Of a stretch of DNA of 64,000 nucleotides, positions 1 through 64,000 are shown one piece after another. Under the pieces are notes generated by a model. It was given only the letters and a program-made list of their open reading frames with translations. It was not told the DNA's origin and made no database searches. The position numbers and the translations under genes are program-made. The stretch spans positions 62,001-126,000 of IMG/VR virus record IMGVR_UViG_3300036853_000446. One strand, written 5' to 3'. Each line of letters opens with the position of its first letter. Within the stretch, counting starts at the first letter, position 1.

Positions 1-128
1 GCGCCACCGCCAGCGTTCGTAGGCGCCGTCGTATACGCAGCGAGGTAAACTGCTGCCGGGGCGGCGAACGAAGTAGCTCTCAACACGTGGTTGAGTAGAT
101 TGACCGCTAGGTAGTCGGACTTTGCCAT
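1..128 (-). CDS. Phage tail/minor structural protein, 3'-truncated by the window edge
   Basis: Not in the ORF track. Manual translation from ATG at 128 gives MAKSDYLAVNLLNHVLRATSFAAPAAVYLAAYTTAPTNAGGG, matching the widespread phage structural family pattern SDYLExxLLNHxLRxxxYxAPxxVYxALxTxxP..GGG. Confidence 0.65.
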   Translation of the reverse strand, partial: MAKSDYLAVNLLNHVLRATSFAAPAAVYLAAYTTAPTNAGGG

Positions 129-151
129 GATGCCTCAACATCAGGCGGTTG

Positions 152-166
152 ATAAAAGCTGTCTCA
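152..166 (-). promoter_or_regulatory. CTTTT-core motif copy (putative late promoter)
   Basis: TGAGACAGCTTTTAT, intergenic, upstream of the ATG at 128. Confidence 0.35.
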
Positions 167-183
167 GCCTTCATCGAACGGGA

Positions 184-570
184 TCAGCGGTTGTTGAACG
201 ACGCAGTCAATCCTCCCGATGTCTGAATGGGCTCCGACACGTCGTAATCTTGAGCCACAATCTGCTGACCGGCCGCGTACGTGAGACGGACTCTCCAAAA
301 GCCCGCGGCATTGGGCCGAAATCGAAGGCTGTAACTACCTGGCGCTCCGGGGATTTCGTGGAAATAGAGACTGCCTGCGTTCACTTGGCTGTCAGAGACC
401 GGAGCCCCGTTCATGACGGGCCAAGGCTGCGGCACGTTGTTGCAAAACGTGTGTGACGTCAGGTCGACGAGCGTCAGCCCTTTAATGGGCGTGAACCCAT
501 CGACCTCAAAGAAATCCGCCTGATCAATCACCGTCTGATTGATCCGACCGACGCGACCTACCGACGCCAA
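184..570 (-). CDS. Hypothetical virion structural protein (128 aa)
   Basis: Beta-rich composition; TTG start preceded by GAAAGGG; fits the co-oriented gene series. Confidence 0.6.
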   Translation of the reverse strand: MASVGRVGRINQTVIDQADFFEVDGFTPIKGLTLVDLTSHTFCNNVPQPWPVMNGAPVSDSQVNAGSLYFHEIPGAPGSYSLRFRPNAAGFWRVRLTYAAGQQIVAQDYDVSEPIQTSGGLTASFNNR

Positions 571-601
571 ACGCTAACCCTTTCTCGCATGTGGTTCTTG
601 C

Positions 602-850
602 TCAAGGCATGTGGCAGAGGTGCTTCAGATTCTTGACCGTGTTGGCATAGAGAAGCGCGGGCACCTTGCCCGTTTGGTTGAACCACGCGGTCCGCAGCTC
701 CCCAATGTTCACGACCGTGCAATCGAAGACGAAGCTGATTCTCGTGCCATTCTTCGACGTGTTCTGCATCGGCGCCCCCGCGACCTGCAGGTAGGCAGCA
801 AAATACAGATCCGTGGTTTCGAATACGCTATCTCTTGTCTCGTCATTCAT
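602..850 (-). CDS. DUF5659-like small phage protein (82 aa)
   Basis: ETTDLYFAAYL...G...ISFVFD pattern typical of DUF5659. Confidence 0.6.
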   Translation of the reverse strand: MNDETRDSVFETTDLYFAAYLQVAGAPMQNTSKNGTRISFVFDCTVVNIGELRTAWFNQTGKVPALLYANTVKNLKHLCHMP

Positions 851-932
851 ATGGGGTCTCGTCTTCAGAGGACTTCATCTTCGGTCTGGGGCTGATTTTT
901 CAGGGTCTGGGTCTGGGTCTGAATCTGGATCT

Positions 933-959
933 AAAATCGAGGGGCTGGCGAAACCCCTC
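933..959 (-). terminator. Possible intrinsic terminator
   Basis: GAGGGGTT-TCGCC-AGCCCCTC hairpin followed by GATTTT, 9 nt after the stop at 968. Confidence 0.45.
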
Positions 960-967
960 CCAAGGCT

Positions 968-2092
968 TTACGAAAGCGCGACAGCGTTCGACACGCGATG
1001 CCGGACTTGGACCCGCACGCTGGTCGTGGACACGGCGACACCGGGAATGAGTGCCGCGGGGATCACGATGGCGGTCGGAAGGACGCTCCCGCCAGCTCTG
1101 ATGATCGCTTGCTGTTCCAACCGCGCGGCACCCACCCCGGTGAATTTGACGACGATGCCATAATCCCCCGTCCCGCCCCCGCTCTCGGTGCCGAGGCCAG
1201 TGCCGCTGAGCGTTACCATCCCCTCTGCAGGTGTCCCGCGAACCCCGGTCGCAATCGTTGGCAGGGTGTTCGCCGTGGCAAATGGCGTAGACCCATCGTC
1301 CTCGAAAACCGCCACAGCCGCCCCGGTGGGCACCGATGGCCGGCGCGGGTCCGGGTCATAAGTCGCGCCGCTGTATTTGGCGATATTGCCGACGAGAAAG
1401 CTTTCGACGGCTACGTCGGTGTCCGCGAGCAGAGGCGCCACGGCATCGGCCACCACGAATGCACGAGCGTCGCCCGCGTCGTAGAACGGCTCGAGCGCCC
1501 TCGCGTTGGTCGTGTCGCCAACGGCCTCCAGTTGCGCCTGGCCGATGGTGAGGGGGCCATTCGGGAGGCCCACTGAGGCGTAGAAGGCCGAAGCGGCAGG
1601 AAAGGTCCGCACACCATCGGTGAGATTTAGGTTGGCATTGGCCGTCGACCCATTGCCGGTGGTGTCGAGTTCGAGGAAGCTACTCGAGCCGTGCGTCCGA
1701 GACTCGAGCGACACGGCCGAGCCCGCTTTGAAAGCGCGGATGCCAGAGCTTCCGAAGGCCGTATTGATGGCAGCCACGAGCGCCTCAGTCGAGGCGTAGG
1801 CTGCCTCGCCAATCGTATAGACGCCGAACGAGGCCGTCGACGACGTCCTCAGGCGGAGCACCTTGTTGGCAGCCCCAATCGTGAGACTCGTCGGGGCGGC
1901 AGAGCCCGTGACCGTTGCGCCCACGCCCGTGCTCGAGTCCGCCAATGCCGCCGCGAGGAAAGCGACGGTGGGAGGCCCCAGGTATCTCTCTTGGCCAGGC
2001 GAATCGACAGGGTCATTCCTGCGGCTCACCTGCTCCAGGTCGGTCAAGCGGATCGAGGCCGGCAAATCGGCACGAATGACTGCTACGCGCAT
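968..2092 (-). CDS. Virion structural protein with C-terminal IPT/TIG-like beta domain (374 aa)
   Basis: Ala/Thr/Gly-rich; C-terminal VTLSGTGLG...AIVIP...VRVQV..RVSN resembles the C-terminus of 2493..3119. Confidence 0.6.
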   Translation of the reverse strand: MRVAVIRADLPASIRLTDLEQVSRRNDPVDSPGQERYLGPPTVAFLAAALADSSTGVGATVTGSAAPTSLTIGAANKVLRLRTSSTASFGVYTIGEAAYASTEALVAAINTAFGSSGIRAFKAGSAVSLESRTHGSSSFLELDTTGNGSTANANLNLTDGVRTFPAASAFYASVGLPNGPLTIGQAQLEAVGDTTNARALEPFYDAGDARAFVVADAVAPLLADTDVAVESFLVGNIAKYSGATYDPDPRRPSVPTGAAVAVFEDDGSTPFATANTLPTIATGVRGTPAEGMVTLSGTGLGTESGGGTGDYGIVVKFTGVGAARLEQQAIIRAGGSVLPTAIVIPAALIPGVAVSTTSVRVQVRHRVSNAVALS

Positions 2093-2104
2093 GGCTGAAC
2101 TCCT

Positions 2105-2473
2105 TTAACTTTCTGCATTATCGAGACGACCTCGGGCTCTGTCGTATCTGAGGTACCTCAGCACGGTCCCGTAGTCGGTGAAGAAACTAGAGATGGATTC
2201 CAAGAACTTGAGGTCGTCAAACCTCCAAGCGAACTGCGCGGCCCGGACCGTGAAGCGCATCCTCCGGAGGATCTGCATGTAGAGCGGGGCGCGATCGAGA
2301 GCCTTGAGTTCGTCTTCCGCTTCCGAGAGGGTCTTGAAGCGCCTCTGGGCGTCCTTGAGCAGGCTTCGTCGATAAGGATCCGGAATGAGGCTCTTCGGCT
2401 GCCACTTCTGCGTGACATTGTAGAACTGCGCGCCCTCGTGCTCGAGGATGCTGGGAAGGAGCCGATACTGCAC
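2105..2473 (-). CDS. Hypothetical protein (about 122 aa)
   Basis: ORF track extends to 2554 but overlaps the upstream gene; GTG at 2473 (MQYRLLPSILEH) removes the overlap. Confidence 0.5.
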   Translation of the reverse strand: MQYRLLPSILEHEGAQFYNVTQKWQPKSLIPDPYRRSLLKDAQRRFKTLSEAEDELKALDRAPLYMQILRRMRFTVRAAQFAWRFDDLKFLESISSFFTDYGTVLRYLRYDRARGRLDNAES

Positions 2474-2492
2474 GTCACGACTTGGGTATCGA

Positions 2493-3119
2493 TCAAGCCG
2501 TGATCGTGAACGTGTTGCTGTTGCGACCGTCGGCGATGACCACGACGAAATCACCTGCGGCGAGCGCCCCGTTGACGAGGGTGTCGATCACGATCGACGT
2601 GTTCGATACCGCGCCTGGCGCTGTCGCGATGATCTGGGCCGTCGTCAGGGTCAGCGCCGGGGCGTTCACCGAACCACCCACACCGACTCCGAAGAGCTTG
2701 ACCACGGTCACGTCGGGGGCAACGCTGAGAAACCCCGTGCCCGTGATGGTCACGTCGCCCGCTGCCGGGACGGCGATCTGGGCGGCCGTGATGACCGGCG
2801 TCACCAGGTCGGAAGCGACGAGTGACACGACCGAGATGAGGCCAGCCATCTGGAGGCCTTTGATTTTGCCGCTGTGGGCCGACAACGTGACCCGCTGCGT
2901 CTCGTCGAGGTCGATGAATCCCGCCACCGCAGGGTTTCCCCGCCGGGTGCGAGGGATGTAGCACGGCTGCTTGGGAGCGCTGGCATAGCCGTCTCGCGCG
3001 TAGGCCATCGGATCTGCGGTCGATCCGAGGCGCTTCGCCGTCTTGTTTGGCAGCCCGTCGTCGATGTCGTCGACACGAAGGGGCCCCAAAGTGGTCTGGG
3101 CGTGAACTAGTCTCAGCAT
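2493..3119 (-). CDS. Virion structural protein with C-terminal IPT/TIG-like domain (208 aa)
   Basis: AGGAG SD before ATG; VTITGTGF...SIVI...VVVIADGRNSNTFTIT; paralogous to the C-terminus of 968..2092. Confidence 0.6.
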   Translation of the reverse strand: MLRLVHAQTTLGPLRVDDIDDGLPNKTAKRLGSTADPMAYARDGYASAPKQPCYIPRTRRGNPAVAGFIDLDETQRVTLSAHSGKIKGLQMAGLISVVSLVASDLVTPVITAAQIAVPAAGDVTITGTGFLSVAPDVTVVKLFGVGVGGSVNAPALTLTTAQIIATAPGAVSNTSIVIDTLVNGALAAGDFVVVIADGRNSNTFTITA

Positions 3120-3170
3120 GTTGACTCCTGAAGAGGGCGAGAAGGAGATGTCCTACCCAATTGCGGAGCC

Positions 3171-3185
3171 ATAAAAGGAACTTCA
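3171..3185 (-). promoter_or_regulatory. CTTTT-core motif copy
   Basis: TGAAGTTCCTTTTAT; the TGA is also the patatin stop codon. Confidence 0.35.
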
Positions 3186-4037
3186 GCTCATTTGACCCAC
3201 GGCGTCGGCATATCCTTGCGCCCGCATCTGCCGAACGCCCACTGGACCAAAGTCCAGAGAATCAACGGCCAGGTGCGTGCTCGGCTGCAAGAGACGAATT
3301 TTCACGTCCTTATACTCTCCTGTCAGCTTTGCCAGATCGTTCTTGAGTCCCGCCTCTTTGAGATCGCCCCGCGTCACCTCGTCGAGGGCGAGATCGATGG
3401 CCCGGAGCAGGCGCCAAAGGGTTGTCTTTCCCTTTGGGTCCCAATTGCCCCGGTCATCCGGATTGCTCGTCATGATGACGTCGATCTCAGTTGCGCCAGC
3501 CCGAATCGCCTCTCCGATGGGCGTCACGTTTCGCAGACCGCCATCCGTCCATTCTTCACCGTCAATCTTCAATGCCTTGAAGAAGCCCGGGAAACTCGAA
3601 GACGCCAGCACCCACGACACGAAATCCGGCGACTTCTCGGTAGCCACGAAGTAGTTCCCCGTGACCCAGCTCACTGCACCAAGCCTCACCAACCGGCCCG
3701 AAGCCGCGATCGCGTTCGTGTCTAGTTCTTGCTGAACCCATTTTTGCAGAGGGCCTGAGTCGTAGACGGAGCACTTCCAAAGTGCCGCGACGTACCAGAG
3801 AAACCAGAATTTCCGAATATTCGATGTCGCGACGCGATCCCACATCGAGGAGACCTTGGCATAAGCCGCCGCTGGATCCCCGAGCGGCGCTTGACTCAAA
3901 ACTGCTGCATTGAGAGCCCCTACCGACACACCGCAGACGATCTCATAATCTCGCTTCTGATCGAGCAAAAGATAGCGCAAACCGCCTTCCTGAAACGCGC
4001 CTTTACTCCCTCCACCGCTGAGCACGAGGGCTCTCAT
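3183..4037 (-). CDS. Patatin-like phospholipase (284 aa)
   Basis: Oxyanion loop LVLSGGGSKG, nucleophile elbow GVSVG, SSSFPGFF, catalytic DGG. Confidence 0.92.
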   Translation of the reverse strand: MRALVLSGGGSKGAFQEGGLRYLLLDQKRDYEIVCGVSVGALNAAVLSQAPLGDPAAAYAKVSSMWDRVATSNIRKFWFLWYVAALWKCSVYDSGPLQKWVQQELDTNAIAASGRLVRLGAVSWVTGNYFVATEKSPDFVSWVLASSSFPGFFKALKIDGEEWTDGGLRNVTPIGEAIRAGATEIDVIMTSNPDDRGNWDPKGKTTLWRLLRAIDLALDEVTRGDLKEAGLKNDLAKLTGEYKDVKIRLLQPSTHLAVDSLDFGPVGVRQMRAQGYADAVGQMS

Positions 4038-4052
4038 TTCACATCCACCCTG

Positions 4053-4811
4053 TTACGTTTGAAAACGCCACCATCGAATGTTGCCCCTCACCAGGAGTGG
4101 AGAAACCGGAGACACTTCGTGGGCAAAATAGCTCAGGCGCAAAACCAACGGCGGCGCGATCGTTTGAGTGCCGTCTGCAATGACGGGGGCAAGCCCACCC
4201 GGCGGAACGTAGACATTGTCCGCGAAGGACTTCAGCTTGACGTCCATGGGCGATGTCGGTGACGGTGCAAAGGGCCAAGGAGGAGCCCCCTTGAGGGCTT
4301 CCCAATCTGCTTGGGCCGCGCCCGTCGGAAAGACGACGGCAAATTGGACGTAGTCGTCTGCGTGCTGCTTGTCACCGATGACCCAGAGAGCCTGCACGCC
4401 CTGAATGTCGTAAGGCACATCGGGGGCAAGGTCACAGAAGCTCTCTGTCGGAGCCTCTTCCCCGTCCGTGGGCGACGTCACCGTAAACGCGAACCCCTTG
4501 ACCTGCAGAAGGTTCGCCTTGTTCGAGGGCTCCTGAACGATACGGAGAGCCCCGTCCGAGCGGACGTCAATGAGCGGCTTTCGCAACAGAGGTACGCCAT
4601 CATGAGCGCCGACGACGTCGTCGAGGGCCGCCTCTTGATCTGCATCAACGTCCGCCTTGAAATCGATCTTGATCGAGTCTCCCTGCGTCGTCACCCCCAC
4701 CAGCTCGATCCTGATACCGAGAGCGGCTCGAATCTCCTTGTCGAGCTTAGCTGCAGAGACGGCCCCGTTGAGCGTGTCTTCAGACGTCCTGTACGCAAAT
4801 GTTTGAGCCAT
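4053..4811 (-). CDS. Virion structural protein (about 252 aa)
   Basis: Probable start ATG 4811 overlapping the upstream TGA (TGATG); N-terminal domain paralogous to 4811..5419. Confidence 0.6.
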   Translation of the reverse strand: MAQTFAYRTSEDTLNGAVSAAKLDKEIRAALGIRIELVGVTTQGDSIKIDFKADVDADQEAALDDVVGAHDGVPLLRKPLIDVRSDGALRIVQEPSNKANLLQVKGFAFTVTSPTDGEEAPTESFCDLAPDVPYDIQGVQALWVIGDKQHADDYVQFAVVFPTGAAQADWEALKGAPPWPFAPSPTSPMDVKLKSFADNVYVPPGGLAPVIADGTQTIAPPLVLRLSYFAHEVSPVSPLLVRGNIRWWRFQT

Positions 4812-5419
4812 CAGTTCTCGGTAATATTTGCCGGCACTGGTACGATGCTCAATCGAATCCTTCGTACCCGAGCCGTATTCGCCGTGCCCACACGCCTGAA
4901 CTGGACCGTAAAGACCGGCGCGGTCAGATCGGCCACGGTAACCGTCACGGCACCACTCGCAGGAACATAAAACGCGAGAGGATTTGCCCCAGACGCTCGC
5001 TCGGTGCCATCCCAAGAGAGGCTCCCGACACAAAGCGAGGTGTTGTCTTGAGTCGCGACCGACAACTCACAATACCAGTTGATGGTATAGTCGCCCGCGG
5101 CAAGTAAGCCAGATGTGAGGGTCGCCGCCGTCACAAACGCCGTTGCCGTGCTCGTTTGTTCCGCTTCCGAGAACAGCCTCTGCACGCCCGACGTGAACCC
5201 AGCGCCCGTATGGGCCACGATGATCGCGGCGAGGGCGGTCACCTGCGGGCCACTGAGGTCCGTCGTCGTAAAGACCGCGAGGTCATCGCCGGCCACGTCG
5301 ATGTGGTCCAACAACGTTGGTCCGCCCGGCAAAGTCTTGATCTGCGCCGTCAAGACCGCGAGATTGACCGTGTGATTGGGGAAACTCGTGCTGATCGAAT
5401 AATGAAATTCAGTTGCCAC
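4811..5419 (-). CDS. Virion structural / fibre-associated protein (202 aa)
   Basis: N-terminus YSISTSFPN..VNL..L..QI..L..I...GDD...L...AL..II.AHTG shared with 4053..4811; beta-sandwich-like C-terminus. Confidence 0.6.
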   Translation of the reverse strand: MATEFHYSISTSFPNHTVNLAVLTAQIKTLPGGPTLLDHIDVAGDDLAVFTTTDLSGPQVTALAAIIVAHTGAGFTSGVQRLFSEAEQTSTATAFVTAATLTSGLLAAGDYTINWYCELSVATQDNTSLCVGSLSWDGTERASGANPLAFYVPASGAVTVTVADLTAPVFTVQFRRVGTANTARVRRIRLSIVPVPANITEN

Positions 5420-5597
5420 TTGCAGGGCCCCTTCTCTTCAACCACCGCCGCATGAGCGTCACCAGCGAAACATTATACGGGTCATGGTCACAAGGCTGAA
5501 TGCTGTTCAGTTGTTGTTCTGCCAGAACGACACTCTGCTGCGCTTGCGTCACAATCTCCGAAGGATATTCCGCCCACACGTCATCAGCGTCTGTCAT
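5409..5597 (-). CDS. Hypothetical protein (62 aa)
   Basis: Overlaps both neighbours by 4-11 nt as expected for translational coupling. Confidence 0.45.
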   Translation of the reverse strand: MTDADDVWAEYPSEIVTQAQQSVVLAEQQLNSIQPCDHDPYNVSLVTLMRRWLKRRGPASGN

Positions 5598-6559
5598 GCT
5601 ATCGCCTCAACTCGAATGAGAGTCTCCCAGAGAGACGCCGCAATAGTGGATTCTGCACGGAACTGGATGCGCCACGAATAGGTGTTGGCACTGAGCGCGC
5701 GCGTGAACACCCGGGACGTGTAAAAGCGCTGATCCGATCCCGTGATGCCGAAGGTTCCGGCATTTTCCGACGGCTCTTGCTTGTGGATCTCTCCCAAGTC
5801 GGCATAAGCGCCGGCTCCGACCTTTTCCTGCAATTTCACTTCGATGTCGAAAGAAACGGAATCTAAATTCCAACCGTACGAGGTCGTGAACTTATAGACG
5901 CCCGCGGCGATCACGGCGTTCAATATTTCGACCTTGGTCTGAAATGTCGTGCTCGTCGTCGTGCTCACACTCGTGTCATAGACGTGGACCCCCGTCCCTA
6001 CCACGGCACCCGAAGCCAAGGCGAGCACACCCTCCGCGGTCACGCCCGGATCGGATGACGCGAATGGCGCATAGTTCAAGAAGACGGCCTCAATGAGGGG
6101 CACGGTCGCGGCTGCACCCACCGAAACAAAGGTCACGTTGAGCGCCGCACGAATGCTCTGGTACCAAGCAAAGTAGCCGTCCAAGAACGCCTTTTGCGCT
6201 CCTGTAACCGTCGCACGCAGATTCGAAAGTTCCTGCTGAGTGGCCAACGAATACAATGACAGGATGAAGTTGTCCGTATCCGTCTGAAGTTCGATTTTCT
6301 TGCTGGCGCGCGACCTCGCAAGATTTGTCGCGTTAGCGTCCGCCGCCGTTTTCTCCGTAGCATCCATCTCCCGAAGATTTTGGGAGGTAGGTAGGTCGAC
6401 GATCCAGTAGCGCTTGGGAATCTGCGGATTAGTGTCGTTTCCAGTCCCCACGAGAGTGTCGAGGTTGGGAGAGTTGATGACCCAAGTCGATAAAGGAAAA
6501 TCCGGGGCGTTGATAGACCGGCGGACGTCGAAGGTGGTTTTGTTGACTGCACTGGCCAT
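5594..6559 (-). CDS. Tail fibre-associated protein (321 aa)
   Basis: Directly downstream of the LamG gene; helical middle segment and beta-rich C-terminus. Confidence 0.55.
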   Translation of the reverse strand: MASAVNKTTFDVRRSINAPDFPLSTWVINSPNLDTLVGTGNDTNPQIPKRYWIVDLPTSQNLREMDATEKTAADANATNLARSRASKKIELQTDTDNFILSLYSLATQQELSNLRATVTGAQKAFLDGYFAWYQSIRAALNVTFVSVGAAATVPLIEAVFLNYAPFASSDPGVTAEGVLALASGAVVGTGVHVYDTSVSTTTSTTFQTKVEILNAVIAAGVYKFTTSYGWNLDSVSFDIEVKLQEKVGAGAYADLGEIHKQEPSENAGTFGITGSDQRFYTSRVFTRALSANTYSWRIQFRAESTIAASLWETLIRVEAIA

Positions 6560-6563
6560 ATCT

Positions 6564-7871
6564 TTACCCGACGTTGTCTACTACAATGTTCTCTGCGTAG
6601 ATGGGACCCAAGACCGTTCCCGTAATCCCGCCCCCACTGAGGTCGGGCACAGTGATGGAATTGAGATTGAGTGCAATCCCAGAAATGGAACTACGGGAGG
6701 GCCCGGCGCCAAACGTAAACCCATAGCCGGAATACGTCGTGGCCGCCGCAGCGACGAATATGAGGACGCGGCATCCCGTGCCAGTACCCGCGGTGATGAC
6801 TTCCCCGATCCCGACAGCGGCGGCGCCTGACACACCGGTCTTAGCGTTGATGTCACCCGTCTGCTGAAAGATAATGCCCAGCTTATCCGCGGCGCTCGTG
6901 GTGAAGCCAGTCGTCGCATTACCGACGTTGTTGAACGTGAACCCGCTGGTGTTGACCGTAGCAAGGGCTCCAGTGACGACAAACGCAATCAAGGTCCGTG
7001 ATTCGCAGCTCCCCGTATAGTTGACGGTGATAGTCCCGGAATCGCCCGGAGCGACGGCCAGAGTGAAGATTCCCGTCGAGCACCCTGCCGTCGTTGTCGT
7101 GTTCGAGCTGGCCCGAAGGGTCATGCCCGACGCTCCGAACATGACCGTCGTCAACACCGCGTTGCCGATCGGCGAGGGCACCGATTCGGCGCCGCCACAA
7201 ACGACGAGTACGGCGCTGTCCACGGTGGAAGGCACCGTGTATGCCAACGTGAGAGAGCTTCCTGCGACAATGGAACTCGCCGTCTGAACGTTGAAGACCG
7301 TAGCGCCCCCCGTGTTGGGGGCACCTTCATTCATCACCCACCGACCCACCAGGCCAGAGACGATTCTGTCGCGCCCCCGCGACGCATAAATGGTCTGGAC
7401 CTCATCGGCGGTCAGAGCCCGATTGTAAACGCGGACATCTTCCATCAGGCCGTTGAAGACCCGTAACGGCCATGGGCCGTTACCGATTACCAAGCTTTGG
7501 GTGTTCACGCTGCCTGTGGCGCCCGTGGCCGTGGTGGCCTCTTGAACCCCGTCGATATACATCCGCAGCAAGGCCGCGGTCGTGTCGTAGACACCACAGA
7601 CGTGGTGGAGCGTGTTACTCGCGAGGGTCGTCGTACTCTGCACGACGGGGAAGGATCCATTGAAGTTTCCGAACTCCGCACCGTCCCAGACTTGGATTGA
7701 CAGTTCCCAACCGGTCCCGCCAGCCTGCGGCTCTTTGGAAAGAATTTCGTGCCTCACGCCCGTGGCAGAGCGCTTGACCCAAGCCATCGCTGTAAAGGCC
7801 ACACCCGTTCCGAAGTCTAGGTTGTCCCCGCAGTCGATGTAGTTCGTCAAACCGTCAAAAGCGAAGGCCAT
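6564..7871 (-). CDS. LamG/concanavalin A-like lectin domain tail protein (435 aa)
   Basis: FDG..NYI, FT..AWVK, HHVCGVYD, RMYIDG, LVIG, FNGLMEDVRVYNRALTADEV are LamG-3 hallmarks. Confidence 0.85.
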   Translation of the reverse strand: MAFAFDGLTNYIDCGDNLDFGTGVAFTAMAWVKRSATGVRHEILSKEPQAGGTGWELSIQVWDGAEFGNFNGSFPVVQSTTTLASNTLHHVCGVYDTTAALLRMYIDGVQEATTATGATGSVNTQSLVIGNGPWPLRVFNGLMEDVRVYNRALTADEVQTIYASRGRDRIVSGLVGRWVMNEGAPNTGGATVFNVQTASSIVAGSSLTLAYTVPSTVDSAVLVVCGGAESVPSPIGNAVLTTVMFGASGMTLRASSNTTTTAGCSTGIFTLAVAPGDSGTITVNYTGSCESRTLIAFVVTGALATVNTSGFTFNNVGNATTGFTTSAADKLGIIFQQTGDINAKTGVSGAAAVGIGEVITAGTGTGCRVLIFVAAAATTYSGYGFTFGAGPSRSSISGIALNLNSITVPDLSGGGITGTVLGPIYAENIVVDNVG

Positions 7872-7872
7872 T

Positions 7873-10800
7873 TCAGGTGTACTCCACGCCCAGCTCGAGG
7901 AGCACCCAGTCCCCCGCCAACGTGTCGCTGACGTTCGTACCGACGCGGGTGAGTTCGTATTGAACGAACGTGCCCGCGCTCAAGCTCAAACTGGAGAGCG
8001 TAATGGTCTGCGAGTCATATTGAAAGTTTGTATTGGTCGGGATGCTGATCGCGGTGAGATTAGTTACCGAACTCCAGGCACCCACCGCAGCGTTGTCGGG
8101 AATCGTTCGACGGTAGAGAGCGGGGACCACGGCGACCGTCCCGCCGGGTGCCGTCTGCGCTCTGGATTTGAAATAGAGGGTGACGTTCGTTGCTCCAGGC
8201 GGAATGGTCTCGGACCAGCTGACACCCTCCTGAGTGGTATCGTCGAAGCGTCGCACCGAGAGCCCAATGTTCACTAGGTCCGCCGACAACGGCGCAAAGG
8301 CGTTGACGGTCCAGTTCGCGTTGACGGGGGAGGTGAGGTCCGCAGCCTGATACCACCGGCGCTGCAACGGAATGCTGTCGAGCTTCGTCTTGTCCGTAGC
8401 GACCATGAATCCGTTCACGGAAGTCGTCACCGCCGCATGCAAGGTGCCACTCGTCTGTGCCCCGTGATCGTGGACGTGGTCAGACCGGACAAAGGTCGTC
8501 GCCGCCCCGGCTGCGTTCGCCGTGCCGATGGCTACGGGGGCAGCTGCAGCGACCGTGTGTTGATGATCCGATCGAGCAAGTGTTGTGGCCGTCCCTTCAA
8601 CAGCCGAGTTGCCAACAGCCACAGCACCCGCGGCGGGAGTGGCTGTGGTGACGTCGTGCTTATGGTCGCTTCGCGCGGCATCCGTTGCGACACCCGCCAC
8701 AGCCGCCGCCTTGGTGACGTCGGCTGGGGCATTCGACGTCAGACCCACGACCTGAGTGACGGAGAAGGTCAGAGCCGTCGTACCGACGGTAATGGGGTCG
8801 TTTGTCGTGAGAATCGCGACATGGTCACCATTGGCGGCGCCTTCCGAGATTCGGATGATGACTGCAGCGCGGACCTCTGCATCGGCATCGAAGTCTACAG
8901 CACGGGACCAGGCGCCTGCAGCCACGGCATAGATGCCGTTCTGAGACCCGGTTGACTGATCTTTAGCCAGGACCCGATCTCCAGCAACGGCCGAAACTCC
9001 ATCAATAGTCTGCGTGCCGGACAGCGTCAGATTTGCCGTCGAAGCCAATCGCACTGGCTGCTTGATGGCCGTGACGGTGCTGTCTAGGTTTACCTTGTCA
9101 GCGGCGAGCATGAAGCCATTGGCAGAACTCGTGACGACGGCGTGCAGGGTGCCGCTCGTTTGAGCCCCATGATCGTGAACGTGGTCGGAACGGATAAAGG
9201 TCGTTGCTACTCCGGCTGCGTTTGCCGTTCCAATGGCGACCGGGACCGCTACTGCCACCGAGTGAGTATGGTCCGAGCGGGCTAGGGTGATTGCCGTGCC
9301 TTCCGCCGCCGAAGCTGCTGCCGTGATCGCGCCCACTACTGCCGTGGACACGTCGTGCTTGTGATCCGCTCGCGCAGCCGTCGCGCCCACCCCAACCGCT
9401 GCTGCAGCTTTGGTAACGTCACTAGGAGCTGTCGAGGCGAGCGCCGCAGCCCCCGTAGCCATTCCGTCGAGTCTGGTCTTGTCTGTCGCCGAAAGGAAAC
9501 CCGATACTGATGTCGTCGCAGCTGCATGCAGAGTGCCACTCGACTGTGTACCGTGATCGTGAACATGATCTGACCGAGCGAACGTAGTGGCCACCCCGGC
9601 CGAGTTGGCTATTCCAACGGCTACTGGAATACCGGCGGCTATCGAATGGGTATGATCAGAACGCGCCATCGTAACGGCGGAGCCCTCGGTTGCCAAATCG
9701 CCGATGGCCGCGACCCCAGCCGCCGCGGTAGCTATGTCGTGCTTGTGGTCGACTCGCGCAGCCGTCGTGCCTATCCCAACGGTTGCCGCAGCCTTGGTAA
9801 TGTCCACGGGTGCACTCGACGCCAGTGCCGCGGCAGCCGCCGAAACCCCATCGAGTTTGGTCTTGTCAGCGGCCAACATAAAGCCGTTGGCAGCACCCGT
9901 CACCACCGCATGCAACGTGGCAACGGTTTGAGCCCCGTGATCGTGTACGTGATCGGATCGAACAAAGGTCGCGGCAGATCCGGCCGAGTTGACTGTTCCA
10001 ATGGTCGAGGGGGCAACCACCGCAATCGTGTGTTGGTGGTCACTACGGGCTAGAGTCGTTGCCGTGCCCTCAGCAGCCGTGTTGCCAGCAGCAACGGCCC
10101 CAGCAACCGGCACCGCCGTCGTGACGTCGTGTTTATGATCGGCTCTTGCTGCGTCGGCAGCCGTCCCAACGACCGCTGTGCTCTTGGTAATGTCGACAGG
10201 AGCCGTCGAGGCAAGAGCGGCGGCACTGACCGCAACCCCGTCGAGTTTTGTCTTGTCAGCGGCCAGCATGAAGCCGTTGGTCAATCCCGTCACTGCCGAA
10301 TGAAGTGTCCCGCTCGTCTGGGCACCGTGGTCATGGACGTGGTCGGACCGGACAAAAGTCGTTGCCGTTCCAGCTGCGTTCGCAGTCCCGATGGCCACGG
10401 GCGTGGCTGCAGTGACCGTGTGCTGGTGATCTGAACGAGCTAGGGTGGTGGCAGTGCCTTCGGCTTCCGAGTTGCCGACCGCCACCGCACCGGTTACCGG
10501 CGTGGCCGTCGTGACGTCATGTTTATGGTCGGCTCTGGCTGCATCCGTCGCGACCCCGACCGCGGCCGCTGCCTTCGTCACATCTGCGGGGGCCGTCGAT
10601 GTCAGGGGCGCAGCGCCCGCCGAGACCCCGTCGAGTTTGGTCTTGTCCGAAGCCGACAGGAAACCAGCAACGGAGGTTGTCGCCGCGGCGTGGAGCGTCC
10701 CACTCGTCTGGGCACCATGGTCATGGACGTGATCAGACCGAACCAGCGTCGTGGCCGACCCGGTGGAGTTGGCCGTACCGATCGCTACAGGAACGGCTGC

Positions 10801-13101
10801 GGTAACCGTATGAGTGTGGTCCGAGCGCGCGAGCGAGGTAGCCGTCCCTTCTGCAGCGACGTTGCCGACGGCAACGGCTCCCGCCGCCGGGGTCGCTGTA
10901 GAGACGTCGTGTTTATGGTCGGCCTTGGCCGCATCCGTCGCGACCCCGACCGCGGCCGCTGCCTTCGTCACATCTGCGGGCGGAGCGGCGGTCAAGGTCA
11001 GAGCAACCGGAGTTGCAAACGCGAGACCCGTCACCGCTAAAGTGATCGGATCGTCCGTCGTCAGCTGGAAAAGCTTGTTTCCGTTGGCGGTGCCCTCAGA
11101 AACGGGGACGACCGTGCCGCCGCGAACCTCGCTGCTCGCGTCGAAATCCACAGCCCGAACCCAGGCACCAGCGGCGACTACATAGATGCCGTTTTGAGAC
11201 CCCGTCGACTGGTCCTTGACGAGCACACGCTGCGTCGCGATGACCGAGACGCCGTCGATCGTCTGAGGTGCAGAAAGGGTGATGTTGGCCGTCGTGGCCG
11301 CTCGGACCGGCTGCTTGATCGCCGTCGTGATGCTGTCAAAGTTGACTTTGTCAGCGGCGGACATGAAACCCGCAATCGCAGTCGTCGCCACCGCGTGCAG
11401 GGTGCCACTGGTTTGGGCACCGTGATCGTGAACGTGGTCACTCCGGGTGAATGTCGTTGCTGCTCCACCCGAGTTGGCTATACCAATAGCAACCGGAGTG
11501 CCCCCCGCCACCGAGTGGGTGTGGTCGCTCCGAGCTAGAGATACAGCCGTACCCTCGGTTGCGGCACCTCCGATGGCTACAGCGCCGGTCGCGGCCGTCG
11601 TGATGTCGTGCTTATGATCAGACCGGGCAAGCGACGTAGCCGTACCCTCGGCGGCGGCCGCCTTCGTAACGTTGACGGGGATGGCCGTTGAAATGTCATG
11701 CTTGTGATCTGCCCGGGCTGCGTCTGTAGCGACGCCCACGGCAGCGGCGGCCTTCGTGACGTCGACGGGTGCCGCGGCCGTCAAAGTTAGGGCGACGGGA
11801 GTTGCAAAGACGAGAGCTGTCGAGCCCAACGCGATCGGGTCGTCCGAGATGAGCTGGAAAATCCGATTCGCGTTCGTCGTACCTTCCGAGACGGCGACGA
11901 TGAGCCCACCTCGAACTTCGGCGCTATTGTCGAAATCTACAGAGCGAGTCCAGGCGCCCGTTGCAGCAACGTAAATGCCGTTGTTGGCTCCCGTGATCTG
12001 GTCCTTGACCAGGACCCGGTCAGCTGCGACGACGGACACGCCGTCGATCGTCTGAGTACCCGACAACGTGATGTTTGCGGTCGTGGCCGCCCGCACTGGC
12101 TGCTTGATCGCCGTGACCGTACTGTCGAAATCCGCCTTGTCAGCGGCAGACATGAACCCAGCCACGGAAGTAGTGACCACCGCGTGCAGGGTGCCGCTCG
12201 TCTGGGCACCATGATCGTGGACATGGTCACTTCGGGTGAACGTCGTTGCCGAGCCGGCGGCATTCGCCGTTCCAATCGCCACCGGGATCCCCCCAGCAAT
12301 CGAGTGGGTGTGGTCCGAGCGCGCGAGCGACGTCGCGCTACCTTCCGTAGCCGAATCCCCGATGGCGGCAGCTCCAACCGTAGCCGTTGTGATATCGTGC
12401 TGGTGGTCTGCCCGGGCCGCGTCGGTGGCCACCCCGACGGCAGCCGCTGCCTTCGTGACGTTGACCGGAGCCGACAGAGTGAGGGCTGCAGATCCCTCGG
12501 AGACCCCGTCGAGCTTGGTCTTGTCCGGAGCCGATAGGAAGCCTGCAACAGAGGTCGTGGCCACCGCATGAAGAGTGCCACTCGTCTGGGCTCCGTGGTC
12601 GTGGACGTGGTCGCTTCGGACAAAGGTCGCCGCAGAGCCTGCGGCATTCGCGGTGCCAACTGTGACCGGGTTGCCCCCTGCCACCGAGTGGGTATGATCC
12701 GAACGGGCTAAAGAAGTGGCCGATCCTTCGGCAGCAACGCCTCCAATGGACACGGCACCCGGGGTTGCCGTCGAGACATCGTGCTTGTGGTCTGCGCGTG
12801 CCGCATCCGTTGCAACACCGATGGCAGCTGCAGTCGTCGTAACATCGACGGGGGGCGTAGTAGTGAGCCCCGTGCTCCCCCCGACTCCGTCCCAAGTGGG
12901 CGTAATCGAGGTGAGGACCCAGAGCGTACTGTCGTCCTCTTGAAGTGCCAGTCGATCTAGGTCATCTACCGTCAGATTTCCAAGAATGGCGGGCACACCA
13001 ACGGTCGGCGTGAAGGCAACTCGACTCGCCGCGTTGGCAAACCTCCACGCAATAGGAGTGTGAGGTCCCTTAGCGATTGTAACTTTTCGATGCTCGCCCA
13101 T
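7873..13101 (-). CDS. Long tail fibre with nine His-x-His repeat modules (1742 aa)
   Basis: Nine ~125-155-aa units with ARADHKHD / ARSDHxH / RSDHVHDH, three copies of the QTIDGV..DRVLVKDQ..NGIY..GAW.R..D fibre domain, distinct C-terminal domain. Confidence 0.85.
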   Translation of the reverse strand: MGEHRKVTIAKGPHTPIAWRFANAASRVAFTPTVGVPAILGNLTVDDLDRLALQEDDSTLWVLTSITPTWDGVGGSTGLTTTPPVDVTTTAAAIGVATDAARADHKHDVSTATPGAVSIGGVAAEGSATSLARSDHTHSVAGGNPVTVGTANAAGSAATFVRSDHVHDHGAQTSGTLHAVATTSVAGFLSAPDKTKLDGVSEGSAALTLSAPVNVTKAAAAVGVATDAARADHQHDITTATVGAAAIGDSATEGSATSLARSDHTHSIAGGIPVAIGTANAAGSATTFTRSDHVHDHGAQTSGTLHAVVTTSVAGFMSAADKADFDSTVTAIKQPVRAATTANITLSGTQTIDGVSVVAADRVLVKDQITGANNGIYVAATGAWTRSVDFDNSAEVRGGLIVAVSEGTTNANRIFQLISDDPIALGSTALVFATPVALTLTAAAPVDVTKAAAAVGVATDAARADHKHDISTAIPVNVTKAAAAEGTATSLARSDHKHDITTAATGAVAIGGAATEGTAVSLARSDHTHSVAGGTPVAIGIANSGGAATTFTRSDHVHDHGAQTSGTLHAVATTAIAGFMSAADKVNFDSITTAIKQPVRAATTANITLSAPQTIDGVSVIATQRVLVKDQSTGSQNGIYVVAAGAWVRAVDFDASSEVRGGTVVPVSEGTANGNKLFQLTTDDPITLAVTGLAFATPVALTLTAAPPADVTKAAAAVGVATDAAKADHKHDVSTATPAAGAVAVGNVAAEGTATSLARSDHTHTVTAAVPVAIGTANSTGSATTLVRSDHVHDHGAQTSGTLHAAATTSVAGFLSASDKTKLDGVSAGAAPLTSTAPADVTKAAAAVGVATDAARADHKHDVTTATPVTGAVAVGNSEAEGTATTLARSDHQHTVTAATPVAIGTANAAGTATTFVRSDHVHDHGAQTSGTLHSAVTGLTNGFMLAADKTKLDGVAVSAAALASTAPVDITKSTAVVGTAADAARADHKHDVTTAVPVAGAVAAGNTAAEGTATTLARSDHQHTIAVVAPSTIGTVNSAGSAATFVRSDHVHDHGAQTVATLHAVVTGAANGFMLAADKTKLDGVSAAAAALASSAPVDITKAAATVGIGTTAARVDHKHDIATAAAGVAAIGDLATEGSAVTMARSDHTHSIAAGIPVAVGIANSAGVATTFARSDHVHDHGTQSSGTLHAAATTSVSGFLSATDKTRLDGMATGAAALASTAPSDVTKAAAAVGVGATAARADHKHDVSTAVVGAITAAASAAEGTAITLARSDHTHSVAVAVPVAIGTANAAGVATTFIRSDHVHDHGAQTSGTLHAVVTSSANGFMLAADKVNLDSTVTAIKQPVRLASTANLTLSGTQTIDGVSAVAGDRVLAKDQSTGSQNGIYAVAAGAWSRAVDFDADAEVRAAVIIRISEGAANGDHVAILTTNDPITVGTTALTFSVTQVVGLTSNAPADVTKAAAVAGVATDAARSDHKHDVTTATPAAGAVAVGNSAVEGTATTLARSDHQHTVAAAAPVAIGTANAAGAATTFVRSDHVHDHGAQTSGTLHAAVTTSVNGFMVATDKTKLDSIPLQRRWYQAADLTSPVNANWTVNAFAPLSADLVNIGLSVRRFDDTTQEGVSWSETIPPGATNVTLYFKSRAQTAPGGTVAVVPALYRRTIPDNAAVGAWSSVTNLTAISIPTNTNFQYDSQTITLSSLSLSAGTFVQYELTRVGTNVSDTLAGDWVLLELGVEYT
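8368..12864 (-). repeat. Intragenic tandem repeat array of the fibre gene
   Basis: About 390-nt period; exact 50-nt duplicate at 10541..10590 and 10931..10980. Confidence 0.9.
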
Positions 13102-13114
13102 CTCACAAGAGCAA

Positions 13115-13130
13115 GCTCAAAAGAGGACTA
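13115..13130 (-). promoter_or_regulatory. CTTTT-core motif copy
   Basis: TAGTCCTCTTTTGAGC, identical 16-mer to 20680..20695, 14 nt upstream of the fibre ATG. Confidence 0.55.
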
Positions 13131-13158
13131 AGCTTTCTGCGACGGATGGCCCCCCAGC

Positions 13159-13611
13159 TCAGCCGTACAATAACAATTCGTCTTCATCGGCGAGCCACCC
13201 ATCCACGCCCACCGTTGGGCTCACAGCTTCAAACGTGGTCCCGTCGGCCGAAAGAAGCACCTGCCCCGCCAACGTTGGCGTGAACGTGGCAATCCCCGTC
13301 CAAACCGCCGCCTCAGCCGTATCGTCGACACAAATGAACACGGCTCCCGTAGATGCAATAACCCACCACATGCCAGTCGAACAGCCGGCGCTGGTGTCGT
13401 CGGTTGCTGTCGGGCTCCGTGTCGGGTGCACGAAGACAGGGCGGCCATTGAAGACCCCGAGGGCATCCAGGAACTTGAATCGATCTGTGACATAGCGTAC
13501 ACCCCCCGCGCCGGTCGGGTCGCCACCAGCAAGGCCGCCAGGGCCCTGGTCGTAGAGAATGATGCCCTCATCCTCACGCTCGCCTGGGAAGCGGTCCGCA
13601 GTCCTCGGCAC
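13159..13611 (-). CDS. Tail fibre-associated protein (150 aa)
   Basis: PTATDD.SAG.STG.WW....G.VFICVD.T..AAVW motif typical of phage fibre segments. Confidence 0.55.
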   Translation of the reverse strand: MPRTADRFPGEREDEGIILYDQGPGGLAGGDPTGAGGVRYVTDRFKFLDALGVFNGRPVFVHPTRSPTATDDTSAGCSTGMWWVIASTGAVFICVDDTAEAAVWTGIATFTPTLAGQVLLSADGTTFEAVSPTVGVDGWLADEDELLLYG

Positions 13612-14259
13612 TCAGTCCCTGGCTTCTTTGCTCTGTCCCTTGGCCTTGGGAGGCCGGCCCCGCCGGGCTCCATTGACAGGAGCGGCAGAGGCTACGATCG
13701 ACGGCGGGGGCGGCTCTTCGGCGGTGGGCGGCTCTTCAGAGCCGGGCACGGGGGCAACAAGGGCCTCTTTGGTGGCCCGGGCCACCGCACGACGTTGGTC
13801 CAAATCCTCGACCGCCGACATTTGGGCATCTGGACGTACTTCCTGAACCGCTCCTTCCAACGCTTCAGCCATCTGACCTTCCACTGCCTGAAGTTTGGCC
13901 TTCTCCGCGTCCATCACCTTCGCTGCGAAGGCAATGGCTTCTCGGAGTCCGACGACGCGGCCCTCTGCGATCAGACGATGCTTCTCGTTCATGATGCGCA
14001 GATTGTCGATGGCCGCATGCACCTTCAGCACATAATCCTTGCAATGCGCTGCAGCCTCGAGGTCGATCTTGCCCCCGTCCCGATCGGCATCGATCCGTTC
14101 GAAGACACTCTTGAGTGTCGACTGTTGAAGCTCGTTCAGAGCAACGTGATAGCCCTCTTTACGCAGGATGTCCTTCTCGGCGGACTCCCGCATGTCGTCG
14201 TACTTGAGGCCAAGTTCGTTGATCGTGCCGATCTTGACTTGAGACTTCAGAGGGCTCAC
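13612..14259 (-). CDS. Coiled-coil hypothetical protein (215 aa)
   Basis: Charged heptad-like helices, Pro-rich C-terminus; stop abuts the next ATG. Confidence 0.6.
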   Translation of the reverse strand: MSPLKSQVKIGTINELGLKYDDMRESAEKDILRKEGYHVALNELQQSTLKSVFERIDADRDGGKIDLEAAAHCKDYVLKVHAAIDNLRIMNEKHRLIAEGRVVGLREAIAFAAKVMDAEKAKLQAVEGQMAEALEGAVQEVRPDAQMSAVEDLDQRRAVARATKEALVAPVPGSEEPPTAEEPPPPSIVASAAPVNGARRGRPPKAKGQSKEARD

Positions 14260-14272
14260 TCACGGACTCCTA

Positions 14273-15841
14273 TCAGGCCCAGCCGATGACCGTCAGCTGA
14301 TCGGGCTTCGAACCTGCACCCCGCAACGCAAACTCGAATTTCAGCTGACCATTGGCGAGCGAAGTCCCCGGGTACACGTCGTGGTTCGCGGCAGAGTCAG
14401 CCCCATTTCTGAGGAGCACACCGTTGAGGTAAACGTCAAAATCACTCACGAACGTGCCGCCAGACAGGTCTCCCAAATCAACGTCCAGGTTGGCGTCATG
14501 CGTTGGACCGGAGACGTTGCTATCAGCCCCGACATTGGCCGAGACTACGGCAACCGTCTTCGCACGGCCGGCCCGAGAATACGCCTGCAGGATGGCATTC
14601 AAAAGCGAGACTTCACCGAAGGTCGTCTCGAAGGTGTTCCACTCCCCCGTCGTTTCCGAAAGCTTGATACCGCTCGTCTGAGCCCAGGTAGAGCCCGCTT
14701 GGTTGCCGTCGTCGAGGTAGTACTCGCCCGCAGCGAAGACCCGAAGGTCACCCATGGTCGTCTCGACGACGCCGTCGTTCTTGCCGATATCGATGGGCCG
14801 CGTTCCGCCCGCACGGATCGTCGCGCCGTTGTTGAATTCGACGTCGATGGCGTTATTGACGTAGCTGTCGACGTCCAACCCAATCGCCAGCGTCGTAGTG
14901 CCGCCGAGAGAATCGTCCGTGACACTGAAAAGGTCCGCGTTGGCGTTGTCACGGATACGCCATCGGATGGCAGCGGCCAGATCCAAATCCGAGTTGCTGG
15001 CAAGCTCGACCGGTGTCGTGCCCTGGTTGGCATATGCACGCTGCCGCGTGACGTCCACGCTCGCCGACTGGTCGACGAAATCCGTGTTAGAGAGGAATGC
15101 CGTCTCTGGGAACGCATCGAAATTGATACGAAAGACGTAGTTATAGTTGATCGTCTTACCCGCGATATCCGCCACAGGGCAGGCTTCGAGGTCGTCGAAC
15201 CCTGCATTCAGACGTACGAAGCTCAACTTGACGCGGTTGCCACCCGAAGTGTCGTTAACCGCACCCCCGTCTGCGCCCGTCGATTCGTACTGGAGAAGGG
15301 CGAAAACATCGCGCCCCGCGGACTGAATGAACTGACCCGTCGCGGCATCTCGAATGACCGCCAAGTTTCTCGGATTGATGGCGTCGGGACCCGCAATCTC
15401 GACCAACTCGTGAACGTCGAACGCACCGCCGGACAACGCCGACTGGGCGACAACCGCGCCATTCTGAGTGAGGGCAACGGCTGCGGCCTGCGTTGGGGTC
15501 TCGGTGCTCGCGACGCTGAGAAGCTCCCAGTTTTGGGCCGCCGATACCGTCACGTCCGTGAGGACGTTGGCACGACCGAGGAACTTCTTTTCCTCGAGAT
15601 CATTCAGGTCGGTGTTGAGGTCGAAGACGGCTCTCTTCTTGCCGTTGACCGTGGGAATGTCATCGTACCAGTTGCCCGCGCCATCATCCCAGATCAAACG
15701 CTTGACCTGTGAACGTAGGCCGTTCAAATCATCTTCGATGTTGGCAGTAGCGGTCTCTAGTGTCGTGCCCGCCGCGATTGCATCATCGTAGAGAAACGAC
15801 TGCGCGATCTGAGCGTCTTGACGAATAAATGTACGGGCCAT
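14273..15841 (-). CDS. Virion structural protein (522 aa)
   Basis: GAGGA SD; C-terminal DFDVYLNGVLL...DVY domain related to 15891..16217. Confidence 0.65.
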   Translation of the reverse strand: MARTFIRQDAQIAQSFLYDDAIAAGTTLETATANIEDDLNGLRSQVKRLIWDDGAGNWYDDIPTVNGKKRAVFDLNTDLNDLEEKKFLGRANVLTDVTVSAAQNWELLSVASTETPTQAAAVALTQNGAVVAQSALSGGAFDVHELVEIAGPDAINPRNLAVIRDAATGQFIQSAGRDVFALLQYESTGADGGAVNDTSGGNRVKLSFVRLNAGFDDLEACPVADIAGKTINYNYVFRINFDAFPETAFLSNTDFVDQSASVDVTRQRAYANQGTTPVELASNSDLDLAAAIRWRIRDNANADLFSVTDDSLGGTTTLAIGLDVDSYVNNAIDVEFNNGATIRAGGTRPIDIGKNDGVVETTMGDLRVFAAGEYYLDDGNQAGSTWAQTSGIKLSETTGEWNTFETTFGEVSLLNAILQAYSRAGRAKTVAVVSANVGADSNVSGPTHDANLDVDLGDLSGGTFVSDFDVYLNGVLLRNGADSAANHDVYPGTSLANGQLKFEFALRGAGSKPDQLTVIGWA

Positions 15842-15866
15842 GGTTCTTGTTTCCTCAACTTGCGAT

Positions 15867-15882
15867 GCTCACAAGAACTCTA
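15867..15882 (-). promoter_or_regulatory. CTTTT-core motif variant
   Basis: TAGAGTTCTTGTGAGC, 12/16 identical to the 13115 and 20680 copies. Confidence 0.5.
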
Positions 15883-15890
15883 TTGGCACT

Positions 15891-16217
15891 TCAAGGCTCA
15901 TCGAGGGCCAAATAGTCGGCGAGAATCTTGTCGGCCGCACGGGGCGCCACCTCGAGTACGATAATGTCGTAGCCTGTACCGGAGCCCCCGCTCTCGAGGA
16001 TGACGTAGTCATCTATGAGCTTGAGACGCTGCCCGTTGAAGTACACGCTGACGGTCAGGAACGGGAGGTTATGGGCGAACTTATCACCGTCCGGCGCCGT
16101 GAACACCAAATTGGCGCCATCCCGGGAACCACTTAAGTCCTGACCCGTACGGAAGCGCCCGCCCGCGACAAAGAGCTGCGACGCCGTCTGTAGCGAGAGG
16201 AAGTTGACGAGGTGCAC
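15891..16217 (-). CDS. Small virion structural protein (108 aa)
   Basis: GSRDGANLVF...VSVYFNGQRL..IDDY...AP.AADKI motif; GAGG SD 7 nt before GTG. Confidence 0.6.
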   Translation of the reverse strand: MHLVNFLSLQTASQLFVAGGRFRTGQDLSGSRDGANLVFTAPDGDKFAHNLPFLTVSVYFNGQRLKLIDDYVILESGGSGTGYDIIVLEVAPRAADKILADYLALDEP

Positions 16218-16267
16218 GCCACTGCCTCAGTAGCCATTCTGGAGCGAGCCTGACGTACCGACGACAC

Positions 16268-16666
16268 TCATTCGAGGGCCGGGGTATAGTCGTATGGGTA
16301 CGAGCCCCTCACCAACGCCGCCGGAGAGTCGACTCCCGGTACGCCGCCCGAGACCGGCTGCACCACCAGCCAGAACTGCTCCGTGTCGACCAGGCCGGCA
16401 TCGATCGCCCCGCCCGCCGCGTAGGTTGAAGGGTTGAACACGACACGCACTCGATTGGTCCCCGGCATGGTGTGCAGCCGGTTGCGGTCGATCGACGGGT
16501 CGAGGTAGCCCACGCCGATTCCGACCGTCAGTAGAGTGACCAACACGGGCGGACCGGCAGTCTTCGACGACGCCTTGATCACATAACTCTCGACCCCCTC
16601 TTGCTTGGGGATCAGGAGGTCCACGATGCCGGGCGCCCGATAGCCTACCGTAAAGTTGGGGATCAT
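16268..16666 (-). CDS. Hypothetical structural protein (132 aa)
   Basis: Coupled to the upstream gene by a 4-nt overlap; beta-rich. Confidence 0.55.
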   Translation of the reverse strand: MIPNFTVGYRAPGIVDLLIPKQEGVESYVIKASSKTAGPPVLVTLLTVGIGVGYLDPSIDRNRLHTMPGTNRVRVVFNPSTYAAGGAIDAGLVDTEQFWLVVQPVSGGVPGVDSPAALVRGSYPYDYTPALE

Positions 16667-17076
16667 CGGATCAGTTTCTCCTCATGGACGTGCTGGTCAT
16701 AAGTGCTTGCGGCGAGCTGTCCCGACCGTTGACGCGCCTCCTCACGAACGTCTCTCCAGGAGTCCGCCTCTTGCCCCTGGTAGTTCGGGATGAGGCGCGT
16801 CTTGAACACGTGATCCTGCTGCCTGCGGGCCATCACGGAGCCCCGCGTTGCCCTATAGCCATTCTCTTTCTGGGCTTTGCTGACCCAACCCCCCGACGGT
16901 CCGTCCTTCAAGACGAACGCCATGCCCGCAGGATTGAATACGAGTTCGAGAGGCTTGCCTTCGTCGTCAACGACCTGGAAAGCCCCCGATTGAATGAGGT
17001 CGTACTCTTCAAACGACAGCTTGCGCTGGGTGGTGGCGCCATCCTCGCGCCTGACGAACGTATAGCTCGGCATCAC
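16663..17076 (-). CDS. FmdB-like N-terminus protein lacking the zinc-ribbon cysteines (137 aa)
   Basis: MPSYTF...DG start and GMAFVLKD..GGW segment resemble FmdB/Zn-ribbon regulators; no Cys in the sequence. Confidence 0.45.
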   Translation of the reverse strand: MMPSYTFVRREDGATTQRKLSFEEYDLIQSGAFQVVDDEGKPLELVFNPAGMAFVLKDGPSGGWVSKAQKENGYRATRGSVMARRQQDHVFKTRLIPNYQGQEADSWRDVREEARQRSGQLAASTYDQHVHEEKLIR

Positions 17077-17086
17077 ATCTCCATTT

Positions 17087-17932
17087 TCATTTGACTGGGA
17101 TATCCCAGCTCTTTGTAGCCGCCAGAACGGCCGCCATGTGTTTGCACACGAAATTCTGACGCTCGGGGTCTCGAATGTCGGGCGGCGACGCGGTGCCCAT
17201 CAGAGGTCCGAGTTGATAGTCCTCGGGCCCGGTTGCATGATACTCTGGCCCCTGCCACTGCCACGCCGGACACGAGCACGAGAGTTCGAGGTCCATCTTC
17301 GCAAACTTTGTCGTATTGGCGCGTGGACGGACCGCGCGGATCTTGACCGCGTAGACGTGCTTGCCCTTCACGCTGAAGATCCAGCGCAGATTTTTACGAT
17401 CGGCGCGCTTCAAGGTGACCTTGACCTTGCGAGAACGACTGACAAACTTTGGATTCAGCCCCTCGAGAATGTGCTCGGCCGTCGCCGCGACCCGGGCCGC
17501 CGTGCAGTCCTGATATCGAAGCCGCAGGATCGGGGCGCGCTCGAGCAAGTGAAGCGCCGCAACGAACGCCGGATCTGCGCCCGCGTTGTGGGTGTTCGGC
17601 TTGTCGTCCCGATACGGGTATTTCGTCTTGGACGAGTCGTCGTCCTTGTCGCCCAGGCCCATGAACGACGGGGACGTGCCTCCCTGCTCGACCCAGCGTG
17701 TCTCCGCAGGCAGGTCTTCTTCCTTTGCCCAGCTGTCAGGACCGTCGATCCGATGGGGAGACCCCGGCGCCGTGTCGGGCTCGCGGATGTCTTCCTCCGG
17801 CTTTGAGAACGTCTTGTAACCCACCTCGTCGCCGTCAAGAGAGATACCCTTCCCCGCAGGGCTGCCGCTCGGCAGCTGAGCCGTCGCCCTGGGGTTGAGA
17901 TCCGCTGGACGAGAGACGAGGGGCTCTCTCAC
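17087..17932 (-). CDS. SWIM-type zinc finger protein (281 aa)
   Basis: CSCPAWQWQG...CKH in the C-terminal half, preceded by ARVAA. Confidence 0.65.
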   Translation of the reverse strand: MREPLVSRPADLNPRATAQLPSGSPAGKGISLDGDEVGYKTFSKPEEDIREPDTAPGSPHRIDGPDSWAKEEDLPAETRWVEQGGTSPSFMGLGDKDDDSSKTKYPYRDDKPNTHNAGADPAFVAALHLLERAPILRLRYQDCTAARVAATAEHILEGLNPKFVSRSRKVKVTLKRADRKNLRWIFSVKGKHVYAVKIRAVRPRANTTKFAKMDLELSCSCPAWQWQGPEYHATGPEDYQLGPLMGTASPPDIRDPERQNFVCKHMAAVLAATKSWDIPVK

Positions 17933-20685
17933 GCAGCTTTCCAGGCGTCAACAGACGCGCTCGGGGTTCGGCGACGACCGGCGACCTTGACCCCGTGCTG
18001 GCTCAAATGGTCTTCGAATGCTTCGAGCGCTTCATGGTCCGCGTGCTTGCGCTTCAGCTCGTCGTAGGCCTCCTCAGCGTCGTCGGCGTCAACGTCACGG
18101 CCCGAGTTCCACATCGAGCCCACGGAATAGAGGTTCGTCCCCTGCCCGCCGTGCCACGACATGATCTCTTCGATGATGCTGCCGTCATCGGGAGCTGGGA
18201 TCTTTCTGGCGACCTTCCAGGTGCCCGATTCCTCAGGGGCTGCCGCCGTCTTGCTTTCTCCCCAAGACTTCACCTTCGGAGGAAGACTGCTTTCTTCAAT
18301 CTTCTTCCACTGGCGCGTGTGAGACTTCGGAACGGAGTTCTTCGTGGCCTTCATTCTGTTCTCGGGGTCGACGAGGATGCCCGCCCAACCGCCATTTTTC
18401 TGCTCCGTCTGCGCCAAAAAATACATATCGCCTCGGGAGTCAAACTTCTGAACGTACCACTCGCCAGCACTCATAGAGTCCACAGCCCAGCGCGCTCCCG
18501 CCGCCTTGAAGTTGTCCTTGTGCTCCTCCGTGTTGGCCTTCCATTCCTTCGCGTCCTCGGGAGACATCTTCTTCGTGGGATCGGCAGACTTGCCTTCTTC
18601 GAACCGTGAGAGCTTCTCGTCGTCGCTCGCGACCTCGAGCCTCGCCGCAAAGTTCATCATCGGGCGCGCCCCGCCGTACGGCATGATCGCCTTGACCACC
18701 CGGACCAGGAACCCCGTTCCAGGGATACCGAAGATGTTGGTTACGTTATAGACGTCACCGAGAACCTTCATCAGGTTGAAAAACATCTTCTTGTAGTTGC
18801 CCTGGCTCCCGGTCATCTTCGTCATTCGCGCGTGCTGCATGAGTTCCTCGAGGGCACCATCCAGCTCTTCGAGGTCACGCGGCTCCGCGTCGATATTCGC
18901 CTTCTTTTCGACCGCGCCGTCATTACCTGACTCGTTGTCGCCGTTGCCATCGTCAGCATCGCCCGCGTTCTTGACCCGCAGGGTGAGCGTCGCCTTATTG
19001 AGAAGAGCCGAGACCGACGGAAGATTTAAGTTCCAAGCCGTGCTCCCCAACTCGGTGAGTACTTCCTTGAACGTGCGGGTGATGCCACCAGGGCTTGCGG
19101 AACCGTTCAGCATCCGTTGCAGACGCTTGAGGCCAAAAATAGCCTCCTCCACGAATACCGCGGCATCAACGGGAGAAAGTGTGGGGAGAGCGGTAGGCAA
19201 CATCAGCTCCGTCAGGTCGCCTTTTGCGTCTTTCTTAAACTTGTCCCCGTGCTCCTCGGTGTTGGCCTTCCACTCTTTGGCGTCTGCCTCGCTCATGTTC
19301 TTCGTGGGATCGGCGGATTTGCCTTCCTCGTAGCGCGAGAGCTTCTCATCGTCGCCCGAAGCGTTCTTATTGGCGGCTTCAGCCCCCGCGTCGTCGTCTT
19401 TCCATTTCGCCTTTACGACGGCAGCGGTCCGCTCGAGGAGGTTTATGATTGCCTCGTCCTGATTCATCTTCTCGGAGGCGTCGCGCAAACTCCTGAGCGC
19501 CGCGTAAACGACGCGCTTCTGACTGCCCGTCCCCCGGACGAGCTTCTTCAGTGACTCAATGGCTTCCTGGATGCTCTCCACTGCTTCATCAGAGGGCTTC
19601 GCCGCTAGCCTGACGGTCCAGTCCCCTGCCTGCTTCAGGTTGGATTCGTCGTAGTCATTCATGTCGGCTGCGGACCAGAGGCTCACCACTTTATGGACGG
19701 CCTTGATGAGTACCTCGGACAAGTCTTGCTGACCCATCAAGGCCAAGCCCTGGGCCAAACACCCTAAGACGACCTGCGTGTGGCGCCTTGGATTGCCCTG
19801 GCCGTCCATGATCTTCTTGATCATCATGCGACTGGCTTCAAACTCGTTCCGAATCTCCTTCGGAAGCTTGCCAGCAGCCGTCACGTCGACATGTTCTGCG
19901 TACGTCTTCCTGAGAACCTGAGCCAAACGCACCCGGCTCGGCATCTCGCCCGCGGGCGGATTCTCGAGGGCGTGCGCCATCGCCTCGAGCTGGGAGGCCA
20001 CCTTGTCCCCCGCGTCGGTGGCCACCTTCGGGGCCCCTCTCTCGAGCGACGCGATCAACATCGAAAGACCGTCGGTATCGAGACGACCGTCGGCGCGGGC
20101 GCGCTTGGCCAAGCCCTTGAGTTGCTCGACGACTTTTCCTGGATTCAGCATGCCTTGACCTTCCGACGCTGCGGACCTTGTGGTTGATTCGTTGGTTCTT
20201 GTCGGCGCCGAGCCACTCGACATGGGTGCGCCCCGTCGGTGGACTTGGCGTATCCGAACGTCTTTCAGGACGCGCTCGAGTTCCTCGGTCTTCTCGGGAC
20301 GGAGGTCCTGCTTGATTTCTTCGTAATCGATGCGATTGGCGGCGAGCGCGACCGCCTGGAGAGCCTTGTGCAGCTTGAACGACGTCTCGGGAATCCCTTG
20401 AATGAGATCCCCGGCAACCTCGAAGAGGTGATCCTTGTGCTGCGACTTTTGGACGAGCTTCGCTGCCTTGTCGACGTACCGGAGGAGCTGATCGCAGCGT
20501 ACTCGCGCATCCGTCAGCTCTTCTTGCAAATACGTGATTATATTCGCCTGTTTGGCGCGTGCATCGGCGATTGTCGCTGCCGTCACAGCGGTTCCAACCC
20601 TACCGAGACGTTCAGGGGGCCCCTCATTGCGTGCTGCCCCCTCCCGTTGATCCTTCAGTGCGCCCATCGCCATGAGCGCGCTCAA
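17929..20685 (-). CDS. Modular repeat protein, probable internal head polyprotein (up to 918 aa)
   Basis: Two near-identical 40-aa modules and four diverged helical modules separated by K-x-A linkers; start may be ATG 20673. Confidence 0.7.
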   Translation of the reverse strand: MSALMAMGALKDQREGAARNEGPPERLGRVGTAVTAATIADARAKQANIITYLQEELTDARVRCDQLLRYVDKAAKLVQKSQHKDHLFEVAGDLIQGIPETSFKLHKALQAVALAANRIDYEEIKQDLRPEKTEELERVLKDVRIRQVHRRGAPMSSGSAPTRTNESTTRSAASEGQGMLNPGKVVEQLKGLAKRARADGRLDTDGLSMLIASLERGAPKVATDAGDKVASQLEAMAHALENPPAGEMPSRVRLAQVLRKTYAEHVDVTAAGKLPKEIRNEFEASRMMIKKIMDGQGNPRRHTQVVLGCLAQGLALMGQQDLSEVLIKAVHKVVSLWSAADMNDYDESNLKQAGDWTVRLAAKPSDEAVESIQEAIESLKKLVRGTGSQKRVVYAALRSLRDASEKMNQDEAIINLLERTAAVVKAKWKDDDAGAEAANKNASGDDEKLSRYEEGKSADPTKNMSEADAKEWKANTEEHGDKFKKDAKGDLTELMLPTALPTLSPVDAAVFVEEAIFGLKRLQRMLNGSASPGGITRTFKEVLTELGSTAWNLNLPSVSALLNKATLTLRVKNAGDADDGNGDNESGNDGAVEKKANIDAEPRDLEELDGALEELMQHARMTKMTGSQGNYKKMFFNLMKVLGDVYNVTNIFGIPGTGFLVRVVKAIMPYGGARPMMNFAARLEVASDDEKLSRFEEGKSADPTKKMSPEDAKEWKANTEEHKDNFKAAGARWAVDSMSAGEWYVQKFDSRGDMYFLAQTEQKNGGWAGILVDPENRMKATKNSVPKSHTRQWKKIEESSLPPKVKSWGESKTAAAPEESGTWKVARKIPAPDDGSIIEEIMSWHGGQGTNLYSVGSMWNSGRDVDADDAEEAYDELKRKHADHEALEAFEDHLSQHGVKVAGRRRTPSASVDAWKAA

Positions 20686-20695
20686 AAGAGGACTA
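20680..20695 (-). promoter_or_regulatory. CTTTT-core motif copy
   Basis: TAGTCCTCTTTTGAGC, identical to 13115..13130; the TAG is the upstream gene's stop. Confidence 0.55.
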
Positions 20696-21820
20696 GGGCG
20701 CTGTCGCCTGGAAAGCTTCGGGAAACTCCGACACGAGGAGCATCCGCATCTCGGCGTCGGTCTCCGCCGCCGCCACCGCCCGGATCACGTCGGGACGGTC
20801 CTCAAAGTCGGCCTGGAGCCGCGCGAGCTTCTTACGAAGGGGGAGATCGAAATTGTAAAGGTCCGGGAAGTCCCGACAGATGGCTCGAGCGATAACTCGC
20901 CGCGGGTCGATATCCTCAAATGAGGTCACGGCCGGGGCCGTCTGCGGAGACGCGGCCCTTTTTGACTCGAGCGTCCCAGGCGCCTTCTTGGGCCCATTCG
21001 TTGTCGTGAAGCGCATGCCCTCATACTCCATGACGTGCATTTCGGCCGGAGCGCCGTCGAGGCCGCTCAAATCGACGGTACCGATGCCCCCACCGACCGT
21101 CGTCGAGACGTGCATGCCCATCGTATCGACGTCCTTGGGCGCCGGGATCATCGCTACGACATGACCCTGAGTCTCCGGGCCTTCAATCGCCGTCGGGGCG
21201 TCCGGAAGGTGGGCTGCGCGGCGCGAATCGATGTCAGCAAGATAGGCGTCACGCTGTTCGGGCGCCATGCGCTGCAACAATTCCTCCCGAGTCATGCCTC
21301 TACCCGGCTCGATCTGGACGCTGTTGGCCGCGGCAATGACCTGCTGCGAGTTGGAGCCATCCAACGTGGTGCGCACGCCCCCGCGTGTGTTAGCCAGGGT
21401 TTGCAACGTCCGCACCGGGACGCCGTCCTGAGACTCGACCTCGAGGTACTGCCGCTTCTGATTTGATTCGCGAACGCTCTCGGCGTGGTCGCGATAGTTC
21501 CCCACGATCTGCTCTTCAGCCTGAGCTGTCGCGATCAAAGACGCAGCGGCTCGAGGTGCGCTTGGGTTGCCCGTGTCCGCCGGACGCACGTGGATATTCG
21601 CCGATTGAGGCCGAGCGAGCGGCGCTGACGGATCATACGACGCCTCGGGCACGGCCCATCCCGTCTTGATGGCACCTTTGAAGGTGGGCAGAGGCTGCGG
21701 GGGACGGCCGCCCAACACGACGTTGTACCCGTCGAACTCGATGAGCATACCGCGTTGAACAGCAACCCCCGCCATTCCAAAATCGCGCGTCGCCCGGTAT
21801 TTATCCATCTGAGTCTGCAT
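20693..21820 (-). CDS. Hypothetical protein (about 375 aa)
   Basis: ATG 21820 (MQTQMDKY) has AGGAG SD at 7 nt; low-complexity middle, helical C-terminal domain. Confidence 0.65.
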   Translation of the reverse strand: MQTQMDKYRATRDFGMAGVAVQRGMLIEFDGYNVVLGGRPPQPLPTFKGAIKTGWAVPEASYDPSAPLARPQSANIHVRPADTGNPSAPRAAASLIATAQAEEQIVGNYRDHAESVRESNQKRQYLEVESQDGVPVRTLQTLANTRGGVRTTLDGSNSQQVIAAANSVQIEPGRGMTREELLQRMAPEQRDAYLADIDSRRAAHLPDAPTAIEGPETQGHVVAMIPAPKDVDTMGMHVSTTVGGGIGTVDLSGLDGAPAEMHVMEYEGMRFTTTNGPKKAPGTLESKRAASPQTAPAVTSFEDIDPRRVIARAICRDFPDLYNFDLPLRKKLARLQADFEDRPDVIRAVAAAETDAEMRMLLVSEFPEAFQATAP

Positions 21821-21838
21821 CGTTCGTCTCCTATTAGA

Positions 21839-21854
21839 GAGCCAAAAGTGGCCC
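21839..21854 (-). promoter_or_regulatory. CTTTT-core motif, partial
   Basis: GGGCCACTTTTGGCTC shares CCACTTTT with the 37091 copy. Confidence 0.3.
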
Positions 21855-21906
21855 CCAAGGAGACGAAGCAACAAATGGAATATTACCCAGCGAAGCGCCT
21901 TTCGCC

Positions 21907-22296
21907 CTAGGGGGCGCCGCTCTCGTCGGCGGGCGACTCGTCATCGTCTCCGGCGAATTCACCGCCTTCTTCTTCCCCCTCCTCGTCGCCCGCTTCCTCC
22001 CCTTCTTCGTCAAACTCGTCGTCGTGCTCCACGACTGTCAAGATCTCCTCGTTGACGAGACTCTCTAGTCGCCCCACAGGACCATCCACTCCAATGTGGT
22101 GAGTGTCGGCGTAGACTTCTAGGTCAGGCACCTCAGCCGCGACGCCGGCCATGCGTCGACATAGCCGAGCGGCTTCGTTGTAGTTGCAGGCTTGTTGCTC
22201 GAAAGCGGCCCGCAGATCGCCAGGGTTTTGGGTGATGCAATGATGAAGATCATCGCCCTGCTTGAAGACCGGAAGATTGAGTTCGTAGGATTTCAT
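21907..22296 (-). CDS. Hypothetical protein with acidic tail (129 aa)
   Basis: GAGAGGA SD; globular N-terminus, Asp/Glu-rich C-terminus. Confidence 0.65.
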   Translation of the reverse strand: MKSYELNLPVFKQGDDLHHCITQNPGDLRAAFEQQACNYNEAARLCRRMAGVAAEVPDLEVYADTHHIGVDGPVGRLESLVNEEILTVVEHDDEFDEEGEEAGDEEGEEEGGEFAGDDDESPADESGAP

Positions 22297-22405
22297 AGCG
22301 TTTGATTCCTCTCTCGAGCGTCACCGTACACCGCTCAGCCAAGCTTCTGGGATCAACCCCACGCATCGTGTCAGCGCCAAGTCGAGCCGGGCGACAGAGC
22401 GCCGC

Positions 22406-22733
22406 TCAGGCGACGTCGACCGAGCCTGAGCCCGTGCACACGGCAATGCCGGTGGTGCCGGTGGTCGAGAGCTGGAGGATCGTCGTGCCGGTGATATTCA
22501 AGTTTGGGTACACGGTTTGGGTTTGGGGACCTGCGGGCAGCGGATAATCATAGATACGTGTCCCGGTCGCGTCCGTGCCGAGCGAAAGCCGCACGGTCGT
22601 TGCCGCCGCTCCGGCGGGCGTGGTCATGCTGAACGACTCGAGCTTTTGCGACCGTGTTGATCAGGTTAGTGAACACCGTTGCGGCCGTCGTGCTGGCGAG
22701 GGTCGGGCCAAATAATGAGATGCGCTTTGCCAT
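22406..22733 (-). pseudogene. Small phage structural gene interrupted by a +1 frameshift
   Basis: ORFs 22548..22733 and 22406..22627 join into one 108-aa protein (LFGP....AATVFT..NTVAKLESFSMTTP...VRLSLGTDATGTRIYDY) if one base is removed from the A4 run at 22644..22647. Confidence 0.6.
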
Positions 22734-22808
22734 GAGGTCTTCCTTTCAAACTGATCTTGTCTACGGGTGATGCGTGCACCGATCATCTCGGCCGATCGTC
22801 GCCTCTTG

Positions 22809-22844
22809 GAAAAGCGAAAGCCGCCCGGTTTCCCGAGCGGCTTT
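22809..22844 (-). terminator. Intrinsic terminator after the major capsid gene
   Basis: AAAGCCGCTCGG-GAAA-CCGGGCGGCTTT, 12-bp stem with GAAA tetraloop, then CGCTTTTCC. Confidence 0.85.
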
Positions 22845-22873
22845 CTCCTTCAGCGACTAAGGAACGGGATGCC

Positions 22874-23752
22874 TCAGAAGCGCGTCACGATGATGCGCAC
22901 CAACCCTCTAGGGTTGTGGGCCCCCAGGCCGAGGTTCTCAAATACAGAAAATCCAATCGTCCGTGCTTTCGGATCATCCGCTGAAAGTACGGTGAGTTCC
23001 GTGCGCACGGGCACTCGACCGAACATCTCTGGCTCGGTCGCCAGATAAATGAATCCGGCGGGAACCAAACGACTCGTGATGATCTGCGCGCCCCACAGAG
23101 TTGCCTGGAGACCCGTCTTCAGCAACGTGGCTTGCGACTCGATATCCAAGATGTCGCGACCAAACTTGCGGATGTCCGCGTAGTCGACCGCATTCATGAA
23201 AATGCGCGCGACCCTCAAGTCGTGGCGTTCGATCTCCGCAAATCCGTCCGCGAGGACGCTCGGCGAGACCGGGGCCACCACGGCCAAGTCTGGGTTCGTA
23301 CCGCCCGCGAGGGTATCGAAGCCGCTGACGGCGATCGAATCGAGTACGGCAAAGACGCGCTCGTCTTCCGCCGCCTGAATCTGGGCCTTCGCGAGGTCCT
23401 GAGCGCGCTCGATGAGGTCGAAGCGACGCTCTTTGATCTGCGTGAGCGGGATCTCGGGGTTCGAGGCGATCTCGAACAGCGGGAAGATCACCCGCCGAGG
23501 CTTTTGAATCGAGACGATGTTCTGGCCTTCCTCGCCGACCACGAACGCTGTGACTTCCGGGTCTTTGTCGTAGATCGGCAAAGCACCGTCAGGCAGCTGC
23601 TCGACGAGGAAGGTCTTTCGACCCACCGCCGTGTAGTCGCGACGAAGGCGTAGGGGTTGAACCATCGAGGCGGCCAACTTGGCGCGCCCTGCCGCAGTCT
23701 TGATGTACTCACTGATGAGTTGCTGCTTGGCTTGGTTTGAAACTTGTTGCAT
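22874..23752 (-). CDS. Major capsid protein, HK97-like (292 aa)
   Basis: Position after protease, scaffold and decoration genes; followed by a strong terminator; FEIASNPEIP...DLIERAQ..AKAQIQAAED..F and terminal GFSVFENLG pattern. Confidence 0.8.
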   Translation of the reverse strand: MQQVSNQAKQQLISEYIKTAAGRAKLAASMVQPLRLRRDYTAVGRKTFLVEQLPDGALPIYDKDPEVTAFVVGEEGQNIVSIQKPRRVIFPLFEIASNPEIPLTQIKERRFDLIERAQDLAKAQIQAAEDERVFAVLDSIAVSGFDTLAGGTNPDLAVVAPVSPSVLADGFAEIERHDLRVARIFMNAVDYADIRKFGRDILDIESQATLLKTGLQATLWGAQIITSRLVPAGFIYLATEPEMFGRVPVRTELTVLSADDPKARTIGFSVFENLGLGAHNPRGLVRIIVTRF

Positions 23753-23768
23753 GGCGTTCTTCTCCTGA

Positions 23769-23784
23769 GCGGAAAAAGTCCTGG
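23769..23784 (-). promoter_or_regulatory. CTTTT-core motif variant
   Basis: CCAGGACTTTTTCCGC upstream of the capsid gene; shares ACTTTT(T)CCGCT with the 37091 copy. Confidence 0.35.
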
Positions 23785-23808
23785 TTTTTGCCTGGGTTTT
23801 CGTGCTGC

Positions 23809-24405
23809 TCAGACGCGGAGGTCGAACACCATGAGAGAGTTGTCGGCGTCAGGGGCGACCTTGACGACACCGAGGAGAGTGGCCGTGGCGCCTTCGACGA
23901 GGTTATCGCCGGAGCCGTCTGACTTGTTGGTGAGCAACCCGTTCAGCGAGGCGTAAAGAAGGTCGCCCACTGCGTACGTGAGGGTTGCGCCACCCGTGAG
24001 GTCCTCGGTTTCCCAGATCGAAGTGCCGAAGCAGCCCAAACCAGAAAAATACGGACCACGACCCGACGCTACGCCTGGGGTGTTTTCGAAGGCGTTGCCG
24101 TTGGCGTCGTTGATGAAGATGCCGAGGGGCCTCCGACCCGTAAACGGGGTCAGCGCGGGACCACCGATGAAGCCGTTCCCTGCGTCGGGACGGGTAAAGG
24201 CGACCGAGCCGCCGAGGACGCCCAGCTGGGAAAGTCCAGCAAGGGTCGCCGAGATTGTGCCTGCCGTGGTGATCAGTGGATTGGGCTGCATGAACGCATC
24301 GGGAGCGAGAAGCCCCACCGTGTTCCGAAAGCCGATGTGGAACGCTTGAATGCGACCACTTGTTTCCCTGAAGTCACCCGAGCCTTGGCCTAGAGATAGG
24401 GGCAT
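23809..24405 (-). CDS. Head decoration/cement-like protein (198 aa)
   Basis: Between scaffold and capsid genes; RPLGIF.ND...YAVGDLLYAS.NGLLT...LLGVV..AP beta-tulip-like pattern; AAGGAG SD. Confidence 0.6.
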   Translation of the reverse strand: MPLSLGQGSGDFRETSGRIQAFHIGFRNTVGLLAPDAFMQPNPLITTAGTISATLAGLSQLGVLGGSVAFTRPDAGNGFIGGPALTPFTGRRPLGIFINDANGNAFENTPGVASGRGPYFSGLGCFGTSIWETEDLTGGATLTYAVGDLLYASLNGLLTNKSDGSGDNLVEGATATLLGVVKVAPDADNSLMVFDLRV

Positions 24406-24519
24406 TGGTTTACTCCTTGAGTCATTGTCTGCTGGGGTGTCTGATCTTCATCGTCACATATGGGTGGCCGGGCTCTTCACTCGTGAGAGTGCGGAGGCCG
24501 GCCCTGACCTGAGACAACC

Positions 24520-26238
24520 TCAGGAGCCGAACACGCCGCTCACGTCTGGAGCCGAAGACCACATCCCCGAGAGGCGGTTGATCTCTTCTGCGCCCGACGA
24601 CGGCATACCCGTCATTGCACCACCGAGTTGGCTCACGCCCGAGGAGGGACGAGTCCCAACCGTTCGAGTCGAAGCCGTTCTCGTGGCGGCGACCGGTCCG
24701 CGTCCGGACTGGAGCGCCTTTGCCTCGAGAGCCCGCTGCACCTCACCGTCGGAGGCGAAGATCTGCTGGAGAGCCTGATCGTCACCCTCGAACCCGAGAT
24801 CCATCTCCGGGGCGTCCATCTGAATGGATTCTTCAGTGAAATCGCCCTGGTCTTGCAGCATCTGGTCAACGAGATCATCATCCGCCATCAGCTGTTGCTG
24901 CTGGCCGAGCTGCTGCTGTTGACCGAGCCCGATCTGCAGACCCTGCTGCTGACCAATCTGCTGTTGATCCTGTTGCTGGCCAACCTGCTGTTGCTGCTGG
25001 CCAACCTGCTGCTGGTCCTGCTGCTCCTGGGACATCTGCTGCATGGCGTTCTGCACGAGCTGCTGAACCTGCGACTGCACCTGATCCTGAGCCATCGGGG
25101 CGAGCTGCTCGCTTGCGGCCTTGGCCAACCCGGGCAGGGCGACCTTGAAGGCTGCCGGACGGGACTTCACGGGAAGCGCGAGGAGTGCTGCAGCGGCCTG
25201 CTTGATGAGAGCGTAGGCCTCCTTACCCACCTGCTTCTCCTCCTGGCCCTCCTTCTTCTCATCGTCCTCGTCTTCGGCGAACTTGGACCGAGCTTTCAAC
25301 TTGGATTTGGACTTGGCCTGTTTTGATTGGCCCTCGTCGTCATCATCGTCGTCGTCCTGCTGCGCCTTGCGGGCACGAGCCTCTTTGGACTGACCGTCGT
25401 CGTCATCATCGTCGTCGTCCTGCTGCGCCTTCAGACGACGGCGGGCTTCCTTGGACTGACCCTCGTCGTCCTCGTCATCATCATCCTGAGCCTTGCGGGC
25501 CCGGGCTTCCTTGGACTGACCCTCGTCGTCCTCGTCATCATCGTCCTGCTGCGCCTTCAGACGACGGCGGGCTTCCTTGGACTGACTCTTGTCATCATCC
25601 TTGTCCTTGTCTTTCGCCTCGTCCTTCTTCTTCTGAATGTTCTTCAAGAACTCCGGCGGCAGATCTTTGGCCTGCTTGGCCTGACCCTCCTCGTCGTCCT
25701 CATCATCATCCTCGGACGCTTCCTTCTGCTGCCCGTCGTCATCATCGTCATCGTCGTCGTCCTGTTGCTCTTGGGCGAGACGCGCGAGGGTGGTGCGTAG
25801 GTTCGACAGCGGAAGATCCATGAGATTCAGCGCCTGGTCCTCGACGACCTGCTCCAAGGCTGTCCGTGGCAGCATCCGTCGAGCGACTTTGGTGGCGATA
25901 TCGGCCTTGGCGTGAACCTCGGCAATATCCGGGCGGCGCCCCGCTTGGCGGGACGGCGACACGCCGGGGGCCTTGTCGGGGTTGCCGAAGGTGTCCTTGC
26001 GGTACTCCGGCATCCCGATCTGATCCCGTTTGGTATTTCCATCCGGGCCCAGATCTGCCTTCCAACCTTTACCGGGGGGACTCTGGTCCTCGGCGAACTC
26101 GCTCGGGCCCCCGATCACGTAAGCATCTGCTGCCGGTTGTTGCTGAAGATGTTCCTGATTCATCGCTCGAGGATCTTCAGCGACTCTCCTCAACTGGCTT
26201 GCGATTCTCTGACGGCTCCAAGTAGTGCGTTCGCGCAT
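24520..26238 (-). CDS. Capsid scaffolding protein (about 572 aa)
   Basis: Between protease and decoration/capsid genes; acidic tandem repeats and Gln tract; ATG 26238 favoured over 26277. Confidence 0.7.
   Translation of the reverse strand: MRERTTWSRQRIASQLRRVAEDPRAMNQEHLQQQPAADAYVIGGPSEFAEDQSPPGKGWKADLGPDGNTKRDQIGMPEYRKDTFGNPDKAPGVSPSRQAGRRPDIAEVHAKADIATKVARRMLPRTALEQVVEDQALNLMDLPLSNLRTTLARLAQEQQDDDDDDDDDGQQKEASEDDDEDDEEGQAKQAKDLPPEFLKNIQKKKDEAKDKDKDDDKSQSKEARRRLKAQQDDDDEDDEGQSKEARARKAQDDDDEDDEGQSKEARRRLKAQQDDDDDDDDGQSKEARARKAQQDDDDDDDEGQSKQAKSKSKLKARSKFAEDEDDEKKEGQEEKQVGKEAYALIKQAAAALLALPVKSRPAAFKVALPGLAKAASEQLAPMAQDQVQSQVQQLVQNAMQQMSQEQQDQQQVGQQQQQVGQQQDQQQIGQQQGLQIGLGQQQQLGQQQQLMADDDLVDQMLQDQGDFTEESIQMDAPEMDLGFEGDDQALQQIFASDGEVQRALEAKALQSGRGPVAATRTASTRTVGTRPSSGVSQLGGAMTGMPSSGAEEINRLSGMWSSAPDVSGVFGS
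25330..25760 (-). repeat. Acidic tandem repeats in the scaffold gene
   Basis: (QQ)DDDDDDDGQSKEAR(RRLKA or ARKA) units, four SKEAR copies. Confidence 0.85.
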
Positions 26239-26273
26239 GGGAAAAATGCCCTTTCTCTGCACCGGTAGCGGGC

Positions 26274-26289
26274 GCATAAAAGGATTTCA
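26274..26289 (-). promoter_or_regulatory. CTTTT-core motif copy
   Basis: TGAAATCCTTTTATGC upstream of the scaffold; TGA is the protease stop; TCCTTTTATG shared with the 3171 copy. Confidence 0.4.
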
Positions 26290-27822
26290 GATCCCCAAAT
26301 CAAAAAGTCGTCCTTTGGTGATGAGGGCGAGCTTCTCGCTTTGCGTGGGCTCACGCCCGAGGACCCGACCACACGCGGTCAGGTAGGTCGCCACATCTAC
26401 ATAGGAGGCTGCGCCGCCCACCGCGAGCACGGTCCGATAGATCCGAGCCTCCCCAGCGACCGTCGGAGTCTTGTGAAGTAGATCCAAAACCCTAGATATT
26501 GCGAGAACATCGCGTCCCGAGAACCCTCGAGAGGCCTCTACGGCGCGCCACCCGCCGGCTCTGTGCAGGAGCACGCCCTCGGTGACTCGCGCCGCGTTCT
26601 GACGGTCCCCGATGAGGCGCCCCACGGCATGGGCGAGCCGCTGACGCAGGGGGCTCGCGCTCGCCGGGATCAAATTATTGTTGGAATGATCCTCTTCGAC
26701 CTCGTTCCCCGGACTCTTTCCCCCCATGTCCTGACGGATCTTCTGAACCGCGCGGTCGGTGAGCGCCTTGGCGAGATCTTTGACGACCGAGTCGAGTGGA
26801 TCCTTCTCCACTTTAGGACTCGGCTTCTTCCCAGCCCCCTCACCACTCTGATCGGTGTCATCACCGCCACCATCACCGTCATTACCAGCGCCGCCCGGGA
26901 ACTGCTCCTTCTCGTCACCGAAGTCGAGTGCGGTTCGAGCTGCCTTTGCGCGGGCGTTGCGATCAACACGACGGGGCGGCGCACTCAAGGCCACCTGCAG
27001 GCGATCGGTATGGAGATGATTGTAGAGTGAAGCCTCTTCGGGCGAGAGGATGTTTCGGACGACGGCGCCTTTGAAGGCGGGATTGCCAACCCAGGAGGCC
27101 TCTATAAATTTGTTAGAGTTCGGCTCGCTAACATTTCCACACAGCTCTGCAATCTTGCGTTGCGTCCCAAGGATATCGAGAAACGTGTTTCCCTTCTCAT
27201 ATTTTATGTGGGCACAAAGTTCGGTTTCGTCAGCGGCGACGTTGCCGCACTTAGTGCAGGCCGTGAAACTTACATTACAGCCCATCGAGAGCGTCTGGAG
27301 TTGCTTCGAGTTGATCGCCGCGATGAGCGGTCGATGCTTCCGAGCGGTTGCGACGAGAATGTCGATATAGACGCTGTCGCCGATATCGCGGGCGCAAGCG
27401 TCCACGATCTTGCCCTTGCTCATCTCGGGCAGCTGCAAGTGTTCGACGTAGTTTTCCCCGCCTACGAACGTGCGGAACGACGCGAGAAGTAGCTTCCTTT
27501 CCCATGCGTCGTGGTTCGAATTTATATAAGCGCTCGTCTTCGCGGTGATGTAGTAGTCCTGGAACCGTCGATCAACTGTGAACCCGTCCTCGAGGTGACG
27601 CCCGAGAGCCTTCGGACCATTCTCGGTGTCGACCGACGCCACGATAGTGCAATGGGTCAGGAGGTAGTCTTTGGGGGTAAACTCACCGAGGGTAACTTTG
27701 GAGGCACCTCGCCTAGCAAACGCCGACCCTAAAGCTTGCGCGCTGTCGCGCACTCGATCCCAAACCGGCATGTTGATGTCCGGCTTGATGATGTTGGCGT
27801 AGGCGTATTTGGCAAAAGCCAC
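26287..27822 (-). CDS. Prohead (capsid maturation) protease with C-terminal extension (about 511 aa)
   Basis: YVEH, LSMGC, FIEASWVGNPAF fit HK97/assemblin-type proteases; CxxC...C insertion; GTG 27822 has AAAGAAAGGT SD. Confidence 0.65.
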   Translation of the reverse strand: MAFAKYAYANIIKPDINMPVWDRVRDSAQALGSAFARRGASKVTLGEFTPKDYLLTHCTIVASVDTENGPKALGRHLEDGFTVDRRFQDYYITAKTSAYINSNHDAWERKLLLASFRTFVGGENYVEHLQLPEMSKGKIVDACARDIGDSVYIDILVATARKHRPLIAAINSKQLQTLSMGCNVSFTACTKCGNVAADETELCAHIKYEKGNTFLDILGTQRKIAELCGNVSEPNSNKFIEASWVGNPAFKGAVVRNILSPEEASLYNHLHTDRLQVALSAPPRRVDRNARAKAARTALDFGDEKEQFPGGAGNDGDGGGDDTDQSGEGAGKKPSPKVEKDPLDSVVKDLAKALTDRAVQKIRQDMGGKSPGNEVEEDHSNNNLIPASASPLRQRLAHAVGRLIGDRQNAARVTEGVLLHRAGGWRAVEASRGFSGRDVLAISRVLDLLHKTPTVAGEARIYRTVLAVGGAASYVDVATYLTACGRVLGREPTQSEKLALITKGRLFDLGI

Positions 27823-27826
27823 GACG

Positions 27827-28183
27827 TCAGACCTTTCTTTGGACAGGATATTTCGGCGCCTTGCCAGTCCGCACAAACTCGTCGATGGCTTTGAACACCT
27901 TGGTCACGTAGGGCGCCGCGTGCAGCCGACGATTGATCGCTGCCTTCAGCTTCTCGAGGTCAGCGGGATCCGAGCTGTCTTTCGACGCGCCCATGTCGCC
28001 CTCGATATCTTCCAGTGCCTTCAGCAAGTGCCCAAGACCATAGATGTTGTGTTGGCGATTCTTTTTTCTGGCCGCAGCCTCCTGCTGCTGATCCCACTGG
28101 ATCAGTAGACCCTGCAGAATCAAGAGGAAGCCCTTCACCGTTGCAGGTACACCAGCAATCACTCTGCGGTCGTAGTCGTACAT
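27827..28183 (-). CDS. Hypothetical protein (118 aa), possible head-internal protein
   Basis: Abuts the upstream stop; N-terminus MYDYDRRVIAG. Confidence 0.55.
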   Translation of the reverse strand: MYDYDRRVIAGVPATVKGFLLILQGLLIQWDQQQEAAARKKNRQHNIYGLGHLLKALEDIEGDMGASKDSSDPADLEKLKAAINRRLHAAPYVTKVFKAIDEFVRTGKAPKYPVQRKV

Positions 28184-28909
28184 TCACCACTCCGTGGGTT
28201 TGCCGTCGGGCCCTAAAATGTCGGACGTCTTGACGAGGTGCATGCACGACGTGCACGCGAGCAGCTTGACGCGCTCCCCACCCTTCATCTTGTAGGTGGC
28301 TCGACGCATCGGCCCTTCTTTGCAATTCGGGCAGGCCAGTCTCTTCGACGCGAGTTCCGTCTTCGTCGCTCGGTATTTACGGTCAGACCCTGCCCAATAC
28401 GCGGCGTCTTTCCTCCGCGCCTCCTCGAGAACGATCGCGGTCACTAGGTTGTACGCGACGCGGTAGAACTTCGAGACCTCGTCTCGCATCGCTTCATCAT
28501 TGGCATTCCGAAAACGGTGCCAAAGCTCGTCGTAAGCTCGAATCGAGTTCGCCCCCGTGTGGAAGACACGCGCGAGGTGTTTGTGAAAGTCCGGTGGAAC
28601 CTCGATGGTCCGCCAGAGCTTGCCCTTCGCGGTCCTGAGAGCATCGGGCTGCCTGGCGTCCCAACCCGGGTAGTACCCGCTGTTCAGCGTCGGCGGGAGA
28701 AAGCGGACGAACTCCGGGTTCACCCGGAGCACGTCTTCAGGGGATACACGCTCGGCGCCGAAGGGCCATTGGACGTCCAGAAACCCGATGCCGTGCAGGA
28801 CCGCGATGACACGGCCCGTATACGGAGAGACCTCCGACCGACCCGGCATGAATTTCTGGACAAAGTCACCCGATCGGAAATCGCGGGCGAGAGACCAATA
28901 ATCAATCAA
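28184..28909 (-). CDS. Hypothetical protein with C-terminal zinc ribbon (241 aa)
   Basis: CPNC...CTSC; SH3-like N-terminus (GDFVQK..GRVIAV..LDVQWP). Confidence 0.65.
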   Translation of the reverse strand: MIDYWSLARDFRSGDFVQKFMPGRSEVSPYTGRVIAVLHGIGFLDVQWPFGAERVSPEDVLRVNPEFVRFLPPTLNSGYYPGWDARQPDALRTAKGKLWRTIEVPPDFHKHLARVFHTGANSIRAYDELWHRFRNANDEAMRDEVSKFYRVAYNLVTAIVLEEARRKDAAYWAGSDRKYRATKTELASKRLACPNCKEGPMRRATYKMKGGERVKLLACTSCMHLVKTSDILGPDGKPTEW

Positions 28910-28951
28910 GACCCCTCCGATTCGTGAACCTCAAGCGAAGCCATTTCAGGC

Positions 28952-31672
28952 TTAGGGAGCCAGTTCCCGCCCGGTGTCGTCCTCGGCTTCGATGACCGCC
29001 GACGACTGATCATCGCCGTACGCAGCCATATAGGGCTCGTCCGAGTCGGTCTCGATGGGCGACATGGGATTTTTGAACGTGTCCATGTAGGGCTCGTCCG
29101 AGTCGCGCTGAAGGACCTGGGCGGCCTTCGCCATCTGCGCGCGCGAGAGGAGGCCCTCGCTCAGTACGCCCCGAGTGAAGCTCTCACTCTCGAGAGCGAC
29201 CTCGGCCTGACGCGCTCGCAGGCTACCCTGGCCATAGACGAGGGACTCGACCGAGTCCGCGATGCGGTCGAGGTGATTGACGAGATGCTTTGCCGCCGTG
29301 AAAGACATCCCCAGCTTCTTGTGGCCGTCCTGGACCCAGCGCGCGAGCTGGTCGATGTTCTGCAGGGTCTGATTCGCGGCCGTCTTTTGTTCACTTGAGA
29401 GTCGCAGCATTTGCCTTACTCCGTTGTCGGTTCTCTTGAAGAGGTTGGTATCTTGTGCCGGGGCAATAGAAGAACTGTCAGCAGTTCGACCGGTCATGGG
29501 GACCTTCACCGTCGTTGCCAGCGTGACGAGTTGGGCGTCGGACAGCTCGTCGAGCGCGACCATCGAGAACGGAGGCTGCTCCAATTGCGCGGCCGTCTCC
29601 CCCGTGAGCAAGACCGTGAGCAGTCCTCTCGCTTTACGTCGTCCGTCGGATGGAAACCTGGCGTACACGGATCTTTCCAGGGCGCCGCGTCCTCGCGCAT
29701 CCTCCGGGAGGCCTATTGGCCTTGATCGACGGTCGAGGGTCGAGGGCATCGGTAATGCGGCGAGATAAGAGGAAACGAGCGTCTTTGCCGCGACCCGGGC
29801 GGCGATTTTCGTGTTCTTCTTCTTGGTCGTCGGCTTCTTCTTCTTCTTTTTGGTGGTTGGCTTCTTCTTCCGCTTGGTTTTCTTCTTCGTCGTTTTCTTC
29901 TTGGTCTTCCTGGTCTTCTTTGCAGGTTTATTTCGATCCTGCAGGTCCTCCCAGAGCCGACGCGCGGCGGCTTTCAGTGCGTCTTCACCCTGAGCATTGG
30001 CGTAGCCAGCTGGCTTCACCGGGGGTATGGGGCGCTTCGGTCTCTTCCCGACCGGGTTCGCCTTCCAAACCTTCCGTGCGTCGTCGTACTCGACCACAAG
30101 CTTCTGGTGCTCGGCAAAGGCCTTGTCGTAGACAGCGGCTTCCTCCACGTCGAGGGTATGACGGACCTTCTTGTATTTCGCTGGCTCGAGACTCTTGAGC
30201 CGCTCGAGCGTCTTGACCTGGAAGCGCTTGGCCCCTTCGTGCCCGTCCTTGTCCCCGTAGGCGCTCGCGCGAACCTTGAAGAAATCGCGCGCCTCCTTCA
30301 TCCCGTCGAGAATGTCGGAGGGATTGTCCGTTTCAGAGATCGCCCCGCGACCCAGATACAACTCTTTGGCATGCTTATAATCGTTTGCCTCCAGGAAGGA
30401 CCGCATGATGGCCTCGCCGCCCTTATGGCCCGAGACCGAGGCCATCATCTTCTTGACGGCCCCCTCCGGAATCCTCTTGAAGCCGCTCGCCGCAGCGGTG
30501 GTCTCGAACACGGAAGTCGCCGTCTTCGAGATCTCTTCCTCCCCGACCTTGCCAAGTAGGGCCCGCGCGACCTGCTGGGCCGCGAGGGGGGAGACCGATC
30601 CGTCAAATGAGAGCTTCTGTTCGAGCTGGTGCTGCACCGCGTAACTCATCGCCACGACCTGCATCTGGTGCTGGTGGTAGGCGTCCGCCTTCTCCTGCCG
30701 GGGGAGTGAATCGAATGCGACCGTTTTGCCCTTCGCGTTGCGCCAGCTCTTCGGAGGCTCGACGCGATCCGGATCCGTTTGGTAGACCGTCGCCACCTTG
30801 GCCGCGAACTCCGCCGGGTTGCCCACCGGCTGGGTCATCGTGGCCCGATAGTTCTCGATGAACGCCTTGGCGTCGTCCGGATGGATCTCGTCCGCGATCA
30901 GCTGGGCCGCGAGTTTAGACGGAACGCTGTCGACCAGGAGAAGGGTCGTTTCCACGCGCTCCGCCGCCGACACCTCGCGTTGCTTCGGAGCCCCAATGCG
31001 CAGCTTCTTGGCGACCGACGGCGGAGGCGGAGGCTTCTTCTCTTCTTCCTCCTCGTCACTATCATCATCGTCATCGTCGCTATCATCATCGTCATCGTCA
31101 TCGTCGCTATCATCATCGTCGTCTTCCGACGGATCCGACTGCTTCTGTGGCGTGACTTTAGCCGCAGGATCAGGGCCCTTCCCAGCCGCAGGATCGGGAG
31201 TCTTGCCGGGTGCAGCGCCGGGCTTTGGAGCTTGGCTTTGGGGTTTCGACGGAGGGGGCGCGACGTAGTCCGGATCCCCCTTTTTCGGCGGCGGATCCCC
31301 CTTTTTCGTCTTCCATTTCTCGTACTTGCTCGGCTCGGCCTTCAGGGTCTCCTCAGTAATGAAGACCTTCTTGCCCGTATCCCTGCTTCGCGCCGGGATC
31401 TTCTTTCCTCTCGTTCCGGGCGAACTTGCCTCGTGGTGCAAGAAGCGCAGGGCCAGCCGATCCCGCATCGAACCGCCAATGTTCTTGTAATTGAGCGAGG
31501 TGTCCTTTCCCTGGAGGTCCGGATCGGAGTCCGTGTCAGGATCGCGATCGACCTCCATACGCTCTCGACGTCGATCCCGACGGGGCGGCTTCTTCTCCGG
31601 CGCGGGCCGAACGAGGCGCTCCGCCTCCTCGTCTTCCCTCTCGACCGGTGGGAGTGTCGCGAGCCTCAGCAT
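28952..31672 (-). CDS. Large low-complexity head-associated protein (906 aa)
   Basis: Immediately downstream of portal; acidic tract, Lys tract, RLALRFL and ARVAAK motifs, DSDEPYM x2. Confidence 0.7.
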   Translation of the reverse strand: MLRLATLPPVEREDEEAERLVRPAPEKKPPRRDRRRERMEVDRDPDTDSDPDLQGKDTSLNYKNIGGSMRDRLALRFLHHEASSPGTRGKKIPARSRDTGKKVFITEETLKAEPSKYEKWKTKKGDPPPKKGDPDYVAPPPSKPQSQAPKPGAAPGKTPDPAAGKGPDPAAKVTPQKQSDPSEDDDDDSDDDDDDDDSDDDDDDSDEEEEEKKPPPPPSVAKKLRIGAPKQREVSAAERVETTLLLVDSVPSKLAAQLIADEIHPDDAKAFIENYRATMTQPVGNPAEFAAKVATVYQTDPDRVEPPKSWRNAKGKTVAFDSLPRQEKADAYHQHQMQVVAMSYAVQHQLEQKLSFDGSVSPLAAQQVARALLGKVGEEEISKTATSVFETTAAASGFKRIPEGAVKKMMASVSGHKGGEAIMRSFLEANDYKHAKELYLGRGAISETDNPSDILDGMKEARDFFKVRASAYGDKDGHEGAKRFQVKTLERLKSLEPAKYKKVRHTLDVEEAAVYDKAFAEHQKLVVEYDDARKVWKANPVGKRPKRPIPPVKPAGYANAQGEDALKAAARRLWEDLQDRNKPAKKTRKTKKKTTKKKTKRKKKPTTKKKKKKPTTKKKNTKIAARVAAKTLVSSYLAALPMPSTLDRRSRPIGLPEDARGRGALERSVYARFPSDGRRKARGLLTVLLTGETAAQLEQPPFSMVALDELSDAQLVTLATTVKVPMTGRTADSSSIAPAQDTNLFKRTDNGVRQMLRLSSEQKTAANQTLQNIDQLARWVQDGHKKLGMSFTAAKHLVNHLDRIADSVESLVYGQGSLRARQAEVALESESFTRGVLSEGLLSRAQMAKAAQVLQRDSDEPYMDTFKNPMSPIETDSDEPYMAAYGDDQSSAVIEAEDDTGRELAP

Positions 31673-33525
31673 CAGAAGCGCCCACCACCGCCGCCGCCCT
31701 CATCGGGCTCCGCAGGGGCGGGTTTCACAGTGAGCTTGAGATACTGCGCGACGCGCTCCGTCACGTCCGTTTTTTCGGCGAGCAAACGACCGACCTCGTT
31801 GCCGACCGAACGGATGATCTCGTTGAACATCGCGTCGTTGACCGTAAAGAGATCCCGCTCGAGCTTGGATTTCGTCTCGTCCGGATCGATGTTCAGCATC
31901 TCCAGGATGAGGTCGACGCTGATCGAGCCCTTTTGATAGAGGTTAAAGAGAGCGTCGAACGTGTCCTGGCTATCCCGTAGCGGAAGGCGCGTGAAGCTGA
32001 GCCGCGGGAACAGGACGACTTCCTGACCCCACTGGTCCTTCTCGACGAAGCCCATCCGGCGGGCGACGGGCTTGAACAGCGACTCTTCGACGTAGTCCTG
32101 GAGGATCTCCCGCAGGTGGAGATACCGCGTGTTGATGACCTCGAGCTTGAGTCGATCGCCCGAGTAGAGAGACTCGCCGCTCATCAGGCTCTCGGTGACG
32201 CCGAGCCCGGAAAGGAGCCGGCGCTCCGTCTGCTCGTACTCGGCGCTCAAGTCGAGTAGGCGGTCTCGAGACCCCATCTCCTCCCAACGTATCTCGTAGT
32301 TCGCGACGATCGAGTAATCGGGGTCGACGAGCGCGAGATCGACTTGCTGCCGGAGAGCCTCCGTGTCGGCATCGGACAAGCCTTCCGCCCAAATGATGCG
32401 CTTGGGCGTCATCGCGCGCGACGCGATCGAAGTCTGCGCTTGCCGGAGCTTCTCCCTAAAGTACAAGGTTCTCAAGCATCTATCGAGAATGCTCTGTCCG
32501 ATATCGGCGTCAGCATGCTTTCTCGCCATCAACAAATGAACGAAGCTTCCTTCGTCGGGGTCCGAGCCCATCGGAATGAGCTGTCCCTGCTCCATGTATT
32601 GACGGACTTCGGCCGGAATTTCCTCGGCCATCTCCTGCGCTATCGGATCCCCTTGCTTGGCCTTATCGAGCAGAGCGCGGTCGCGATCGCTCGGAATGAG
32701 TTCGCATTTGACCTTGTCCGTAAAGCTGAAGGTCGTGATCTTGACCTTGTCGATCGGCAGGATGATGAGCTGCTGCCAACCCTGATAGTTCTTCTGATAA
32801 TGGGTCAGCTCTTGCGCCTCGCCGTCGTCCTTCGGAGTCCAGACTTCCTCCTCGAACTCCCGCGGCTCCCCCCCATCCGTCAGCTCGGCGCGCTTCTCGA
32901 CATGCCGCGTGTGGCCAACGTCCATCGGGGTCTCGACCGCGCTATCTTCAGCAAATACGGCCACATTGCCGTCGAGCCAAAAATGATGAACCATCGTGAT
33001 GAGGCGCTGAAACAGCTTCACCCGCTGGCACATCCGCTCGAACCGACTGAGGATGTACTGGCCGTAGTCATGGGCGTCTTTGAAGCCCTCCGGACATGTC
33101 CTCGGCTTCGGCGGGGCGAGCCTCACTTTCGAGAGGGGCAGCTCCGTATGCAGGTCGATCGCCTGCCCGACGAGTTCGTCGGTGTTGTAAAAATGCCGGT
33201 AGATCTCCCGCTTCTCTCGAAGCGACTGCGGCAACTCCAAAAAATCCGTCGACAGCTGGGGACTAAAGAAATTGTCCCCGCTGCTCATCATCGTGTTGCC
33301 CATGGCGGACGACGACCCGAAGCCGCTCATCCCCATGCCGCCCATGCCGCCACCCAGGCCGCCACTCATGCCCGAGGCCTTCTTGGAGAGCTGGCGCGCG
33401 AGACGCTCCTTGGGCGTCAAGGTCGACTGAAAGCCGCCGGACACGTACGGTCGCGTAAGCCGCTGCTCGGTCCGAGCGATGGTCCGCCCCCCTGGCTGAT
33501 TTGAGAGCCACCCGTCACGAGCCAT
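31672..33525 (-). CDS. Portal protein (617 aa)
   Basis: Near terminase and upstream of protease; large-phage portal-like segments (FY.TD.LV..AIDLH, SILDRC.R.L..REKLR.AQ, LLSGLGV..SL.SG). Confidence 0.75.
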   Translation of the reverse strand: MARDGWLSNQPGGRTIARTEQRLTRPYVSGGFQSTLTPKERLARQLSKKASGMSGGLGGGMGGMGMSGFGSSSAMGNTMMSSGDNFFSPQLSTDFLELPQSLREKREIYRHFYNTDELVGQAIDLHTELPLSKVRLAPPKPRTCPEGFKDAHDYGQYILSRFERMCQRVKLFQRLITMVHHFWLDGNVAVFAEDSAVETPMDVGHTRHVEKRAELTDGGEPREFEEEVWTPKDDGEAQELTHYQKNYQGWQQLIILPIDKVKITTFSFTDKVKCELIPSDRDRALLDKAKQGDPIAQEMAEEIPAEVRQYMEQGQLIPMGSDPDEGSFVHLLMARKHADADIGQSILDRCLRTLYFREKLRQAQTSIASRAMTPKRIIWAEGLSDADTEALRQQVDLALVDPDYSIVANYEIRWEEMGSRDRLLDLSAEYEQTERRLLSGLGVTESLMSGESLYSGDRLKLEVINTRYLHLREILQDYVEESLFKPVARRMGFVEKDQWGQEVVLFPRLSFTRLPLRDSQDTFDALFNLYQKGSISVDLILEMLNIDPDETKSKLERDLFTVNDAMFNEIIRSVGNEVGRLLAEKTDVTERVAQYLKLTVKPAPAEPDEGGGGGGRF

Positions 33526-33979
33526 CCGCTGTCTCCTCTCCGAAGAGCTGTTCGAAGTCGTTGTCCTTGGGCAGCTGCAGGTTGAAGACGTCCTGCACGA
33601 CCGTCTTCACTCGCGCTCGGGCGGCTTCTTCACGCTCGTTCCGCTCCCGCTCCTGCTGCTCGACCCGGCTGGTTTCGAGCAGCCGATCCGTCGCCTGCGC
33701 GCGTTTCAGCGCCTGGCCCATGGCGCCGACCATCCGGGTCTGTGCCGTGTGGTAGATGCGGTAGCGGGGGTCTTCGCCATCGCCCCGAACCCGGCGTGTC
33801 GCCTGCTGGAGGCGATCACAGTGCCCTTGAAGCTCCACGAGCTTGGCCTCGAGGTCCCTTCTCGCCGTCTTGATGGCCGCGACGTGCTCCCCGACGGCCC
33901 GATCGCGCTGACGGCGGATCTCCGCGAGCCTCAGGCGTTCGACCTGGATTCGTTCGTTTTGAGTGTCTGAGGGGGGCAT
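33515..33979 (-). CDS. Coiled-coil hypothetical protein (154 aa)
   Basis: Overlaps the portal start by 11 nt; helical and charged. Confidence 0.6.
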   Translation of the reverse strand: MPPSDTQNERIQVERLRLAEIRRQRDRAVGEHVAAIKTARRDLEAKLVELQGHCDRLQQATRRVRGDGEDPRYRIYHTAQTRMVGAMGQALKRAQATDRLLETSRVEQQERERNEREEAARARVKTVVQDVFNLQLPKDNDFEQLFGEETADGS

Positions 33980-34006
33980 CGATCAAACCCGTCGGCAACA
34001 GGCGAG

Positions 34007-34022
34007 ATCGAAAAGAGCTTTA
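34007..34022 (-). promoter_or_regulatory. CTTTT-core motif copy
   Basis: TAAAGCTCTTTTCGAT; preceded by CCAA as in the 15867 copy. Confidence 0.45.
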
Positions 34023-34049
34023 TTGGCGTTCAGGGTTCCGAATTCACCC

Positions 34050-35357
34050 TCAGACTGACCGCCGACCTCGACGAGACCTGACAGGCTCCTCCTCAAAGAG
34101 GTTCGGATGGTCCCCCAAATACTCGTCCCAATCGAGCCCGCCGCTCAGCGGTGTCAATGAAGATTGCTCCGCCTTCGCGGGTTGAACCGCGTTCTCTAGG
34201 CCCAACGGGCCCAGGCGGAAATATCGAAAACCTCCGCCGCCCGTCCAAGCTACGGCCTTGCTGATCCCGCCCTGGTCCGTGCCGTCAACAACGGCCTTCA
34301 TCCGAGGCACAATGTGCGTGTGACAGTGCTCGCCCTGCTCAATCATTATCCAACGCCGACCCATCTTGTGAGCAACGGCCCCCGTGGTTCCGGAGCCCGC
34401 AAAGGCGTCGAGGACGAGGTCGCCGGGTTTGGTGGCGATGTGCACGATGCGCTGTAGAAGACGCTCAGGCTTCGGTGTGTCAAACACGTGCCGAGCACCG
34501 AAAAGTTCAATCATTTCCTTCTTGGCCTCGTCCGTGTGCCCCACGTCCGCATGCGGCCACCAATTGTGGGGCGTCATGCCGTCACGGACCTCTGAAAGAA
34601 AGAGCTTCACACGTGGCGCAGTGTTGGTTCCATCGCTGCCCCACCAGATGCGGTTCTCCGTGACGTGCCGCTCATGAGCCGCCCGGCTATACTTCCACGC
34701 CTTATTGGGGTTCTTGACGACTGCACCGGTGTTGGGGTTGGTAATGTCGTAACAAAGGTTACGTCGGATATGTGGAGCTGCTTGGTTGAGGTAATCGACT
34801 GACTTCCACGGTCCACGCGAATCATTATCTGGATTCGAATAGCGGGCTCGAGCCTCGTCGGTTCTAGGCAAGAGGCCGCTCTCGAACCGATTTGATTTCG
34901 AATAGACGAGCGCGAAATCCGTGATGGATGCAATGCCGCGACAATTGTTGCTGGCACTGTATTTCTTTTGCCAGGCGATGGTTGCTTGATACCCCGCTCG
35001 CCCGAAGATCTCGTCACACGTGACCTTCACGTAATGGACTCCATGATCGTCCAGCGTTACCCACAGCGATCCATCCTCCGAGAGAAACTGTCGAAGGAGT
35101 CGGATACGATCACGAAGGAATGCCAGCCAAACTCGATGCTCGACGTCGTCATCGTAATGCGCAAACTTGTTCCCCGTGTTATACGGCGGATCGATGTAGA
35201 TGCATTTCACCTGACCAGCGAACTCACGCTCCAGCAGCTTCAGCGCCGGCAGATTGTCCCCGTGGATCAGCCGATTCTCGAAAGTGCCTTCTACAACAGG
35301 CTGAGCAGGATACGAATGCTCGGGGTCTTCGACCAGCGTGAGCGGCGGATATTCCAC
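34050..35357 (-). CDS. Beta-class amino DNA methyltransferase, type III Mod-like, orphan (435 aa)
   Basis: IHGDNL, YIDPPYNTG, TPKPERLLQRI, VLDAFAGSGTTG, GGISK..W.GGGGFRY; no Res subunit adjacent. Confidence 0.92.
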   Translation of the reverse strand: MEYPPLTLVEDPEHSYPAQPVVEGTFENRLIHGDNLPALKLLEREFAGQVKCIYIDPPYNTGNKFAHYDDDVEHRVWLAFLRDRIRLLRQFLSEDGSLWVTLDDHGVHYVKVTCDEIFGRAGYQATIAWQKKYSASNNCRGIASITDFALVYSKSNRFESGLLPRTDEARARYSNPDNDSRGPWKSVDYLNQAAPHIRRNLCYDITNPNTGAVVKNPNKAWKYSRAAHERHVTENRIWWGSDGTNTAPRVKLFLSEVRDGMTPHNWWPHADVGHTDEAKKEMIELFGARHVFDTPKPERLLQRIVHIATKPGDLVLDAFAGSGTTGAVAHKMGRRWIMIEQGEHCHTHIVPRMKAVVDGTDQGGISKAVAWTGGGGFRYFRLGPLGLENAVQPAKAEQSSLTPLSGGLDWDEYLGDHPNLFEEEPVRSRRGRRSV

Positions 35358-35413
35358 ATCCTGCAGCTACACCGGTTGACCTCTATGACTTTCGGAAGTT
35401 ACGGTTTTCGCAG

Positions 35414-35653
35414 CTAATTGGATGAGGACTTGCGAGCGCCCCAGGCCTTGACCGATTCGATCAGCAGATTGATGTGCTCGGGGCTGCCCTGGCAAACTTC
35501 GAACCAGGATCCGCCGAGCTTTCGAAAGACGACCCGCACCGTCAAATACGCGCGGCGATTCATCTTCACCGAGTCCCCCAGGATGTTGTCAGCGAGCATC
35601 CCGATCACCTGGTTGGCAAAGACCAACGGGGGCGGCTTGGATTCGTCGTCCAT
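35414..35653 (-). CDS. Hypothetical protein (79 aa)
   Basis: Co-oriented, fills the gap, protein-like composition. Confidence 0.5.
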   Translation of the reverse strand: MDDESKPPPLVFANQVIGMLADNILGDSVKMNRRAYLTVRVVFRKLGGSWFEVCQGSPEHINLLIESVKAWGARKSSSN

Positions 35654-35829
35654 GCATTACCGGGCGAAACGAAGGACTCCGCGACTGTCTGCACCCTCTC
35701 GAGCCGATTTTCGTGAACAAGACCGACGAATTCCTTCAGATCGCGCTCGACGACACATGCATCTACTTCACCGTTTACGCGAACGGTGGCGAGCAGGCCA
35801 TTCTGCGCGCTCACAAGTGACAGATTCAC
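35605..35829 (-). CDS. Hypothetical protein (74 aa)
   Basis: Co-oriented; 49-nt overlap with the next gene lowers confidence. Confidence 0.35.
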   Translation of the reverse strand: MNLSLVSAQNGLLATVRVNGEVDACVVERDLKEFVGLVHENRLERVQTVAESFVSPGNAWTTNPSRPRWSLPTR

Positions 35830-35849
35830 CTCAAACCGAGTGCGGTTCC

Positions 35850-37079
35850 TCAGCTATAAAACTTGAGAACCTGACGGATTGCAGCCGGTGGGACCCGGTA
35901 CTCGCGCTCGCCTCCGTGGAGCGATATACCCGGGTACTCCATGTCGACCTCCACCGAGACAACGCCGATGTCCTTGGGATCTGCATCCTTTAGGTAGGCG
36001 ATGAGCTTATGCCGATTCATGTGTACGGGATTCAGGCGACTCGTTTGGACGTACAAAAAGGCATCGTACACGTTGAACACATCGATCGGGTCGCTCAGTA
36101 CCTCGTCTATGTCCCGCTCCTCGGACGCATGACCGATGGCTTTTACCGTCAGGACCCACCGACGTCCGTTGTGCGTGAGGTCCTGATATTGCTTCTTAGC
36201 CTGGCTACCGAGCCAAAGCAGAAACTCTTCGATGTTGCCTTCTCGAAGGCCCCAATCGAGAATCTGTGACGCTTTGATTTGCCCGGTGGCGATCAAGGCG
36301 GCCTCTTTGAATGAGCGGGCGATATCCAAGGCTGCCTTCAGGTCGTACGTGAACGAAATCCCATTGCCACCGGACTTCAAACTCTGCGAGCCTCCGAGGC
36401 CGATCTGGTCCTTGGGCATCTCGGCGGAGAAACCCCGTTGGTAGATTTCCCGTGCCTTGACCGATGCGTGATAGAGTGTCTCGACTTTGCCTGGCTTGGC
36501 GTCACCGGTCTCGAAGGCCTCGAGCTGAGCCAACTTGCCATCTAAGAACATTACGAGCTTGCGAGTCTCTTCGGCGAACTCCTCGAGAATTTTCAGGGGC
36601 TCCGGCATCAGGCCAACCTCATCCATTTCATTCCAGGCGAATCTATCCAGGTTCGTCAGCGCCGTCCCGAGGCCGCGAAGAGTAGCGCCATACTTATATT
36701 GATCCTTGTCGAGAACATTCGCAACGGCCTCCACCAACGGCCGCGCAAACCTATCCAACATGTGGGGATTCTTAGGCGCCAATTGGTTGAGGTAATGAAA
36801 CGCGGAGTCGAGGTCATTCTGGTGGCGGTTCAGTGCCTCGCGAATCTTCGACCACGTGGGCAGCCCGACCTTGGCCAACACCTCTTCTTTCAATGACTGC
36901 CAGTTAGCCTTCTCAGCAAGCTCGGTTGCCAACGCCATGAGCTGTATGAGGCCCTTCTTCGTGTCCTTCTCGAGGGCTTTCAGAAAAACGAGGATTCTGC
37001 GAGGCGGCAGGATGAGGGCACGTCTCGAAAATCCCCCGAGCGTGAGGTAACGTTGGGCAACGCGGGCAGAGAGATTCAT
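35850..37079 (-). CDS. ADP-ribosyltransferase-fold protein with N-terminal RVA motif (409 aa)
   Basis: TLYHAS...RGF...GNGISFT.D...A..IA and C-terminal GGEREYRVPP; N-terminus MNLSARVAQRYL. Confidence 0.6.
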   Translation of the reverse strand: MNLSARVAQRYLTLGGFSRRALILPPRRILVFLKALEKDTKKGLIQLMALATELAEKANWQSLKEEVLAKVGLPTWSKIREALNRHQNDLDSAFHYLNQLAPKNPHMLDRFARPLVEAVANVLDKDQYKYGATLRGLGTALTNLDRFAWNEMDEVGLMPEPLKILEEFAEETRKLVMFLDGKLAQLEAFETGDAKPGKVETLYHASVKAREIYQRGFSAEMPKDQIGLGGSQSLKSGGNGISFTYDLKAALDIARSFKEAALIATGQIKASQILDWGLREGNIEEFLLWLGSQAKKQYQDLTHNGRRWVLTVKAIGHASEERDIDEVLSDPIDVFNVYDAFLYVQTSRLNPVHMNRHKLIAYLKDADPKDIGVVSVEVDMEYPGISLHGGEREYRVPPAAIRQVLKFYS

Positions 37080-37090
37080 GCCCCTAATCA

Positions 37091-37106
37091 GCGGAAAAGT
37101 GGATTA
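37091..37106 (-). promoter_or_regulatory. CTTTT-core motif copy
   Basis: TAATCCACTTTTCCGC, 12/16 identical to the 13115 copy. Confidence 0.5.
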
Positions 37107-37142
37107 TATCTCACGTCACGTGGCAGGGCATTCACCCTATGC

Positions 37143-39152
37143 TTACCTTGCGAAACGAAGAGATCCTCGGCGACCGCCCCCCGGCGCTTGCCGCGGGGGC
37201 AGACCGTGCTGGCGGGCTCGAAGGGCACGGAAATTGGTCATCGTGGCCGCGGAGGCGGCAAAGGGCCGGTTGTCACTGTACCCGTGCGAGATGAATTTCT
37301 CCGAACTCATCTCGAGGAAGCAGAGCCAGACCGAACGAACGTAGGCGTCGGCAAAATCGTCATGAGCGCCCTTCTTCTTGGGAGCTGAGACAATGACGAC
37401 GTCCTTCGCCACGCTCTTCGCGCGTAGACTCAAAAGCTCGTCGATGTGCGGCGAATGCCTGGCGGCCCCTACCTCGATCGAGTGTTTCGGGAGCGGGAAA
37501 TCGTAGATGAGGAGCGTCTCGTTGTACATCATCGATTTCGTCGCCTGGTACATCTTCGAGGTCTGGTCTCGCGTAAAATGCTCAGACGTAAACTGTTTGA
37601 GGCCTTTCTTCGTCAGCGACTGTTCGAGCGGAATGCCGTTCCAGCGATCGAAGAGGCCCTGCTTGATGTGAAAGCGCCTCGTGATCAGGTGGATCCAATC
37701 GGCGATCTGGTCGAAATCGAGCCGTTGCACGTCTTTCAACGTCTTCGAATACTCGGTCGAATACTGCCCGAGCAAATGCGGATTCGTCTCCCGCCAGTCT
37801 TCACCCGCGCGCCAGCCCTCGTGGTAGTCGAGAACGATCCTGTCCTGCTCGATATGGTTGACGACGATGAACGTCCCGTCGTCGACCAATCCGACATCGA
37901 TTCCCATGTTGTGGGGGCGCCGCGGGGGACCCCTCGTGATGGGCCGCGATTCGGGCTCGATGCAGGCCTGGAGGTCCTCTTCCCGCTCGATCCAGCCCGA
38001 CAGTTGGTCGCTGAACTGAGCCCCGTACTCGACGTTGAACGACGTCGCGTCCGAATAGTAAGCCTGCTGGAGGTCAGAGAGCGGAACCGTCGGGTTGACC
38101 TCCCAGGTCGGAGCTTGGATCCCGAGCATGTTCGTCGCGCCTTTGCCCCCTCGCATGGCCTGGTCGAACAGCTCGAAGAAGCGCCCCGATTTTCCCAACG
38201 GAGACGAGATGCAGACGACCCTCGATTCCTTGCCTCCTACGGGCAACATGGGGTTGGTCGGGTCCTTCGGGGAGAAGGCCGCGGCGGACGGCGTGACGGA
38301 GGTATAGATCTCTTCGGCGCTCCCGGGGCCCGTATCCAGAAAGTGCGCGAACTCGTCGAGAATGATGACGATGTTGCCCGCGCCACGGAGTCCTTTGCCG
38401 GTAGCGCCCTTGAAGGTCAGCCGAACGCTCGCCTTGCCGCTGAACGAGGTGTATTTCCCGTTCTCTCGATAGATCGCGCCGTATTTGTCGATGTCGAATG
38501 GCGTCCGAAAGTTGACCTGGCTCTGCGTGTTGTTCGCCTGGTACGGTCGAAAGTAATCGCATTTGGCGAGATGGCCCGCCACCTCGTTGAACAGAATGCC
38601 GGCCTGATCCTTGTCCGTGGCGACCGAGATGATCTGGATCCGGTTGCCGTCGGGCAAGCCGTAGTAGGCTTGCGGGTTATAAAGATTGAGGAGACGATAG
38701 ACCTCGTAGCTAGCAAAGACCGCAGAAAGCGCCGTCTTCCCAGCGCGCCGACCGAGCGCGAGGAATAGATCGCGCCGCTCGTGGTCCTGCGCGCCGATGT
38801 TGCAGCGCCCCTGGTTGAAAAGGTACTCGAGGTATTGCTTCTCCGTGAACGTGTACCGGGTATTGCCCGTGAGCACGTCGCGGACCTTGATCCGGAGGTA
38901 ATCCTCCTCCGGCAACGTGTCGTCGAGTTCGAGGAAATAGTAGAGCTTGACGATGAATCGCTGCACCGGAAATAGGGTCATGTGCAGACCCCAGTCCGAT
39001 TCGATGTATTCGAGGATGTTGAAAACGTTGTCAGCGGACGTGACGCGCTGACCGTCGACCGCCGGGGCCTTCCTCAAGGCATCGCGCTTCGCGTCTTGAC
39101 CCGCCTGGCGAATGAGCCCGGCCAGACCGGGCTTTGGAGGAAGCGCCGCCAT
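37143..39152 (-). CDS. terL: Terminase large subunit (669 aa)
   Basis: Walker A LGRRAGKT, Walker B IILDEFAH, CISSP coupling motif, nuclease IDVG and HDDFADA. Confidence 0.9.
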   Translation of the reverse strand: MAALPPKPGLAGLIRQAGQDAKRDALRKAPAVDGQRVTSADNVFNILEYIESDWGLHMTLFPVQRFIVKLYYFLELDDTLPEEDYLRIKVRDVLTGNTRYTFTEKQYLEYLFNQGRCNIGAQDHERRDLFLALGRRAGKTALSAVFASYEVYRLLNLYNPQAYYGLPDGNRIQIISVATDKDQAGILFNEVAGHLAKCDYFRPYQANNTQSQVNFRTPFDIDKYGAIYRENGKYTSFSGKASVRLTFKGATGKGLRGAGNIVIILDEFAHFLDTGPGSAEEIYTSVTPSAAAFSPKDPTNPMLPVGGKESRVVCISSPLGKSGRFFELFDQAMRGGKGATNMLGIQAPTWEVNPTVPLSDLQQAYYSDATSFNVEYGAQFSDQLSGWIEREEDLQACIEPESRPITRGPPRRPHNMGIDVGLVDDGTFIVVNHIEQDRIVLDYHEGWRAGEDWRETNPHLLGQYSTEYSKTLKDVQRLDFDQIADWIHLITRRFHIKQGLFDRWNGIPLEQSLTKKGLKQFTSEHFTRDQTSKMYQATKSMMYNETLLIYDFPLPKHSIEVGAARHSPHIDELLSLRAKSVAKDVVIVSAPKKKGAHDDFADAYVRSVWLCFLEMSSEKFISHGYSDNRPFAASAATMTNFRALRARQHGLPPRQAPGGGRRGSLRFAR

Positions 39153-39155
39153 CGC

Positions 39156-39740
39156 CTACTCTCGGAGGTGCAGGCGGTCCTCCCAGCCCTCCATGGCGAA
39201 CGAGAACTTGTTGAAAAAGAGATCGAGGACTTCAGCGGCGAGAACGCCCTCAGTGACCATTTCCGTCATGACGTCTCTCAAAATGTCGACCCACATCTTG
39301 TGGACTCGCTGCATCTCTTCGCTGTTCGGATCGATGACGGTCACACCGATCTTCTTGATGCTCAACTCGATCGTCGACGCCTGCTTCCAAGCGGACACGA
39401 TCTTCGACGAAAGCTGGCTCGTCTCGAGGCCACGACGGTCTCGGTCGATGCGGTCAAATTCGAGAGCGGCAGCCTCCCGCACCAATTGGTGCTTGATCTG
39501 GTTCAGGTTGTCGACGGTCGAGTTGCCCGTGCTCCGCGGCTCGTGTCCCCGGACCAGCGGGTGGCCGAGCACGTACTCCTGGCGCTCGACCGTGCGCCGG
39601 TCACGGTCTTCCTGCTGCCGCCCGGCGAGTTGCTCAGCCATAATCTCTCGAACGGCGCTTCTCGTCGGAAGTCTTCGATTCGGAGCGGGAATGTGGTGCA
39701 CGGGGTAGACGGGTACGATCCCGAACTTGCTGGGTGGCAT
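39156..39740 (-). CDS. Possible terminase small subunit (194 aa)
   Basis: Directly upstream of terL, helical; position-based only. Confidence 0.4.
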   Translation of the reverse strand: MPPSKFGIVPVYPVHHIPAPNRRLPTRSAVREIMAEQLAGRQQEDRDRRTVERQEYVLGHPLVRGHEPRSTGNSTVDNLNQIKHQLVREAAALEFDRIDRDRRGLETSQLSSKIVSAWKQASTIELSIKKIGVTVIDPNSEEMQRVHKMWVDILRDVMTEMVTEGVLAAEVLDLFFNKFSFAMEGWEDRLHLRE

Positions 39741-39752
39741 AAGATCTCACAA

Positions 39753-41702
39753 TCAAACCAGGTTGATGGCGTTATTCCCAAACTGAACCGAGGCATCGAA
39801 CGACACGCCCGGGGGGTTCAATTCCAAAGTTCCGGCGCCCTTCAGCTCGAACTCCTGCAGCATCGTCATCCCGTTGTTGACCAGGCTCGCGTAGTCCGAC
39901 GTCGCCGTAGCGAGCCCGCTCGCGAGGATGGCGCGCTGCTGAGCGAGCTTGTCTTGATAGGGCGGTTCGTTCGCGAGCCGCTTGTTCAGCACCGAGCACA
40001 CCCCGATCTCGGTCTGGTGGATGCACGACGCGCATTTGTCGCCGACCTTCGCGTAGCGTACGGCGTTCCGGGACCGGTGAAGGCGCTGGGCTTCCTTGCA
40101 GCCCTTGCCGTAGTCGTCGTAGACCGTTGGGTCGACGAAATAGATGCCCTGGAGGCCCTGGTTATTGGCGACGGCGCGGCGCAATTCACTCCCGGCCGCC
40201 ACGAGATCACGGGGGTCGAATTTGGACTGCATGACCGTCTGCAGCTCGGAGCCATAAAGACCCTCGTTCATGAGTCTCGAGGCCGTTTTGAGAATTTCCC
40301 GCCGCGTGAGAGTGCCCGTTGCGTGCTCCTGTCGGAGGCCACGGAAGGCCCTCTGTACGGTCGCACGTGCCGCGTCTACCGCCGTCGGTAACGGGGAAGA
40401 GGCCACCTTGTGAATGTTCTGCAGGGCGCTACGCGGGGTCGCGCCCCAATCCACGCGATGGGCGGAAGCGGGGATCGTGCCGGCGATCTTATGCTCGTCG
40501 AGCACGGCCGAGACGGTCTCCGGCGTATAGATCTCGTCGACGCTGGCGACGAGCTTCCGACCGTACATCAAGCAACGGCCGACCTTCGAAAAGATGCACG
40601 AAGGGCATTTGTCACCGGCAACGATGGCTCGAATCTTGGACCCGTGCTTGCTCAGGAAATCCGCCCCTTCGCGGCAGTCATCGAAGCTATCCTGAGTCGA
40701 ATAGACAACCCCGTAGAGGCCCGCCTCTCTGATGAGCGGTGCCCAATGGTCCTTCGTTGCCTCGAGGTCCCGCACATCGAAAGCGAGCCGCATTCCGTGG
40801 CGGATCTCGTCAACGTTTCGACCCTTGAGCAGCTCCCGTCGCAGGGTCTCCACGATGGGCCGCGCCCTTGCCGCCTCGACGGATCTGGCCTCCTTCGCGA
40901 GGTCCACGGGTTTACGAAGCAGCCGGGACGCCGGGATGAGCGCGCCATCGTTCTTTTGACCGGAAAAGACGGAAGGCTTGAGCGCCCGCCGGCCCAGATA
41001 CGCCGCCTTGACGCGCGCTTTCGGATCGGAAACGCCGCTCGGGGATACGCCGGACGCGGCGCGCGTCGACTCGACGTTCGAGGCAAGCTCTTCCGAGTAT
41101 TCGACGGCCGGAACCAATTCCTTGTGGAAGATGCCGCAGCGGCTCCCGCCCGACGGCCCCTGCTGCTTGTGACAGCAATCGCCGCACGCCTTTTTCATGG
41201 CCACGAAGCGGGCACTCGACGCATAGCGACGAACGAAGGCTTCGGCGGCAGGGTCCTCCGCGCACGCCGGGAAATCGCTCGCCGCGACATACACGCGCCC
41301 GAGAAGACCCCGTTCGGCGAGGATCTCCGTCAACCCCTGCTTGTTTCTCGCAATCTCTTCTCGCGAGAATTTCGAAAGCAATGTCTCTTGCCAGCGCCGA
41401 GTGTCGTCCGACTGCATGAGGCTGAGGCGCGCGAGTCGCATGAGCGGGCCGTCCTGATGAATAGGCGACACGTCCACCCTGCGCAGAGCGTTGGGATATC
41501 CCGCCGTATCGCGATTGGGCACGAAATAAACGACCGGGTCGTATGCCTCGTGAGACCACTGCGCCTTCAACTCGGGGACGATGTCGTGATTCTGCCTGGG
41601 CAGCGTCTCGAGCGCCCTGTACTGCGCCTCGTCAACGTCCAGCCAGTCGTAGTTGCACGGGCTTTCATCTGCAAGGATATGCGTGAGATCGAAATCGGAC
41701 AT
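39753..41702 (-). CDS. Protein with three Cys4 repeat domains (649 aa)
   Basis: Three C...CxxC...C-x4-K-x-L units. Confidence 0.7.
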   Translation of the reverse strand: MSDFDLTHILADESPCNYDWLDVDEAQYRALETLPRQNHDIVPELKAQWSHEAYDPVVYFVPNRDTAGYPNALRRVDVSPIHQDGPLMRLARLSLMQSDDTRRWQETLLSKFSREEIARNKQGLTEILAERGLLGRVYVAASDFPACAEDPAAEAFVRRYASSARFVAMKKACGDCCHKQQGPSGGSRCGIFHKELVPAVEYSEELASNVESTRAASGVSPSGVSDPKARVKAAYLGRRALKPSVFSGQKNDGALIPASRLLRKPVDLAKEARSVEAARARPIVETLRRELLKGRNVDEIRHGMRLAFDVRDLEATKDHWAPLIREAGLYGVVYSTQDSFDDCREGADFLSKHGSKIRAIVAGDKCPSCIFSKVGRCLMYGRKLVASVDEIYTPETVSAVLDEHKIAGTIPASAHRVDWGATPRSALQNIHKVASSPLPTAVDAARATVQRAFRGLRQEHATGTLTRREILKTASRLMNEGLYGSELQTVMQSKFDPRDLVAAGSELRRAVANNQGLQGIYFVDPTVYDDYGKGCKEAQRLHRSRNAVRYAKVGDKCASCIHQTEIGVCSVLNKRLANEPPYQDKLAQQRAILASGLATATSDYASLVNNGMTMLQEFELKGAGTLELNPPGVSFDASVQFGNNAINLV

Positions 41703-41704
41703 TC

Positions 41705-43489
41705 TTACCTCGTAGCCTCGCCGTCGGGAGCAAAGGGCTCTTGATTTGATTGACCCGGGGAAAGGCCATCTGGTTGCCTGATGGTGTGCGTCGTAAAATC
41801 GTAGCGCTCGTATCCCGTGTCCACGTCATCGAGCGTGTAGTAGGTGTTGAGCAGGTCCTGACCGCTCTCACTATGGGTGTCTTCGGGCGTCGGCATCTCG
41901 GACGTGCCAATCGACACCAAGTTGTCTTTGGGCCCCGAGTAATAGTCGGACCGCGCCACGTCACCGGCGACGTCCTGTGGCAGTCGCCCGTAGAGAGCGT
42001 CCTGAGCCTGCCGGTGGAGCGCGCCGATCTCCGGCGTCGAGTCCCCCGCTGAGTCCCCCGCTGACTGCGGCACTGTGCCGGGTAGCCCGCTCTGGGGGCC
42101 CCAAACACCCTTCGTTCCGTTGCCTTCACCGGAAGGGTTTGCGTAGCCGCCGGCACCTTCCCCGCGCGCGCCGTAGCCGATGCCGAAATCCCACGCTTCG
42201 GTGGGCGTGTCGTCCGAGTTGGAATCCGGAATACCCGCCGAAGCTTCGGGAGCCTTCCACATCGCGCTGAGGTTGCGCCAACGCTGGTATCCGCGGTGGT
42301 CACCCTCCTCGACACGAACATAGTAGTCCATGACCTTCTCCCAATCCTGGGCGTTCCAACGCCCGAACTGGTGGGTCGTCAACTTCAGCGCTCTGGCAAT
42401 GCCCTTCGTCTCCCCCGGACTCGTGTGTTCCCACCAGTCCTCGATCTCGTCTGCAGTAGGTGCCCTGGCCGCGGCCGCGGCTGCCCGGGACAGGTCATTC
42501 TCAGCCGGACTCTCGGACTCGTTAAAGTCGCCGTAATCGCCCGTCCCTGTCCCCGGGCCCAGGTGATTGACGCGCGGACCGCCCGGAAGCTCCGCCACGG
42601 GCTCCGACGAGTTCGCTTTCTCGAGGCTACGAGAGGCCTTCTTTGGCGGGACGACGTAGATGGCTTGAGCCAGTTGCTCTGCCAACGGCGTCTCTACTGA
42701 CGCGATGCAGCCAGGGCGCGTAGGGTCCGTGTAAAACTCGTGGACCCAGGCCCGGTCAGACATACCTGACGATCGAGACTTCCAGGAGGCTTCCTTCGTC
42801 CGACCGGGAACGTCGTCACCATGCACCTCGCCCTCCGCCTGCGAGGCATCGGCGGTGGGTAAGCCGGACGCCCCCTCGCCCTCGGCGTCGTCGGTCTTCG
42901 GCTTCTTCTTCTTTCTCTTCTTTGACTTCGGCTCTTCAGGCTCGTCCTCCGACTCGCTCTCGCCCTCGATTTCGTCGATCTCGTCCTCAGCCTCGCCCTC
43001 GGGATTCTCCATGACGTCTTGCGCCTCTTCGACGAAGCGGGTCACGTCCTCCTGGTCACTCGGATCGAGCTGAGCGAGTTTCGGCTTCCAATGCGGCGCG
43101 TTGATCTCGTCGAACATGGTGTCGGAGATCGCCGACAAGGCTTCCGAGGCCTCGAAGAGCTTTTGCCGCATGTCGGCAAGCTTCATCACGTACCCGCGCC
43201 CACCCATCAGGCCATCAGGACTCACCGTCGTGCTCTTGAGACGGCTCAAATGCCGGTACGCCGTGAGCGTGTGGCCGAGCGCGACGGTCGAGGCCCAGAA
43301 CGCCTTCGACAGCGGTTTGAGCGCCCTCGCTTGGAACTCGTGATCCTTGGGAATGTTGCGCTTCCCCGCCGACGTCAGATCCTCCGAGCCCGATCCGTTC
43401 TGAGAAGACGGCGGAAACGCCGCGGTCTTCCGCCGCTCAGGCGACGACAGATGCCGAGCCGCGACTCGGGCGCTAGAGGGATCACTCAT
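41705..43489 (-). CDS. Large low-complexity protein, probable internal head protein (594 aa)
   Basis: N-terminal SARVAARHL and RKTAA; helical domain followed by acidic/Gly-rich segments bounded by KEAS, KKAS, KANS. Confidence 0.65.
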   Translation of the reverse strand: MSDPSSARVAARHLSSPERRKTAAFPPSSQNGSGSEDLTSAGKRNIPKDHEFQARALKPLSKAFWASTVALGHTLTAYRHLSRLKSTTVSPDGLMGGRGYVMKLADMRQKLFEASEALSAISDTMFDEINAPHWKPKLAQLDPSDQEDVTRFVEEAQDVMENPEGEAEDEIDEIEGESESEDEPEEPKSKKRKKKKPKTDDAEGEGASGLPTADASQAEGEVHGDDVPGRTKEASWKSRSSGMSDRAWVHEFYTDPTRPGCIASVETPLAEQLAQAIYVVPPKKASRSLEKANSSEPVAELPGGPRVNHLGPGTGTGDYGDFNESESPAENDLSRAAAAAARAPTADEIEDWWEHTSPGETKGIARALKLTTHQFGRWNAQDWEKVMDYYVRVEEGDHRGYQRWRNLSAMWKAPEASAGIPDSNSDDTPTEAWDFGIGYGARGEGAGGYANPSGEGNGTKGVWGPQSGLPGTVPQSAGDSAGDSTPEIGALHRQAQDALYGRLPQDVAGDVARSDYYSGPKDNLVSIGTSEMPTPEDTHSESGQDLLNTYYTLDDVDTGYERYDFTTHTIRQPDGLSPGQSNQEPFAPDGEATR

Positions 43490-43491
43490 TT

Positions 43492-43833
43492 TCAGCCTTT
43501 CAACGGGGAGCCCGAGTCATCGAACATGCGCTCGATATAAAATTCCCCGTGGCCGTCCTTACGAAGGGACCAGAGGTCCCGATCGCTCTTGTGGATCAAC
43601 GTATCCTCCGCAGTCCGGATGAAGCCCGCTAGTTGAGTGAGCGAAGCCACCTTGACTCGTCGAGGGCGGGGCTTGGCGAGCGTTTGCCTGGAGACTGCAT
43701 GCGTCGAGCATGCCTGTTTAGAGGCGGCGCCGAGAGGGGTAACCAACTCGGTGTTATCACCCAAGAACGAGTCGAGCCCGCCGTTGGTGACCTGCATGCT
43801 GCCCAAATCAAAGTCGTTCATTCGTCCCTTCAT
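43492..43833 (-). CDS. Small hypothetical protein (about 113 aa)
   Basis: ATG 43833 in an ATGA overlap with the upstream stop; C-terminal TLIHKS..DLWSL...IERMFDD.G.PLKG. Confidence 0.6.
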   Translation of the reverse strand: MKGRMNDFDLGSMQVTNGGLDSFLGDNTELVTPLGAASKQACSTHAVSRQTLAKPRPRRVKVASLTQLAGFIRTAEDTLIHKSDRDLWSLRKDGHGEFYIERMFDDSGSPLKG

Positions 43834-44732
43834 GTGACAGTCAACTGAAGGTTGACATCCACGGCCTGGTTGGTGGAGAACCCGGTGATTTTCAGCGTCT
43901 CGAAATACGTACCCGTGAGGGTCGTCCTCGGTGGGGCGGCGACGACCGTAATCGTTTCGGTCTCGCCCGACCCGAGTGAACCATAGACCGGGCCAAAGCT
44001 CGCAAGCCAAGGCGCGCAGCTCACCTTCTGGATCTGCCAATCGAGCACGGAGCCCGCTGGCCCCGTGTTCTCAATGATGAACGTCCGTGAGGCAATAACC
44101 GGGAACGCGCCGAGCAGCGGCTTGGCGATGATGAAAGACAGTTCCGTCGATTCGGCGGAGATCGTCGCCCGCGGCCGGACGTCGATGTTGACCGGCAAGA
44201 CCTGAGGCGCATTGACCGCCGCGGGGTCCTGGATCGTGATGACCACCGAGTATGGGCTGTTGATGGCCAAGAGGCCTACGCTGTTGACGGCCACGTCGAA
44301 CGTGCTCCGCTGGTTCGAGGTCAGATTCCCGATCTGGGCCGGTGACACCGTCACGTGCCCCGAGGACGACGTCAGGCTGACGGCGAGCAAAGATCCGAAC
44401 ACGCCGTTGTTCGTGAGACTGACCTCCTGCGGAAGGCTGAAGCCCTGGCCCTCGTTGACGCTGAACGAGAGCGCCGTCGGCGGCCCCAGCAGGATCGCGG
44501 GCGGAAATTGCGTCCTGACCTCGGTAATCGAGTCGGCCATCGCCTCGACGACCTCCCCCGGGAAGGGAACCGAGTCCCGCAGGACTCCGAACGGCGAGAG
44601 GATCCCCGTCACCAAGAACCGCGGAGCCGAGCCCGAGACGTCCATGACGGTGCTCCAGCGCCAGCGCCCCACCGAGGTGTCGAGCTGGAAGTCGTAAGAC
44701 TGTCGCCGGAGATTTGCTGCGCTGATTGCCAA
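43830..44732 (-). CDS. Virion protein with two Ig-like/BACON-like domains (about 300 aa)
   Basis: LSF....LTNNG..GSLL and IENTG..GS.L.W.....PWL...P..G.L..G...ITV; TTG 44732 with AAGGAG SD. Confidence 0.6.
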   Translation of the reverse strand: MAISAANLRRQSYDFQLDTSVGRWRWSTVMDVSGSAPRFLVTGILSPFGVLRDSVPFPGEVVEAMADSITEVRTQFPPAILLGPPTALSFSVNEGQGFSLPQEVSLTNNGVFGSLLAVSLTSSSGHVTVSPAQIGNLTSNQRSTFDVAVNSVGLLAINSPYSVVITIQDPAAVNAPQVLPVNIDVRPRATISAESTELSFIIAKPLLGAFPVIASRTFIIENTGPAGSVLDWQIQKVSCAPWLASFGPVYGSLGSGETETITVVAAPPRTTLTGTYFETLKITGFSTNQAVDVNLQLTVT

Positions 44733-44737
44733 AGAGA

Positions 44738-44755
44738 CCCTCTCCTTAGAGAGGG
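44738..44755 (-). promoter_or_regulatory. Hairpin occluding the SD of the first morphogenesis gene
   Basis: CCCTCTC-TAAG-GAGAGGG perfect 7-bp stem covering AAGGAG, followed by TCTCTTT. Confidence 0.55.
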
Positions 44756-44769
44756 CTATCAATGAAAGT

Positions 44770-45798
44770 TCAGGCCCCGACTCCCGATCCGCAAAATCGA
44801 CCGTCCGGGCCTTGGGAGGTTACCTCCCACCGCTTCCGAGTCTGATTGCGCACTAGCAAACTGAGCCACGCGCAATTGCAATGCCAATTCTGGGCCTCGC
44901 ATTCGGCGCATTGCCCGCAGGAATAATGCCCTTCCGTGTTCATCCGCGCCATCACGTAGGCGGACGAAGGGCGCTCGCCCATGTCTCGAAAGAACTCCTC
45001 GAAGGAATTCCGCCACCTCGAGCACACCGTGATCCCGATCCCGCCGTAGCGAGGATACCTATCGCTCCTAGAGTTAAAGCATCGCGTGTGAATGCCCACC
45101 CATGCTCGATACTCCGGAGTCTTGGTCATTCCGTGTCTGGTATTTGCGTGCGAAGGACCTGACCTGCACGGCCGACGATTCGTGTTCTGCTCAGCCCTCG
45201 TAGCCCACCGGACGTTGCCCGGCTCGTAATTCCCATCGTTATTGATTCGATCAAGTGAATGCTGGGGACTCGGCCGAGGCCCAACGTAGTTGTAAAAAGC
45301 CTGAAAGTCGTGGATCCACGCGGAGTGCATCCGAATGCCACGCCCGCCGTAATCGTCATAGGCGTGATGGTTGACATCGAAACAGCGCGACTTGATCGCA
45401 CCCCAGCATCTATGCTCCGGCTTATAGCTCATTCCGTGTCTGAAATTAGTGAGGCCTCCATTTCGCTCAACACCACTGACGACGGGCCACTGTGGCCGTC
45501 TTCCAGGTCTCCTCGGCCGGCAATTAGCTGCCTGTTCGACCCAAGTTGCCCAGCGCACGTTGCCTGGCTCGTAGTTACCCTCGTTGTTGATACGATCAAG
45601 CGAATGATCCGGAGACGGCTTCGGGCCCACGTGCTCATAGAACGCCTTGAAATCGTGCACCCATTCAGGATGCACCGTTATTCCGCGTCCGCCATAGTCA
45701 GGGTACCTTTGACTATTGCAATTCAAACACCGAGCTTTGATTTGACTCCAACAGTGGTATTCGGGGGTCTTACTCAACCCGTGTGATTTGACGGCCAT
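44770..45798 (-). CDS. HNH-like homing endonuclease-family protein with three tandem domains (342 aa)
   Basis: Three HG..K.PE...W..I..RC......Y..YGG.GI.....W...F..F....G..PS units; first two carry SLDRINN.GNYEPGNVRWAT. Confidence 0.8.
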   Translation of the reverse strand: MAVKSHGLSKTPEYHCWSQIKARCLNCNSQRYPDYGGRGITVHPEWVHDFKAFYEHVGPKPSPDHSLDRINNEGNYEPGNVRWATWVEQAANCRPRRPGRRPQWPVVSGVERNGGLTNFRHGMSYKPEHRCWGAIKSRCFDVNHHAYDDYGGRGIRMHSAWIHDFQAFYNYVGPRPSPQHSLDRINNDGNYEPGNVRWATRAEQNTNRRPCRSGPSHANTRHGMTKTPEYRAWVGIHTRCFNSRSDRYPRYGGIGITVCSRWRNSFEEFFRDMGERPSSAYVMARMNTEGHYSCGQCAECEAQNWHCNCAWLSLLVRNQTRKRWEVTSQGPDGRFCGSGVGA

Positions 45799-45860
45799 CC
45801 ATTCATGTACACCGTCCAGATCTCACAACGGATCTCGCCCCCACTTTGGATCTCGCCAAT

Positions 45861-46577
45861 TCAAGTGATCTCGTCGCCGCCCCGTCCTTGCCACTGTGGC
45901 AATTTCACTTCGTGCAAAAGATTGAAGCCACGTTGCGCTATTTTACAGAAGATTGCTCGGTACGGCTCGTACTTTGAGTTTTGAGCAGCGATGTCTTCGA
46001 GCCGCGCCACCGCCTTGAAGAACCGGTGCCGCACCCTGCCTTGGGTCAAGTTCAGCTGCTGCGCGACGACGGACTGGCACGTGGTTTCCCACATATGAAT
46101 CAGGATCTGGACGTCGATGTGAATGCCATCGATCGTGCGCTGATCGCCCTCCTGGGATGCCTTCCCACCCGTCCGAGCTACGAAAACCTCAGACAAATCT
46201 ATCAGCATCTGCTCGCGCGACACGTCGGGGATCTCGAGCAAGAACTTGATTCGTTTGATGCCTCGCGCCAAACGATACGAGACCGCGGCCTGTGTCATGC
46301 CGAAGATCGTGGCAATGTCGGCCTGACGCTTGTCCATGAGGAAATACAACTCGATGATATCCGCCTCGCGCACGGGTATCCGCTCGAGGAGCGGGTGCAG
46401 CTTTACCTTGTATTCCTGAGTCTCGAGGAGGGCTCGCATCTCCGCGAGCTGCTCATTCTCCTCGATATCGGCCCGTTCATCCTCATCATTATCCGCCCAG
46501 CCATCATACCGCGGGTCGCAGAAAACGAAGCGGTTCAACTCATTGGGATCGATTGGAACGACGTAACCATTACTCAT
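45861..46577 (-). CDS. Sigma-70 region 4-like protein with two HTHs (238 aa)
   Basis: EADIIELYFL...QADIATIFGMTQAAVSYRL.R and QSVVAQQLNLTQGRVRHRF; no recognisable region 2. Confidence 0.7.
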   Translation of the reverse strand: MSNGYVVPIDPNELNRFVFCDPRYDGWADNDEDERADIEENEQLAEMRALLETQEYKVKLHPLLERIPVREADIIELYFLMDKRQADIATIFGMTQAAVSYRLARGIKRIKFLLEIPDVSREQMLIDLSEVFVARTGGKASQEGDQRTIDGIHIDVQILIHMWETTCQSVVAQQLNLTQGRVRHRFFKAVARLEDIAAQNSKYEPYRAIFCKIAQRGFNLLHEVKLPQWQGRGGDEIT

Positions 46578-46589
46578 GGAATCGACTCT

Positions 46590-48434
46590 CTAGGTAGACA
46601 CAGACGACCTGCCCAAAAGTGCCTGCATTATCGGCAGCGCCTTGATATCCAGGTCGTGTAGCTTCGCCGCAGCCGCGGCTTCATCTTCATCGGGTTCAAT
46701 CCTAGAGATGTTCACGTCGACGAGCGTCATGAGTTCCAGGTTGATTTTGACTTGGGCAGATGCCCCCATGACGCGCTCGTACTGTCCCTTGTTCAACGAC
46801 GCGAGGCCCGAAGCGTAGACCCGCTCGACGGAGCCGTGCTCCTGGATGAGGGTTCGCAATACCTTCTTCGGCACGCGCGGGACGCCCGGCAGATTGTCAG
46901 ACTTGTCTCCGAACAACGAACGTAGATGGATCACCTTTTCCGGAGGCACCCCTAACTGATAGACCACTCCCTGCACATCGTACAGCACTTCCTTCCGACT
47001 ACCAACGGCGGGAAAGAGGAACATCGTAGATGCGGTGACCAGTTGCAGGAAATCTCTGTCCGTCGAGCAGATCAAATTCGTCTGACCCTCGAGGTCGTGA
47101 CGCACCAACGTGGCCAACACATCGTCAGCTTCTTCCTCGGGGTTCCAAGCCTGTCTCACACCGAGCAACGGCAGCAGCTCACGCAGGAACCATAACGGGT
47201 TAAACGCGACGTCACCCACAACGACAGTCAGTTCCTTACGTGGCCGGTTGCCCTTGTAATCGCCATATTGCGCACGTCGCCGTCCCGAAGATCCATCCCA
47301 TGCAACCCAGAAGCAGGCCTCCGGATAACGCTTCCTCAGCGCACCGAGGCTCCGAAGGAAGCCCAGGATCATGCCCGTCGGACGCCCCTTCGCATCGGTC
47401 AGACGTGCGATACCGGGCGCAAACGCGCAGCGGAACGCCAGGTTGTGTCCATCGATCAACACGTTCTGAATCACCGCTTCATCCCCCTTGTCGCCGCGCG
47501 CCAAGTCGCGGACTAGATCTTCGACGCTCTGACTCATGGCGCGAATGCGATCCTCGATTTCACAGAGCCGCCGATACGTCTCGAACCTCGATCGCATCCG
47601 ACTCTGTGCCTCCGCCAGGCTGGCAAAATGCACCACGTTGAAAAGGCGCTGCCCTTGAACGTGCCAGTGCACGAGCGTCTTCAGCATTCCGAAGCGCTCG
47701 ACGATCCGAGCGTGTAAGGCGCGAAGCTCTCCGCCGCGTGGCGGGTAGCCGTAGAGAAACGAGTAGAGCAGGCGACCCGACCACAGCGAGCGAGACACGA
47801 AGACGTATGCGGTGAGGATTCTGAGCACGTCGTCGATGTCGCCACGATAGCCCAGCGTCGCCTTGGCCATCTTGAACCAAGCACGCAGGTACCCGAGTCG
47901 CGCGAAATACAAACTCAAGGGCGCGCGGTCCACGACCTTCAGGGCGCTCCGGGGAAGAGTGACGATGCTCTGCTTGCTCCGCAGCTCGATGTGAACCTGG
48001 ACTTTACGGTCCTCCAGGATCTCCGTAATGACCGTCGCTTCGATGTTCTTGTACGGGCCCGAGCAAATCAGCACGCTGTCGCCCACGCCAATGTCTTGAT
48101 TGACCTCAGCCCGGAGCTTCTCTTTTAGATCCTCGATGTAGGATCCGGTAACGGTCGCTATCTGACCACCGCGTCTCAAGACAGACTGAAAGAGCCGAGT
48201 CTCTTCGAGCCGGCGGTAATCTCGATCGGTACGTTCCCGCCGGACGAAGGCGTAGCCCGGCATGAGGTAGTGGACGTCCTTGTCCTCACCGACCTGTGTC
48301 TCGATTGCCGGGAGGTAGACATCACACTTGCCCAAGATCTTCGACGCCGCGGCGAAAACGACGGCCGGCGTCTCTTTCTCTCCCGACGGCGTCAACTCGA
48401 CGACGATCCACTGCGCGCCTTGGTCAGTTGCCAT
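46590..48434 (-). CDS. NusG-family (NGN+KOW) protein fused to a PolA/FEN-type 5'-3' exonuclease (614 aa)
   Basis: WIVV..., MPGYAFV, VGDSVLICSGPY; then LIDGHNLAFR, AWDG, YKGNR, EADDVLAT, STDRDFLQL, LFGDKSDNLPGV. Confidence 0.85.
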   Translation of the reverse strand: MATDQGAQWIVVELTPSGEKETPAVVFAAASKILGKCDVYLPAIETQVGEDKDVHYLMPGYAFVRRERTDRDYRRLEETRLFQSVLRRGGQIATVTGSYIEDLKEKLRAEVNQDIGVGDSVLICSGPYKNIEATVITEILEDRKVQVHIELRSKQSIVTLPRSALKVVDRAPLSLYFARLGYLRAWFKMAKATLGYRGDIDDVLRILTAYVFVSRSLWSGRLLYSFLYGYPPRGGELRALHARIVERFGMLKTLVHWHVQGQRLFNVVHFASLAEAQSRMRSRFETYRRLCEIEDRIRAMSQSVEDLVRDLARGDKGDEAVIQNVLIDGHNLAFRCAFAPGIARLTDAKGRPTGMILGFLRSLGALRKRYPEACFWVAWDGSSGRRRAQYGDYKGNRPRKELTVVVGDVAFNPLWFLRELLPLLGVRQAWNPEEEADDVLATLVRHDLEGQTNLICSTDRDFLQLVTASTMFLFPAVGSRKEVLYDVQGVVYQLGVPPEKVIHLRSLFGDKSDNLPGVPRVPKKVLRTLIQEHGSVERVYASGLASLNKGQYERVMGASAQVKINLELMTLVDVNISRIEPDEDEAAAAAKLHDLDIKALPIMQALLGRSSVST

Positions 48435-49824
48435 GATGCGCCCGCCGAAGAGCCTCTTTGAGAGTCGCCGTAAAATCCGACGCAGTCAGCCCGTTCGGGT
48501 GGTCATCGACGGGGGCGAACGTCAGCTCCACTTTCGGCTTGTGAACGGTTTTGGCCGAGCCCACCCCCTTCCCACGGGGCGCCAGCATACCCGCCTCGTC
48601 GATCGGAGTTCTGGGCGTGTTGCCGTCTCCGTAATTCTTGAGAGGCGTGGGGACAGGGGCTAAGTGAACGACGCTTGCCGCTCGGGGCGCGACCGGTGTG
48701 ATTGCCGCGACGGGCGGCGGTCCCGTCGGCAATGCAGGGGCTGCGATGGTGACGGGGAGTTGGACGACTCGCGAACTCGACGCCGCGGGGGGCACGCCGT
48801 CAGCGCCCAAGGCCACCGCCGCGCAGATCAAGTCGAGCCTGGAAACGTGAGCGCCCAAACTCAGGAAATACTTGGCGACGCCGACGGTGGCAGCGCCGTA
48901 CCGGGCGAACACTTGCGCGGCTCGGTCTCGATCCAACGCCGAGTAGTCCGTGAAGATCTTGCTCGCCTGCCGGTAGGCATTCATCGCCGCCTCCGCGATG
49001 CCCGTCGCGACTTGAAAGGGCCCCACCCGGTCACAAGCCCCCTCGAGCAGCTCGATCGCCCGGGAAGCGTCCCCCAGCGCCAAAAGGATATCGTAGTAGA
49101 GAGAGACCACGGTAAGGTCGAGTCTCTCCCGGACGGAGTCCATCGTGATGGCGCCGAGTTGCGCGATGGTCTCGAGCCGATTCAAGACGTCTCGCACATG
49201 CCCGCGCGCGTAGTCGATGACCGTCAGGATGGCGTCGTCCTCGTACTCGACGCCTTCCTGGGTAAGGATCTTTTGAACCCTTCCGAGGATGTCCTCCTTC
49301 TGAATCTTCCGGATCTCGTAGACTTCGCAGCGCGACTTGATCGTGTCCCGCAGCTTGGCGTACTCGGTCGTGCAGAACAGGACGACGACGCGGTTGTCTT
49401 CGATCGGCTTCAACAGGACGTCTTGGGCGTCGCGACTCATCCGATGCGCCTCGTCCAGGAGGTAGATGCGCTTGCGCACCCCCGGAACGTCGTACGCCAA
49501 ATGGTCAACGAGCCGCCGCATGTCGGCCGTCGTGCCCTGACTCGCGGCATCCAGCTCGGTGAGTGCCACCATCGTTTCGTTCAAACACGCCAGGCAGTGT
49601 TCGCACGCATTACAAGGGTCGCCGTCCTCCCGCGGCTGCAGGCAAAGGAGGGCTCTCGCCAAGATCCTTGCGAGGGTGGTCTTACCGGACCCATAAGGTC
49701 CCGAAAAGATGTAGGACGTGTTGAAGCCCTCACCTTTGAGCAGGCGCGCGCGAAGGACCCTGACAGAGCCCTCCTGACCCAGCACGTCGGCAAAGACGAG
49801 CGGTCTATAGCGTGTATCCCACAA
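48424..49824 (-). CDS. dnaX: DNA polymerase III gamma/tau-like clamp loader (466 aa)
   Basis: RYRP..F.DVLGQ, GPYGSGKTT, CxxC zinc module, ELDAAS, LLDEAH, LLKPIED, TIKSRC. Confidence 0.92.
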   Translation of the reverse strand: MWDTRYRPLVFADVLGQEGSVRVLRARLLKGEGFNTSYIFSGPYGSGKTTLARILARALLCLQPREDGDPCNACEHCLACLNETMVALTELDAASQGTTADMRRLVDHLAYDVPGVRKRIYLLDEAHRMSRDAQDVLLKPIEDNRVVVLFCTTEYAKLRDTIKSRCEVYEIRKIQKEDILGRVQKILTQEGVEYEDDAILTVIDYARGHVRDVLNRLETIAQLGAITMDSVRERLDLTVVSLYYDILLALGDASRAIELLEGACDRVGPFQVATGIAEAAMNAYRQASKIFTDYSALDRDRAAQVFARYGAATVGVAKYFLSLGAHVSRLDLICAAVALGADGVPPAASSSRVVQLPVTIAAPALPTGPPPVAAITPVAPRAASVVHLAPVPTPLKNYGDGNTPRTPIDEAGMLAPRGKGVGSAKTVHKPKVELTFAPVDDHPNGLTASDFTATLKEALRRAHHGN

Positions 49825-49842
49825 GGTTAGGCCGACCCCCTC

Positions 49843-50352
49843 TCAATTATCTTCATTCAGGTCGACTTCGACGTTCTCCGTTTCTTCGACGGACGCACCC
49901 GTCTCCTGCCGCACGATCTCGGCGATATTCAGGCTCTGGGCGACCTGGACAAAACTCGTGAGCGACTCGTTCCAGTTGCCGTGCCGCTGCAGGATGGTCG
50001 AGAATTCCTGCACGTCGGGCTCGCGCAGCGTCCATCGATACGATCCATCCTCCTCGTCCTCCTCCCCCGAGCAGCGCTCGAGCAGGTGGTCGACGAGCGC
50101 CGTCTTCTGGTCGTCGGTCAATACCAGCCACTTCGGCTCGGCGACTTCGATGCAGAAATCGAGTTCCGTCAGGCTTTCCCATCGTCCCGAGACCTTGACG
50201 GCTTTGCCGAGCAACTCGCGGCCCCCCTTCTTGGGCACGCGATCGATGAACACGTACGCGATTCGCGCGGTCGCGAGTTCAGGGTGATAGGTCGCCATGA
50301 GGCTCTGGGCTACGGCTTGAACGGACTCTGCCGGCGAGTACTCTGCGGACAT
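49843..50352 (-). CDS. Putative phage metallopeptidase-like protein, degenerate active site (about 169 aa)
   Basis: HPEL..ARIAY...GKA.KV...DF.IE....W..L...Q..ALVDH pattern; HLLERC where HExxH is expected. Confidence 0.55.
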   Translation of the reverse strand: MSAEYSPAESVQAVAQSLMATYHPELATARIAYVFIDRVPKKGGRELLGKAVKVSGRWESLTELDFCIEVAEPKWLVLTDDQKTALVDHLLERCSGEEDEEDGSYRWTLREPDVQEFSTILQRHGNWNESLTSFVQVAQSLNIAEIVRQETGASVEETENVEVDLNEDN

Positions 50353-50398
50353 ATGAGCTTCATCTCCATTTGGGTCGAATATGCATTCCCACGCCTCT

Positions 50399-51103
50399 TT
50401 AGGCGCAACAACGCTTGATGAGGGCGCCCAAACGTTGGTCGCCCCAAACACTCCACAGCTCGTTCGGGTCCTTCGTATTGTGGCCCGAAGGCATGGGAAC
50501 CCGAGGGAACCTGACGATCTTGATCTTGAATTGGTCGCTCAATTCGCGCGCGATATCGTGAGCAACTTTATAGCCTGTCGTATCCATGTCATAAGCAACG
50601 AAGATGGTTCGTGCGACCCTGCGTAGGACTCGCCGCAGCTGGCTTGATACACCGGCGTGAAGCGTCGAGATGACATTCGGCACGTGACGTTGAATCGGGC
50701 ACAAATCGAAAACGCCCTCGACGAGCCAAACCTCTTCGGTCTCCCAAACGCTCGCCATGGCTTGGGCCAAGCCAAAGAATGCGGGCTCTTCTTTCGACTC
50801 GAAATAGTCGAGGTACCCTTTGATCTTCGGCTCGCGATCCCTAAACTGGAGCCCCAACACGACGCCGAGCGTGCTCGTCAGGGGGAAAACCAAGGGATCT
50901 TTGAACTGCTTTCTGTGGGCCGACCACCACGTGACAAATCGAGGATCACAACCAAGCCCCGTCGGAAGGCGGGCCCCCGGCAGGATCCCTATGTCGAAGG
51001 CGTCGATTTGTTCGTCGCTCACCCCGCGGCGCCAGAGCGCTTCTCGACTCTCGGCGACCATTTGCGCGTGCGCCGTCCCGACCATTTCCGTCATCCAGCT
51101 CAC
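50399..51103 (-). CDS. dnaG: DnaG-type primase catalytic core (TOPRIM), no zinc-binding domain (234 aa)
   Basis: FFGL, VWLVEGVFDL, AYDMDTTG. Confidence 0.75.
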   Translation of the reverse strand: MSWMTEMVGTAHAQMVAESREALWRRGVSDEQIDAFDIGILPGARLPTGLGCDPRFVTWWSAHRKQFKDPLVFPLTSTLGVVLGLQFRDREPKIKGYLDYFESKEEPAFFGLAQAMASVWETEEVWLVEGVFDLCPIQRHVPNVISTLHAGVSSQLRRVLRRVARTIFVAYDMDTTGYKVAHDIARELSDQFKIKIVRFPRVPMPSGHNTKDPNELWSVWGDQRLGALIKRCCA

Positions 51104-51711
51104 GAAGCGCCTCGGATCAGGAAGACCGCCTGATCGACTCGAGTCATCAGGACACCGACCGAGTCGTCGATGCGCGTATAGAATCCCAAGACGGACGGAG
51201 ACGCCGCCAGCAACGCATCGCCCTTGGCCAAATCAGCCACCAGGATTTGCTGGTCGCCCTTAGAGATGTACCCCTGGAGGCCCATCAGGCGATCCGCTTC
51301 CTCGCGCGTCATTGCGCTGACCTCTTCGACCAAACCATAGGGCACCACGATGCTGCGAGGCGGGAGCTGCATTCTGGCCGACGCCTCAGACAGCGAGTTA
51401 CACCGGTTCTGCCAACCATTCGTCCGGGACATCTCCCAGAGGGCATCGAAGAACTTCGGAAGGAGCGCGCCTTCATTTTCTGTCGAGCACTCGAAGAACC
51501 CGCAGCGCGCGACGCCTCGCTCGCGAGACACCCGAGTGGGCACGAGCCGACCCCGGGCATCCGTCGCGGCCAAAGGCTCAAAGCCCGCGTCGATGGGTCG
51601 CTCCGTAAACGCGGGAACGGCGAACCCTACTTTCAACGTTTCGTCGCTACGCCGCCGGTGACGCTCCGTAACCAATAGGCACTCGAGCGCGGTCTTCTTC
51701 GGGAAGGGCAT
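51100..51711 (-). CDS. Hypothetical protein (203 aa)
   Basis: Coupled to the primase gene by a 4-nt overlap. Confidence 0.6.
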   Translation of the reverse strand: MPFPKKTALECLLVTERHRRRSDETLKVGFAVPAFTERPIDAGFEPLAATDARGRLVPTRVSRERGVARCGFFECSTENEGALLPKFFDALWEMSRTNGWQNRCNSLSEASARMQLPPRSIVVPYGLVEEVSAMTREEADRLMGLQGYISKGDQQILVADLAKGDALLAASPSVLGFYTRIDDSVGVLMTRVDQAVFLIRGAS

Positions 51712-52258
51712 CTAGGGGTGGTAAGTACACCACCGCGTCTGGAGTATTTTCAGGCGAGGCCGGCGAGAGGAATCGAACAATCCTCCGCCACAGGCGTTCG
51801 AACACCGAGATCCCCTCGACCACCTCCAACCGGCCGCCCCTGACCCACAGCAGAATATGAGCTGCGGGCAAATGTGCCTCGATCCACCTCGGATCGCCCA
51901 AGTTCGCAACGAACTCCGCGTAAACGTCCGCCCTCGTCTGCTTGTACGTGAAATAGGGGCAACGTTGAGCGTCGAGCGGCTCCTCGCAGACGTTCCCGTT
52001 CCAAGTCTCCGGGTCTTCCGAGCCCAACATGCACAGGCCAATGGTTTGCGCCACGGGCAGCGCCACATCATCCTCGACCCCCACCGAGATCCGGTTGTAA
52101 GAGTCGTTCGGTTCTCCGTAGATGGTGCGCCGGTGATCCAGCGGGTGTCGACGATTGTGTATGCACAGGTGCGGCAGTATCTCCCGCGTCAGCCGCTTCC
52201 GCAGTTCGGCAACCACGATGGCGCGCAGTCGATCCTCGATTTCCGCGTCCGACCTCAC
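51647..52258 (-). CDS. Hypothetical protein with conserved-looking Cys residues (203 aa)
   Basis: 4-nt overlap with the upstream gene; C.HN, LC, VC, RCPYF. Confidence 0.6.
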   Translation of the reverse strand: MRSDAEIEDRLRAIVVAELRKRLTREILPHLCIHNRRHPLDHRRTIYGEPNDSYNRISVGVEDDVALPVAQTIGLCMLGSEDPETWNGNVCEEPLDAQRCPYFTYKQTRADVYAEFVANLGDPRWIEAHLPAAHILLWVRGGRLEVVEGISVFERLWRRIVRFLSPASPENTPDAVVYLPPLDALPEEDRARVPIGYGASPAA

Positions 52259-52956
52259 GGTCTCACCTTGCTCTTACGGTCGGCCGCGACCTGTTTGACG
52301 CGCAGCGCGCGCTGACCGCCGACGGCCTCTTCGTGACTCTCGTAGGCAAGGTCGGAATGGTCGCAGTACGCGGACTTATGGGTGATCAACAAGAAATGAA
52401 GATTCATACTTTGGGCCAATGCCTTGAGGAACTTCCCGGTCGGCGCGATGTACTCGTCCGAGACCGCCAACAGCGTCTCGTCCAGGACGAGGAAAGGGAG
52501 GCGCTCGAGCTTCAACAGAGTCAAAACACGAAGGAGCAGCGCGATGACACTCGACGCGCCCCCGCCGAAGCTCTCGAGCGGTCGACCCCGAACCGCCAGG
52601 GGGTCATCCGTGCCCCCCTGCCGCAGCTGAAACTCGATCGCGACCTTGTTGTATTTCGTCTCGATGTCCGACTCGAAATGCAAATCCTGGTCGAAGAATA
52701 TGGTTTGCAGTCCGTCCGTCACGATCGACTCCAGCGTTCTGACCTGCTTGACCACCAGCTGATCCATCAGGGCTCTAAAGAGTTCCTCGACTTTGAGTAG
52801 TTTCTCGACATCGCTCGTCAGCTTCTCGATCTCCGACGCCTTTTGCGTCCTATCCGCCAGCAGATGGTCTCGAAGAACCTCCACCTTCGCGGTTCGACGG
52901 CACAGCACGGCGAGCCGATCTATTGCTTCGACGGGACGTACCGCATTGCTCGACAT
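52255..52956 (-). CDS. sbcC: SbcC/Rad50 ATPase, C-terminal half (233 aa)
   Basis: Short coiled coil, signature-like SFGGG, Walker B FLVLDE, H-loop LLITH; no Walker A. Confidence 0.8.
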   Translation of the reverse strand: MSSNAVRPVEAIDRLAVLCRRTAKVEVLRDHLLADRTQKASEIEKLTSDVEKLLKVEELFRALMDQLVVKQVRTLESIVTDGLQTIFFDQDLHFESDIETKYNKVAIEFQLRQGGTDDPLAVRGRPLESFGGGASSVIALLLRVLTLLKLERLPFLVLDETLLAVSDEYIAPTGKFLKALAQSMNLHFLLITHKSAYCDHSDLAYESHEEAVGGQRALRVKQVAADRKSKVRP

Positions 52957-54179
52957 GCGTAGCCCTTTTGATCGACCGCGGGTTTCTCTACGTATTTCCC
53001 GCTCTCGTCGATGAAATAGTCCTCAATCACGCGAAACAAATGCTGCTTCGACTTTTTGACCTGAGCGATGCCCAGCATGACGTCGCGAGGATGCTTCGTC
53101 GCCTCGACGAGCTGGATCATCCAGTCGAGGTTGATGTGGAATTGGACGTCCTCCGTCTTGCTGAGGCTCCCAGAGCCCCAACAGCCCGGTTCACCCTCGA
53201 CGAGCGGCGTGACCGCCAACGGCAAAGACTCAATCTCGCCCCCCAAGGTGTTGCTCGCGACGACCGTCAGCAGGCACGTCGTGTGGTCGTAACGAACGAA
53301 CGCCTTGTTTTTATCCGCAGGCAAGGTGCTGCGAACGTATTTGAGTTCCTTCTCGAGGCTCGCCCGGCCGATCCTAAAGATATGATTGTCGAGCGCGAGA
53401 CCGTAATATCCGTATTTACTTCCGGCGTAGTCTTGGTTCGACCAACCGAGCACCTGCTCGGTCGAATTCATGAAATACGTCGAATTCTCGCTATTGTAGA
53501 CGTCGATGGTACCCGGCGATTTAGACAAGAACGACAGCAGCAGCGGGATCCGCGTACCGTAAACGAAGAGCGGCTTTCCCTCCAGCTCGGGACTGTAGAA
53601 ATAGCTCGTTCGACTCGTCGAGTGCCCCAGCATGTATCCGTTCCCATCGGCCTCGTCCGCGCCGAATAGCTGAACGTTGAGAAACTCTGGCTTCGCTAGC
53701 GCATCCTTCGGTTCCGCCAAGTAGGGTCGCGTCATGTTCAGAGCTTCCTTCAAGAGGACGCTGGGGAACGTGGCGACTTTCTTGGCGTTGCTGAAATCTG
53801 CGTCGAGCGCCTTGAGCGCCTTCGCGGTGAACGTGATGATCTTGTGAACACCCCCCTTGGCGCCGCCGGTGTCTCGTCGACACCAAACGACGTCAGCGCC
53901 GCCCTCCTCTCCGGACTCGAATTCGACCCATCCCTCGACGTAGCGCAGGTCCCCTTGTGGTCCCGTCGGAAAGACGAAGGCCCCTTCGCCCTCGACGTCA
54001 AACACGGGAATTGGCACGCGAAAGCGCTGGTGGCCGTCTTCGGAATACAGGTAGCAATGCTCGCCGCGCACGACGCAGAGATAGCCCGAGCTGCCTCGTG
54101 CATCGATGGAGGTCGGCGTGATCGACGAAACCAGGGCCAGCGCCGTGGTCCAGTCCTGTGTCAAAACTTTAAACTTCAT
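52920..54179 (-). CDS. dnaN: DNA polymerase III beta sliding clamp-like protein (419 aa)
   Basis: MKFKV....W..AL..V N-terminus, three-domain length, FHINLDWM near the clamp F-N motif; context with dnaX. Confidence 0.65.
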   Translation of the reverse strand: MKFKVLTQDWTTALALVSSITPTSIDARGSSGYLCVVRGEHCYLYSEDGHQRFRVPIPVFDVEGEGAFVFPTGPQGDLRYVEGWVEFESGEEGGADVVWCRRDTGGAKGGVHKIITFTAKALKALDADFSNAKKVATFPSVLLKEALNMTRPYLAEPKDALAKPEFLNVQLFGADEADGNGYMLGHSTSRTSYFYSPELEGKPLFVYGTRIPLLLSFLSKSPGTIDVYNSENSTYFMNSTEQVLGWSNQDYAGSKYGYYGLALDNHIFRIGRASLEKELKYVRSTLPADKNKAFVRYDHTTCLLTVVASNTLGGEIESLPLAVTPLVEGEPGCWGSGSLSKTEDVQFHINLDWMIQLVEATKHPRDVMLGIAQVKKSKQHLFRVIEDYFIDESGKYVEKPAVDQKGYACRAMRYVPSKQ

Positions 54180-54188
54180 GACAGTGCC

Positions 54189-54461
54189 TCACTTTTCGTA
54201 TTCGTCTTGGGCCCGCTCGACCACGGCCAACTCGGTGTCGAATTTCGTGATGAGTTCTTCCAACTCTTTCTCCAGACGAGCGCGCTCCTCGCGGAGAGTT
54301 TTCGGATCGAACCCCGCGGCTTCGATCTCTTGTTTCAACCGCAGCAGTTCCTGCTTTTTCTCCTCCATGACCCCTTGGAGCTTGGACTGCTTGGTCGAGG
54401 CTGCGGTGTGGCGACGAGTGAGGTCCTCCACGCGCGCTTGGATCTGTTCTAAGGTTGCCAT
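54189..54461 (-). CDS. Small coiled-coil protein (90 aa)
   Basis: Two long heptad helices separated by AGFDP. Confidence 0.7.
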   Translation of the reverse strand: MATLEQIQARVEDLTRRHTAASTKQSKLQGVMEEKKQELLRLKQEIEAAGFDPKTLREERARLEKELEELITKFDTELAVVERAQDEYEK

Positions 54462-55364
54462 CTATTTTTTGGTCCTTTGACTCTCTTTGAGGACAACGGC
54501 GAGGCCCTCGGGGCAAGCCTCTTGCGTCGCATACGGGCAAAACCGGCAGTTCGCGATCCGAGCCGAAGGTTCAAACACGGATTTGATGAGCGGGAGATGC
54601 TTTTGCTCCCCCACCCTTTTCGAATCCGCCTCGAGTTCATGCATGAATTGGACAACGTTGGTCTTCAGCTCGTCGATGTCGGTCTGGTTGCACGTACACC
54701 AGTCGATGTTGGACGGCGGATCGAAATGCCAATAAACGAAGGCCGTCCGATCCGGCAGGCGGCCTTGCTTCTCGCGATACAGCATCGAGTACCACTGCAG
54801 CTGAAGCTCGTCGGTGTAGCGGTCACGCTTTCGGGAGCCCTTTCCGTCGATGATGACGAGGTCACGGTCCGGCGGGATGCGAAGCATGACGAAATCAGCG
54901 CGTCCCCCAACGCGATGACCCGAGATGTCGGAGTCGAGCTTCAGCTCGGCCTGGACGTTCCTTCCGATGAGCCGATGGGTCTTGATCGTCGCGAGGCCGC
55001 GAGGCACTGCGGCGTGAACGTCCGAGACGAGTTCGTCTCGCGAAGCGTACAGGTTTTCCCGCCAGACGATGGTTCCTGCAGCGCGGAGCCTTCCCGGCTT
55101 CTGCTCCTCGTCGAGGACGGTGTCGACCATGGTCTCGACCATCGCCGTCATGATGGCGCTCGCGCCGGGATGCCTCCAGAGTCGATCCCGGTAGAACGCC
55201 TCGAATAGACGGCCGACGACCGTACCGTAGACCGAGCCCAAGCGGTCTTCCGGCTTTTCGGGCGGCGTCCTGTTGATGTACGAGTTCCAATATTTGTAGC
55301 GGCAGCCTTTGGCGCACTGATAGCCCGAGTATGAAAGGTACACGCGAGCACATACACCTCTCAA
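54462..55364 (-). CDS. PD-(D/E)XK nuclease, Cas4/AddB-like (300 aa)
   Basis: LSYS...C..KY, GRADF, IIDGKG, QL.WY, C-terminal CRFCPY...C Fe-S pattern. Confidence 0.85.
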   Translation of the reverse strand: MRGVCARVYLSYSGYQCAKGCRYKYWNSYINRTPPEKPEDRLGSVYGTVVGRLFEAFYRDRLWRHPGASAIMTAMVETMVDTVLDEEQKPGRLRAAGTIVWRENLYASRDELVSDVHAAVPRGLATIKTHRLIGRNVQAELKLDSDISGHRVGGRADFVMLRIPPDRDLVIIDGKGSRKRDRYTDELQLQWYSMLYREKQGRLPDRTAFVYWHFDPPSNIDWCTCNQTDIDELKTNVVQFMHELEADSKRVGEQKHLPLIKSVFEPSARIANCRFCPYATQEACPEGLAVVLKESQRTKK

Positions 55365-56338
55365 ACCTTCCGCAGACGCGCTTGCTGCAAATAGAAGAGC
55401 GCCAGATCGTGAATCTCTCGCGCGAAGTCCAGGCTGCCGATCGTCTCTTCGATGGACACGCCTTGCTTCGCCATGAGATCCGCCTGGATCCGCGCGACAT
55501 ACTGCTCGATGTTCGCGCTTTCCCGGTCCTGGCGAGTCTTGCGTTCGATGTCGAAAACCTCAGCGGGAGGCGCCACTTTCAAAAGGTGCGGCGTGATCGT
55601 AATGCCTTCGCTCGTCACTTCGATGAGGGCGACCTTCGGTGTCCTCGTCAGGTTCTCCTTTGAGAGTGCGCCGCGGGAGACCGCGCCCTGGTTCACGAAC
55701 CAGCGGTCGCGAATCTTGACGATGCCCTGATCCTGATGCCAATGCCCCCAACAGAAGATGTCCGGACCTCCGTCGACGATCAGCTGCTCGTACCGAAAGA
55801 CGGGCTCGCCATAAAACTCCTCGACGCTGCTCGGCGGGTTTTCGCCGGCAAGGGCGTGCACGATGGCGATGAGGACCTCTTTACCTCGCTTCCGAATGCC
55901 CTGCAGATCCTCGACCGTTCGGAACGGGCTGTAAGGCATTCCCACGACGCGAACCTCGAGATCGCCGTCTTTGAAGGTCTGATCCCGCAAATGTTCGAAG
56001 ACCCGGGCGTTGTACAGAACGCCCAACGGTTGATCCGACAACGTCTCGAGGTTGTTGTGTTTTATGTCGTGATTGCCTTCGACGCAGAAGACCTTGCAAG
56101 GGTACGCCTGATGCAGGGCCGCCACCTTGGCTACGAGACGATGCGAGTTTTGCGTCGGGGCTTTGATATGAAAGAAATCTCCCCCATCGAGAACGGCACA
56201 AGCCGAATGCGCGCGCGCCAACTCCCCGATCTGCTCGAGATTCGACCATATCTCCGCCGGGTAGTCCCCCTTCCACGACTCGGGAGAGTGCTCTGACACA
56301 TGCACGTCCGTCCGGAAGACGAAGGCTAATCTGGACAT
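55361..56338 (-). CDS. sbcD: SbcD/Mre11 metallophosphoesterase nuclease (about 325 aa)
   Basis: TDVH, GGDFFH, GNHD, GHWH, NQG. Confidence 0.9.
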   Translation of the reverse strand: MSRLAFVFRTDVHVSEHSPESWKGDYPAEIWSNLEQIGELARAHSACAVLDGGDFFHIKAPTQNSHRLVAKVAALHQAYPCKVFCVEGNHDIKHNNLETLSDQPLGVLYNARVFEHLRDQTFKDGDLEVRVVGMPYSPFRTVEDLQGIRKRGKEVLIAIVHALAGENPPSSVEEFYGEPVFRYEQLIVDGGPDIFCWGHWHQDQGIVKIRDRWFVNQGAVSRGALSKENLTRTPKVALIEVTSEGITITPHLLKVAPPAEVFDIERKTRQDRESANIEQYVARIQADLMAKQGVSIEETIGSLDFAREIHDLALFYLQQARLRKV

Positions 56339-57699
56339 GCCGCCGCGTGCTCGGGACTGATGTCTTGATGGCACGTCGGGCAAATCCCAAGGGCCGCAAA
56401 CTCAGCCAAGACAGCCCGCCCCTCCTCGACGCTCTCCGCGAGAAGCCGCTCGGCGCGTTCGAGTTCGTGCTCCAATCGGTCCTGGTGCGCGAACAGTCGA
56501 TCCGCCTTGCCGACTTTCTTGGCGAGGCTCGTCAAAGCCGCAGTGTCCGGCACCGTGAGCTTCTGGAGACGGCCCGCTCTCTCGAATACGACCTTGAGCT
56601 TTGCAAAGGCGCTCGACCAAGCCGCCAATCTCTTCAGATCATCGAACGGCTTTCGAAGACGGGCCGCAGACGGCGGAGTGACCTGGTCGACCTTCCCCAA
56701 ACGCTCGACCCAGCGCTCGCGGTCGACCACCGCCGCCTGCCATGAGCCGACCTTCCGCCACCGCTCCGCGGTCGTGGTGAGTCGACGGGAGTCAGGCAGC
56801 TCGGGCCGCAAGACGCGCTCGAGCGCCGTCACGACCCCCACGCGGGCCTGCCAATCCTCCTCCAGCCCGCACACCTGGTTGAGCCTTTCCGAGGTGGCCC
56901 GGAGAGGCTTTGCGCCGGGTATCGCGGGGGCGAGCGCGGTCCTCAGTCGGATCGCCGCCTTGGTGCCTTCCGCGGCCTCCGAAAGGAGACGGTCGGCAAG
57001 GCTGAGCCGTGCCGAAACCTCCCGTACTTTGGCGCCCTGATCCTGGAGCGCCCGCACTTTAACGAGGTGACCGTCTAGGGTGGCGTACGTCTCGAGTTGG
57101 CGTCCCAGGGTCACGACGTCAGACTCCCGCACCTTTCTCGTCGCGATGGCGGATCGACGGTCCTTCGAAACGGCCGTCATGGCCTGGTTGATGTCGTCGA
57201 GTTGACCGATGTCGCTCAGGATATCCGCGACGACGCTCCCCGAAAGATCGAGCAGGAACGGGGTCTCGAATTGACTCGAAACCTGAAGAAGCGATTGGGT
57301 CGGCCCGAGCTTGACCGGCGAGAATTGGGCACCGAGAAACTCCGGCAGTTCCATGCTCTGGCCGACCCGGTCGTAAACGGACTCGACTCCGTCCTTCCAG
57401 ACCGTGTACCGGTTGACGCCCTTGCTTCCCTTCTCCCAAAGGAACCCTTGGCCTTCGGCGAACATGAGCTTGACCGACGAGAAGCACTTGCAACTCTTGG
57501 TTCCGTTGAGGATTCTAGCGCACGAGCGCGCGTCGTGCCGTACGAAATCGGAGCCCGAACCGCCAGACAAGGCGCTCTTGAGTGCCCGCACGATCGACGA
57601 CTTACCGATGTTGGTTCTGCCAACCAACGCCGTGAAGCCCTCGATGTTGAGCTTCAAGTGGTCAATGGCCTGGAAGTTCTTGATCTCTACATCGATCAC
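56326..57699 (-). CDS. sbcC: SbcC/Rad50 ATPase, N-terminal half with coiled coil and zinc hook (457 aa)
   Basis: IKNFQ, Walker A GRTNIGKS, Q-loop region SSQF, long coiled coil ending in CPTCHQ; no Walker B. Confidence 0.85.
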   Translation of the reverse strand: MIDVEIKNFQAIDHLKLNIEGFTALVGRTNIGKSSIVRALKSALSGGSGSDFVRHDARSCARILNGTKSCKCFSSVKLMFAEGQGFLWEKGSKGVNRYTVWKDGVESVYDRVGQSMELPEFLGAQFSPVKLGPTQSLLQVSSQFETPFLLDLSGSVVADILSDIGQLDDINQAMTAVSKDRRSAIATRKVRESDVVTLGRQLETYATLDGHLVKVRALQDQGAKVREVSARLSLADRLLSEAAEGTKAAIRLRTALAPAIPGAKPLRATSERLNQVCGLEEDWQARVGVVTALERVLRPELPDSRRLTTTAERWRKVGSWQAAVVDRERWVERLGKVDQVTPPSAARLRKPFDDLKRLAAWSSAFAKLKVVFERAGRLQKLTVPDTAALTSLAKKVGKADRLFAHQDRLEHELERAERLLAESVEEGRAVLAEFAALGICPTCHQDISPEHAAACPD

Positions 57700-59126
57700 T
57701 CCCCTGCCTCGGAATCTGCCTCGGAATCTGCCTCGGAATCTGCCTCGGAATCTGCTTCAGAGTCAGTGTCAGTGTCGGACTCGATGTCGACTTCCTCGGG
57801 CATGTCTACGGTGAAATCATCGTCATCAGTTCCCATCGAACTCGAGATGAGGGCATCAACCTCGTCATCCTCGCTGACGGCCATCTCGGCCTGCGTCTCG
57901 GGGTCCACCTCTGCTTGCAGCCGAATAGACTTGAGCACGGTGACCTGCAGGGTGTCCAAGGCCGCCTTGTCACCCATCAGGAAGGCCCGGAGCTTCTCTC
58001 GACCTTGAAACTTCTGACCGGCAACCTCGAAAAAAGCCCCGGTCTTCTTGATGAGCTTGTGAGCCACGCCCGATTCGATGACCGTATAGAGATCGTCAAT
58101 CCCTTGTCCGAAACGGATGAAGATGTCCGCGGTCTGGCCCTGCTTGGCGTCGACCTTGGATTTGACCACCTTGACCTGGGTGTGGCTTCCGAAAGGAGCC
58201 TTCTTCTCCTTCCGCGTGACCGGGTCCTTGAAAACGATCCGCTCTGTCCGGATGCAGGTCGTCTGGAGCCGCAGGTACGCGAAAAACTTGAGCGCCTTGC
58301 CGCCCGCCGTCGAGTCGCCGCTCCCGCCGCCACCGTAACCCGACGTGCTGATCTGCGCCCGCGTCTGATTGATGAAGATCACGGCCGTCCCGAGCGGGTT
58401 CTTCTCGTTTGGCTTCAGCAGCCGAACGAGCTTCGGCAGCGATTGGGCGAGCTTGAGGGCGAGAACGCCGATCTTGATCGGGTCCTCGAAGCTCTTTTCC
58501 ATCTCGGCTTTTGGGACCATTGCCGCGACCGAGTCGACGACGATGAGATCAACTCCCGTCAGGAGCCCCACCCGCAACATCTCGAGCCCCTGCTCCATGT
58601 TGTCGGGCTGGTAGAGCATGAGACGTCGATGGTCGAAATTGACGCCGAGGTCTTTCGCGTACTTGTGGCTCAGGGCATGCTCGAAATCGAGGAACATGGC
58701 ACTGCCGCCCCGGCGCTGGACCTCGACGATGGCCTCGAGAGACAAAGTGGTCTTACCACTCGCCTCCGGACCATATATCTCAGTGATTCGCCCGCGCGGA
58801 TAGCCGGGACACAGAGGTCCAGACTTGTCCGGCGCAAGCACGCCGCCGATCACATGATCGATATTCATCGAGCCTGACGAGACGCAGGGCAACGGGTGTT
58901 GGTTGAGTCCGATAGGCTTCTGCCCCGTCAATTTCTCGATGGCCTTGATCGCGAGTTCGGCGTTCTTGATCGACTTCGTCGCGTCAGCCTCGCCGCCCCC
59001 GCCTCTCAACTTGGCAACCTTCTTCAGACCGGGCTTCGTCGGCTTCGCTACGGGGCCCGTACGAGATTTCCCTTTCGGAAGGGACACGGGCTCGGCCACT
59101 ACGGCATTATCGGCGCTTTCAGACAT
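57696..59126 (-). CDS. recA: RecA recombinase (476 aa)
   Basis: GRITEIYGPEASGKTT, FLDFEHA, IVVDSVAA, IFINQ.R, GGKALKF; basic N-terminal and acidic C-terminal tails. Confidence 0.95.
   Translation of the reverse strand: MSESADNAVVAEPVSLPKGKSRTGPVAKPTKPGLKKVAKLRGGGGEADATKSIKNAELAIKAIEKLTGQKPIGLNQHPLPCVSSGSMNIDHVIGGVLAPDKSGPLCPGYPRGRITEIYGPEASGKTTLSLEAIVEVQRRGGSAMFLDFEHALSHKYAKDLGVNFDHRRLMLYQPDNMEQGLEMLRVGLLTGVDLIVVDSVAAMVPKAEMEKSFEDPIKIGVLALKLAQSLPKLVRLLKPNEKNPLGTAVIFINQTRAQISTSGYGGGGSGDSTAGGKALKFFAYLRLQTTCIRTERIVFKDPVTRKEKKAPFGSHTQVKVVKSKVDAKQGQTADIFIRFGQGIDDLYTVIESGVAHKLIKKTGAFFEVAGQKFQGREKLRAFLMGDKAALDTLQVTVLKSIRLQAEVDPETQAEMAVSEDDEVDALISSSMGTDDDDFTVDMPEEVDIESDTDTDSEADSEADSEADSEADSEAGE
57704..57763 (+). 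repeat. 12-bp tandem repeat encoding the RecA acidic tail
   Basis: ctgcctcggaat x4 plus one imperfect copy; encodes (DSEA)n. Confidence 0.9.
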
Positions 59127-59817
59127 GGGACTTACCCTTTCGAGGGTGCAGATTGATCTCGATCTCGAGGTCCTCGGGCTTCAGCGCCGAGAACCGATAG
59201 AAGCGATCCCCCTCTTTGAAGAGGATGCCTCGTTCGACCGTCTTGCCGGCGTTCTTGCCCCGGCTAAAGACGTGGATGCTGCGGAACACGTGCTCCTCAG
59301 CCGGCGTCAGATCGGGCGGCGCGATATTGCCCGCGAGCAGGTCAAAGAATCGCGCCGCCGACCTTGCGATGATGTAGGCGTCCGCCTCGTCGTTGTTCCA
59401 ACTCTTCACTCCCGTGTCCTGCCGAGCGATGTCGACCATGTCGTTTTTGTCCATGGTCCCCTGACGAACTTCAGGGTCCATCTTGGCCATCAGCTTCACG
59501 CGCAAGGGATCGAAATAGACGACGTCCTTACGGCGCAGCATCACGGCTTCATTGACGTAGAGGAACAACCCAAACAGACCCTCGGAGAATGACTCACCGA
59601 AGGGCGGAGACTCGACTCCAACGGCCTCGATCATCGGGTATTTATCGAGCACGGCGCGGACCGCCTCCCGGAGATACATGTATCGCCAGTAGAAGACGCG
59701 GGTAGCCGGCGTCGAGATCCGCCCCTTGGCAACGACCCTCTCTTTTCCCGAGACGGAACCGTCGTGAACGCACCAACCGAGCCCTCTCAGTGAGGGGTCA
59801 ATGCCAAGGGTGATCAA
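59119..59817 (-). CDS. ruvC: RuvC-like Holliday junction resolvase (232 aa)
   Basis: LGIDPS...G, GVESP, NDEADAY.IA. Confidence 0.8.
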   Translation of the reverse strand: MITLGIDPSLRGLGWCVHDGSVSGKERVVAKGRISTPATRVFYWRYMYLREAVRAVLDKYPMIEAVGVESPPFGESFSEGLFGLFLYVNEAVMLRRKDVVYFDPLRVKLMAKMDPEVRQGTMDKNDMVDIARQDTGVKSWNNDEADAYIIARSAARFFDLLAGNIAPPDLTPAEEHVFRSIHVFSRGKNAGKTVERGILFKEGDRFYRFSALKPEDLEIEINLHPRKGKSHV

Positions 59818-59827
59818 GACGCGCCCT

Positions 59828-60691
59828 TCAGACGTTCTGCAGCAGGTCTGCGATCTCGTCCTCTGGTATGTCGGAGCCGCTGTCGCCGCCGCCAGTCGCC
59901 GAAACGAGCTTATCCCTCAACTCCGCGGTCGACATCTCGCGAGCATCGATCAGCTTGTTGTACAACTCGTACGCCTGAGGCAGGAACTTGTCCCGAATGG
60001 TCGGTGACTTTAGCCAGAGCGCCGTGCCCGCCGGATCGATATCGAACGTCTGATACTGCGCCGCCTTGCAAGTCAGCTTCAGATCCGAATTCGCCAGGCT
60101 CTGGTTATACGACCCGAGCATCTCGTTCTTCGAGATGAGGGCGCCGAACGTCCCCTTGCTGAAGCGCCAGAGCTTCACGTAAGCGTCTCGAGCGATGTTC
60201 TTTGCATCGACGTTCTGCTGGGCATCCAATGGGTAAAAGAGCCCGACCGTGCTGTAGTACTCGCGCGCGTCCCCGGCTTGCTTCCAGATCTTGTCTGCCT
60301 CGGGCCCGTCTTTACCGAGCCGCGAGAGCACCGTGCCCACGTCGGCGTGGTAGTGCGAATTGTATTTCTTGAACTGCGCGTTCGACCAATCGAGCTTCTG
60401 CCACTCCTCGAGTGCGCCAACGGTCGTCTCGAGATCGGCAGCTCTCTTCGCAAGAGCCTTGGCGAGGGTCTCTTTGAAGCTGTTCGTGTCGAAAGGTGTA
60501 CCGTCGCGCACGGCTTTTCGATCGAACGACTTCTTGATCGTCACTTGGAGCGGGTGAAAATACAGCAGCGCGACACGATACGTCTTGCCGGTCTCTCCCT
60601 TGAACCGCTCGATTCGATTGGATGACGGCCTGTTCGTCGGATCGAGATCGACGTCGCTGTTGTAGTCGTCGTAGTTGAAATCATCACTCAT
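59828..60691 (-). CDS. Possible single-stranded DNA-binding protein, gp32-like (287 aa)
   Basis: IERFKG..G..YRV, aromatic-rich, acidic C-terminus; position beside recA/ruvC. Confidence 0.45.
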   Translation of the reverse strand: MSDDFNYDDYNSDVDLDPTNRPSSNRIERFKGETGKTYRVALLYFHPLQVTIKKSFDRKAVRDGTPFDTNSFKETLAKALAKRAADLETTVGALEEWQKLDWSNAQFKKYNSHYHADVGTVLSRLGKDGPEADKIWKQAGDAREYYSTVGLFYPLDAQQNVDAKNIARDAYVKLWRFSKGTFGALISKNEMLGSYNQSLANSDLKLTCKAAQYQTFDIDPAGTALWLKSPTIRDKFLPQAYELYNKLIDAREMSTAELRDKLVSATGGGDSGSDIPEDEIADLLQNV

Positions 60692-60807
60692 GGTGCAGGT
60701 GTCCTTTTCTTTTCCGGGTCACCGCCAGCCAAGAATCTGTTTCGTTGGATGGCCGGCATTGGTGACGGTGCTGTCGCTTGGGCAGTACACCGGACAGAAG
60801 AGGTCCC

Positions 60808-61737
60808 TCACAGGTTGGCTATCAGAGATTCGATGTCGTCGTCGGGCTCCTCCAAGAATCGGATGATCGCCTCGTCCTCCGTTTCATCCGTTGCATCCAC
60901 TTTATCGACCGTCTCCGCCTTGTCGGCTTTGATCGCCGTGGGCTTCTCGGCTTTGATCGTCTCCGCCTTTTCGGCTTTGATCGCCGTGGGCTTCTCGGCT
61001 TTGATCGCCGTGGGCTTCTCGACGTCGACAATGCCCCTGATGAGCGCCTCGAGCGTCGTCGCATCCAAACCATCGGCGGGGTCCATGACAACCGAGGGCC
61101 GTGGCGGCTGTGGCGCTCTCTTGCTTGCCGCGCGTAAGGTTGCCCTGTCGGCTCGCTCACTTTCTATCTCCTCTTCCGACGAGGTGATCAGCGCCTCGAG
61201 GTCGAAGGCGCCAATCTCGTCCGCCGGGTCCATAGAGCGTCCCCTCGAGTGCTCGGACTCGTCGCCATAGAAGGAGCCCGTTTTCAGCTGGTCCCGAAGA
61301 AGCGAACGCTGGAGCCGAATGGCGCTCATCGTATTGTCGAGTTCGCCCTTCCGATAGCGAATGACGGCCTTGACGTGGGAGAGGCTCCGGATCTGACTTT
61401 CGAGACGTATGATCCGTTGCTTCTCGTCCTTGAGGATCACGTCGATCATCGCCTGTCTGTCCGTGATGTTCGGACGCGCGGCGACACTCGGGTCGGTCGC
61501 CAACAGTTCACTCGAGCGGATCCCGTAGACGGCCTCCACGGCATCGAGATCCGTTGCCAGCCGTGCCTCTTGCACGAGGACGTCCTGAAAATAGTGAGAG
61601 ACCTCGTTGAGGTAGTTACGGCACAGCGAGATTTGCTCCCGCAGAAACTCGGGACCCAGGCTCGAAGGGTCCGTGGGCATGTTGAGAACGAGCGCGTTCA
61701 TGCGCTCATAGATCTTGTCGCTCTGCTCGGGTGTCAC
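60808..61737 (-). CDS. Coiled-coil protein, possibly UvsY-like recombination mediator (309 aa)
   Basis: Helical hairpin N-terminal 150 aa, low-complexity tail; context only. Confidence 0.4.
   Translation of the reverse strand: MTPEQSDKIYERMNALVLNMPTDPSSLGPEFLREQISLCRNYLNEVSHYFQDVLVQEARLATDLDAVEAVYGIRSSELLATDPSVAARPNITDRQAMIDVILKDEKQRIIRLESQIRSLSHVKAVIRYRKGELDNTMSAIRLQRSLLRDQLKTGSFYGDESEHSRGRSMDPADEIGAFDLEALITSSEEEIESERADRATLRAASKRAPQPPRPSVVMDPADGLDATTLEALIRGIVDVEKPTAIKAEKPTAIKAEKAETIKAEKPTAIKADKAETVDKVDATDETEDEAIIRFLEEPDDDIESLIANL
60910..61022 (-). repeat. 24-bp tandem repeat encoding (EKPTAIKA)n
   Basis: EKPTAIKA x3 interleaved with EKAETIKA / DKAETV variants. Confidence 0.85.
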
Positions 61738-63892
61738 TGGTCATGCCTCTCGTGGTTTGGCGCTGACATACACCGCTGACCGCACGACCGAGCACGGTGT
61801 TGCGATGGATCACCTTGTTGTTGTCAATCGCCCGCTGGAGCGCGGATTTCTGCCCGAGAAGCCAGACCTGCTTCCGAGCGCGCGTGACCGCCGTATACAA
61901 GAGGTTCCGCTGCAGCATTCCCCCCTGCTCGGACACGATCGGCATGATGATCGTGTCGAACTCGTTTCCCTGGCTCTTGTGCACGGTAACCGCGTACGCG
62001 AGGCGCAAACTCATTTCGGCTTCTGCATCCGTGAATGAAACCCTCGCGTCGTCGTCCACGCCGTAGATGCACACGCTCAGACAGTTTTCACGGATCGAGA
62101 GAAGCTTCCCGACGTCGCCGTTGTAGATGCCCTTCTTGTAATCGTTCTTGATCACCATGAGGCGGTCCCCCACTCGAAAGTGCTGCTTCTCCCCTCGCCA
62201 CTCGGCGGCGCCCGGTGGATTCAGCACCTGGCGCAGCGCAGCGTTGAGGGCGTCGACGCCGACGACGCCGCCGTATTTTGCCGAAAGGACCTGAAAGTTC
62301 TCGTCCCGTCCCTTCAATTTCTCCGCCATGCGGACGATGCAGTTCTGAATCTGCTTGGCGTCGTTCATCGCGACGAATTTAAATTCGGAATCGCCCTTGG
62401 GATCCCCGAGTTCGGGCATCTCGCCGTTATTGATTCGGTGGGAGTTGCTGACGATGCCCCCCTCGCTCGACTGCCTAAAGATCCGAGTCAGGTTGACTCG
62501 CGGAAGGGAGTCGCACGCGGCCAGCTCTTTGAGGACGTTGCCCGGGCCAACGGACGGCAGCTGCGCGGAATCTCCCACGAGAACGAGGATGGTGTCGGGA
62601 CGCAGCGACTCGAGGAGGCGGTAAATCAATTCCTGGTCGACCATGGAAACCTCGTCGACGATGACGGCGTCGATCACGAATCGGTTGTGGAAATCGAATT
62701 TCCAAACCGATCCATCGTATCCGAGCGCCCTATGGATGGTGGACGCGGGGTAGCCCGTGATGCGTGAGAGGCGTTTCGAAGCGATGCCCGTGGGGGCCAT
62801 GAGAACGAACGAGATACGGGACTCTTCGAAAAGTCGAACGAGCGCCCGCACGGAGGTCGACTTGCCGGTGCCGGGCAAGCCGGTGATGACGAGGACCCTC
62901 GATTTCGACAGGCCTTGAACGACTCCCTTTTGAGCCTCGGACAATTCGAGCTGCGTCGTTCGCTGAAACTCTACCAGGAACGGACTCAGATCGACCGCCA
63001 ACGTGGCAGGACTGAGGAGTTCGGCGATTCGCTTTGCGGAGACCCGCTCGTATTCAAAATACTCCGGCAAGTAAACTCGAGACGCGCCGTCGACGATGAC
63101 AGCCCCCTGTTCTGCGAGCGCCTCGAGCGCTAACGAATAGTTTCCCAGGACCGGCTCCTCGCACGGAATGTCTGCAGCGACCTTCGGGATATCGCCGGGC
63201 CTGAGGAACAAGTGCCCACTCCGAGTCGCATGATCGAGACTCCACAGGACAGCCCCGCCCACTCGCCGCGGATCCGACGCGCTGACGCCCACGCTCAGAG
63301 CGAATTCGTCCGCCTTTACAAAGCTGAAGCCCGGAAGCTGCATCAGCCGGTAGGGATTGTCCTTCAGGAGGCTCCCCGCGTCCGACCCGAATTTCTGCAC
63401 GGCAGCTTCGATGTCTGACGCCGGTATGCCTCTCAACAGATGCGAGAGCCCACATGTGGCGATCGCCTGCTCCCAGCCCAGCAGCGTCGCCTGGAGATCT
63501 GCCCGATTGCCCGCGCTGACCTCGGCCAGTACCGTTGCCGGCGTTTTCAAGGCTTCGATGACTTTAGTCTCGTAGCGCATGCAGATCGCGTGCACCGAGG
63601 CGCTGTCGGCACCTCGGATACAATTACTAAAGAAGATCTGGAAACCCGGTCGATGATTGAACCATGGCTCCCAGGTGTGGATCTTGAACTGTCGCCCGAA
63701 TTTCTTGTGCTGAGTCCAATCGCCCCAGAGATGAATCGGCGCGCCCGACATCAACCGGGTAATACCAAACAAGTGGCCACGCGCCGTCCACGACATCTTT
63801 CCTTCCACCATCTCGTCGAGGACGAGAACGACCACGAAGAAGGAACCGCTCTGAAAGATGACCTTTGCGACGGCGCCGCAGAGTTCCGTCAC
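61706..63892 (-). CDS. recD: RecD2-like SF1B helicase (728 aa)
   Basis: NPY.L...GF...D, TGLPGTGKS, APTG, VDEVSMVD, GD..QLPSVGPG, IFRQ, YAVTVHKSQG.EF, YTAVTRA. Confidence 0.93.
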   Translation of the reverse strand: MTELCGAVAKVIFQSGSFFVVVLVLDEMVEGKMSWTARGHLFGITRLMSGAPIHLWGDWTQHKKFGRQFKIHTWEPWFNHRPGFQIFFSNCIRGADSASVHAICMRYETKVIEALKTPATVLAEVSAGNRADLQATLLGWEQAIATCGLSHLLRGIPASDIEAAVQKFGSDAGSLLKDNPYRLMQLPGFSFVKADEFALSVGVSASDPRRVGGAVLWSLDHATRSGHLFLRPGDIPKVAADIPCEEPVLGNYSLALEALAEQGAVIVDGASRVYLPEYFEYERVSAKRIAELLSPATLAVDLSPFLVEFQRTTQLELSEAQKGVVQGLSKSRVLVITGLPGTGKSTSVRALVRLFEESRISFVLMAPTGIASKRLSRITGYPASTIHRALGYDGSVWKFDFHNRFVIDAVIVDEVSMVDQELIYRLLESLRPDTILVLVGDSAQLPSVGPGNVLKELAACDSLPRVNLTRIFRQSSEGGIVSNSHRINNGEMPELGDPKGDSEFKFVAMNDAKQIQNCIVRMAEKLKGRDENFQVLSAKYGGVVGVDALNAALRQVLNPPGAAEWRGEKQHFRVGDRLMVIKNDYKKGIYNGDVGKLLSIRENCLSVCIYGVDDDARVSFTDAEAEMSLRLAYAVTVHKSQGNEFDTIIMPIVSEQGGMLQRNLLYTAVTRARKQVWLLGQKSALQRAIDNNKVIHRNTVLGRAVSGVCQRQTTRGMTSDTRAERQDL

Positions 63893-64000
63893 GCGAGCAT
63901 GTCCAGGAATTGGTTCTCGGAGATGCAGGCAGTCCCATTCTTACGAGCGGCCAAAGCCTTGCCGGAGGTCGACTCGGGGTCGGACGTGACGAGGAAAGTC
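63889..64000 (-). CDS. ligA: C-terminal BRCT end of an NAD-dependent DNA ligase (5'-truncated)
   Basis: Not in the ORF track. Manual translation TFLVTSDPESTSGKALAARKNGTACISENQFLDMLA-stop matches the LigA BRCT end; stop overlaps the helicase GTG. Confidence 0.65.
   Translation of the reverse strand, partial: TFLVTSDPESTSGKALAARKNGTACISENQFLDMLA

What the first reader, a model, noticed from the sequence alone, without database searches (positions are those of the whole stretch)
152..37106. CTTTT-core DNA motif upstream of ten structural genes (candidate phage late promoter)
Seen on the minus strand: TAGTCCTCTTTTGAGC identical at 13115..13130 and 20680..20695; TAGAGTTCTTGTGAGC (15867), TAATCCACTTTTCCGC (37091), TAAAGCTCTTTTCGAT (34007), TGAAATCCTTTTATGC (26274), TGAAGTTCCTTTTAT (3171), TGAGACAGCTTTTAT (152), weaker at 21839 and 23769. 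Most copies fit A-N5-CTTTT. All lie about 10-55 nt upstream of head/tail gene starts, and I found none in replication-block intergenic gaps. It does not resemble sigma70 boxes. In three copies the leading TAG/TGA is also a stop codon. Several downstream genes lack a well-spaced SD. Inference: late promoter or activator site, possibly read via the sigma4-like protein at 45861..46577.
Basis: partly seen in the sequence, partly recalled or inferred. Interest (0 to 1): 0.65.

Follow-up and report, generated by a model that had tools for sequence, protein, structure and literature searches.

The report
Conserved promoter box of megaphage virion genes
The pyrimidine-rich motif is a real 16-base box, conserved across a large family of ~400-kb soil phages, that sits just upstream of virion genes and most likely acts as their phage-specific (probably late) promoter, though no RNA data exist to show where transcription starts.

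Summary
152 is weak. 21839 is a hairpin loop, with the true box 30 nt upstream at 21871-21886. 23769 is not a member. The motif is better described as a single 16-nt block, YCnATARTCYTYTT(G/T/A)T; "CTTTT" is only its local 3' end.

The window lies in a 407-kb soil virus whose capsid protein has over 500 relatives in IMG/VR. A matrix trained only on relatives finds the box in this genome. In the all-minus block at score >=12 it gives 7 sense intergenic hits, 0 antisense intergenic and 2 sense coding. In 39 relatives the reciprocal scan gives 71 sense against 1 antisense intergenic hit. The box recurs upstream of orthologous genes whose proteins are only 35-60% identical.

It is absent from the replication block, where a different box (GGTGTA, 9-11 nt before ATG) is used. 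About a quarter of boxes sit a fixed 14-15 nt before a start codon. The others are followed by a hairpin that ties the box's 3' flank to the Shine-Dalgarno/AUG, as at T4 gene e.

Best reading: a phage-specific, probably late, promoter class. The reading factor is unknown and the link to the sigma4-like protein is untested.

The parts
20684..20699 (-). P3 box (16 nt). Its TAG is the stop codon of gene 20693-21820. It lies upstream of the 914-aa gene 17929-20673, with ATG 10 or 16 nt after the last T.
   Evidence: PWM 16.1; the two relatives with an ortholog carry a box at the same place
13119..13134 (-). P3 box upstream of the 1742-aa tail-fibre/virion protein 7873-13101; 17 nt to ATG 13101
   Evidence: PWM 14.9-15.0; phrog_11518 tail fibre
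13105..13120 (-). Second, tandem P3 copy, 14 nt downstream of the first
   Evidence: PWM 14.6; tandem copies are also seen in relatives
26276..26291 (-). P3 box upstream of gene 24520-26238. The conserved MRERTTW start is at 26238, giving a 37-nt leader with a GAAAGGG Shine-Dalgarno.
   Evidence: PWM 14.9-15.0; boxes, often tandem, stand before the orthologs in relatives
21871..21886 (-).
   Evidence: PWM 14.8; a TAATCCAyTTrT-type box stands upstream of the ortholog in about 27 distinct relatives
3171..3186 (-). P3 box upstream of gene 2493-3119, with a 51-nt leader
   Evidence: PWM 14.2
37095..37110 (-). P3 box 15 nt before the ATG of gene 35850-37079 (fixed-spacing class, no Shine-Dalgarno)
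   Evidence: PWM 10.6-10.7
15871..15886 (-). P3 box upstream of the 522-aa gene 14273-15841, with a 29-nt leader
   Evidence: PWM 10.5; a box is conserved before the ortholog in 5 relatives
34011..34026 (-). Borderline P3 box upstream of gene 33515-33979
   Evidence: PWM 8.9; same hairpin leader architecture, z = -3.24
152..167 (-). Weak P3-like site upstream of the gene starting at 128; membership doubtful
   Evidence: PWM 5.8
21818..21872 (-). Leader hairpin. A 5' arm starting at the box's last bases pairs with AGGAGACGAA, which is the Shine-Dalgarno and ends 2 nt before the ATG.
   Evidence: MFE -29.1 kcal/mol, z = -6.65, 0 of 200 shuffles fold as well
3117..3171 (-). Leader hairpin. The 5' arm, directly after the box, pairs with the GGAGUCA Shine-Dalgarno region.
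   Evidence: z = -3.43
26236..26284 (-). Leader hairpin. UCCUUUU of the box pairs with the GAAAGGG Shine-Dalgarno.
   Evidence: z = -2.19
15839..15879 (-). Leader hairpin. GUUCUUGU of the box pairs with ACAAGAAC just before the AUG.
   Evidence: 8 perfect pairs, z = -1.56
23765..23785 (-).
   Evidence: PWM -6.5; most relatives have only a 10-20 nt gap with a Shine-Dalgarno there, and the closest relative lacks CTTTT
22327..22332 (-). GGTGTA (P1) box upstream of gene 21907-22296; a different promoter class inside the structural block
35368..35373 (-). GGTGTA (P1) box upstream of the DNA methyltransferase gene 34050-35357
51726..51731 (-). GGTGTA (P1) box heading the co-directional run 51711 -> clamp loader -> NusG-FEN -> sigma4-like. 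Further P1 boxes lie at 45808-45813, 55353-55358 and 60786-60791.
45861..46577 (-). sigma4-like protein, 238 aa: a sigma-70 region-4 domain at aa 60-111, a second weaker r4-like stretch near aa 167-192, and no region 2. It is a candidate reader of the box, not a demonstrated one.

Best explanation
The motif is a clade-conserved, phage-specific promoter element, called P3 here. It is a single asymmetric 16-bp block, YCnATARTCYTYTT(G/T/A)T, with no -35/-10 partner. It drives virion genes and some other genes of a ~400-kb soil phage, and probably acts late in infection.

It is one of three promoter-like classes in the genome:
- P1: GGTGTA 9-11 nt before ATG, used by replication, recombination and methylase genes.
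- P2: an ECF-like GGATCAAA-N13-CCGTACT, with ATG 6 nt after it.
- P3: this motif.

Inferred mechanism:
1. Transcription starts somewhere 7-16 nt downstream of the last T of the box. I favour about +15/16.
2. At about a quarter of sites the start codon sits exactly there, giving leaderless or near-leaderless mRNA.
3. At the other sites, the DNA between the box and the inferred start encodes the 5' strand of a hairpin that sequesters the Shine-Dalgarno/AUG.
4. Read-through transcripts from upstream (earlier) promoters would therefore be translationally silent, while P3-initiated transcripts lack that strand and are translated. This is the logic of T4 genes e, soc, 49 and I-TevI.

Shown: the motif, its conservation, its strand and position bias, its spacing, and the hairpins. 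Inferred: promoter function, the start point, late timing, and the reading factor.
For: 1. Independent discovery. In 298 unique intergenic gaps of 45 relatives, CTTTTAT occurs 16 times sense and 0 antisense, TAATCC 17 vs 2, and TAGTCCT 10 vs 0. EM finds the block in about 86 of those gaps.

2. Matrix trained on relatives, scanned on this genome. In the all-minus 138-kb block at score >=12: 7 sense intergenic hits (9.9 kb), 0 antisense intergenic, 2 sense coding (128.6 kb).

3. Reciprocal scan of 39 relatives at score >=13: 71 sense intergenic, 1 antisense intergenic, 33 sense coding, 5 antisense coding, over 69 kb intergenic and 660 kb coding.

4. Orthologous conservation despite 35-60% protein identity. 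The box stands upstream of the orthologs of 20693-21820 (about 27 relatives), 14273-15841 (5), 24520-26238, 17929-20673 and 28952-31672.

5. Replication in a second complete genome, G004 (407 kb), including the same spacing peak.

6. Spacing. Among 95 sites, none has a start codon 4-11 nt after the last T, and 22 have one at 12-18 nt (mode 15). A CN-hydrolase Pfam match begins at residue 2 of one such ORF, which confirms that start.

7. Divergent intergenic region. Genome 357334-357446 holds two opposed boxes, each 12 nt (from the matrix window's end) before divergent 272-aa and 430-aa genes. It contains no P1 or P2.

8. Class separation. 12 boxes in the structural block against 0 in the replication block (p = 0.004). 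P1 goes the other way, and P1 heads the DNA methyltransferase gene that sits inside the structural block.

9. Hairpins. All five leadered window sites fold with the 5' arm at or after the box and the 3' arm on the Shine-Dalgarno/AUG (z from -1.6 to -6.65). Across 52 leadered sites, at least 12 of the 19 bases in the Shine-Dalgarno/AUG window pair with the box-proximal 24 nt in 33%, against 12.6% when 5' segments are swapped between sites.

10. Precedent. The T4 arrangement is documented in PMC3014915.

11. No intrinsic terminators at the sites, and sigma-70-like matches are at chance level.
Against: - There is no transcript evidence of any kind. Only one DNA run holds the sequence.
- No conserved -10-like element or initiating nucleotide lies downstream of the box. 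If the ATG of the fixed-spacing class is the start point, this is unusual for bacterial RNAP holoenzymes.
- The pyrimidine-rich box resembles the anti-Shine-Dalgarno sequence. Shuffled or swapped 5' segments pair with the Shine-Dalgarno region nearly as often at low stringency.
- The box also precedes non-structural enzymes, so 'late' is not secured by gene function.
- The closest cultured relative, Tunturi_5, does not carry the box.
Confidence: 0.7

Rival explanations
1. The box acts in RNA rather than DNA. It would be the recognition site of a sequence-specific endoribonuclease or RNA-binding protein that processes or unmasks long polycistronic transcripts just upstream of each virion gene, removing the 5' arm of the inhibitory hairpin.
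For: - The box is co-oriented with the genes and lies in the region that forms the 5' arm of the Shine-Dalgarno/AUG-sequestering hairpins.
- The 138-kb block is unidirectional, with no predicted terminators, so long transcripts are plausible.
- No RNAP or sigma for the box was identified.
Against: - In the divergent intergenic region at genome 357334-357446 both genes need promoters. Two opposed boxes are the only recurrent motif in those 113 bp.
- The fixed 14-15 nt spacing to start codons mirrors the leaderless geometry of the two other promoter classes.
- Boxes head isolated genes on both strands of the mixed-strand region.
Confidence: 0.12
2. The motif is only an anti-Shine-Dalgarno-like pyrimidine tract, selected because it pairs with purine-rich ribosome-binding sites as a translational attenuator. 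It would have no role in transcription.
For: - UCCUCUU-type cores are complementary to GGAG/AAGAGGA.
- In two window leaders (15839-15880 and 26236-26285) the box itself is the 5' arm.
- Low-stringency pairing is as frequent with shuffled or swapped 5' segments.
Against: - The 5' half of the box (YCnATAR) is conserved but is not complementary to a Shine-Dalgarno.
- About a quarter of boxes precede genes with neither a Shine-Dalgarno nor a hairpin, at a fixed spacing.
- In three of the five window leaders the 5' arm lies after the box rather than in it.
- An information content of about 14 bits with near-invariant T positions is more than pairing alone would require.
Confidence: 0.08
3. The motif is a chance or compositional artefact: T-rich intergenic DNA in a 60% G+C genome.
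For: - Intergenic T-runs are generally commoner than coding ones.
- Two of the ten listed sites are not members.
Against: - 71:1 sense to antisense among intergenic hits in relatives.
- Conservation at orthologous positions.
- TTTT as such is not strand-biased in intergenic DNA: 14 vs 10.
- Intergenic G+C is 59%, close to that of the genome.
Confidence: 0.02
4. The motif is the U-tract end of intrinsic terminators between genes.
For: The T-run lies in intergenic gaps. One site outside the window (genome about 40322) follows a G+C-rich hairpin.
Against: - No terminator-like hairpin is predicted at any window box, and terminator-like sites occur at shuffle level.
- The hairpins lie downstream of the box, not upstream of it.
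- Nothing is conserved upstream of the box.
Confidence: 0.02

Closest known systems
Phage T4 late promoters (TATAAATA, read by gp55 with gp33 and the sliding clamp), including the arrangement at genes e, soc, 49 and I-TevI
   Same: - A single short block without a -35 element.
- It heads virion genes inside long co-directional units.
- It lies on or just before the DNA that encodes the 5' strand of a hairpin sequestering the Shine-Dalgarno/AUG, so only transcripts started at the late promoter would be translatable (PMC3014915; hairpins).
- The candidate factor gene sits next to clamp-loader and replication genes.
   Different: - The sequence is unrelated: pyrimidine-rich, 16 nt, not an A/T-rich octamer.
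- If the fixed-spacing ATG marks the start point, the box lies at about -31 to -16 rather than at -10.
- No gp55 or gp33 homolog was recognised.
- The start point and timing are unmeasured.
T4 middle promoters (MotA box near -30, read by sigma appropriation with AsiA and MotA)
   Same: An upstream phage-specific box in the -35/spacer region, read (in the speculative model) by a phage DNA-binding protein that takes over the role of sigma region 4.
   Different: T4 middle promoters keep a sigma-70 -10 element, whereas no -10 is conserved here. No MotA or AsiA homologs were identified. The sigma4-like protein is itself a region-4 fold rather than a MotA fold.
Promoters of phage single-subunit or non-canonical RNAPs (T7-type 17-23 bp blocks; phiKZ/AR9 non-virion RNAP late promoters)
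   Same: One contiguous, asymmetric, phage-specific block, found only upstream of phage genes and conserved within a clade.
   Different: No PF00940, Rpb2_6 or Rpb1_2 domain was found in the genome. T7-type and AR9 motifs abut the start site, whereas here nothing is conserved in the 15 nt after the box.
Leaderless-mRNA promoters (a -10 box about 7 nt before an ATG, as in Actinobacteria and Deinococcus)
   Same: This genome's P1 and P2 classes show exactly that geometry. A quarter of P3 boxes also sit at a fixed distance from start codons that lack a Shine-Dalgarno.
   Different: The P3 spacing (14-15 nt after the last conserved base) is too long for a -10 hexamer.

Membership tests
sigma-70-type promoter | A TTGACA-like -35 and a TATAAT-like -10 hexamer, 16-18 bp apart | tested here: not met
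   Consensus scan at shuffle level with no hit at the boxes. The aligned sites show one block and nothing at -35 or -10 positions.
T4-type late promoter | An A/T-rich octamer TATAAATA centred at -10 | tested here: not met
   The consensus is YCnATARTCYTYTT(G/T/A)T.
T4-type late promoter | A gp55-like sigma and a gp33-like co-activator encoded by the phage | tested here: inconclusive
   The only sigma-like gene has region 4 but no region 2. gp55 and gp33 profiles were not searched specifically.
T4 gene-e-type arrangement (late promoter inside an RBS-sequestering hairpin) | The Shine-Dalgarno/AUG pairs with a 5' strand that lies at or just downstream of the promoter box | tested here: met
   Five of five leadered window sites. 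Site-specific excess over swapped controls: 33% vs 12.6%.
T4 gene-e-type arrangement (late promoter inside an RBS-sequestering hairpin) | Transcripts from the box start within or after the 5' strand | not testable with these tools
   No RNA run holds the sequence.
Single-subunit (T7-like) RNAP promoter | The phage encodes a PF00940 RNAP | tested here: inconclusive
   No match in the genome, but the family also rang in none of the control genomes, and the record is estimated to be 86% complete.
Multisubunit phage RNAP promoter (phiKZ/AR9 type) | The phage encodes beta/beta'-like subunits | tested here: not met
   PF00562 and PF00623 are absent, while all 14 control genomes ring. Very divergent subunits cannot be excluded.
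ECF sigma promoter | A GGAAC-like -35 and a CGT-containing -10, about 16 bp apart | tested here: not met
   Not met by P3. Met by the separate P2 class, GGATCAAA-N13-CCGTACT.
sigma-54 promoter | GG at -24 and GC at -12, 10 bp apart | tested here: not met
   No GG or GC dinucleotides at the required columns of the logo.
Intrinsic terminator | A G+C-rich hairpin directly followed by a T-run | tested here: not met
   None predicted at any box. Nothing is conserved upstream of the box.

The most novel reading that the evidence does not exclude
P3 is an upstream-only promoter, occupying about -31 to -16 with no -10 element. It would be read either by host core RNAP redirected through the conserved sigma4-like two-HTH protein, which has no sigma region 2, or by an unrecognised phage polymerase. 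Either would be an initiation mode not described for bacterial RNAP. It would be coupled genome-wide to leaderless translation and to hairpin gating of read-through transcripts in a widespread soil megaphage clade.
Probability: 0.2. Interest if true: 0.8.

Novelty: new variant of a known kind. Interest (0 to 1): 0.55.

Why it matters
The window belongs to a very large, uncultivated family of ~400-kb soil phages. Its capsid protein has over 500 relatives in IMG/VR, and the nearest isolate infects an acidobacterium. I found no description of this family's gene regulation: three full-text searches were run, and the paper on the nearest isolate never mentions promoters, sigma factors or transcription.

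The box, together with the GGTGTA and ECF-like classes noticed here, gives a first regulatory map:
- three promoter-like classes;
- widespread leaderless mRNAs;
- a T4-like device that keeps virion genes untranslated on read-through transcripts.

This map could be used to call gene starts and operons in these genomes, and to sort their many unknown genes into temporal classes. It also singles out one conserved factor, the sigma4-like protein, for biochemical testing. If the box really works from -31 to -16 without a -10 element, it would be a new way of directing a bacterial RNA polymerase.

Tried and rejected
- Megablast of 10 kb of the window against GenBank phages found no match.
- RNA evidence: one search for sequencing runs found a single soil-metagenome DNA run and no RNA run. 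Read laying was therefore not used and no start-site mapping was possible.
- Major capsid gene: its upstream box was expected to be conserved but is not.
- Relatives of the 409-aa gene 35850-37079: none in IMG/VR by pattern search and none in five whole related genomes. Conservation of the 37095 box could not be checked.
- Relatives of gene 2493-3119: only two near-identical loci were found and they were not analysed further.
- Tunturi_5, the closest cultured relative: its structural intergenic gaps lack the box, so it cannot serve directly as an experimental model. Its paper says nothing about promoters.
- Terminator hypothesis: rejected.
- Assigning P1, P2 or P3 to all divergent gene heads explained only about 38% of them. 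My home-made gene calls in the mixed-strand region are too rough, so that test was abandoned in favour of one clear divergent region.
- First hairpin control: mononucleotide shuffles of the 5' segment did not discriminate, 0.75 vs 0.75. The site-swap control at higher stringency did.
- Pfam and PHROGs left most box-headed window proteins unannotated.
- Foldseek of the sigma4-like model gave only local region-4 matches and no whole-protein match.
- Literature searches found no description of this motif.

Full report
CONTEXT. The window is bases 62001-126000 of a 407,634-bp IMG/VR virus record with about 60% G+C. All genes in the first 138 kb lie on the minus strand. The region 138-358 kb has mixed strands.

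Annotated genes in or near the window:
- 22874-23752: major capsid protein.
- 31672-33525: portal.
- 26287-27822: head maturation protease, 36% identical to Tunturi_5 gp331.
- 7873-13101: a 1742-aa tail-fibre/virion protein.
- Genome 3660-7139: a baseplate-J protein.
- Window 37-64 kb: RecA, a clamp loader, a NusG-FEN fusion and the sigma4-like protein.

The capsid protein has 532 relatives in IMG/VR at 88-92% identity, while other proteins are only 35-64% identical. The nearest GenBank records are an uncultured 485-kb phage (83%), Tunturiibacter phage Tunturi_5 (49%) and Bacillus phage G (40%). The only public run holding the sequence is a soil metagenome.

OBSERVATION. On the sense strand of intergenic DNA in window 1-37200, CTTTT occurs 10 times in 2,006 bp. 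It occurs 2 times antisense, 12 times in 35,194 bp of sense coding DNA, and once in 2,229 bp of intergenic DNA in the replication half. TTTT as such is not strand-biased (14 vs 10), so the signal is not simple T-richness.

THE MOTIF IS CLADE-WIDE.
- In 298 unique intergenic gaps from 45 relatives' capsid neighbourhoods, CTTTTAT (16 vs 0), TAATCC (17 vs 2) and TAGTCCT (10 vs 0) occur almost only on the sense strand.
- EM on those gaps gives a block in about 86 of them.
- Aligning 139 strong sites from relatives and this genome shows a single 16-nt block, YCnATARTCYTYTT(G/T/A)T. Nothing is conserved for 25 nt upstream or 45 nt downstream.
- The matrix trained only on relatives, scanned over this genome's all-minus block at score >=12, gives 7 sense intergenic hits in 9.9 kb, 0 antisense intergenic, and 2 sense coding in 128.6 kb. 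It also gives 8 antisense coding hits, several of which are CTTCTTC-type low complexity.
- The reciprocal scan of 39 distinct relatives at score >=13 gives 71 sense intergenic, 1 antisense intergenic, 33 sense coding and 5 antisense coding hits.
- At orthologous positions the box recurs although the flanks are unalignable. It stands before the orthologs of 20693-21820 in about 27 distinct relatives, and before those of 14273-15841, 24520-26238, 17929-20673 and 28952-31672.
- A second complete genome, G004 (407 kb), repeats the pattern.
- Sites turn over. Relatives have a box between the portal gene and its downstream gene, where this genome has an ATGA overlap instead.

SITE-BY-SITE.
- Good members: 20680 (16.1), 13115 (14.9, plus a tandem copy 14 nt downstream scoring 14.6), 26274 (14.9), 3171 (14.2), 37091 (10.6) and 15867 (10.5).
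- 34007 is borderline (8.9) but has the same leader architecture.
- 152 is weak (5.8).
- 21839 is the loop of a leader hairpin. The real box for that gene is 21871-21886 (14.8), and it is the one conserved in relatives.
- 23769, upstream of the capsid gene, is not a member. Most relatives have only a 10-20 nt gap there, and the closest relative has no CTTTT.

CLASS SEPARATION. k-mer enrichment over all upstream regions revealed two other, stronger signals.
- P1: GGTGTA. Of 150 copies, 55 have an ORF-opening ATG or GTG 9-11 nt downstream. Two same-composition control hexamers each give 4.
- P2: a bipartite GGATCAAA-N13-CCGTACT. There are 30 sites, all but one between 209 and 324 kb, and 11 have the ATG exactly 6 nt after the second element.

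Both have the geometry of a -10 box before a leaderless mRNA. In the window, P1 heads the replication genes (45813, 51731, 55358, 60791). It also heads the DNA methyltransferase (35373) and a small gene (22332) that sit inside the structural block. P3 boxes number 12 in the structural block's 6.3 kb of intergenic DNA and 0 in the replication block's 3.7 kb (p = 0.004).

P3 is not purely structural. Elsewhere in the genome it heads topoisomerase-IB-like, amylase-like and CN-hydrolase genes and many unknown genes.

SPACING AND THE PROMOTER ARGUMENT. Among 95 boxes from this genome and relatives, no start codon lies 4-11 nt after the last T, and 22 lie at 12-18 nt, with a mode of 15. One such start is confirmed by a Pfam match that begins at residue 2.

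In the divergent intergenic region at genome 357334-357446 (113 bp), two opposed boxes each stand 12 nt (from the matrix window's end) before divergent 272-aa and 430-aa genes. No P1 or P2 is present there. Both genes need a promoter, and the box is the only recurrent element. No terminator-like hairpins coincide with the boxes, and sigma-70-like matches are at chance level.

LEADER HAIRPINS. All five leadered window sites fold into a hairpin. Its 5' arm lies in or directly after the box, and its 3' arm covers the Shine-Dalgarno or abuts the AUG.
- The strongest is 21818-21880 (-29.1 kcal/mol, z = -6.65).
- The others have z = -3.43, -3.24, -2.19 and -1.56.

Across 52 leadered sites, at least 12 of the 19 bases in the Shine-Dalgarno/AUG window pair with the 24 box-proximal bases in 17 sites (33%). 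With 5' segments swapped between sites the figure is 12.6%. Mean MFE is -15.3 against -12.1 kcal/mol. At low stringency the controls do as well, because the box is pyrimidine-rich.

The arrangement matches T4 genes e, soc, 49 and I-TevI. There the late promoter lies on the DNA encoding the 5' strand of an inhibitory helix, so that only late transcripts are translated (PMC3014915). The part of the 5' arm that pairs with the Shine-Dalgarno/AUG lies within about 14 nt of the last T. That agrees with a start point near +15/16, which is the position of the ATG in the fixed-spacing class. A start as close as +7 (reading the last six bases as a -10-like hexamer) is not excluded.

WHO READS IT. No T7-like RNAP and no beta or beta' domains were found. 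The T7 search had no positive control, and the record is estimated to be 86% complete.

The only sigma-like gene is 45861-46577. It has a clear sigma-70 region 4 at aa 60-111, a second weak region-4-like stretch near aa 167-192, and no region 2. It belongs to a family of 444 proteins in the 1.8-billion-protein library. The profile matches region 4 of SigF, FliA and SigA. The model (pLDDT 86.6) matches only region-4 domains.

The gene lies at the end of a co-directional run that begins at the P1 box at 51731 and includes the clamp loader and the NusG-FEN gene. The same synteny and a 48% identical ortholog occur in G004, which has P1 and P3 but not P2. So the protein is not tied to P2, but nothing distinguishes P3 from P1 as its target.

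VERDICT. The box is a real, conserved, strand- and position-specific element. It is best explained as a phage-specific promoter class for virion and other probably late genes (confidence 0.7). The inferred start is 7-16 nt downstream, with a T4-like hairpin gate.

Rivals:
- An RNA-level processing or binding site (0.12).
- A mere anti-Shine-Dalgarno attenuator (0.08).
- Chance or composition (0.02).
- A terminator (0.02).

It is a new variant of a known kind, phage late-type promoters.

Noticed in passing
window 22327-22332, 35368-35373, 45808-45813, 51726-51731, 55353-55358, 60786-60791 (all minus strand); genome-wide: GGTGTA box (P1). Of 150 copies in the genome, 55 have an ORF-opening ATG or GTG 9-11 nt downstream, against 4 in each same-composition control. 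This looks like a -10-type promoter of leaderless mRNAs. It is conserved in relatives (GGTGTA 23 sense vs 2 antisense in their intergenic gaps). In the window it heads replication, recombination and methyltransferase genes.
   Followed up: partly
outside the window: genome 209-324 kb plus one site at 387.7 kb, 30 sites (e.g. 254823, 278310, 312546): Bipartite ECF-sigma-like promoter class, GGATCAAA-N12-13-CCGTACT, with the ATG 6 nt after it in 11 sites (leaderless). It is absent from the related complete genome G004.
   Followed up: partly
window 46590-48434 (-): A 614-aa fusion: a NusG-like N-terminus (NGN + KOW, both just under the Pfam cut-offs) joined to a 5'-3' exonuclease/FEN domain. It lies between the clamp loader and the sigma4-like gene. 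The same order occurs in G004 (38% identity).
   Followed up: partly
window about 24406-24470 (-), upstream of gene 23809-24405; also window about 851-960 and genome about 51044-51150: Short periodic repeats of the CAGAT/AGATG/CAGAC type. In about 35 relatives the ortholog of 23809-24405 is preceded by a conserved AGATGnAGATGnAnAT run followed by CACCCCAGCAA. This is a different conserved upstream element of unknown role.
   Followed up: no
loci L004-L050, just upstream of the capsid gene's Shine-Dalgarno: Many relatives carry a small palindrome or hairpin of the GGGAATTCCC / CGGAACTTCCG type between the upstream gene and the capsid Shine-Dalgarno.
   Followed up: no
window 37079 (start of 35850-37079); genome 153422, 161556, 357333: Several box-headed proteins share an N-terminal ...A(R)RVAxRY/F... 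motif (for example MNLSARVAQRYL and VTSIAARVAARYKS). It could be a shared targeting or propeptide signal. This was seen by eye only.
   Followed up: no
genome 148568, 159505, 206838, 314878, 318943; G004 about 78700: A paralogous family of small proteins with (M)xHDYDRR at or near the N-terminus. Each is preceded by a P3 box, in both this genome and G004.
   Followed up: no
L085 (Tunturiibacter phage Tunturi_5, record 261087-301968): Intergenic gaps of its structural genes lack the P3 box. They repeatedly show a tGACTAC-like sequence instead, possibly that phage's own late box.
   Followed up: no
genome 356515-357333 (-) and 357447-358739 (+): A eukaryotic/poxvirus-type topoisomerase IB (PF01028, E = 9e-26) and an alpha-amylase-family protein are encoded divergently. 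Each has a P3 box 12 nt before its start.
   Followed up: partly
window 37143-39152 (-): A 669-aa protein with only a faint TerL ATPase match (E = 0.024). It is possibly the large terminase. It is not headed by a P3 box.
   Followed up: no

What the first reader, a model, noticed from the sequence alone, without database searches (positions are those of the whole stretch)
7873..13101. Tail fibre with 28 D-H-x-H motifs in nine modules and three interspersed globular domains
Seen: architecture U-U-I-U*-I-U-U-U-U-U-I-U-C. Each U has three DHxH motifs plus a TLH; U* has a fourth from an internal duplication (total 28). The I domains start at 12105, 11316 and 9063. An exact 50-nt duplicate lies 390 nt apart (10541, 10931), implying recent duplication or gene conversion. 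Known: in trimeric fibres such as the T4 gp37 tip, HxH pairs from three chains bind one metal ion octahedrally (seven Fe in gp37). Inference: a trimer could bind up to ~28 metal ions, relevant to iron piracy or siderophore-receptor mimicry ideas; module number probably varies, tuning fibre length.
Basis: partly seen in the sequence, partly recalled or inferred. Interest (0 to 1): 0.6.

Follow-up and report, generated by a model that had tools for sequence, protein, structure and literature searches.

The report
Histidine-studded modular fibre of a huge phage
This gene of a 408-kb soil phage encodes a very long three-chain fibre, most likely a tail fibre, whose shaft repeats a paired-histidine motif 28 times; in solved relatives that motif clamps a buried metal ion, so it is an extreme member of a large, unnamed but not new kind of phage fibre.

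Summary
ORF 7873..13101 (-) encodes 1742 aa with exactly 28 DHxH motifs (0.23 expected by chance) and 9 TLH. The order is N-U-U-I-U*-I-U-U-U-U-U-I-U-C. The 50-nt exact duplicate lies at 10541 and 10931.

The protein belongs to a very large, unnamed metagenomic family of more than 900 clusters, with up to 33 DHxH per protein. No Pfam or NCBIfam model covers the U module.

A profile of 78 U modules hits one solved protein: FtbO, a side-fibre protein of the Listeria monocin, where HxH pairs hold ferric ions (E 6.7e-7). One module is predicted to form a homotrimer (ipSAE 0.69, best control 0.00). The motif histidines are 90-100% conserved across the 78 modules.

In three smaller phages, homologues sit where the tail-fibre gene lies. 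A syntenic orthologue has the same N and C ends but a different module order.

The modules are old duplicates: third-codon identity is 26-48%. The 50-nt identity is one short gene-conversion patch.

The best reading is a trimeric, metal-riveted modular tail fibre with a carbohydrate-module-like tip. Metal binding, and tail rather than head location, are inferred. Iron piracy is not supported, because solved HxH sites are buried.

The parts
12868..13101 (-). N-terminal domain (aa 1-78), presumed virion-attachment end
   Evidence: 72% identical to the N-terminus of orthologue P0006; weaker matches in five other family members. No PDB match. Atlas gives leads only, all tail-related and under or at 0.90.
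12502..12867 (-). U module 1 (aa 79-200): three sub-repeats of about 30 aa, each ending in DHxH, plus a cap (HG-x6-TLH ... GF[ML]xxxDKxKLD)
12118..12483 (-). U module 2 (aa 207-328)
11785..12117 (-). I domain 1 (aa 329-439), globular knob
   Evidence: Profile hits PDB 9nx3 capsid decoration protein (E 6.5e-21) and the Legionella phage LME-1 tail fibre in 9efk (E 1.7e-11). Monomer model pLDDT 93.8.
11329..11784 (-). U* module 3 (aa 440-591) with a fourth DHxH from a 30-aa chimeric a/b sub-repeat
10996..11328 (-). I domain 2 (aa 592-702)
9076..10995 (-). Five consecutive U modules 4-8 (aa 703-826, 833-956, 963-1086, 1093-1214, 1221-1342), joined by 6-aa linkers
   Evidence: The trimer prediction used aa 833-956.
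10931..10980 (.). Copy 1 of the exact 50-nt repeat, at the start of module 4 (aa 708-724)
10541..10590 (.). Copy 2 of the exact 50-nt repeat, at the start of module 5 (aa 838-854)
8743..9075 (-). I domain 3 (aa 1343-1453)
8371..8742 (-). U module 9 (aa 1454-1577)
7873..8370 (-). C-terminal all-beta domain (aa 1578-1742) plus the stop codon; probable receptor-binding tip
   Evidence: 84% identical in P0006 and 41-49% in six other fibres. Model pLDDT 62.6, all beta. VIA Z 7.1-5 to CBM22/35/6/36 and to phage T1 and lambda tail-tip chains, none above Z 8.
6564..7871 (-). Downstream 435-aa protein with an N-terminal Laminin_G_3 (ConA-like lectin) domain. Its ATG lies one base after the fibre's stop (TGAAATG). 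Likely a partner of the fibre.
   Evidence: Pfam E 1.4e-27; junction. The pairing recurs in the orthologue locus L009. In the Mu-like phage L014 the fibre homologue is also followed by a protein with a weak Laminin_G_3 hit; that protein shows no sequence similarity to this one.
13159..13611 (-). Upstream 150-aa gene, conserved next to the fibre in the orthologue locus
   Evidence: 59% aa identity to the 149-aa gene of L009

Best explanation
The gene encodes a homotrimeric virion fibre, most probably a tail (host-recognition) fibre, of a huge soil phage related to Bacillus phage G. A 78-aa N-terminal domain anchors it. The shaft is made of nine modules of about 124 aa. Each module is three hairpin-like sub-repeats of about 30 aa ending in (S/A)DHxH, followed by a cap that ends in GF[ML]xxxDKxKLD. 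Small hydrophobic residues pack on the three-fold axis. The two histidines of each motif face the inter-chain interior, so three chains would give six histidines around one buried metal ion (iron in the solved examples). These sites would act as structural rivets that fix the register and stiffen the rod: 28 sites, or up to 37 if the conserved H93/H102 pair of each cap forms a fourth site. Three globular I domains of about 110 aa are inserted exactly at module boundaries as knobs. A beta-sandwich C-terminal domain of about 165 aa, resembling carbohydrate-binding modules, is the likely receptor-binding tip. It may work together with the translationally coupled lectin-domain protein encoded next. 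Shown here: the motif counts, the architecture, the homology to FtbO and to I-domain proteins, conservation, variation in module order, and the positions of homologues in other phages. Inferred: trimer geometry, metal binding and metal identity, location on the tail, and glycan binding.
For: There are 28 DHxH against 0.23 expected. The U-module profile hits only FtbO in the PDB (E 6.7e-7). FtbO is a trimeric side-fibre rod of the Listeria monocin whose stalks coordinate ferric ions through His67/His69 and His122/His124. Trimer prediction of aa 833-956 with 4 Fe: score 0.69 (runs 0.69, 0.70, 0.67) against a best of 3 controls of 0.00. That mark was reached by 20 of 30 proteins solved as pairs of one chain and by 1 of 23 solved as single chains. 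The runs agree in at least 97% of contacts and the partner pLDDT is at least 87. These counts hold only roughly, because my own alignment and a ligand were used. Same-residue contacts at V9, A22, A23, V41, L55, A56, F84, M113 and L121 mark the axis. H29, H62 and H91 touch V9, V41 and I72 of a neighbouring chain, and residues 29/31/33 and 58/60/62 face the interface. Across 78 modules from about 50 proteins, H27 is kept in 78/78, H60 and H62 in 77, H89 and H91 in 76, and H29 in 70; the preceding Asp is kept in 69-77. Amino-acid identity between modules is 60-85% while third-codon identity is 26-48%, which means purifying selection on old copies. Tail placement: homologue P0037 follows Baseplate_J and precedes the integrase. 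P0123 directly follows a Mu Gp48 baseplate homologue and is followed by a LamG protein. P0157 closes a tail module ahead of the lysin. The only isolate-phage hits are annotated as putative tail fibre. The I domain occurs in the LME-1 tail fibre. HxH sites in R-pyocin fibres, T4 gp37 and P2 gpV are octahedral six-histidine sites, and the pyocin iron is described as buried.
Against: No metal was measured. The complex tool gives no coordinates and does not score the Fe ions, so histidine convergence on the axis is only indirectly supported. The trimer pass may reflect memory of solved fibres. At the position aligned to FtbO's iron ligands this protein has T-L-H, that is, one histidine rather than two. 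There is no detectable sequence similarity to T4 gp37. In this genome the gene lies about 10 kb downstream of the major capsid protein gene and about 64 kb from the only Baseplate_J hit. The I domain also occurs in a solved capsid decoration protein. The neighbouring genes have no recognisable tail function. The C-domain model is of low confidence (pLDDT 62.6) and its fold matches stay under Z 8.
Confidence: 0.6

Rival explanations
1. It is a head fibre or capsid-decoration fibre. The same trimeric metal-clamped rod projects from the capsid surface and serves adhesion to surfaces or first, reversible contact with the host.
For: The gene lies in the head-proximal part of the structural block, about 10 kb after the major capsid gene, and is far from the Baseplate_J hit. 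The I domain's best solved match is a 'capsid decoration protein' (9nx3, E 6.5e-21). The Cyanophage PSS2 homologue of the I domain and phrog_2647 are annotated as capsid or head decoration.
Against: All three homologues with an interpretable context sit in tail-fibre slots. FtbO is a tail side-fibre. The I domain is equally present in tail fibres. The related phage Tunturi_5 has three large genes annotated as tail fibre in the same place after its capsid gene. Structural genes are scattered in huge phages.
Confidence: 0.2
2. The metal sites serve iron piracy, or mimic siderophore-bound iron so that the fibre docks on a host iron-uptake receptor (the 'Ferrojan horse' idea).
For: The site number would be very high (28-37 per trimer). 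The hypothesis is discussed in the literature for HxH tail fibres.
Against: The solved R-pyocin HxH site is described as buried in the shaft and is held by six histidines, which leaves nothing exposed for a receptor. The motifs here lie in the shaft modules, not in the distal C-terminal domain. The source is soil, not iron-limited ocean. The papers found offer motif counts and docking only, with no experimental test.
Confidence: 0.05
3. The DHxH motifs do not bind metal. They form inter-chain hydrogen-bond or salt-bridge ladders (Asp-His-Arg), or act as a pH-sensitive switch.
For: The Asp before each HxH and the Arg three residues upstream are as conserved as the histidines. No metal was observed here. 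The FtbO iron site aligns to the TLH position, not to a DHxH motif.
Against: Every HxH on a three-fold axis named in the pyocin-fibre paper holds a metal ion: R1/R2 pyocin fibres, T4 gp37, the P2, phi92 and R2-pyocin spikes, and T4 gp12 with zinc; FtbO does too. The single-sequence alignment pairs FtbO's second site (NHTH) with a DHKH motif here. An Asp next to a ligand histidine is a common second-shell feature of metal sites (my own knowledge).
Confidence: 0.1

Closest known systems
FtbO, side-fibre protein of the Listeria monocytogenes F-type tailocin monocin (PDB 9j1l; PMC11830787)
   Same: This is the only solved protein detectably homologous to the U module (profile E 6.7e-7 over module positions 74-121). 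It shares the 'H..ATT..GF[ML]SxxDKxKLD' element. It is a trimeric rod made of repeated stalks, and HxH pairs from three chains hold ferric ions.
   Different: FtbO has 146-159 aa, two stalks and two iron sites. This protein has nine modules with three or four motifs each, plus I domains and a C-terminal tip. At the aligned iron site it keeps only one histidine (TLH). The a and b sub-repeats have no counterpart in FtbO.
T4 gp37 long-tail-fibre tip (2XGF), and the R1/R2 pyocin fibre shaft
   Same: These are trimeric fibres in which HxH from three chains forms an octahedral six-histidine iron site on the axis. The pyocin fibre also has knob domains, a shaft with a buried iron, and a lectin-like C-terminal domain, which is the same general plan.
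   Different: The U-module profile finds neither gp37 nor the pyocin fibre in the PDB at E<=1. gp37 has seven irons and the pyocin fibre one. The repeat here is a regular higher-order module of about 124 aa.
Alteromonas phage R22Y gp12 and similar 'iron-binding' tail fibres (PMC11705849)
   Same: Tail fibres reported for their multiple HxH motifs and discussed as iron ligands.
   Different: R22Y has six motifs, inferred from models and docking only. No relationship to it was tested here.
I-domain proteins: capsid decoration protein 9nx3 and the Legionella phage LME-1 tail fibre orf22 (9efk)
   Same: The globular I domain is homologous (profile E 6.5e-21 and 1.7e-11). The same domain occurs in 357 phage records, annotated variously as tail fibre, virion protein or capsid decoration.
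   Different: Those proteins carry one copy and no DHxH modules. Here three copies are inserted between shaft modules.

Membership tests
HxH metal-clamped trimeric phage fibres and spikes (T4 gp37, R-pyocin fibre, P2 gpV type) | HxH motif in a beta-structured shaft | tested here: met
   28 DHxH plus 9 overlapping HDH. The interface pattern is i, i+2: residues 58/60/62 and 29/31/33.
HxH metal-clamped trimeric phage fibres and spikes (T4 gp37, R-pyocin fibre, P2 gpV type) | Homotrimer with a three-fold axis running through the repeat | tested here: met
   This is a prediction only. Score 0.69 against a best of 3 controls of 0.00; at least 97% contact agreement between runs; partner pLDDT at least 87; same-residue contacts at nine positions. 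The mark was reached by 20 of 30 solved one-chain pairs and by 1 of 23 solved single chains.
HxH metal-clamped trimeric phage fibres and spikes (T4 gp37, R-pyocin fibre, P2 gpV type) | Six histidines coordinate one metal ion octahedrally on the axis | not testable with these tools
   The complex tool returns no coordinates and does not score ligands.
HxH metal-clamped trimeric phage fibres and spikes (T4 gp37, R-pyocin fibre, P2 gpV type) | Sequence homology to T4 gp37 or the pyocin fibre | tested here: not met
   The profile of 78 modules against all PDB sequences at E<=1 returns only FtbO and one chance hit.
FtbO-like stalk repeat (9j1l) | Significant sequence match that includes the GF[ML]SxxDKxKLD element | tested here: met
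   Profile E 6.7e-7; single sequence E 0.0036.
FtbO-like stalk repeat (9j1l) | HxH at the position of FtbO's iron ligands His67/His69 | tested here: not met
   The aligned residues are T100-L101-H102, so one histidine is kept. H93 is conserved together with H102 (64 of 78 modules have both; 12 lack the whole hairpin) and might supply the second ligand, but this is untested.
Phage tail fibre (by genomic position) | Gene placed just after the baseplate wedge genes, at the end of the tail module | tested here: inconclusive
   Met for homologues in three smaller phages. In this genome the only Baseplate_J hit lies about 64 kb away, and the neighbouring genes are unrecognisable.
Curated protein families (Pfam-A, NCBIfam) | Match above the curated cut-off | tested here: not met
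   No Pfam hit above cut-off and no NCBIfam hit. PHROGs match mainly the I domain, with mixed labels of tail fibre and head decoration.

The most novel reading that the evidence does not exclude
Each module holds four axial metal sites rather than three. The fourth would be built from the always co-occurring H93 and H102 of an optional 9-residue hairpin, at the place where FtbO binds iron. The fibre would then carry 37 ions per trimer, far more than the seven of T4 gp37. It would represent a widespread, unnamed class of 'metal-riveted' modular rods whose length is set by shuffling old modules kept apart at the DNA level. In that case virions of this class could hold a few hundred tightly bound metal ions each.
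Probability: 0.3. Interest if true: 0.6.

Novelty: new variant of a known kind. Interest (0 to 1): 0.45.

Why it matters
Metal-clamped HxH sites are known from a handful of solved fibres with one to seven ions. This protein, and the 900 or more unnamed relatives found here, suggest that the principle is used on a much larger scale, as a regular, shuffleable building block for very long fibres. No curated family describes this block. It offers a defined unit of about 124 aa for structural work. It also gives a concrete way to test how much metal phage particles lock up, and a natural example of repeats kept identical in protein but scrambled in DNA. If the tip and the coupled lectin-domain protein bind glycans, the locus would also be a guide to host recognition in huge soil phages, whose hosts are largely unknown.

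Tried and rejected
- Megablast of 20 kb of the window against isolate phages found nothing.
- PHROGs and Pfam scans of 20 neighbouring proteins gave no tail or head assignment for the fibre's direct neighbours, apart from the Laminin_G_3 domain.
- tblastn of the 522-aa upstream protein against phages found nothing. Its Atlas look-alikes all scored under 0.9, so they are leads only.
- Phage_sheath_1 was not found in the genome.
- BLAST of the window's neighbours against the neighbours of homologues in L002 and L004 showed no similarity.
- The closest relative by capsid protein, LR745208 (83% identity), has no DHxH fibre. It has only a 386-aa ORF with an I domain at the syntenic place.
- Bacillus phage G annotation was uninformative.
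- Foldseek of the I-domain model against the PDB found nothing. VIA-align gave a best Z of 4.1, which is not meaningful.
- Foldseek of the C-domain model found nothing at E<=0.001.
- The search for related loci with the 78-row alignment failed for lack of a conserved stretch. A 16-row alignment found only three MAG contigs: Rhodobacteraceae, Holophagaceae and Gemmatimonadota.
- Laying the contigs of the source run showed no joints, so there is no evidence for or against module-number variants in the population.
- The T4 gp37 paper is not held in the library.
- DUF2793, found in homologue P0004, lies outside its I domains and was dropped as an identity for the I domain.
- The big representative search was not used, because relatives are abundant.
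Full report
**Observation**

The window is bases 62001-126000 of a 407,634-bp IMG/VR virus record. Its genes all lie on the minus strand.

ORF 7873..13101 encodes 1742 aa. A script counts exactly 28 DHxH motifs, against 0.23 expected from the composition, and 9 TLH. It also finds 9 extra HDH triplets that overlap the third motif of each module, as DHVHDHG.

Alignment and HMM mapping give N(1-78)-U-U-I-U*-I-U-U-U-U-U-I-U-C(1578-1742). Each U module (122-124 aa) has four pieces:
- Three related sub-repeats of about 30 aa, each ending in (S/A)DHxH.
- A cap of the form HG-x6-TLH ... GF[ML]xxxDKxKLD.

U* holds one extra 30-aa sub-repeat that is a chimera of sub-repeats a and b.

The 50-nt exact duplicate at 10541 and 10931 is real. 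It is the only exact repeat of 25 nt or more in the gene.

The database gene call (1563 aa, starting inside module 1) is too short. The orthologue aligns from residue 1, and the upstream gene is 13159..13611.

**Which phage**

Terminase, portal, protease and major capsid genes lie upstream of the fibre gene in the direction of transcription.

The capsid protein is:
- 83% identical to an uncultured 485-kb phage (LR745208).
- 49% identical to Tunturiibacter phage Tunturi_5 (308 kb, soil, acidobacterial host).
- 40% identical to Bacillus phage G.

The only public run that holds the gene is a soil metagenome, probably the source sample.

**Family**

Pfam and NCBIfam give nothing for this protein. 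PHROGs match mostly the I domain, with mixed 'tail fiber' and 'head decoration' labels.

Word searches found two sets of relatives:
- 381 clusters of 958-3048 aa.
- 553 clusters of 211-672 aa.

Both searches were capped at 8000 candidates. Almost all hits are unnamed and from metagenomes.

Among the 239 listed relatives the median DHxH count is 8 and the maximum is 33. Only three reach 28. So this protein is an extreme member of a large uncharacterised family, not a one-off. Proteins longer than 3048 aa were not searched.

**Link to solved structures**

A profile of 78 U modules (alignment A1) hits one meaningful PDB protein, FtbO (E 6.7e-7). FtbO is the trimeric central rod of the Listeria monocin side fibre. 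Its two stalks coordinate ferric ions through His67/His69 and His122/His124.

The match covers the third sub-repeat and the cap. FtbO's HTH aligns to T-L-H here. In the single-sequence alignment, FtbO's second site (NHTH) pairs with a DHKH motif.

T4 gp37 and the pyocin fibre were not hit at E<=1. The resemblance to them is therefore one of principle, not of detectable sequence. In those proteins the HxH site is an octahedral six-histidine site on the axis, and the pyocin iron is described as buried.

**Trimer test**

One module (aa 833-956, with A1 as its alignment) was folded in three copies with four Fe.
- Score: 0.69 (runs 0.69, 0.70, 0.67); best of 3 controls 0.00.
- Calibration: the mark was reached by 20 of 30 proteins solved as pairs of one chain and by 1 of 23 solved as single chains.
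- The runs agree in at least 97% of contacts, and the partner's pLDDT is at least 87.
- The counts hold only roughly, because my own alignment and a ligand were used. The pass may also come from memory of solved fibres.

Same-residue contacts at V9, A22, A23, V41, L55, A56, F84, M113 and L121 define a hydrophobic axis. H29, H62 and H91 touch V9, V41 and I72 of a neighbouring chain. Residues 29/31/33 and 58/60/62 face the interface.

This is consistent with histidines placed next to the axis. The tool gives no coordinates and does not score the ions, so convergence of the histidines on the axis is not shown.

**Conservation**

Across the 78 modules the motif residues are kept as follows:

| Residue | Modules that keep it (of 78) |
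|---|---|
| H27 | 78 |
| H29 | 70 |
| H60, H62 | 77 each |
| H89, H91 | 76 each |
| Asp before each motif | 69-77 |

H93 and H102 are both present in 64 modules. They are absent together in 12 modules where a 9-residue hairpin is deleted. They could form a fourth site at the position of FtbO's iron site, which would give 37 sites in all. This is an inference only.

**Evolution of the repeats**

Module pairs are 60-85% identical in protein and 62-76% in DNA, but only 26-48% at third codon positions. The longest exact run between any pair is 23 nt or less, apart from the 50-nt run between modules 4 and 5.

The modules are therefore old copies held by selection on the protein. The 50-nt identity is one short gene-conversion or recombination patch, not a recent duplication.

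An independent assembly of the source run breaks at this repeat. Depths are 35.7 for the 50-mer, 21.3 for the unitig between the repeats and 16.5 for the flanks. It shows no joints.

**Module number in relatives**

Locus L009 is syntenic: a 149-aa gene, the fibre, a Laminin_G_3 protein and a 321-aa gene, with flanking proteins 52-71% identical.

Its fibre, P0006, has the same N domain (72% identity) and C domain (84%) but only 1344 aa.

The closest relative by capsid protein, LR745208, lacks a DHxH fibre altogether.

**Tail or head**

For tail:
- P0037 lies after Baseplate_J and before the integrase.
- P0123 lies directly after a Mu Gp48 homologue and is followed by a protein with a weak Laminin_G_3 hit, the same kind of pairing as here. 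The two LamG proteins share no detectable sequence similarity.
- P0157 closes a tail module ahead of the lysin.
- FtbO is a tail side fibre.
- The LME-1 tail fibre carries the I domain.
- Tunturi_5 has three large genes annotated as tail fibre after its capsid gene.

For head:
- The gene lies near the capsid gene and about 64 kb from the only Baseplate_J hit.
- The I domain's best solved match is a capsid decoration protein.

I put tail at roughly 3 to 1 over head.

**End domains**

- I domain: the monomer model is confident (pLDDT 93.8) but has no convincing fold match in the PDB.
- C domain: the model is weak (pLDDT 62.6) and all-beta. It gives middling matches (Z 5-7.1) to carbohydrate-binding modules and to tail-tip chains of phages T1 and lambda. 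A glycan-binding tip is plausible but unproven.
- Downstream gene: it starts one base after the fibre's stop and has a ConA-like lectin domain.

**Verdict**

The structural reading, a trimeric fibre with HxH metal sites, is well supported by homology, conservation and a controlled prediction, but it has not been measured. The iron-piracy idea and the 'recent duplication' idea are not supported.

This is a new, extreme variant of a known kind, and it belongs to a large family that has no name.

Noticed in passing
window 3183-4037 (-): A patatin-like phospholipase (Pfam E 8e-29) lies just downstream of the fibre cluster. A patatin gene also follows the related fibre P0025 in locus L010 (14189-15049). 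This may be a conserved virion-associated or lysis-related lipase.
   Followed up: partly
window 6564-7871 (-); L009 4727-6028; L014 11920-14808: A Laminin_G_3 protein follows the fibre here (stop and start as TGAAATG) and in the orthologue locus L009. In the Mu-like phage L014 the protein after the fibre homologue has only a weak Laminin_G_3 hit and no detectable sequence similarity to the one here. The pairing suggests a conserved fibre partner, perhaps an adhesin or an assembly factor.
   Followed up: partly
window 7873-13101; database protein P0002: The public gene call for this protein starts at a GTG inside module 1 (1563 aa), which drops the N-terminal domain and three DHxH motifs. The orthologue supports the ATG at 13101.
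   Followed up: yes
window 10561-10960: In the source run's contigs, the 400-nt unitig between the two 50-nt repeats has depth 21.3 against 16.5 in the flanks. This could be a minority genotype with one extra module, or noise.
   Followed up: no
window 44770-45798 (-): A 342-aa protein gives three separate HNH-endonuclease matches (PHROG E 4e-91). That is an unusual triple HNH arrangement, and it sits next to a sigma-factor-like gene (45861-46577).
   Followed up: no
window 22874-23752 (-) and 23809-24405 (-): The major capsid protein is 83% identical to the uncultured 485-kb phage LR745208 and 40% to Bacillus phage G. The 198-aa gene just upstream matches LR745208 at 43% and sits where phage G has its capsid decoration gene gp26.
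   Followed up: partly
P0073, P0088 (homologues): Relatives of the DHxH shaft region carry labels from giant viruses of eukaryotes: Clandestinovirus ('pectinesterase/thioester hydrolase') and Faustovirus ('cell wall anchor protein'). The repeat may therefore cross virus realms, or these records may be contaminated.
   Followed up: no
window 11785-12117 (I domain model m0b1e94da3326): The I domain folds with very high confidence (pLDDT 93.8, pTM 0.87) but has little regular secondary structure and no convincing PDB fold match, even though its sequence matches 9nx3 and 9efk. Those entries may lack this part in the fold library.
   Followed up: partly
window 17087-17932 (-): A 281-aa protein between the capsid gene and the fibre has a SWIM zinc-finger match (E 2.4e-4). 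It is conserved in LR745208 (43%) and in Tunturi_5 (34%).
   Followed up: no

Follow-up and report, generated by a model that had tools for sequence, protein, structure and literature searches.

Head genes of the analysed window

The window, i.e. the whole stretch of 64,000 nucleotides analysed here, is part of a 407-kb phage-G-like megaphage and contains a block of head genes in the order portal ... protease, scaffold, decoration protein and major capsid protein (MCP). All features described below lie on its minus strand. To our knowledge, nearly all megaphages are uncultured and the function of most of their genes is unassigned; two relatives of the phage studied here, phage G and Tunturi_5, are in culture, and the portal–protease–scaffold/MCP order is identical in the window, in eleven relatives and in these two phages. 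The MCP (22874..23752; phrog_2522, E 2e-51) is a small protein of 292 aa without a delta domain and is 40% identical to gp27 of phage G (PDB 6WKK).

The gene at 26287..27822 encodes a candidate prohead protease in which a catalytic domain of ~290 aa is joined by a variable linker to a helical C-terminal domain; the phage G counterpart is gp19. Its designation as the protease in the initial annotation is tentative, being based on profile matches (phrog_18299 'head maturation protease', E 1.3e-9; phrog_2774, E 4e-22) and on synteny. Its Tunturi_5 homologue is annotated as a protease, whereas sequence and profile searches against Pfam, NCBIfam and PDB, as well as hhalign against T4 gp21, gave no match. 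His57, His128, Ser179 (in SMGC) and a cluster of four Cys are invariant; an AlphaFold2 model based on six sequences is poor (pLDDT 44). Directly after the protease domain lies K-A-A-R (26935..26946), quoted correctly in the initial annotation, which may be a self-release site. A [KR]-[ASV]-A sequence is present 26–40 residues past the PAFxGA anchor, before the hypervariable linker, in 118 of the 118 homologues that have this anchor, and K-V-A-S occupies this position in Tunturi_5 and phage G.

The scaffold-like protein (24520..26238), which probably starts at M14 (26238), is acidic and Gln-rich and contains G-Q-S-K-E-A-R, K-Q-A and K-F-A repeat units between poly-Asp runs (25273..25731). These units had been counted as recurrent sites, and they are all present, but four SKEA units belong to one tandem array in the DNA (25331–25599, period 63/126) and are therefore not independent; S-K-E-A-K units also occur in the unrelated scaffold of Tunturi_5. 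The other genes of interest encode a 906-aa protein between portal and protease genes (28952..31672), by synteny a candidate internal or ejection protein; an ART-like 409-aa protein (35850..37079); a Cys-rich 649-aa protein (39753..41702); and a syntenic 594-aa protein (41705..43489), which adjoins the latter and TerL.

[KR]-x-A sites in head proteins

An important question is whether the short sequence [KR]-x-A, in which the initial annotation saw the cleavage motif of the phage's protease, is actually over-represented where such a protease would act. This is the case. The head genes of the window contain 174 [KR]-x-A sequences against 116 expected (z 6.0), whereas the non-head genes contain 111 against 126 expected, and the excess in the head genes persists when the scaffold is left out (z 4.7). 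It is also directional, with the mirror pattern A-x-[KR] and the neighbouring spacings [KR]A and [KR]-x-x-A being flat (ratio ~1.0). In a scan of about 1400 residue pairs, K-x-A ranks first in Tunturi_5 and in the related loci L003, L010 and L018, and second in phage G; in a whole-locus scan of L025–L027 it is not first and Gln repeats dominate. As a positive control, the same scan was applied to gp67, gp68, gp21 and gp22 of T4, where I-x-E and L-x-E were the top two pairs; since this is the known specificity of gp21, the scan recovers the true motif in T4.

Phage G and Tunturi_5, two distant relatives of which one is AT-rich and the other GC-rich and whose scaffolds cannot be aligned, show the same excess, mainly in the scaffold and internal proteins. 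In Tunturi_5, it resides in the protein at the scaffold position and in a 'DNA ejection protein', with the tail proteins being flat. In LR745208.1, the 482-kb genome of a relative, the total number of [KR]-x-A sequences is close to expectation (1058 vs 1046), whereas the head region has 139 vs 104.5, and five of the seven top-scoring proteins are encoded in the head module.

At the level of single proteins, the scaffold of the window has 22 sites against 8.8 expected, and proteins at the scaffold position elsewhere behave similarly (L025, 10 vs 5.0; L026, 15 vs 4.9; L027, 9 vs 4.5; Tunturi_5, 20 vs 7.7; phage G gp21, 8 vs 3.8). Near the scaffold N-terminus, the string RRVAED (26173..26190) had initially been listed among the tag-like peptides discussed below. 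It is present, but aligns with KQADP (L026), KKADDP (L027) and RTADP (L025), and is therefore better read as a conserved [KR]-x-A-[DE]-(D)-P site than as a tag. The 649-aa protein contains 21 sites against 10.1 expected, 40% of which are conserved in position as compared with 15% for the mirror pattern, and its homologue has the highest z score (5.4) among the 316 proteins of LR745208.1. In the N-terminal arm of the portal, K-K-A-S (33373..33384) is found just before a Gly/Ser-rich stretch; L003, L006, L007, L013, L017 and gp14 of phage G likewise have a [KR]-x-A ahead of this stretch. The MCP shows no excess (3 vs 3.7).

Overall, 35% of the [KR]-x-A sites are conserved in position, as compared with 18% for the mirror pattern. 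TerL and portal also show a mild excess; because only 13% of the TerL sites are conserved, however, part of the excess has to be regarded as noise. Ser is enriched at P1' in every head set and not in the non-head genes, with a consistent Ser/Ala preference. Nothing beyond this emerged when a longer consensus around [KR]-x-A was sought, and P2' and P3' are not conserved. The publications on phage G multi-omics, the phage G tail and jumbo-phage capsids give no processing or cleavage sites, and a literature search for Tunturi_5 proteomics found none.

The R-V-A-x-R-[YFHMW]-L tag and the proteins that carry it

All peptide strings quoted in the initial annotation occur on the minus strand, at or close to where they had been placed. 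The regular expression R[VL]A.R[YHFMW]L has three matches in the six-frame translation of the window, each in the true frame of a gene. A position matrix built from 30 hand-collected instances produced 38 matches in 104,700 residues as compared with 1.95 in shuffled sequences. The tag was found on at least 10 unrelated families at ~13–20-fold the frequency in shuffles. Its two N-terminal copies are identical at only 14 of 27 bases and differ in their synonymous codons, which makes this a repeat of the peptide and not of the DNA. Thus, R-V-A-x-R-[YFHMW]-L is a real peptide-level motif. A DNA-level repeat is ruled out by these base and codon differences, and chance by the shuffles and by the occurrence of the tag in independent genomes.

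The recurrence of the tag on unrelated proteins, claimed initially, is therefore genuine (about 20-fold over shuffles, and conserved); the tag is confined neither to N-termini nor to head-block genes. Nineteen of the 38 matches lie within the first 40 residues of a protein, a region that makes up 13.6% of all residues (3.7-fold enrichment), but because the other half are internal or C-terminal copies, the tag is not strictly an N-terminal signal. Within the window, matrix matches occur only in head-block proteins, with none in the replication and tail proteins. Elsewhere, tags recur on unrelated proteins in eight other genomes; unrelated proteins with tags were seen in L003, L005–L007, L010, L012, L013, L015, L017, L018, L021, L022, L025 and L026, and in relatives tags are also found on enzymes encoded far from the head genes. 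Across LR745208.1, there are 16 matches against 1.2 in shuffles, seven in the head module and nine scattered, the latter including a LigT/Acb1-like phosphoesterase and a protein with two tags that is also among the top [KR]-x-A scorers.

The ART-like 409-aa protein is the candidate cargo enzyme of the window. Its tag is followed by a PPR motif and by a helical bundle that varies, whereas the C-terminal domain is conserved. The tag SARVAQRYL (residues 4–12) spans 37044..37070; the initial annotation had ended it at 37067, without the Ser codon. It is kept as [SA]-x-R-V-A-x-R-[YF]-x in most of 22 homologues (24–58% identical), while the following ~200 residues vary, and is modelled as a detached short helix (pLDDT < 50 for residues 1–20). 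The family alignment contains no conserved [KR]-x-A site downstream of the tag. Sequence searches against Pfam, PHROG, NCBIfam and PDB gave no match and whole-chain Foldseek returned only helical bundles. The 'ART' label comes from language-model look-alikes and an H / S-x-T / E-x-E pattern, and not from a profile. For residues 192–409, the look-alikes in the Atlas are NarE, Pertussis_S1, Scabin-like, Tse2 ART and PARP (scores 0.90–0.93), all members of the ART clan. Among the blocks that are invariant in the 22 homologues (ETLYHAS, ISFTYD and GEREYRV), Y-H-A-S, S-F-T and G-E-R-E match the catalytic signature [HR] ... S-x-[ST] ... E-x-E. That this protein is an ADP-ribosyltransferase is at present a lead only. 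Relatives have no homologue at the corresponding position, and a search of LR745208.1 found none.

The 594-aa protein carries SARVAARHL at residues 6–14 (43448..43474), and its orthologues have looser N-terminal tags such as SRVAGRML, ERVARRAM, RRLIARYL, LAALRRHL and AVLDRHL. Nine residues after the tag, K-T-A-A (43418..43429) is a candidate propeptide cleavage site: [KR]-x-A-[AGE] occurs in the same alignment columns, 10–25 residues downstream of the tag, in nine of ten orthologues, in surroundings that are poorly conserved. As to the function of this protein, the Atlas was uninformative.

The remaining copies are internal or degenerate. In the 906-aa protein, RLALRFL (31439..31459, at about residue 72) and AARVAAK (29783..29803, downstream of a poly-Lys linker and ~280 residues from the C-terminus) are both located as initially reported. 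At the position of the former, orthologues have SRVLARFL (L006), ARVLRRW (L013) and TRVLSRYL (L025), and the latter is aligned with ERVAARFL (L006), SRVASRYL (L010) and RVVVRHL (L007). The C-terminal domain of ~130 aa of this protein is a separate ORF in L005 and L006, and [KR]-x-A occurs inconsistently at the boundary of this gene fission (in three of six lineages). In a SWIM-finger protein of 281 aa, the string AARVAA spans exactly 17483..17500, one base more than its approximate first placement; at this position, orthologues contain IRVAARMSEIL (L003, 23.5 bits) and QRVAARYLG (L025). Comparison with these orthologues, which have strong motifs at the same positions, shows the copy in the SWIM protein and the second copy in the 906-aa protein to be degenerate. 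Finally, the N-terminal domain of the scaffold contains a tag-like ATKVARRMLP (25867..25896; 15.0 bits with the position matrix).

A possible protease code and docking tag in head assembly

Taken together, these patterns suggest, at roughly even odds (a probability of about 0.5), that two linked peptide signals organize head assembly in the phage-G-like megaphage clade, a K/R-x-A-S/A protease code and a docking tag. If so, the candidate prohead protease would cut after the Ala in [K/R]-x-A, preferably with Ser or Ala as the next residue. The scaffold, with its high density of sites, would be chopped into short peptides, the site after the catalytic domain would allow the protease to release itself, and the portal N-terminal arm as well as large internal proteins would be cut too. 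The tag, R-V-A-x-R-[Y/F/H]-L, would form a short basic helix of amphipathic character, located on a flexible terminus or linker. Through it, proteins with no other relationship would all bind one partner within the prohead during assembly and thereby be packaged and probably injected. Proposed cargo includes the ART-like enzyme in the window as well as a 2H-phosphoesterase and HExxH proteins in a relative. With a [KR]-x-A site in its own R-V-A core, and with another one downstream in the 594-aa family, the tag would probably be trimmed after loading, as in T4. The initial proposal of a capsid address combined with an Ala-cutting protease is thus supported in part, on statistical and comparative grounds: by the head-specific, directional excess and its recurrence in distant relatives, by the recovery of the known T4 specificity and by the conservation of the tag across families and genomes. 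What weighs against fuller support is that the tag also occurs away from N-termini and head genes and that the protease assignment is weak.

Could the [KR]-x-A excess be just a by-product of a helical, Lys/Ala/Glu-rich sequence style of scaffold-like proteins and of their internal repeats? Low-complexity scaffolds show it most strongly, the four SKEA units form one tandem array, [KR]-x-x-x-A is mildly enriched as well (z 3.2), T4 core proteins show a weak K-x-A excess (12 vs 7.1), and even TerL, though not a protease substrate, is mildly enriched. Such a style should not, however, leave A-x-[KR], [KR]A and [KR]-x-x-A flat, nor does it account for an excess that persists without the scaffold, recurs in AT-rich and GC-rich relatives with unalignable scaffolds, goes along with a consistent Ser/Ala preference at the next residue and shows twice the positional conservation of the mirror pattern. 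The invariant site after the protease domain and the recovery of the true motif in T4 also speak against this explanation, which we regard as improbable. An equally improbable alternative is that the tag binds a partner that has nothing to do with the capsid. This might be a host target, the transcription machinery, or a phage ClpX-like unfoldase or chaperone, for which the tag would serve as degron or delivery signal. A ClpX-like gene is located between three tagged genes in L021, phage G encodes ClpX and ClpP, both of which have been detected in particles (PMC12484599), and about half of the tagged proteins of LR745208.1 are encoded outside of the head module. Yet, tags occur in proteins of head assembly itself (the scaffold, the family of the portal-adjacent protein and the protease linker) and are absent from the replication and tail proteins of the window, and with its high [KR]-x-A score, the scattered two-tag protein of LR745208.1 ties the tag to the head-protease code.

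Somewhat less remote, though still unlikely, is the idea that the tag has no addressing role and is simply a longer cleavage site of high affinity ([KR]-V-A|A/S-R-[YF]), with proteins entering the prohead by other contacts. In roughly three quarters of the 30 hand-collected tags, Ala or Ser follows the R-V-A core, many protease homologues have a tag-like K-A-A-R-Y-[LHIM] at the candidate self-release position, and internal tag copies are located in linkers of large proteins. If the tag served only to have 5–10 residues removed from an enzyme, however, it would be hard to see why six residues on both sides are kept in unrelated families. Moreover, P2' and P3' are not conserved at ordinary [KR]-x-A sites, the model shows the tag as a helix, and enzymes encoded far from the head genes carry it. 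The predicted helix cuts both ways, as protease substrates usually bind in an extended form, which would count against a tag that is both cleaved and docked.

Combining a protease code with a docking tag would, as the best reading of these comparisons, represent a known type of system with different motifs. In T4, internal proteins carry a capsid targeting sequence and are processed by gp21 at (L/I)-x-E. Common to T4 and the proposed megaphage system are a short peptide on unrelated proteins, next to it a likely trimming site, which in the megaphages is a prediction, a protease motif of three residues with a high density in scaffold or core proteins, and an ADP-ribosyltransferase among the (candidate) cargo; according to its annotation, T4 Alt is present in the capsid and accompanies the DNA into the host. 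In contrast to T4, the megaphage tag has a different, basic-amphipathic sequence and can also be internal or C-terminal, P1 would be Ala instead of Glu, and hhalign detected no sequence relation between protease and gp21. Encapsulin cargo-loading peptides, which are short terminal peptides on unrelated enzymes that dock inside an HK97-fold shell, are similar in principle, but have another consensus, are usually C-terminal and do not involve a protease.

With respect to the protease, herpesvirus assemblin pUL26 releases itself from a scaffold fusion and cuts its R and M sites after Ala (YLQA-T and VQA-S; PMC4498786). Both enzymes start with a protease domain that a linker connects to a C-terminal domain, and both have a conserved x-A site where the protease domain ends. 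A preference for small residues (Ser, Ala or Thr) after the Ala is likewise shared. In the megaphages, however, P3 would be basic instead of hydrophobic, there would be many sites spread over many proteins instead of two sites, the scaffold is a separate gene, no sequence match was detected, and the model (pLDDT 44) is too poor to reveal the fold. Among giant phages, gp175 of phiKZ and gp245 of SPN3US act at (S/A/G)-x-E on numerous proteins of the head and of ejection. Many head-internal proteins with propeptides and repeated protease motifs (PMC10052503), as well as a protease that also cuts itself, would be features in common with the megaphages. The differences are Ala instead of Glu at P1, the phage-G-like lineage with its small 292-aa MCP, and a shared address peptide, a kind of tag that is not described in the publications consulted.

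A further-reaching and rather doubtful extension is that the tag, as a portable loading signal, directs proteins into the capsid wherever in their sequence it is placed, and that the protease of the clade shares the Ala|Ser/Ala bond of assemblin. Should this be true, one could read directly from sequence which effector proteins uncultured phage-G-like megaphages inject, candidates so far being the ART-like enzyme, the Acb1/LigT-like phosphodiesterase and the HExxH proteins, and the common bond would suggest a specificity that is old in the HK97-fold virus lineage and would bring capsid maturation in phages and herpesviruses closer together. More generally, a loading label together with a protease code would reveal which proteins are carried in the capsid and act first in the host; the code would set the boundaries of mature proteins for structural work, and the tag would allow foreign proteins to be loaded into very large capsids. 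With phage G and Tunturi_5 being in culture, these predictions are directly testable.

The head-gene block and its relatives

The genes considered here are all on the minus strand, and PHROG profiles name four of them: the major capsid protein (MCP, 22874-23752), a candidate head maturation protease (26287-27822), the portal (31672-33525) and the large terminase (TerL, 37143-39152). MCP identity is 83% with the uncultured 485-kb phage LR745208.1, 49% with Tunturiibacter phage Tunturi_5 and 40% with Bacillus phage G (gp27, PDB 6WKK), which places the window in a phage-G-like megaphage. Fifteen related contigs keep the same gene order, i.e. sigma factor, 310-aa protein, 594-aa protein (41705-43489), 649-aa protein (39753-41702), 194-aa protein, TerL, portal, 906-aa-like protein (28952-31672), 241-aa protein, protease, scaffold (24520-26238, with M14 at 26238 as its most likely start), decoration protein and MCP. 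An ART-like gene (35850-37079) and a DNA methyltransferase gene between TerL and the portal are peculiar to the window's phage.

This interval (34050-37079) is occupied by the N6/N4 DNA methyltransferase and the ART-like gene; in the related loci L006, L007, L013 and L025-L027, it holds an 83-84-aa protein and three tandem paralogues of about 165-190 aa with the motif RTRDCV.F.KG ... GW.GGQG, of which genes the window retains only a homologue of the small protein (35414-35653). Between the 310-aa-protein and sigma factor genes sits the gene of a 342-aa protein with three tandem HNH-endonuclease-like units (44770-45798; phrog_374, three matched stretches). The open reading frame 43492-44040 probably has an internal start, because it overlaps the 310-aa gene by a long N-terminal extension; its C-terminal part (...LWSLRKDGHGEFYIERMFDDSGSPLKG) is kept in relatives as a gene of about 90-175 aa just upstream of the 594-aa homologue. 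Inteins (PF14890, PF05203) interrupt some head-protease homologues (P0035, P0060, P0062, P0069) and one large terminase, a TerL homologue (L026 1-2200) with a LAGLIDADG domain. In the 918-aa protein (17929-20685), a unit of about 40 residues, DDEKLSR[YF]EEGKSADPTK.MS..DAKEWKANTEEH.D.FK, is duplicated at about residues 445-487 and 688-730.

A peptide tag on unrelated proteins

The initial annotation had linked two motifs on otherwise unrelated proteins, a tag of the form R-V-A-x-R-[YHF]-L and the candidate prohead-protease site [KR]-x-A. This observation is confirmed and reaches well beyond the window. All peptide strings originally quoted were found in place; the N-terminal motifs of the ART-like and 594-aa proteins are present as well, but their extents had been misjudged, as they span 27 bases each (37044-37070 and 43448-43474).

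Sequence comparisons argue for a genuine, peptide-level tag. Between the two N-terminal copies, only 14 of 27 bases agree, and different synonymous codons are used. The pattern R[VL]A.R[YHFMW]L has three matches when the window is translated in six frames, all in the true frame, and it matches again in L003, a relative that was not among the sequences defining it. With a position matrix derived from 30 instances, 38 matches reach at least 12 bits (104,700 residues, 13 loci) versus 1.95 in shuffles, and the matrix-building sequences make up about half of the 38. Half of the matches (19/38) fall within the first 40 residues, which contain 13.6% of all residues. In contrast to the differing codon usage of the two strong N-terminal tags, the AARVAA sites at 29786-29799 and 17485-17498 have an identical 14-base string, GCCCGGGTCGCGGC, including a CCCGGG palindrome; this identity may be chance.

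In the ART-like family (22 homologues, 24-58% identical), the N-terminal pattern is M-x(2-6)-[SA]-x-R-V-A-x-R-[YF]-x, and the roughly 200 residues after the tag are highly variable. The AlphaFold2 model of the window's member has a pLDDT of 83.7, except for residues 1-20, which form a short detached helix with a pLDDT below 50. Orthologues of the 594-aa protein retain a looser tag. Where the SWIM-finger protein has its copy and the 906-aa protein its two, orthologues have strong motifs. The 906-aa protein also has extreme low-complexity runs (29830-29990 and 31080-31150), one Lys/Thr-rich (KKTRKTKKKTTKKKTKRKKKPTTKKKKKKPTTKKK) and immediately preceding the second tag, the other poly-Asp/Glu and following a Pro-rich segment. 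Further tagged families in relatives are a protein of about 135 aa without counterpart in the window, encoded between the genes of the 649-aa and 194-aa proteins, and one of about 100 aa encoded close to the sigma factor gene; proteins of 180, 270 and 300 aa adjoining ART homologues in L021 and L022 are tagged too, and some proteins of relatives have the tag at the C-terminus. The tagged ART homologue of L021 sits among nucleotide-metabolism genes, so the tag travels with the protein and not with the head-gene block.

In LR745208.1 (482 kb stitched, 581 open reading frames called), a threshold of at least 13 bits yields 16 tag matches versus 1.2 in shuffles, 7 in the head module and 9 scattered. 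Three of the scattered proteins have a common C-terminal E-x-F-x-E-x-F motif, one with a visible HExxH; another has a 2H-phosphoesterase (LigT/Acb1-like) domain between two tags. This 497-aa protein (L035 4195-5688, i.e. LR745208.1 347195-348688; 2_5_RNA_ligase2, E 5e-13, plus a weak match to anti-CBASS Acb1) has its tags at residues 16 and 193 on either side of the domain, is high in [KR]-x-A (14 versus 6.4 expected) and is a candidate packaged counter-defence enzyme.

[KR]-x-A sites in head proteins

The predicted excess of [KR]-x-A in head over other genes was found: against within-protein shuffles, the window's head-block proteins contain 174 sites versus 116 expected (z 6.0), or 152 versus 108 (z 4.7) without the scaffold, and the non-head proteins 111 versus 126. 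The same shuffles gave no excess in the head block of the mirror A.[KR] or of the neighbours [KR]A, A[KR] and [KR]..A, and among gapped pairs in the window only the poly-Asp signal exceeds K.A in enrichment. The excess recurs in 10 of 10 related loci, in three of which K.A comes first of 400 gap-1 pairs, and in the scaffolds of three further genomes. AT-rich phage G (gp1-39) has 86 [KR].A versus 56.7 and 67 K.A versus 39.6; Tunturi_5 has 88 K.A versus 57.5, the excess lying in the protein encoded between protease and MCP (20 versus 7.7) and in one annotated as a DNA ejection protein (25 versus 13), with no [KR]-x-A excess in its sheath and fibre proteins. In an unbiased scan over roughly 1,400 residue-pair/gap combinations, K.A comes top in Tunturi_5 and takes second place in phage G. 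As a positive control, the pair scan of T4 gp67, gp68, gp21 and gp22 puts I.E and L.E as the top two, which is the specificity established for gp21 by experiment; in T4 tail proteins the scan yields nothing. The whole LR745208.1 genome is without overall excess (1058 versus 1046), and its head region has 139 sites versus 104.5; five of its seven highest scorers lie in the head module (649-aa homologue, scaffold, protease and two small proteins), and a sixth is the doubly tagged phosphoesterase. After the Ala, Ser and less strongly Ala occur above expectation in every head set, a preference absent from the window's non-head genes.

The window's sites keep their position in 35% of orthologue comparisons versus 18% for the mirror pattern, with 56% versus 22% in the protease and 40% versus 15% in the 649-aa protein; in TerL, the values are 13% and 9%, so its mild excess is probably noise. 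In the protease, a variable linker connects the N-terminal catalytic domain to a helical C-terminal domain. Immediately before this hypervariable linker, 26-40 residues past the catalytic-domain end, 118/118 homologues with the PAFxGA anchor have a [KR]-[ASV]-A triplet, usually K-A-A-R; 10 of these have a tag-like K-A-A-R-[YFHW], and the Tunturi_5 and phage G proteases have K-V-A-S at this position. In seven lineages, the N-terminal arm of the portal has a [KR]-x-A just ahead of a Gly/Ser-rich stretch. RRVAED, originally taken for a scaffold tag, is instead a conserved [KR]-x-A site, whose counterparts in the alignment with relatives are KQADP, KKADDP and RTADP. The four SKEA units of the scaffold exist but do not count as independent repeats, because a single DNA tandem array holds them all.

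Proposed targeting and processing

Overall, our data establish that both motifs exist and are conserved, as well as their specificity, direction and distribution; that they reflect capsid targeting and processing by a prohead protease is plausible, in line with every computational test applied. In the mechanism that we infer, the protease would enter the prohead, free itself at the conserved K-A-A|R junction, break down the scaffold at its numerous K-x-A sites and trim the portal and internal proteins. The amphipathic R-V-A-x-R-[YF]-L helix would recruit tagged proteins to a common partner (possibly the scaffold, the MCP on its inner face or the C-terminal domain of the protease), with trimming at or after the tag to follow.

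A merely compositional origin of [KR]-x-A conflicts with the flat mirror patterns, the recurrence of the excess in scaffolds that defy alignment, the preference at the residue after Ala, positional conservation and the T4 control. The tag core R-V-A, usually followed by Ala or Ser, would suit a strong cleavage site; conservation on both sides of the tag across unrelated families, its modelling as a helix and its presence on distantly encoded enzymes, however, point to docking. The tag might instead bind something else such as a ClpX-like unfoldase, since in L021 the gene of one lies between tagged genes, and ClpX and ClpP are present in phage G particles, but tags in the scaffold, in the protease linker and in the protein adjoining the portal gene fit poorly with such a partner.

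Capsid targeting combined with prohead-protease processing is already known as a kind, and the version proposed here is new. By analogy, its closest functional counterpart would be T4, with a capsid targeting sequence on internal proteins and gp21 cutting at (L/I)-x-E; the injected T4 ADP-ribosyltransferase Alt parallels the ART-like candidate cargo. In phiKZ and SPN3US, many head proteins have propeptides with repeated protease motifs, and herpesvirus assemblin pUL26 (R and M sites) resembles the present case in its protease-linker-domain layout and in the predicted scissile bond, i.e. Ala followed by Ser or Ala. By PHROG match and synteny, the window protease is a candidate member of the T4, phiKZ/SPN3US or herpesvirus protease families. 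To our knowledge, neither the tag sequence nor a K/R-x-A specificity has been described for any phage, and a literature search that took in only a minority of subscription papers returned no description of either.

The motifs should be of practical value in reading megaphage genomes, with phage G and Tunturi_5 as cultured systems for testing them. In phage G (L020, NC_023719.1, 1-32000), the head-module proteins gp5, gp9, gp10, gp12, gp13, gp17, gp20 and gp38 share a basic N-terminus (e.g. MKRLIKK, LSRIKKI, LTRLKKI, SRLKKTA), which in gp13 (MKRLISKTAARYAAS) is fused to the tag's AAR-Y core, and two L003 paralogues (4894-5949 and 13172-13576) start MTTLRSKLIRLAH..P.LRP.LLPLLKEA. These shared N-termini may be a second type of tag.
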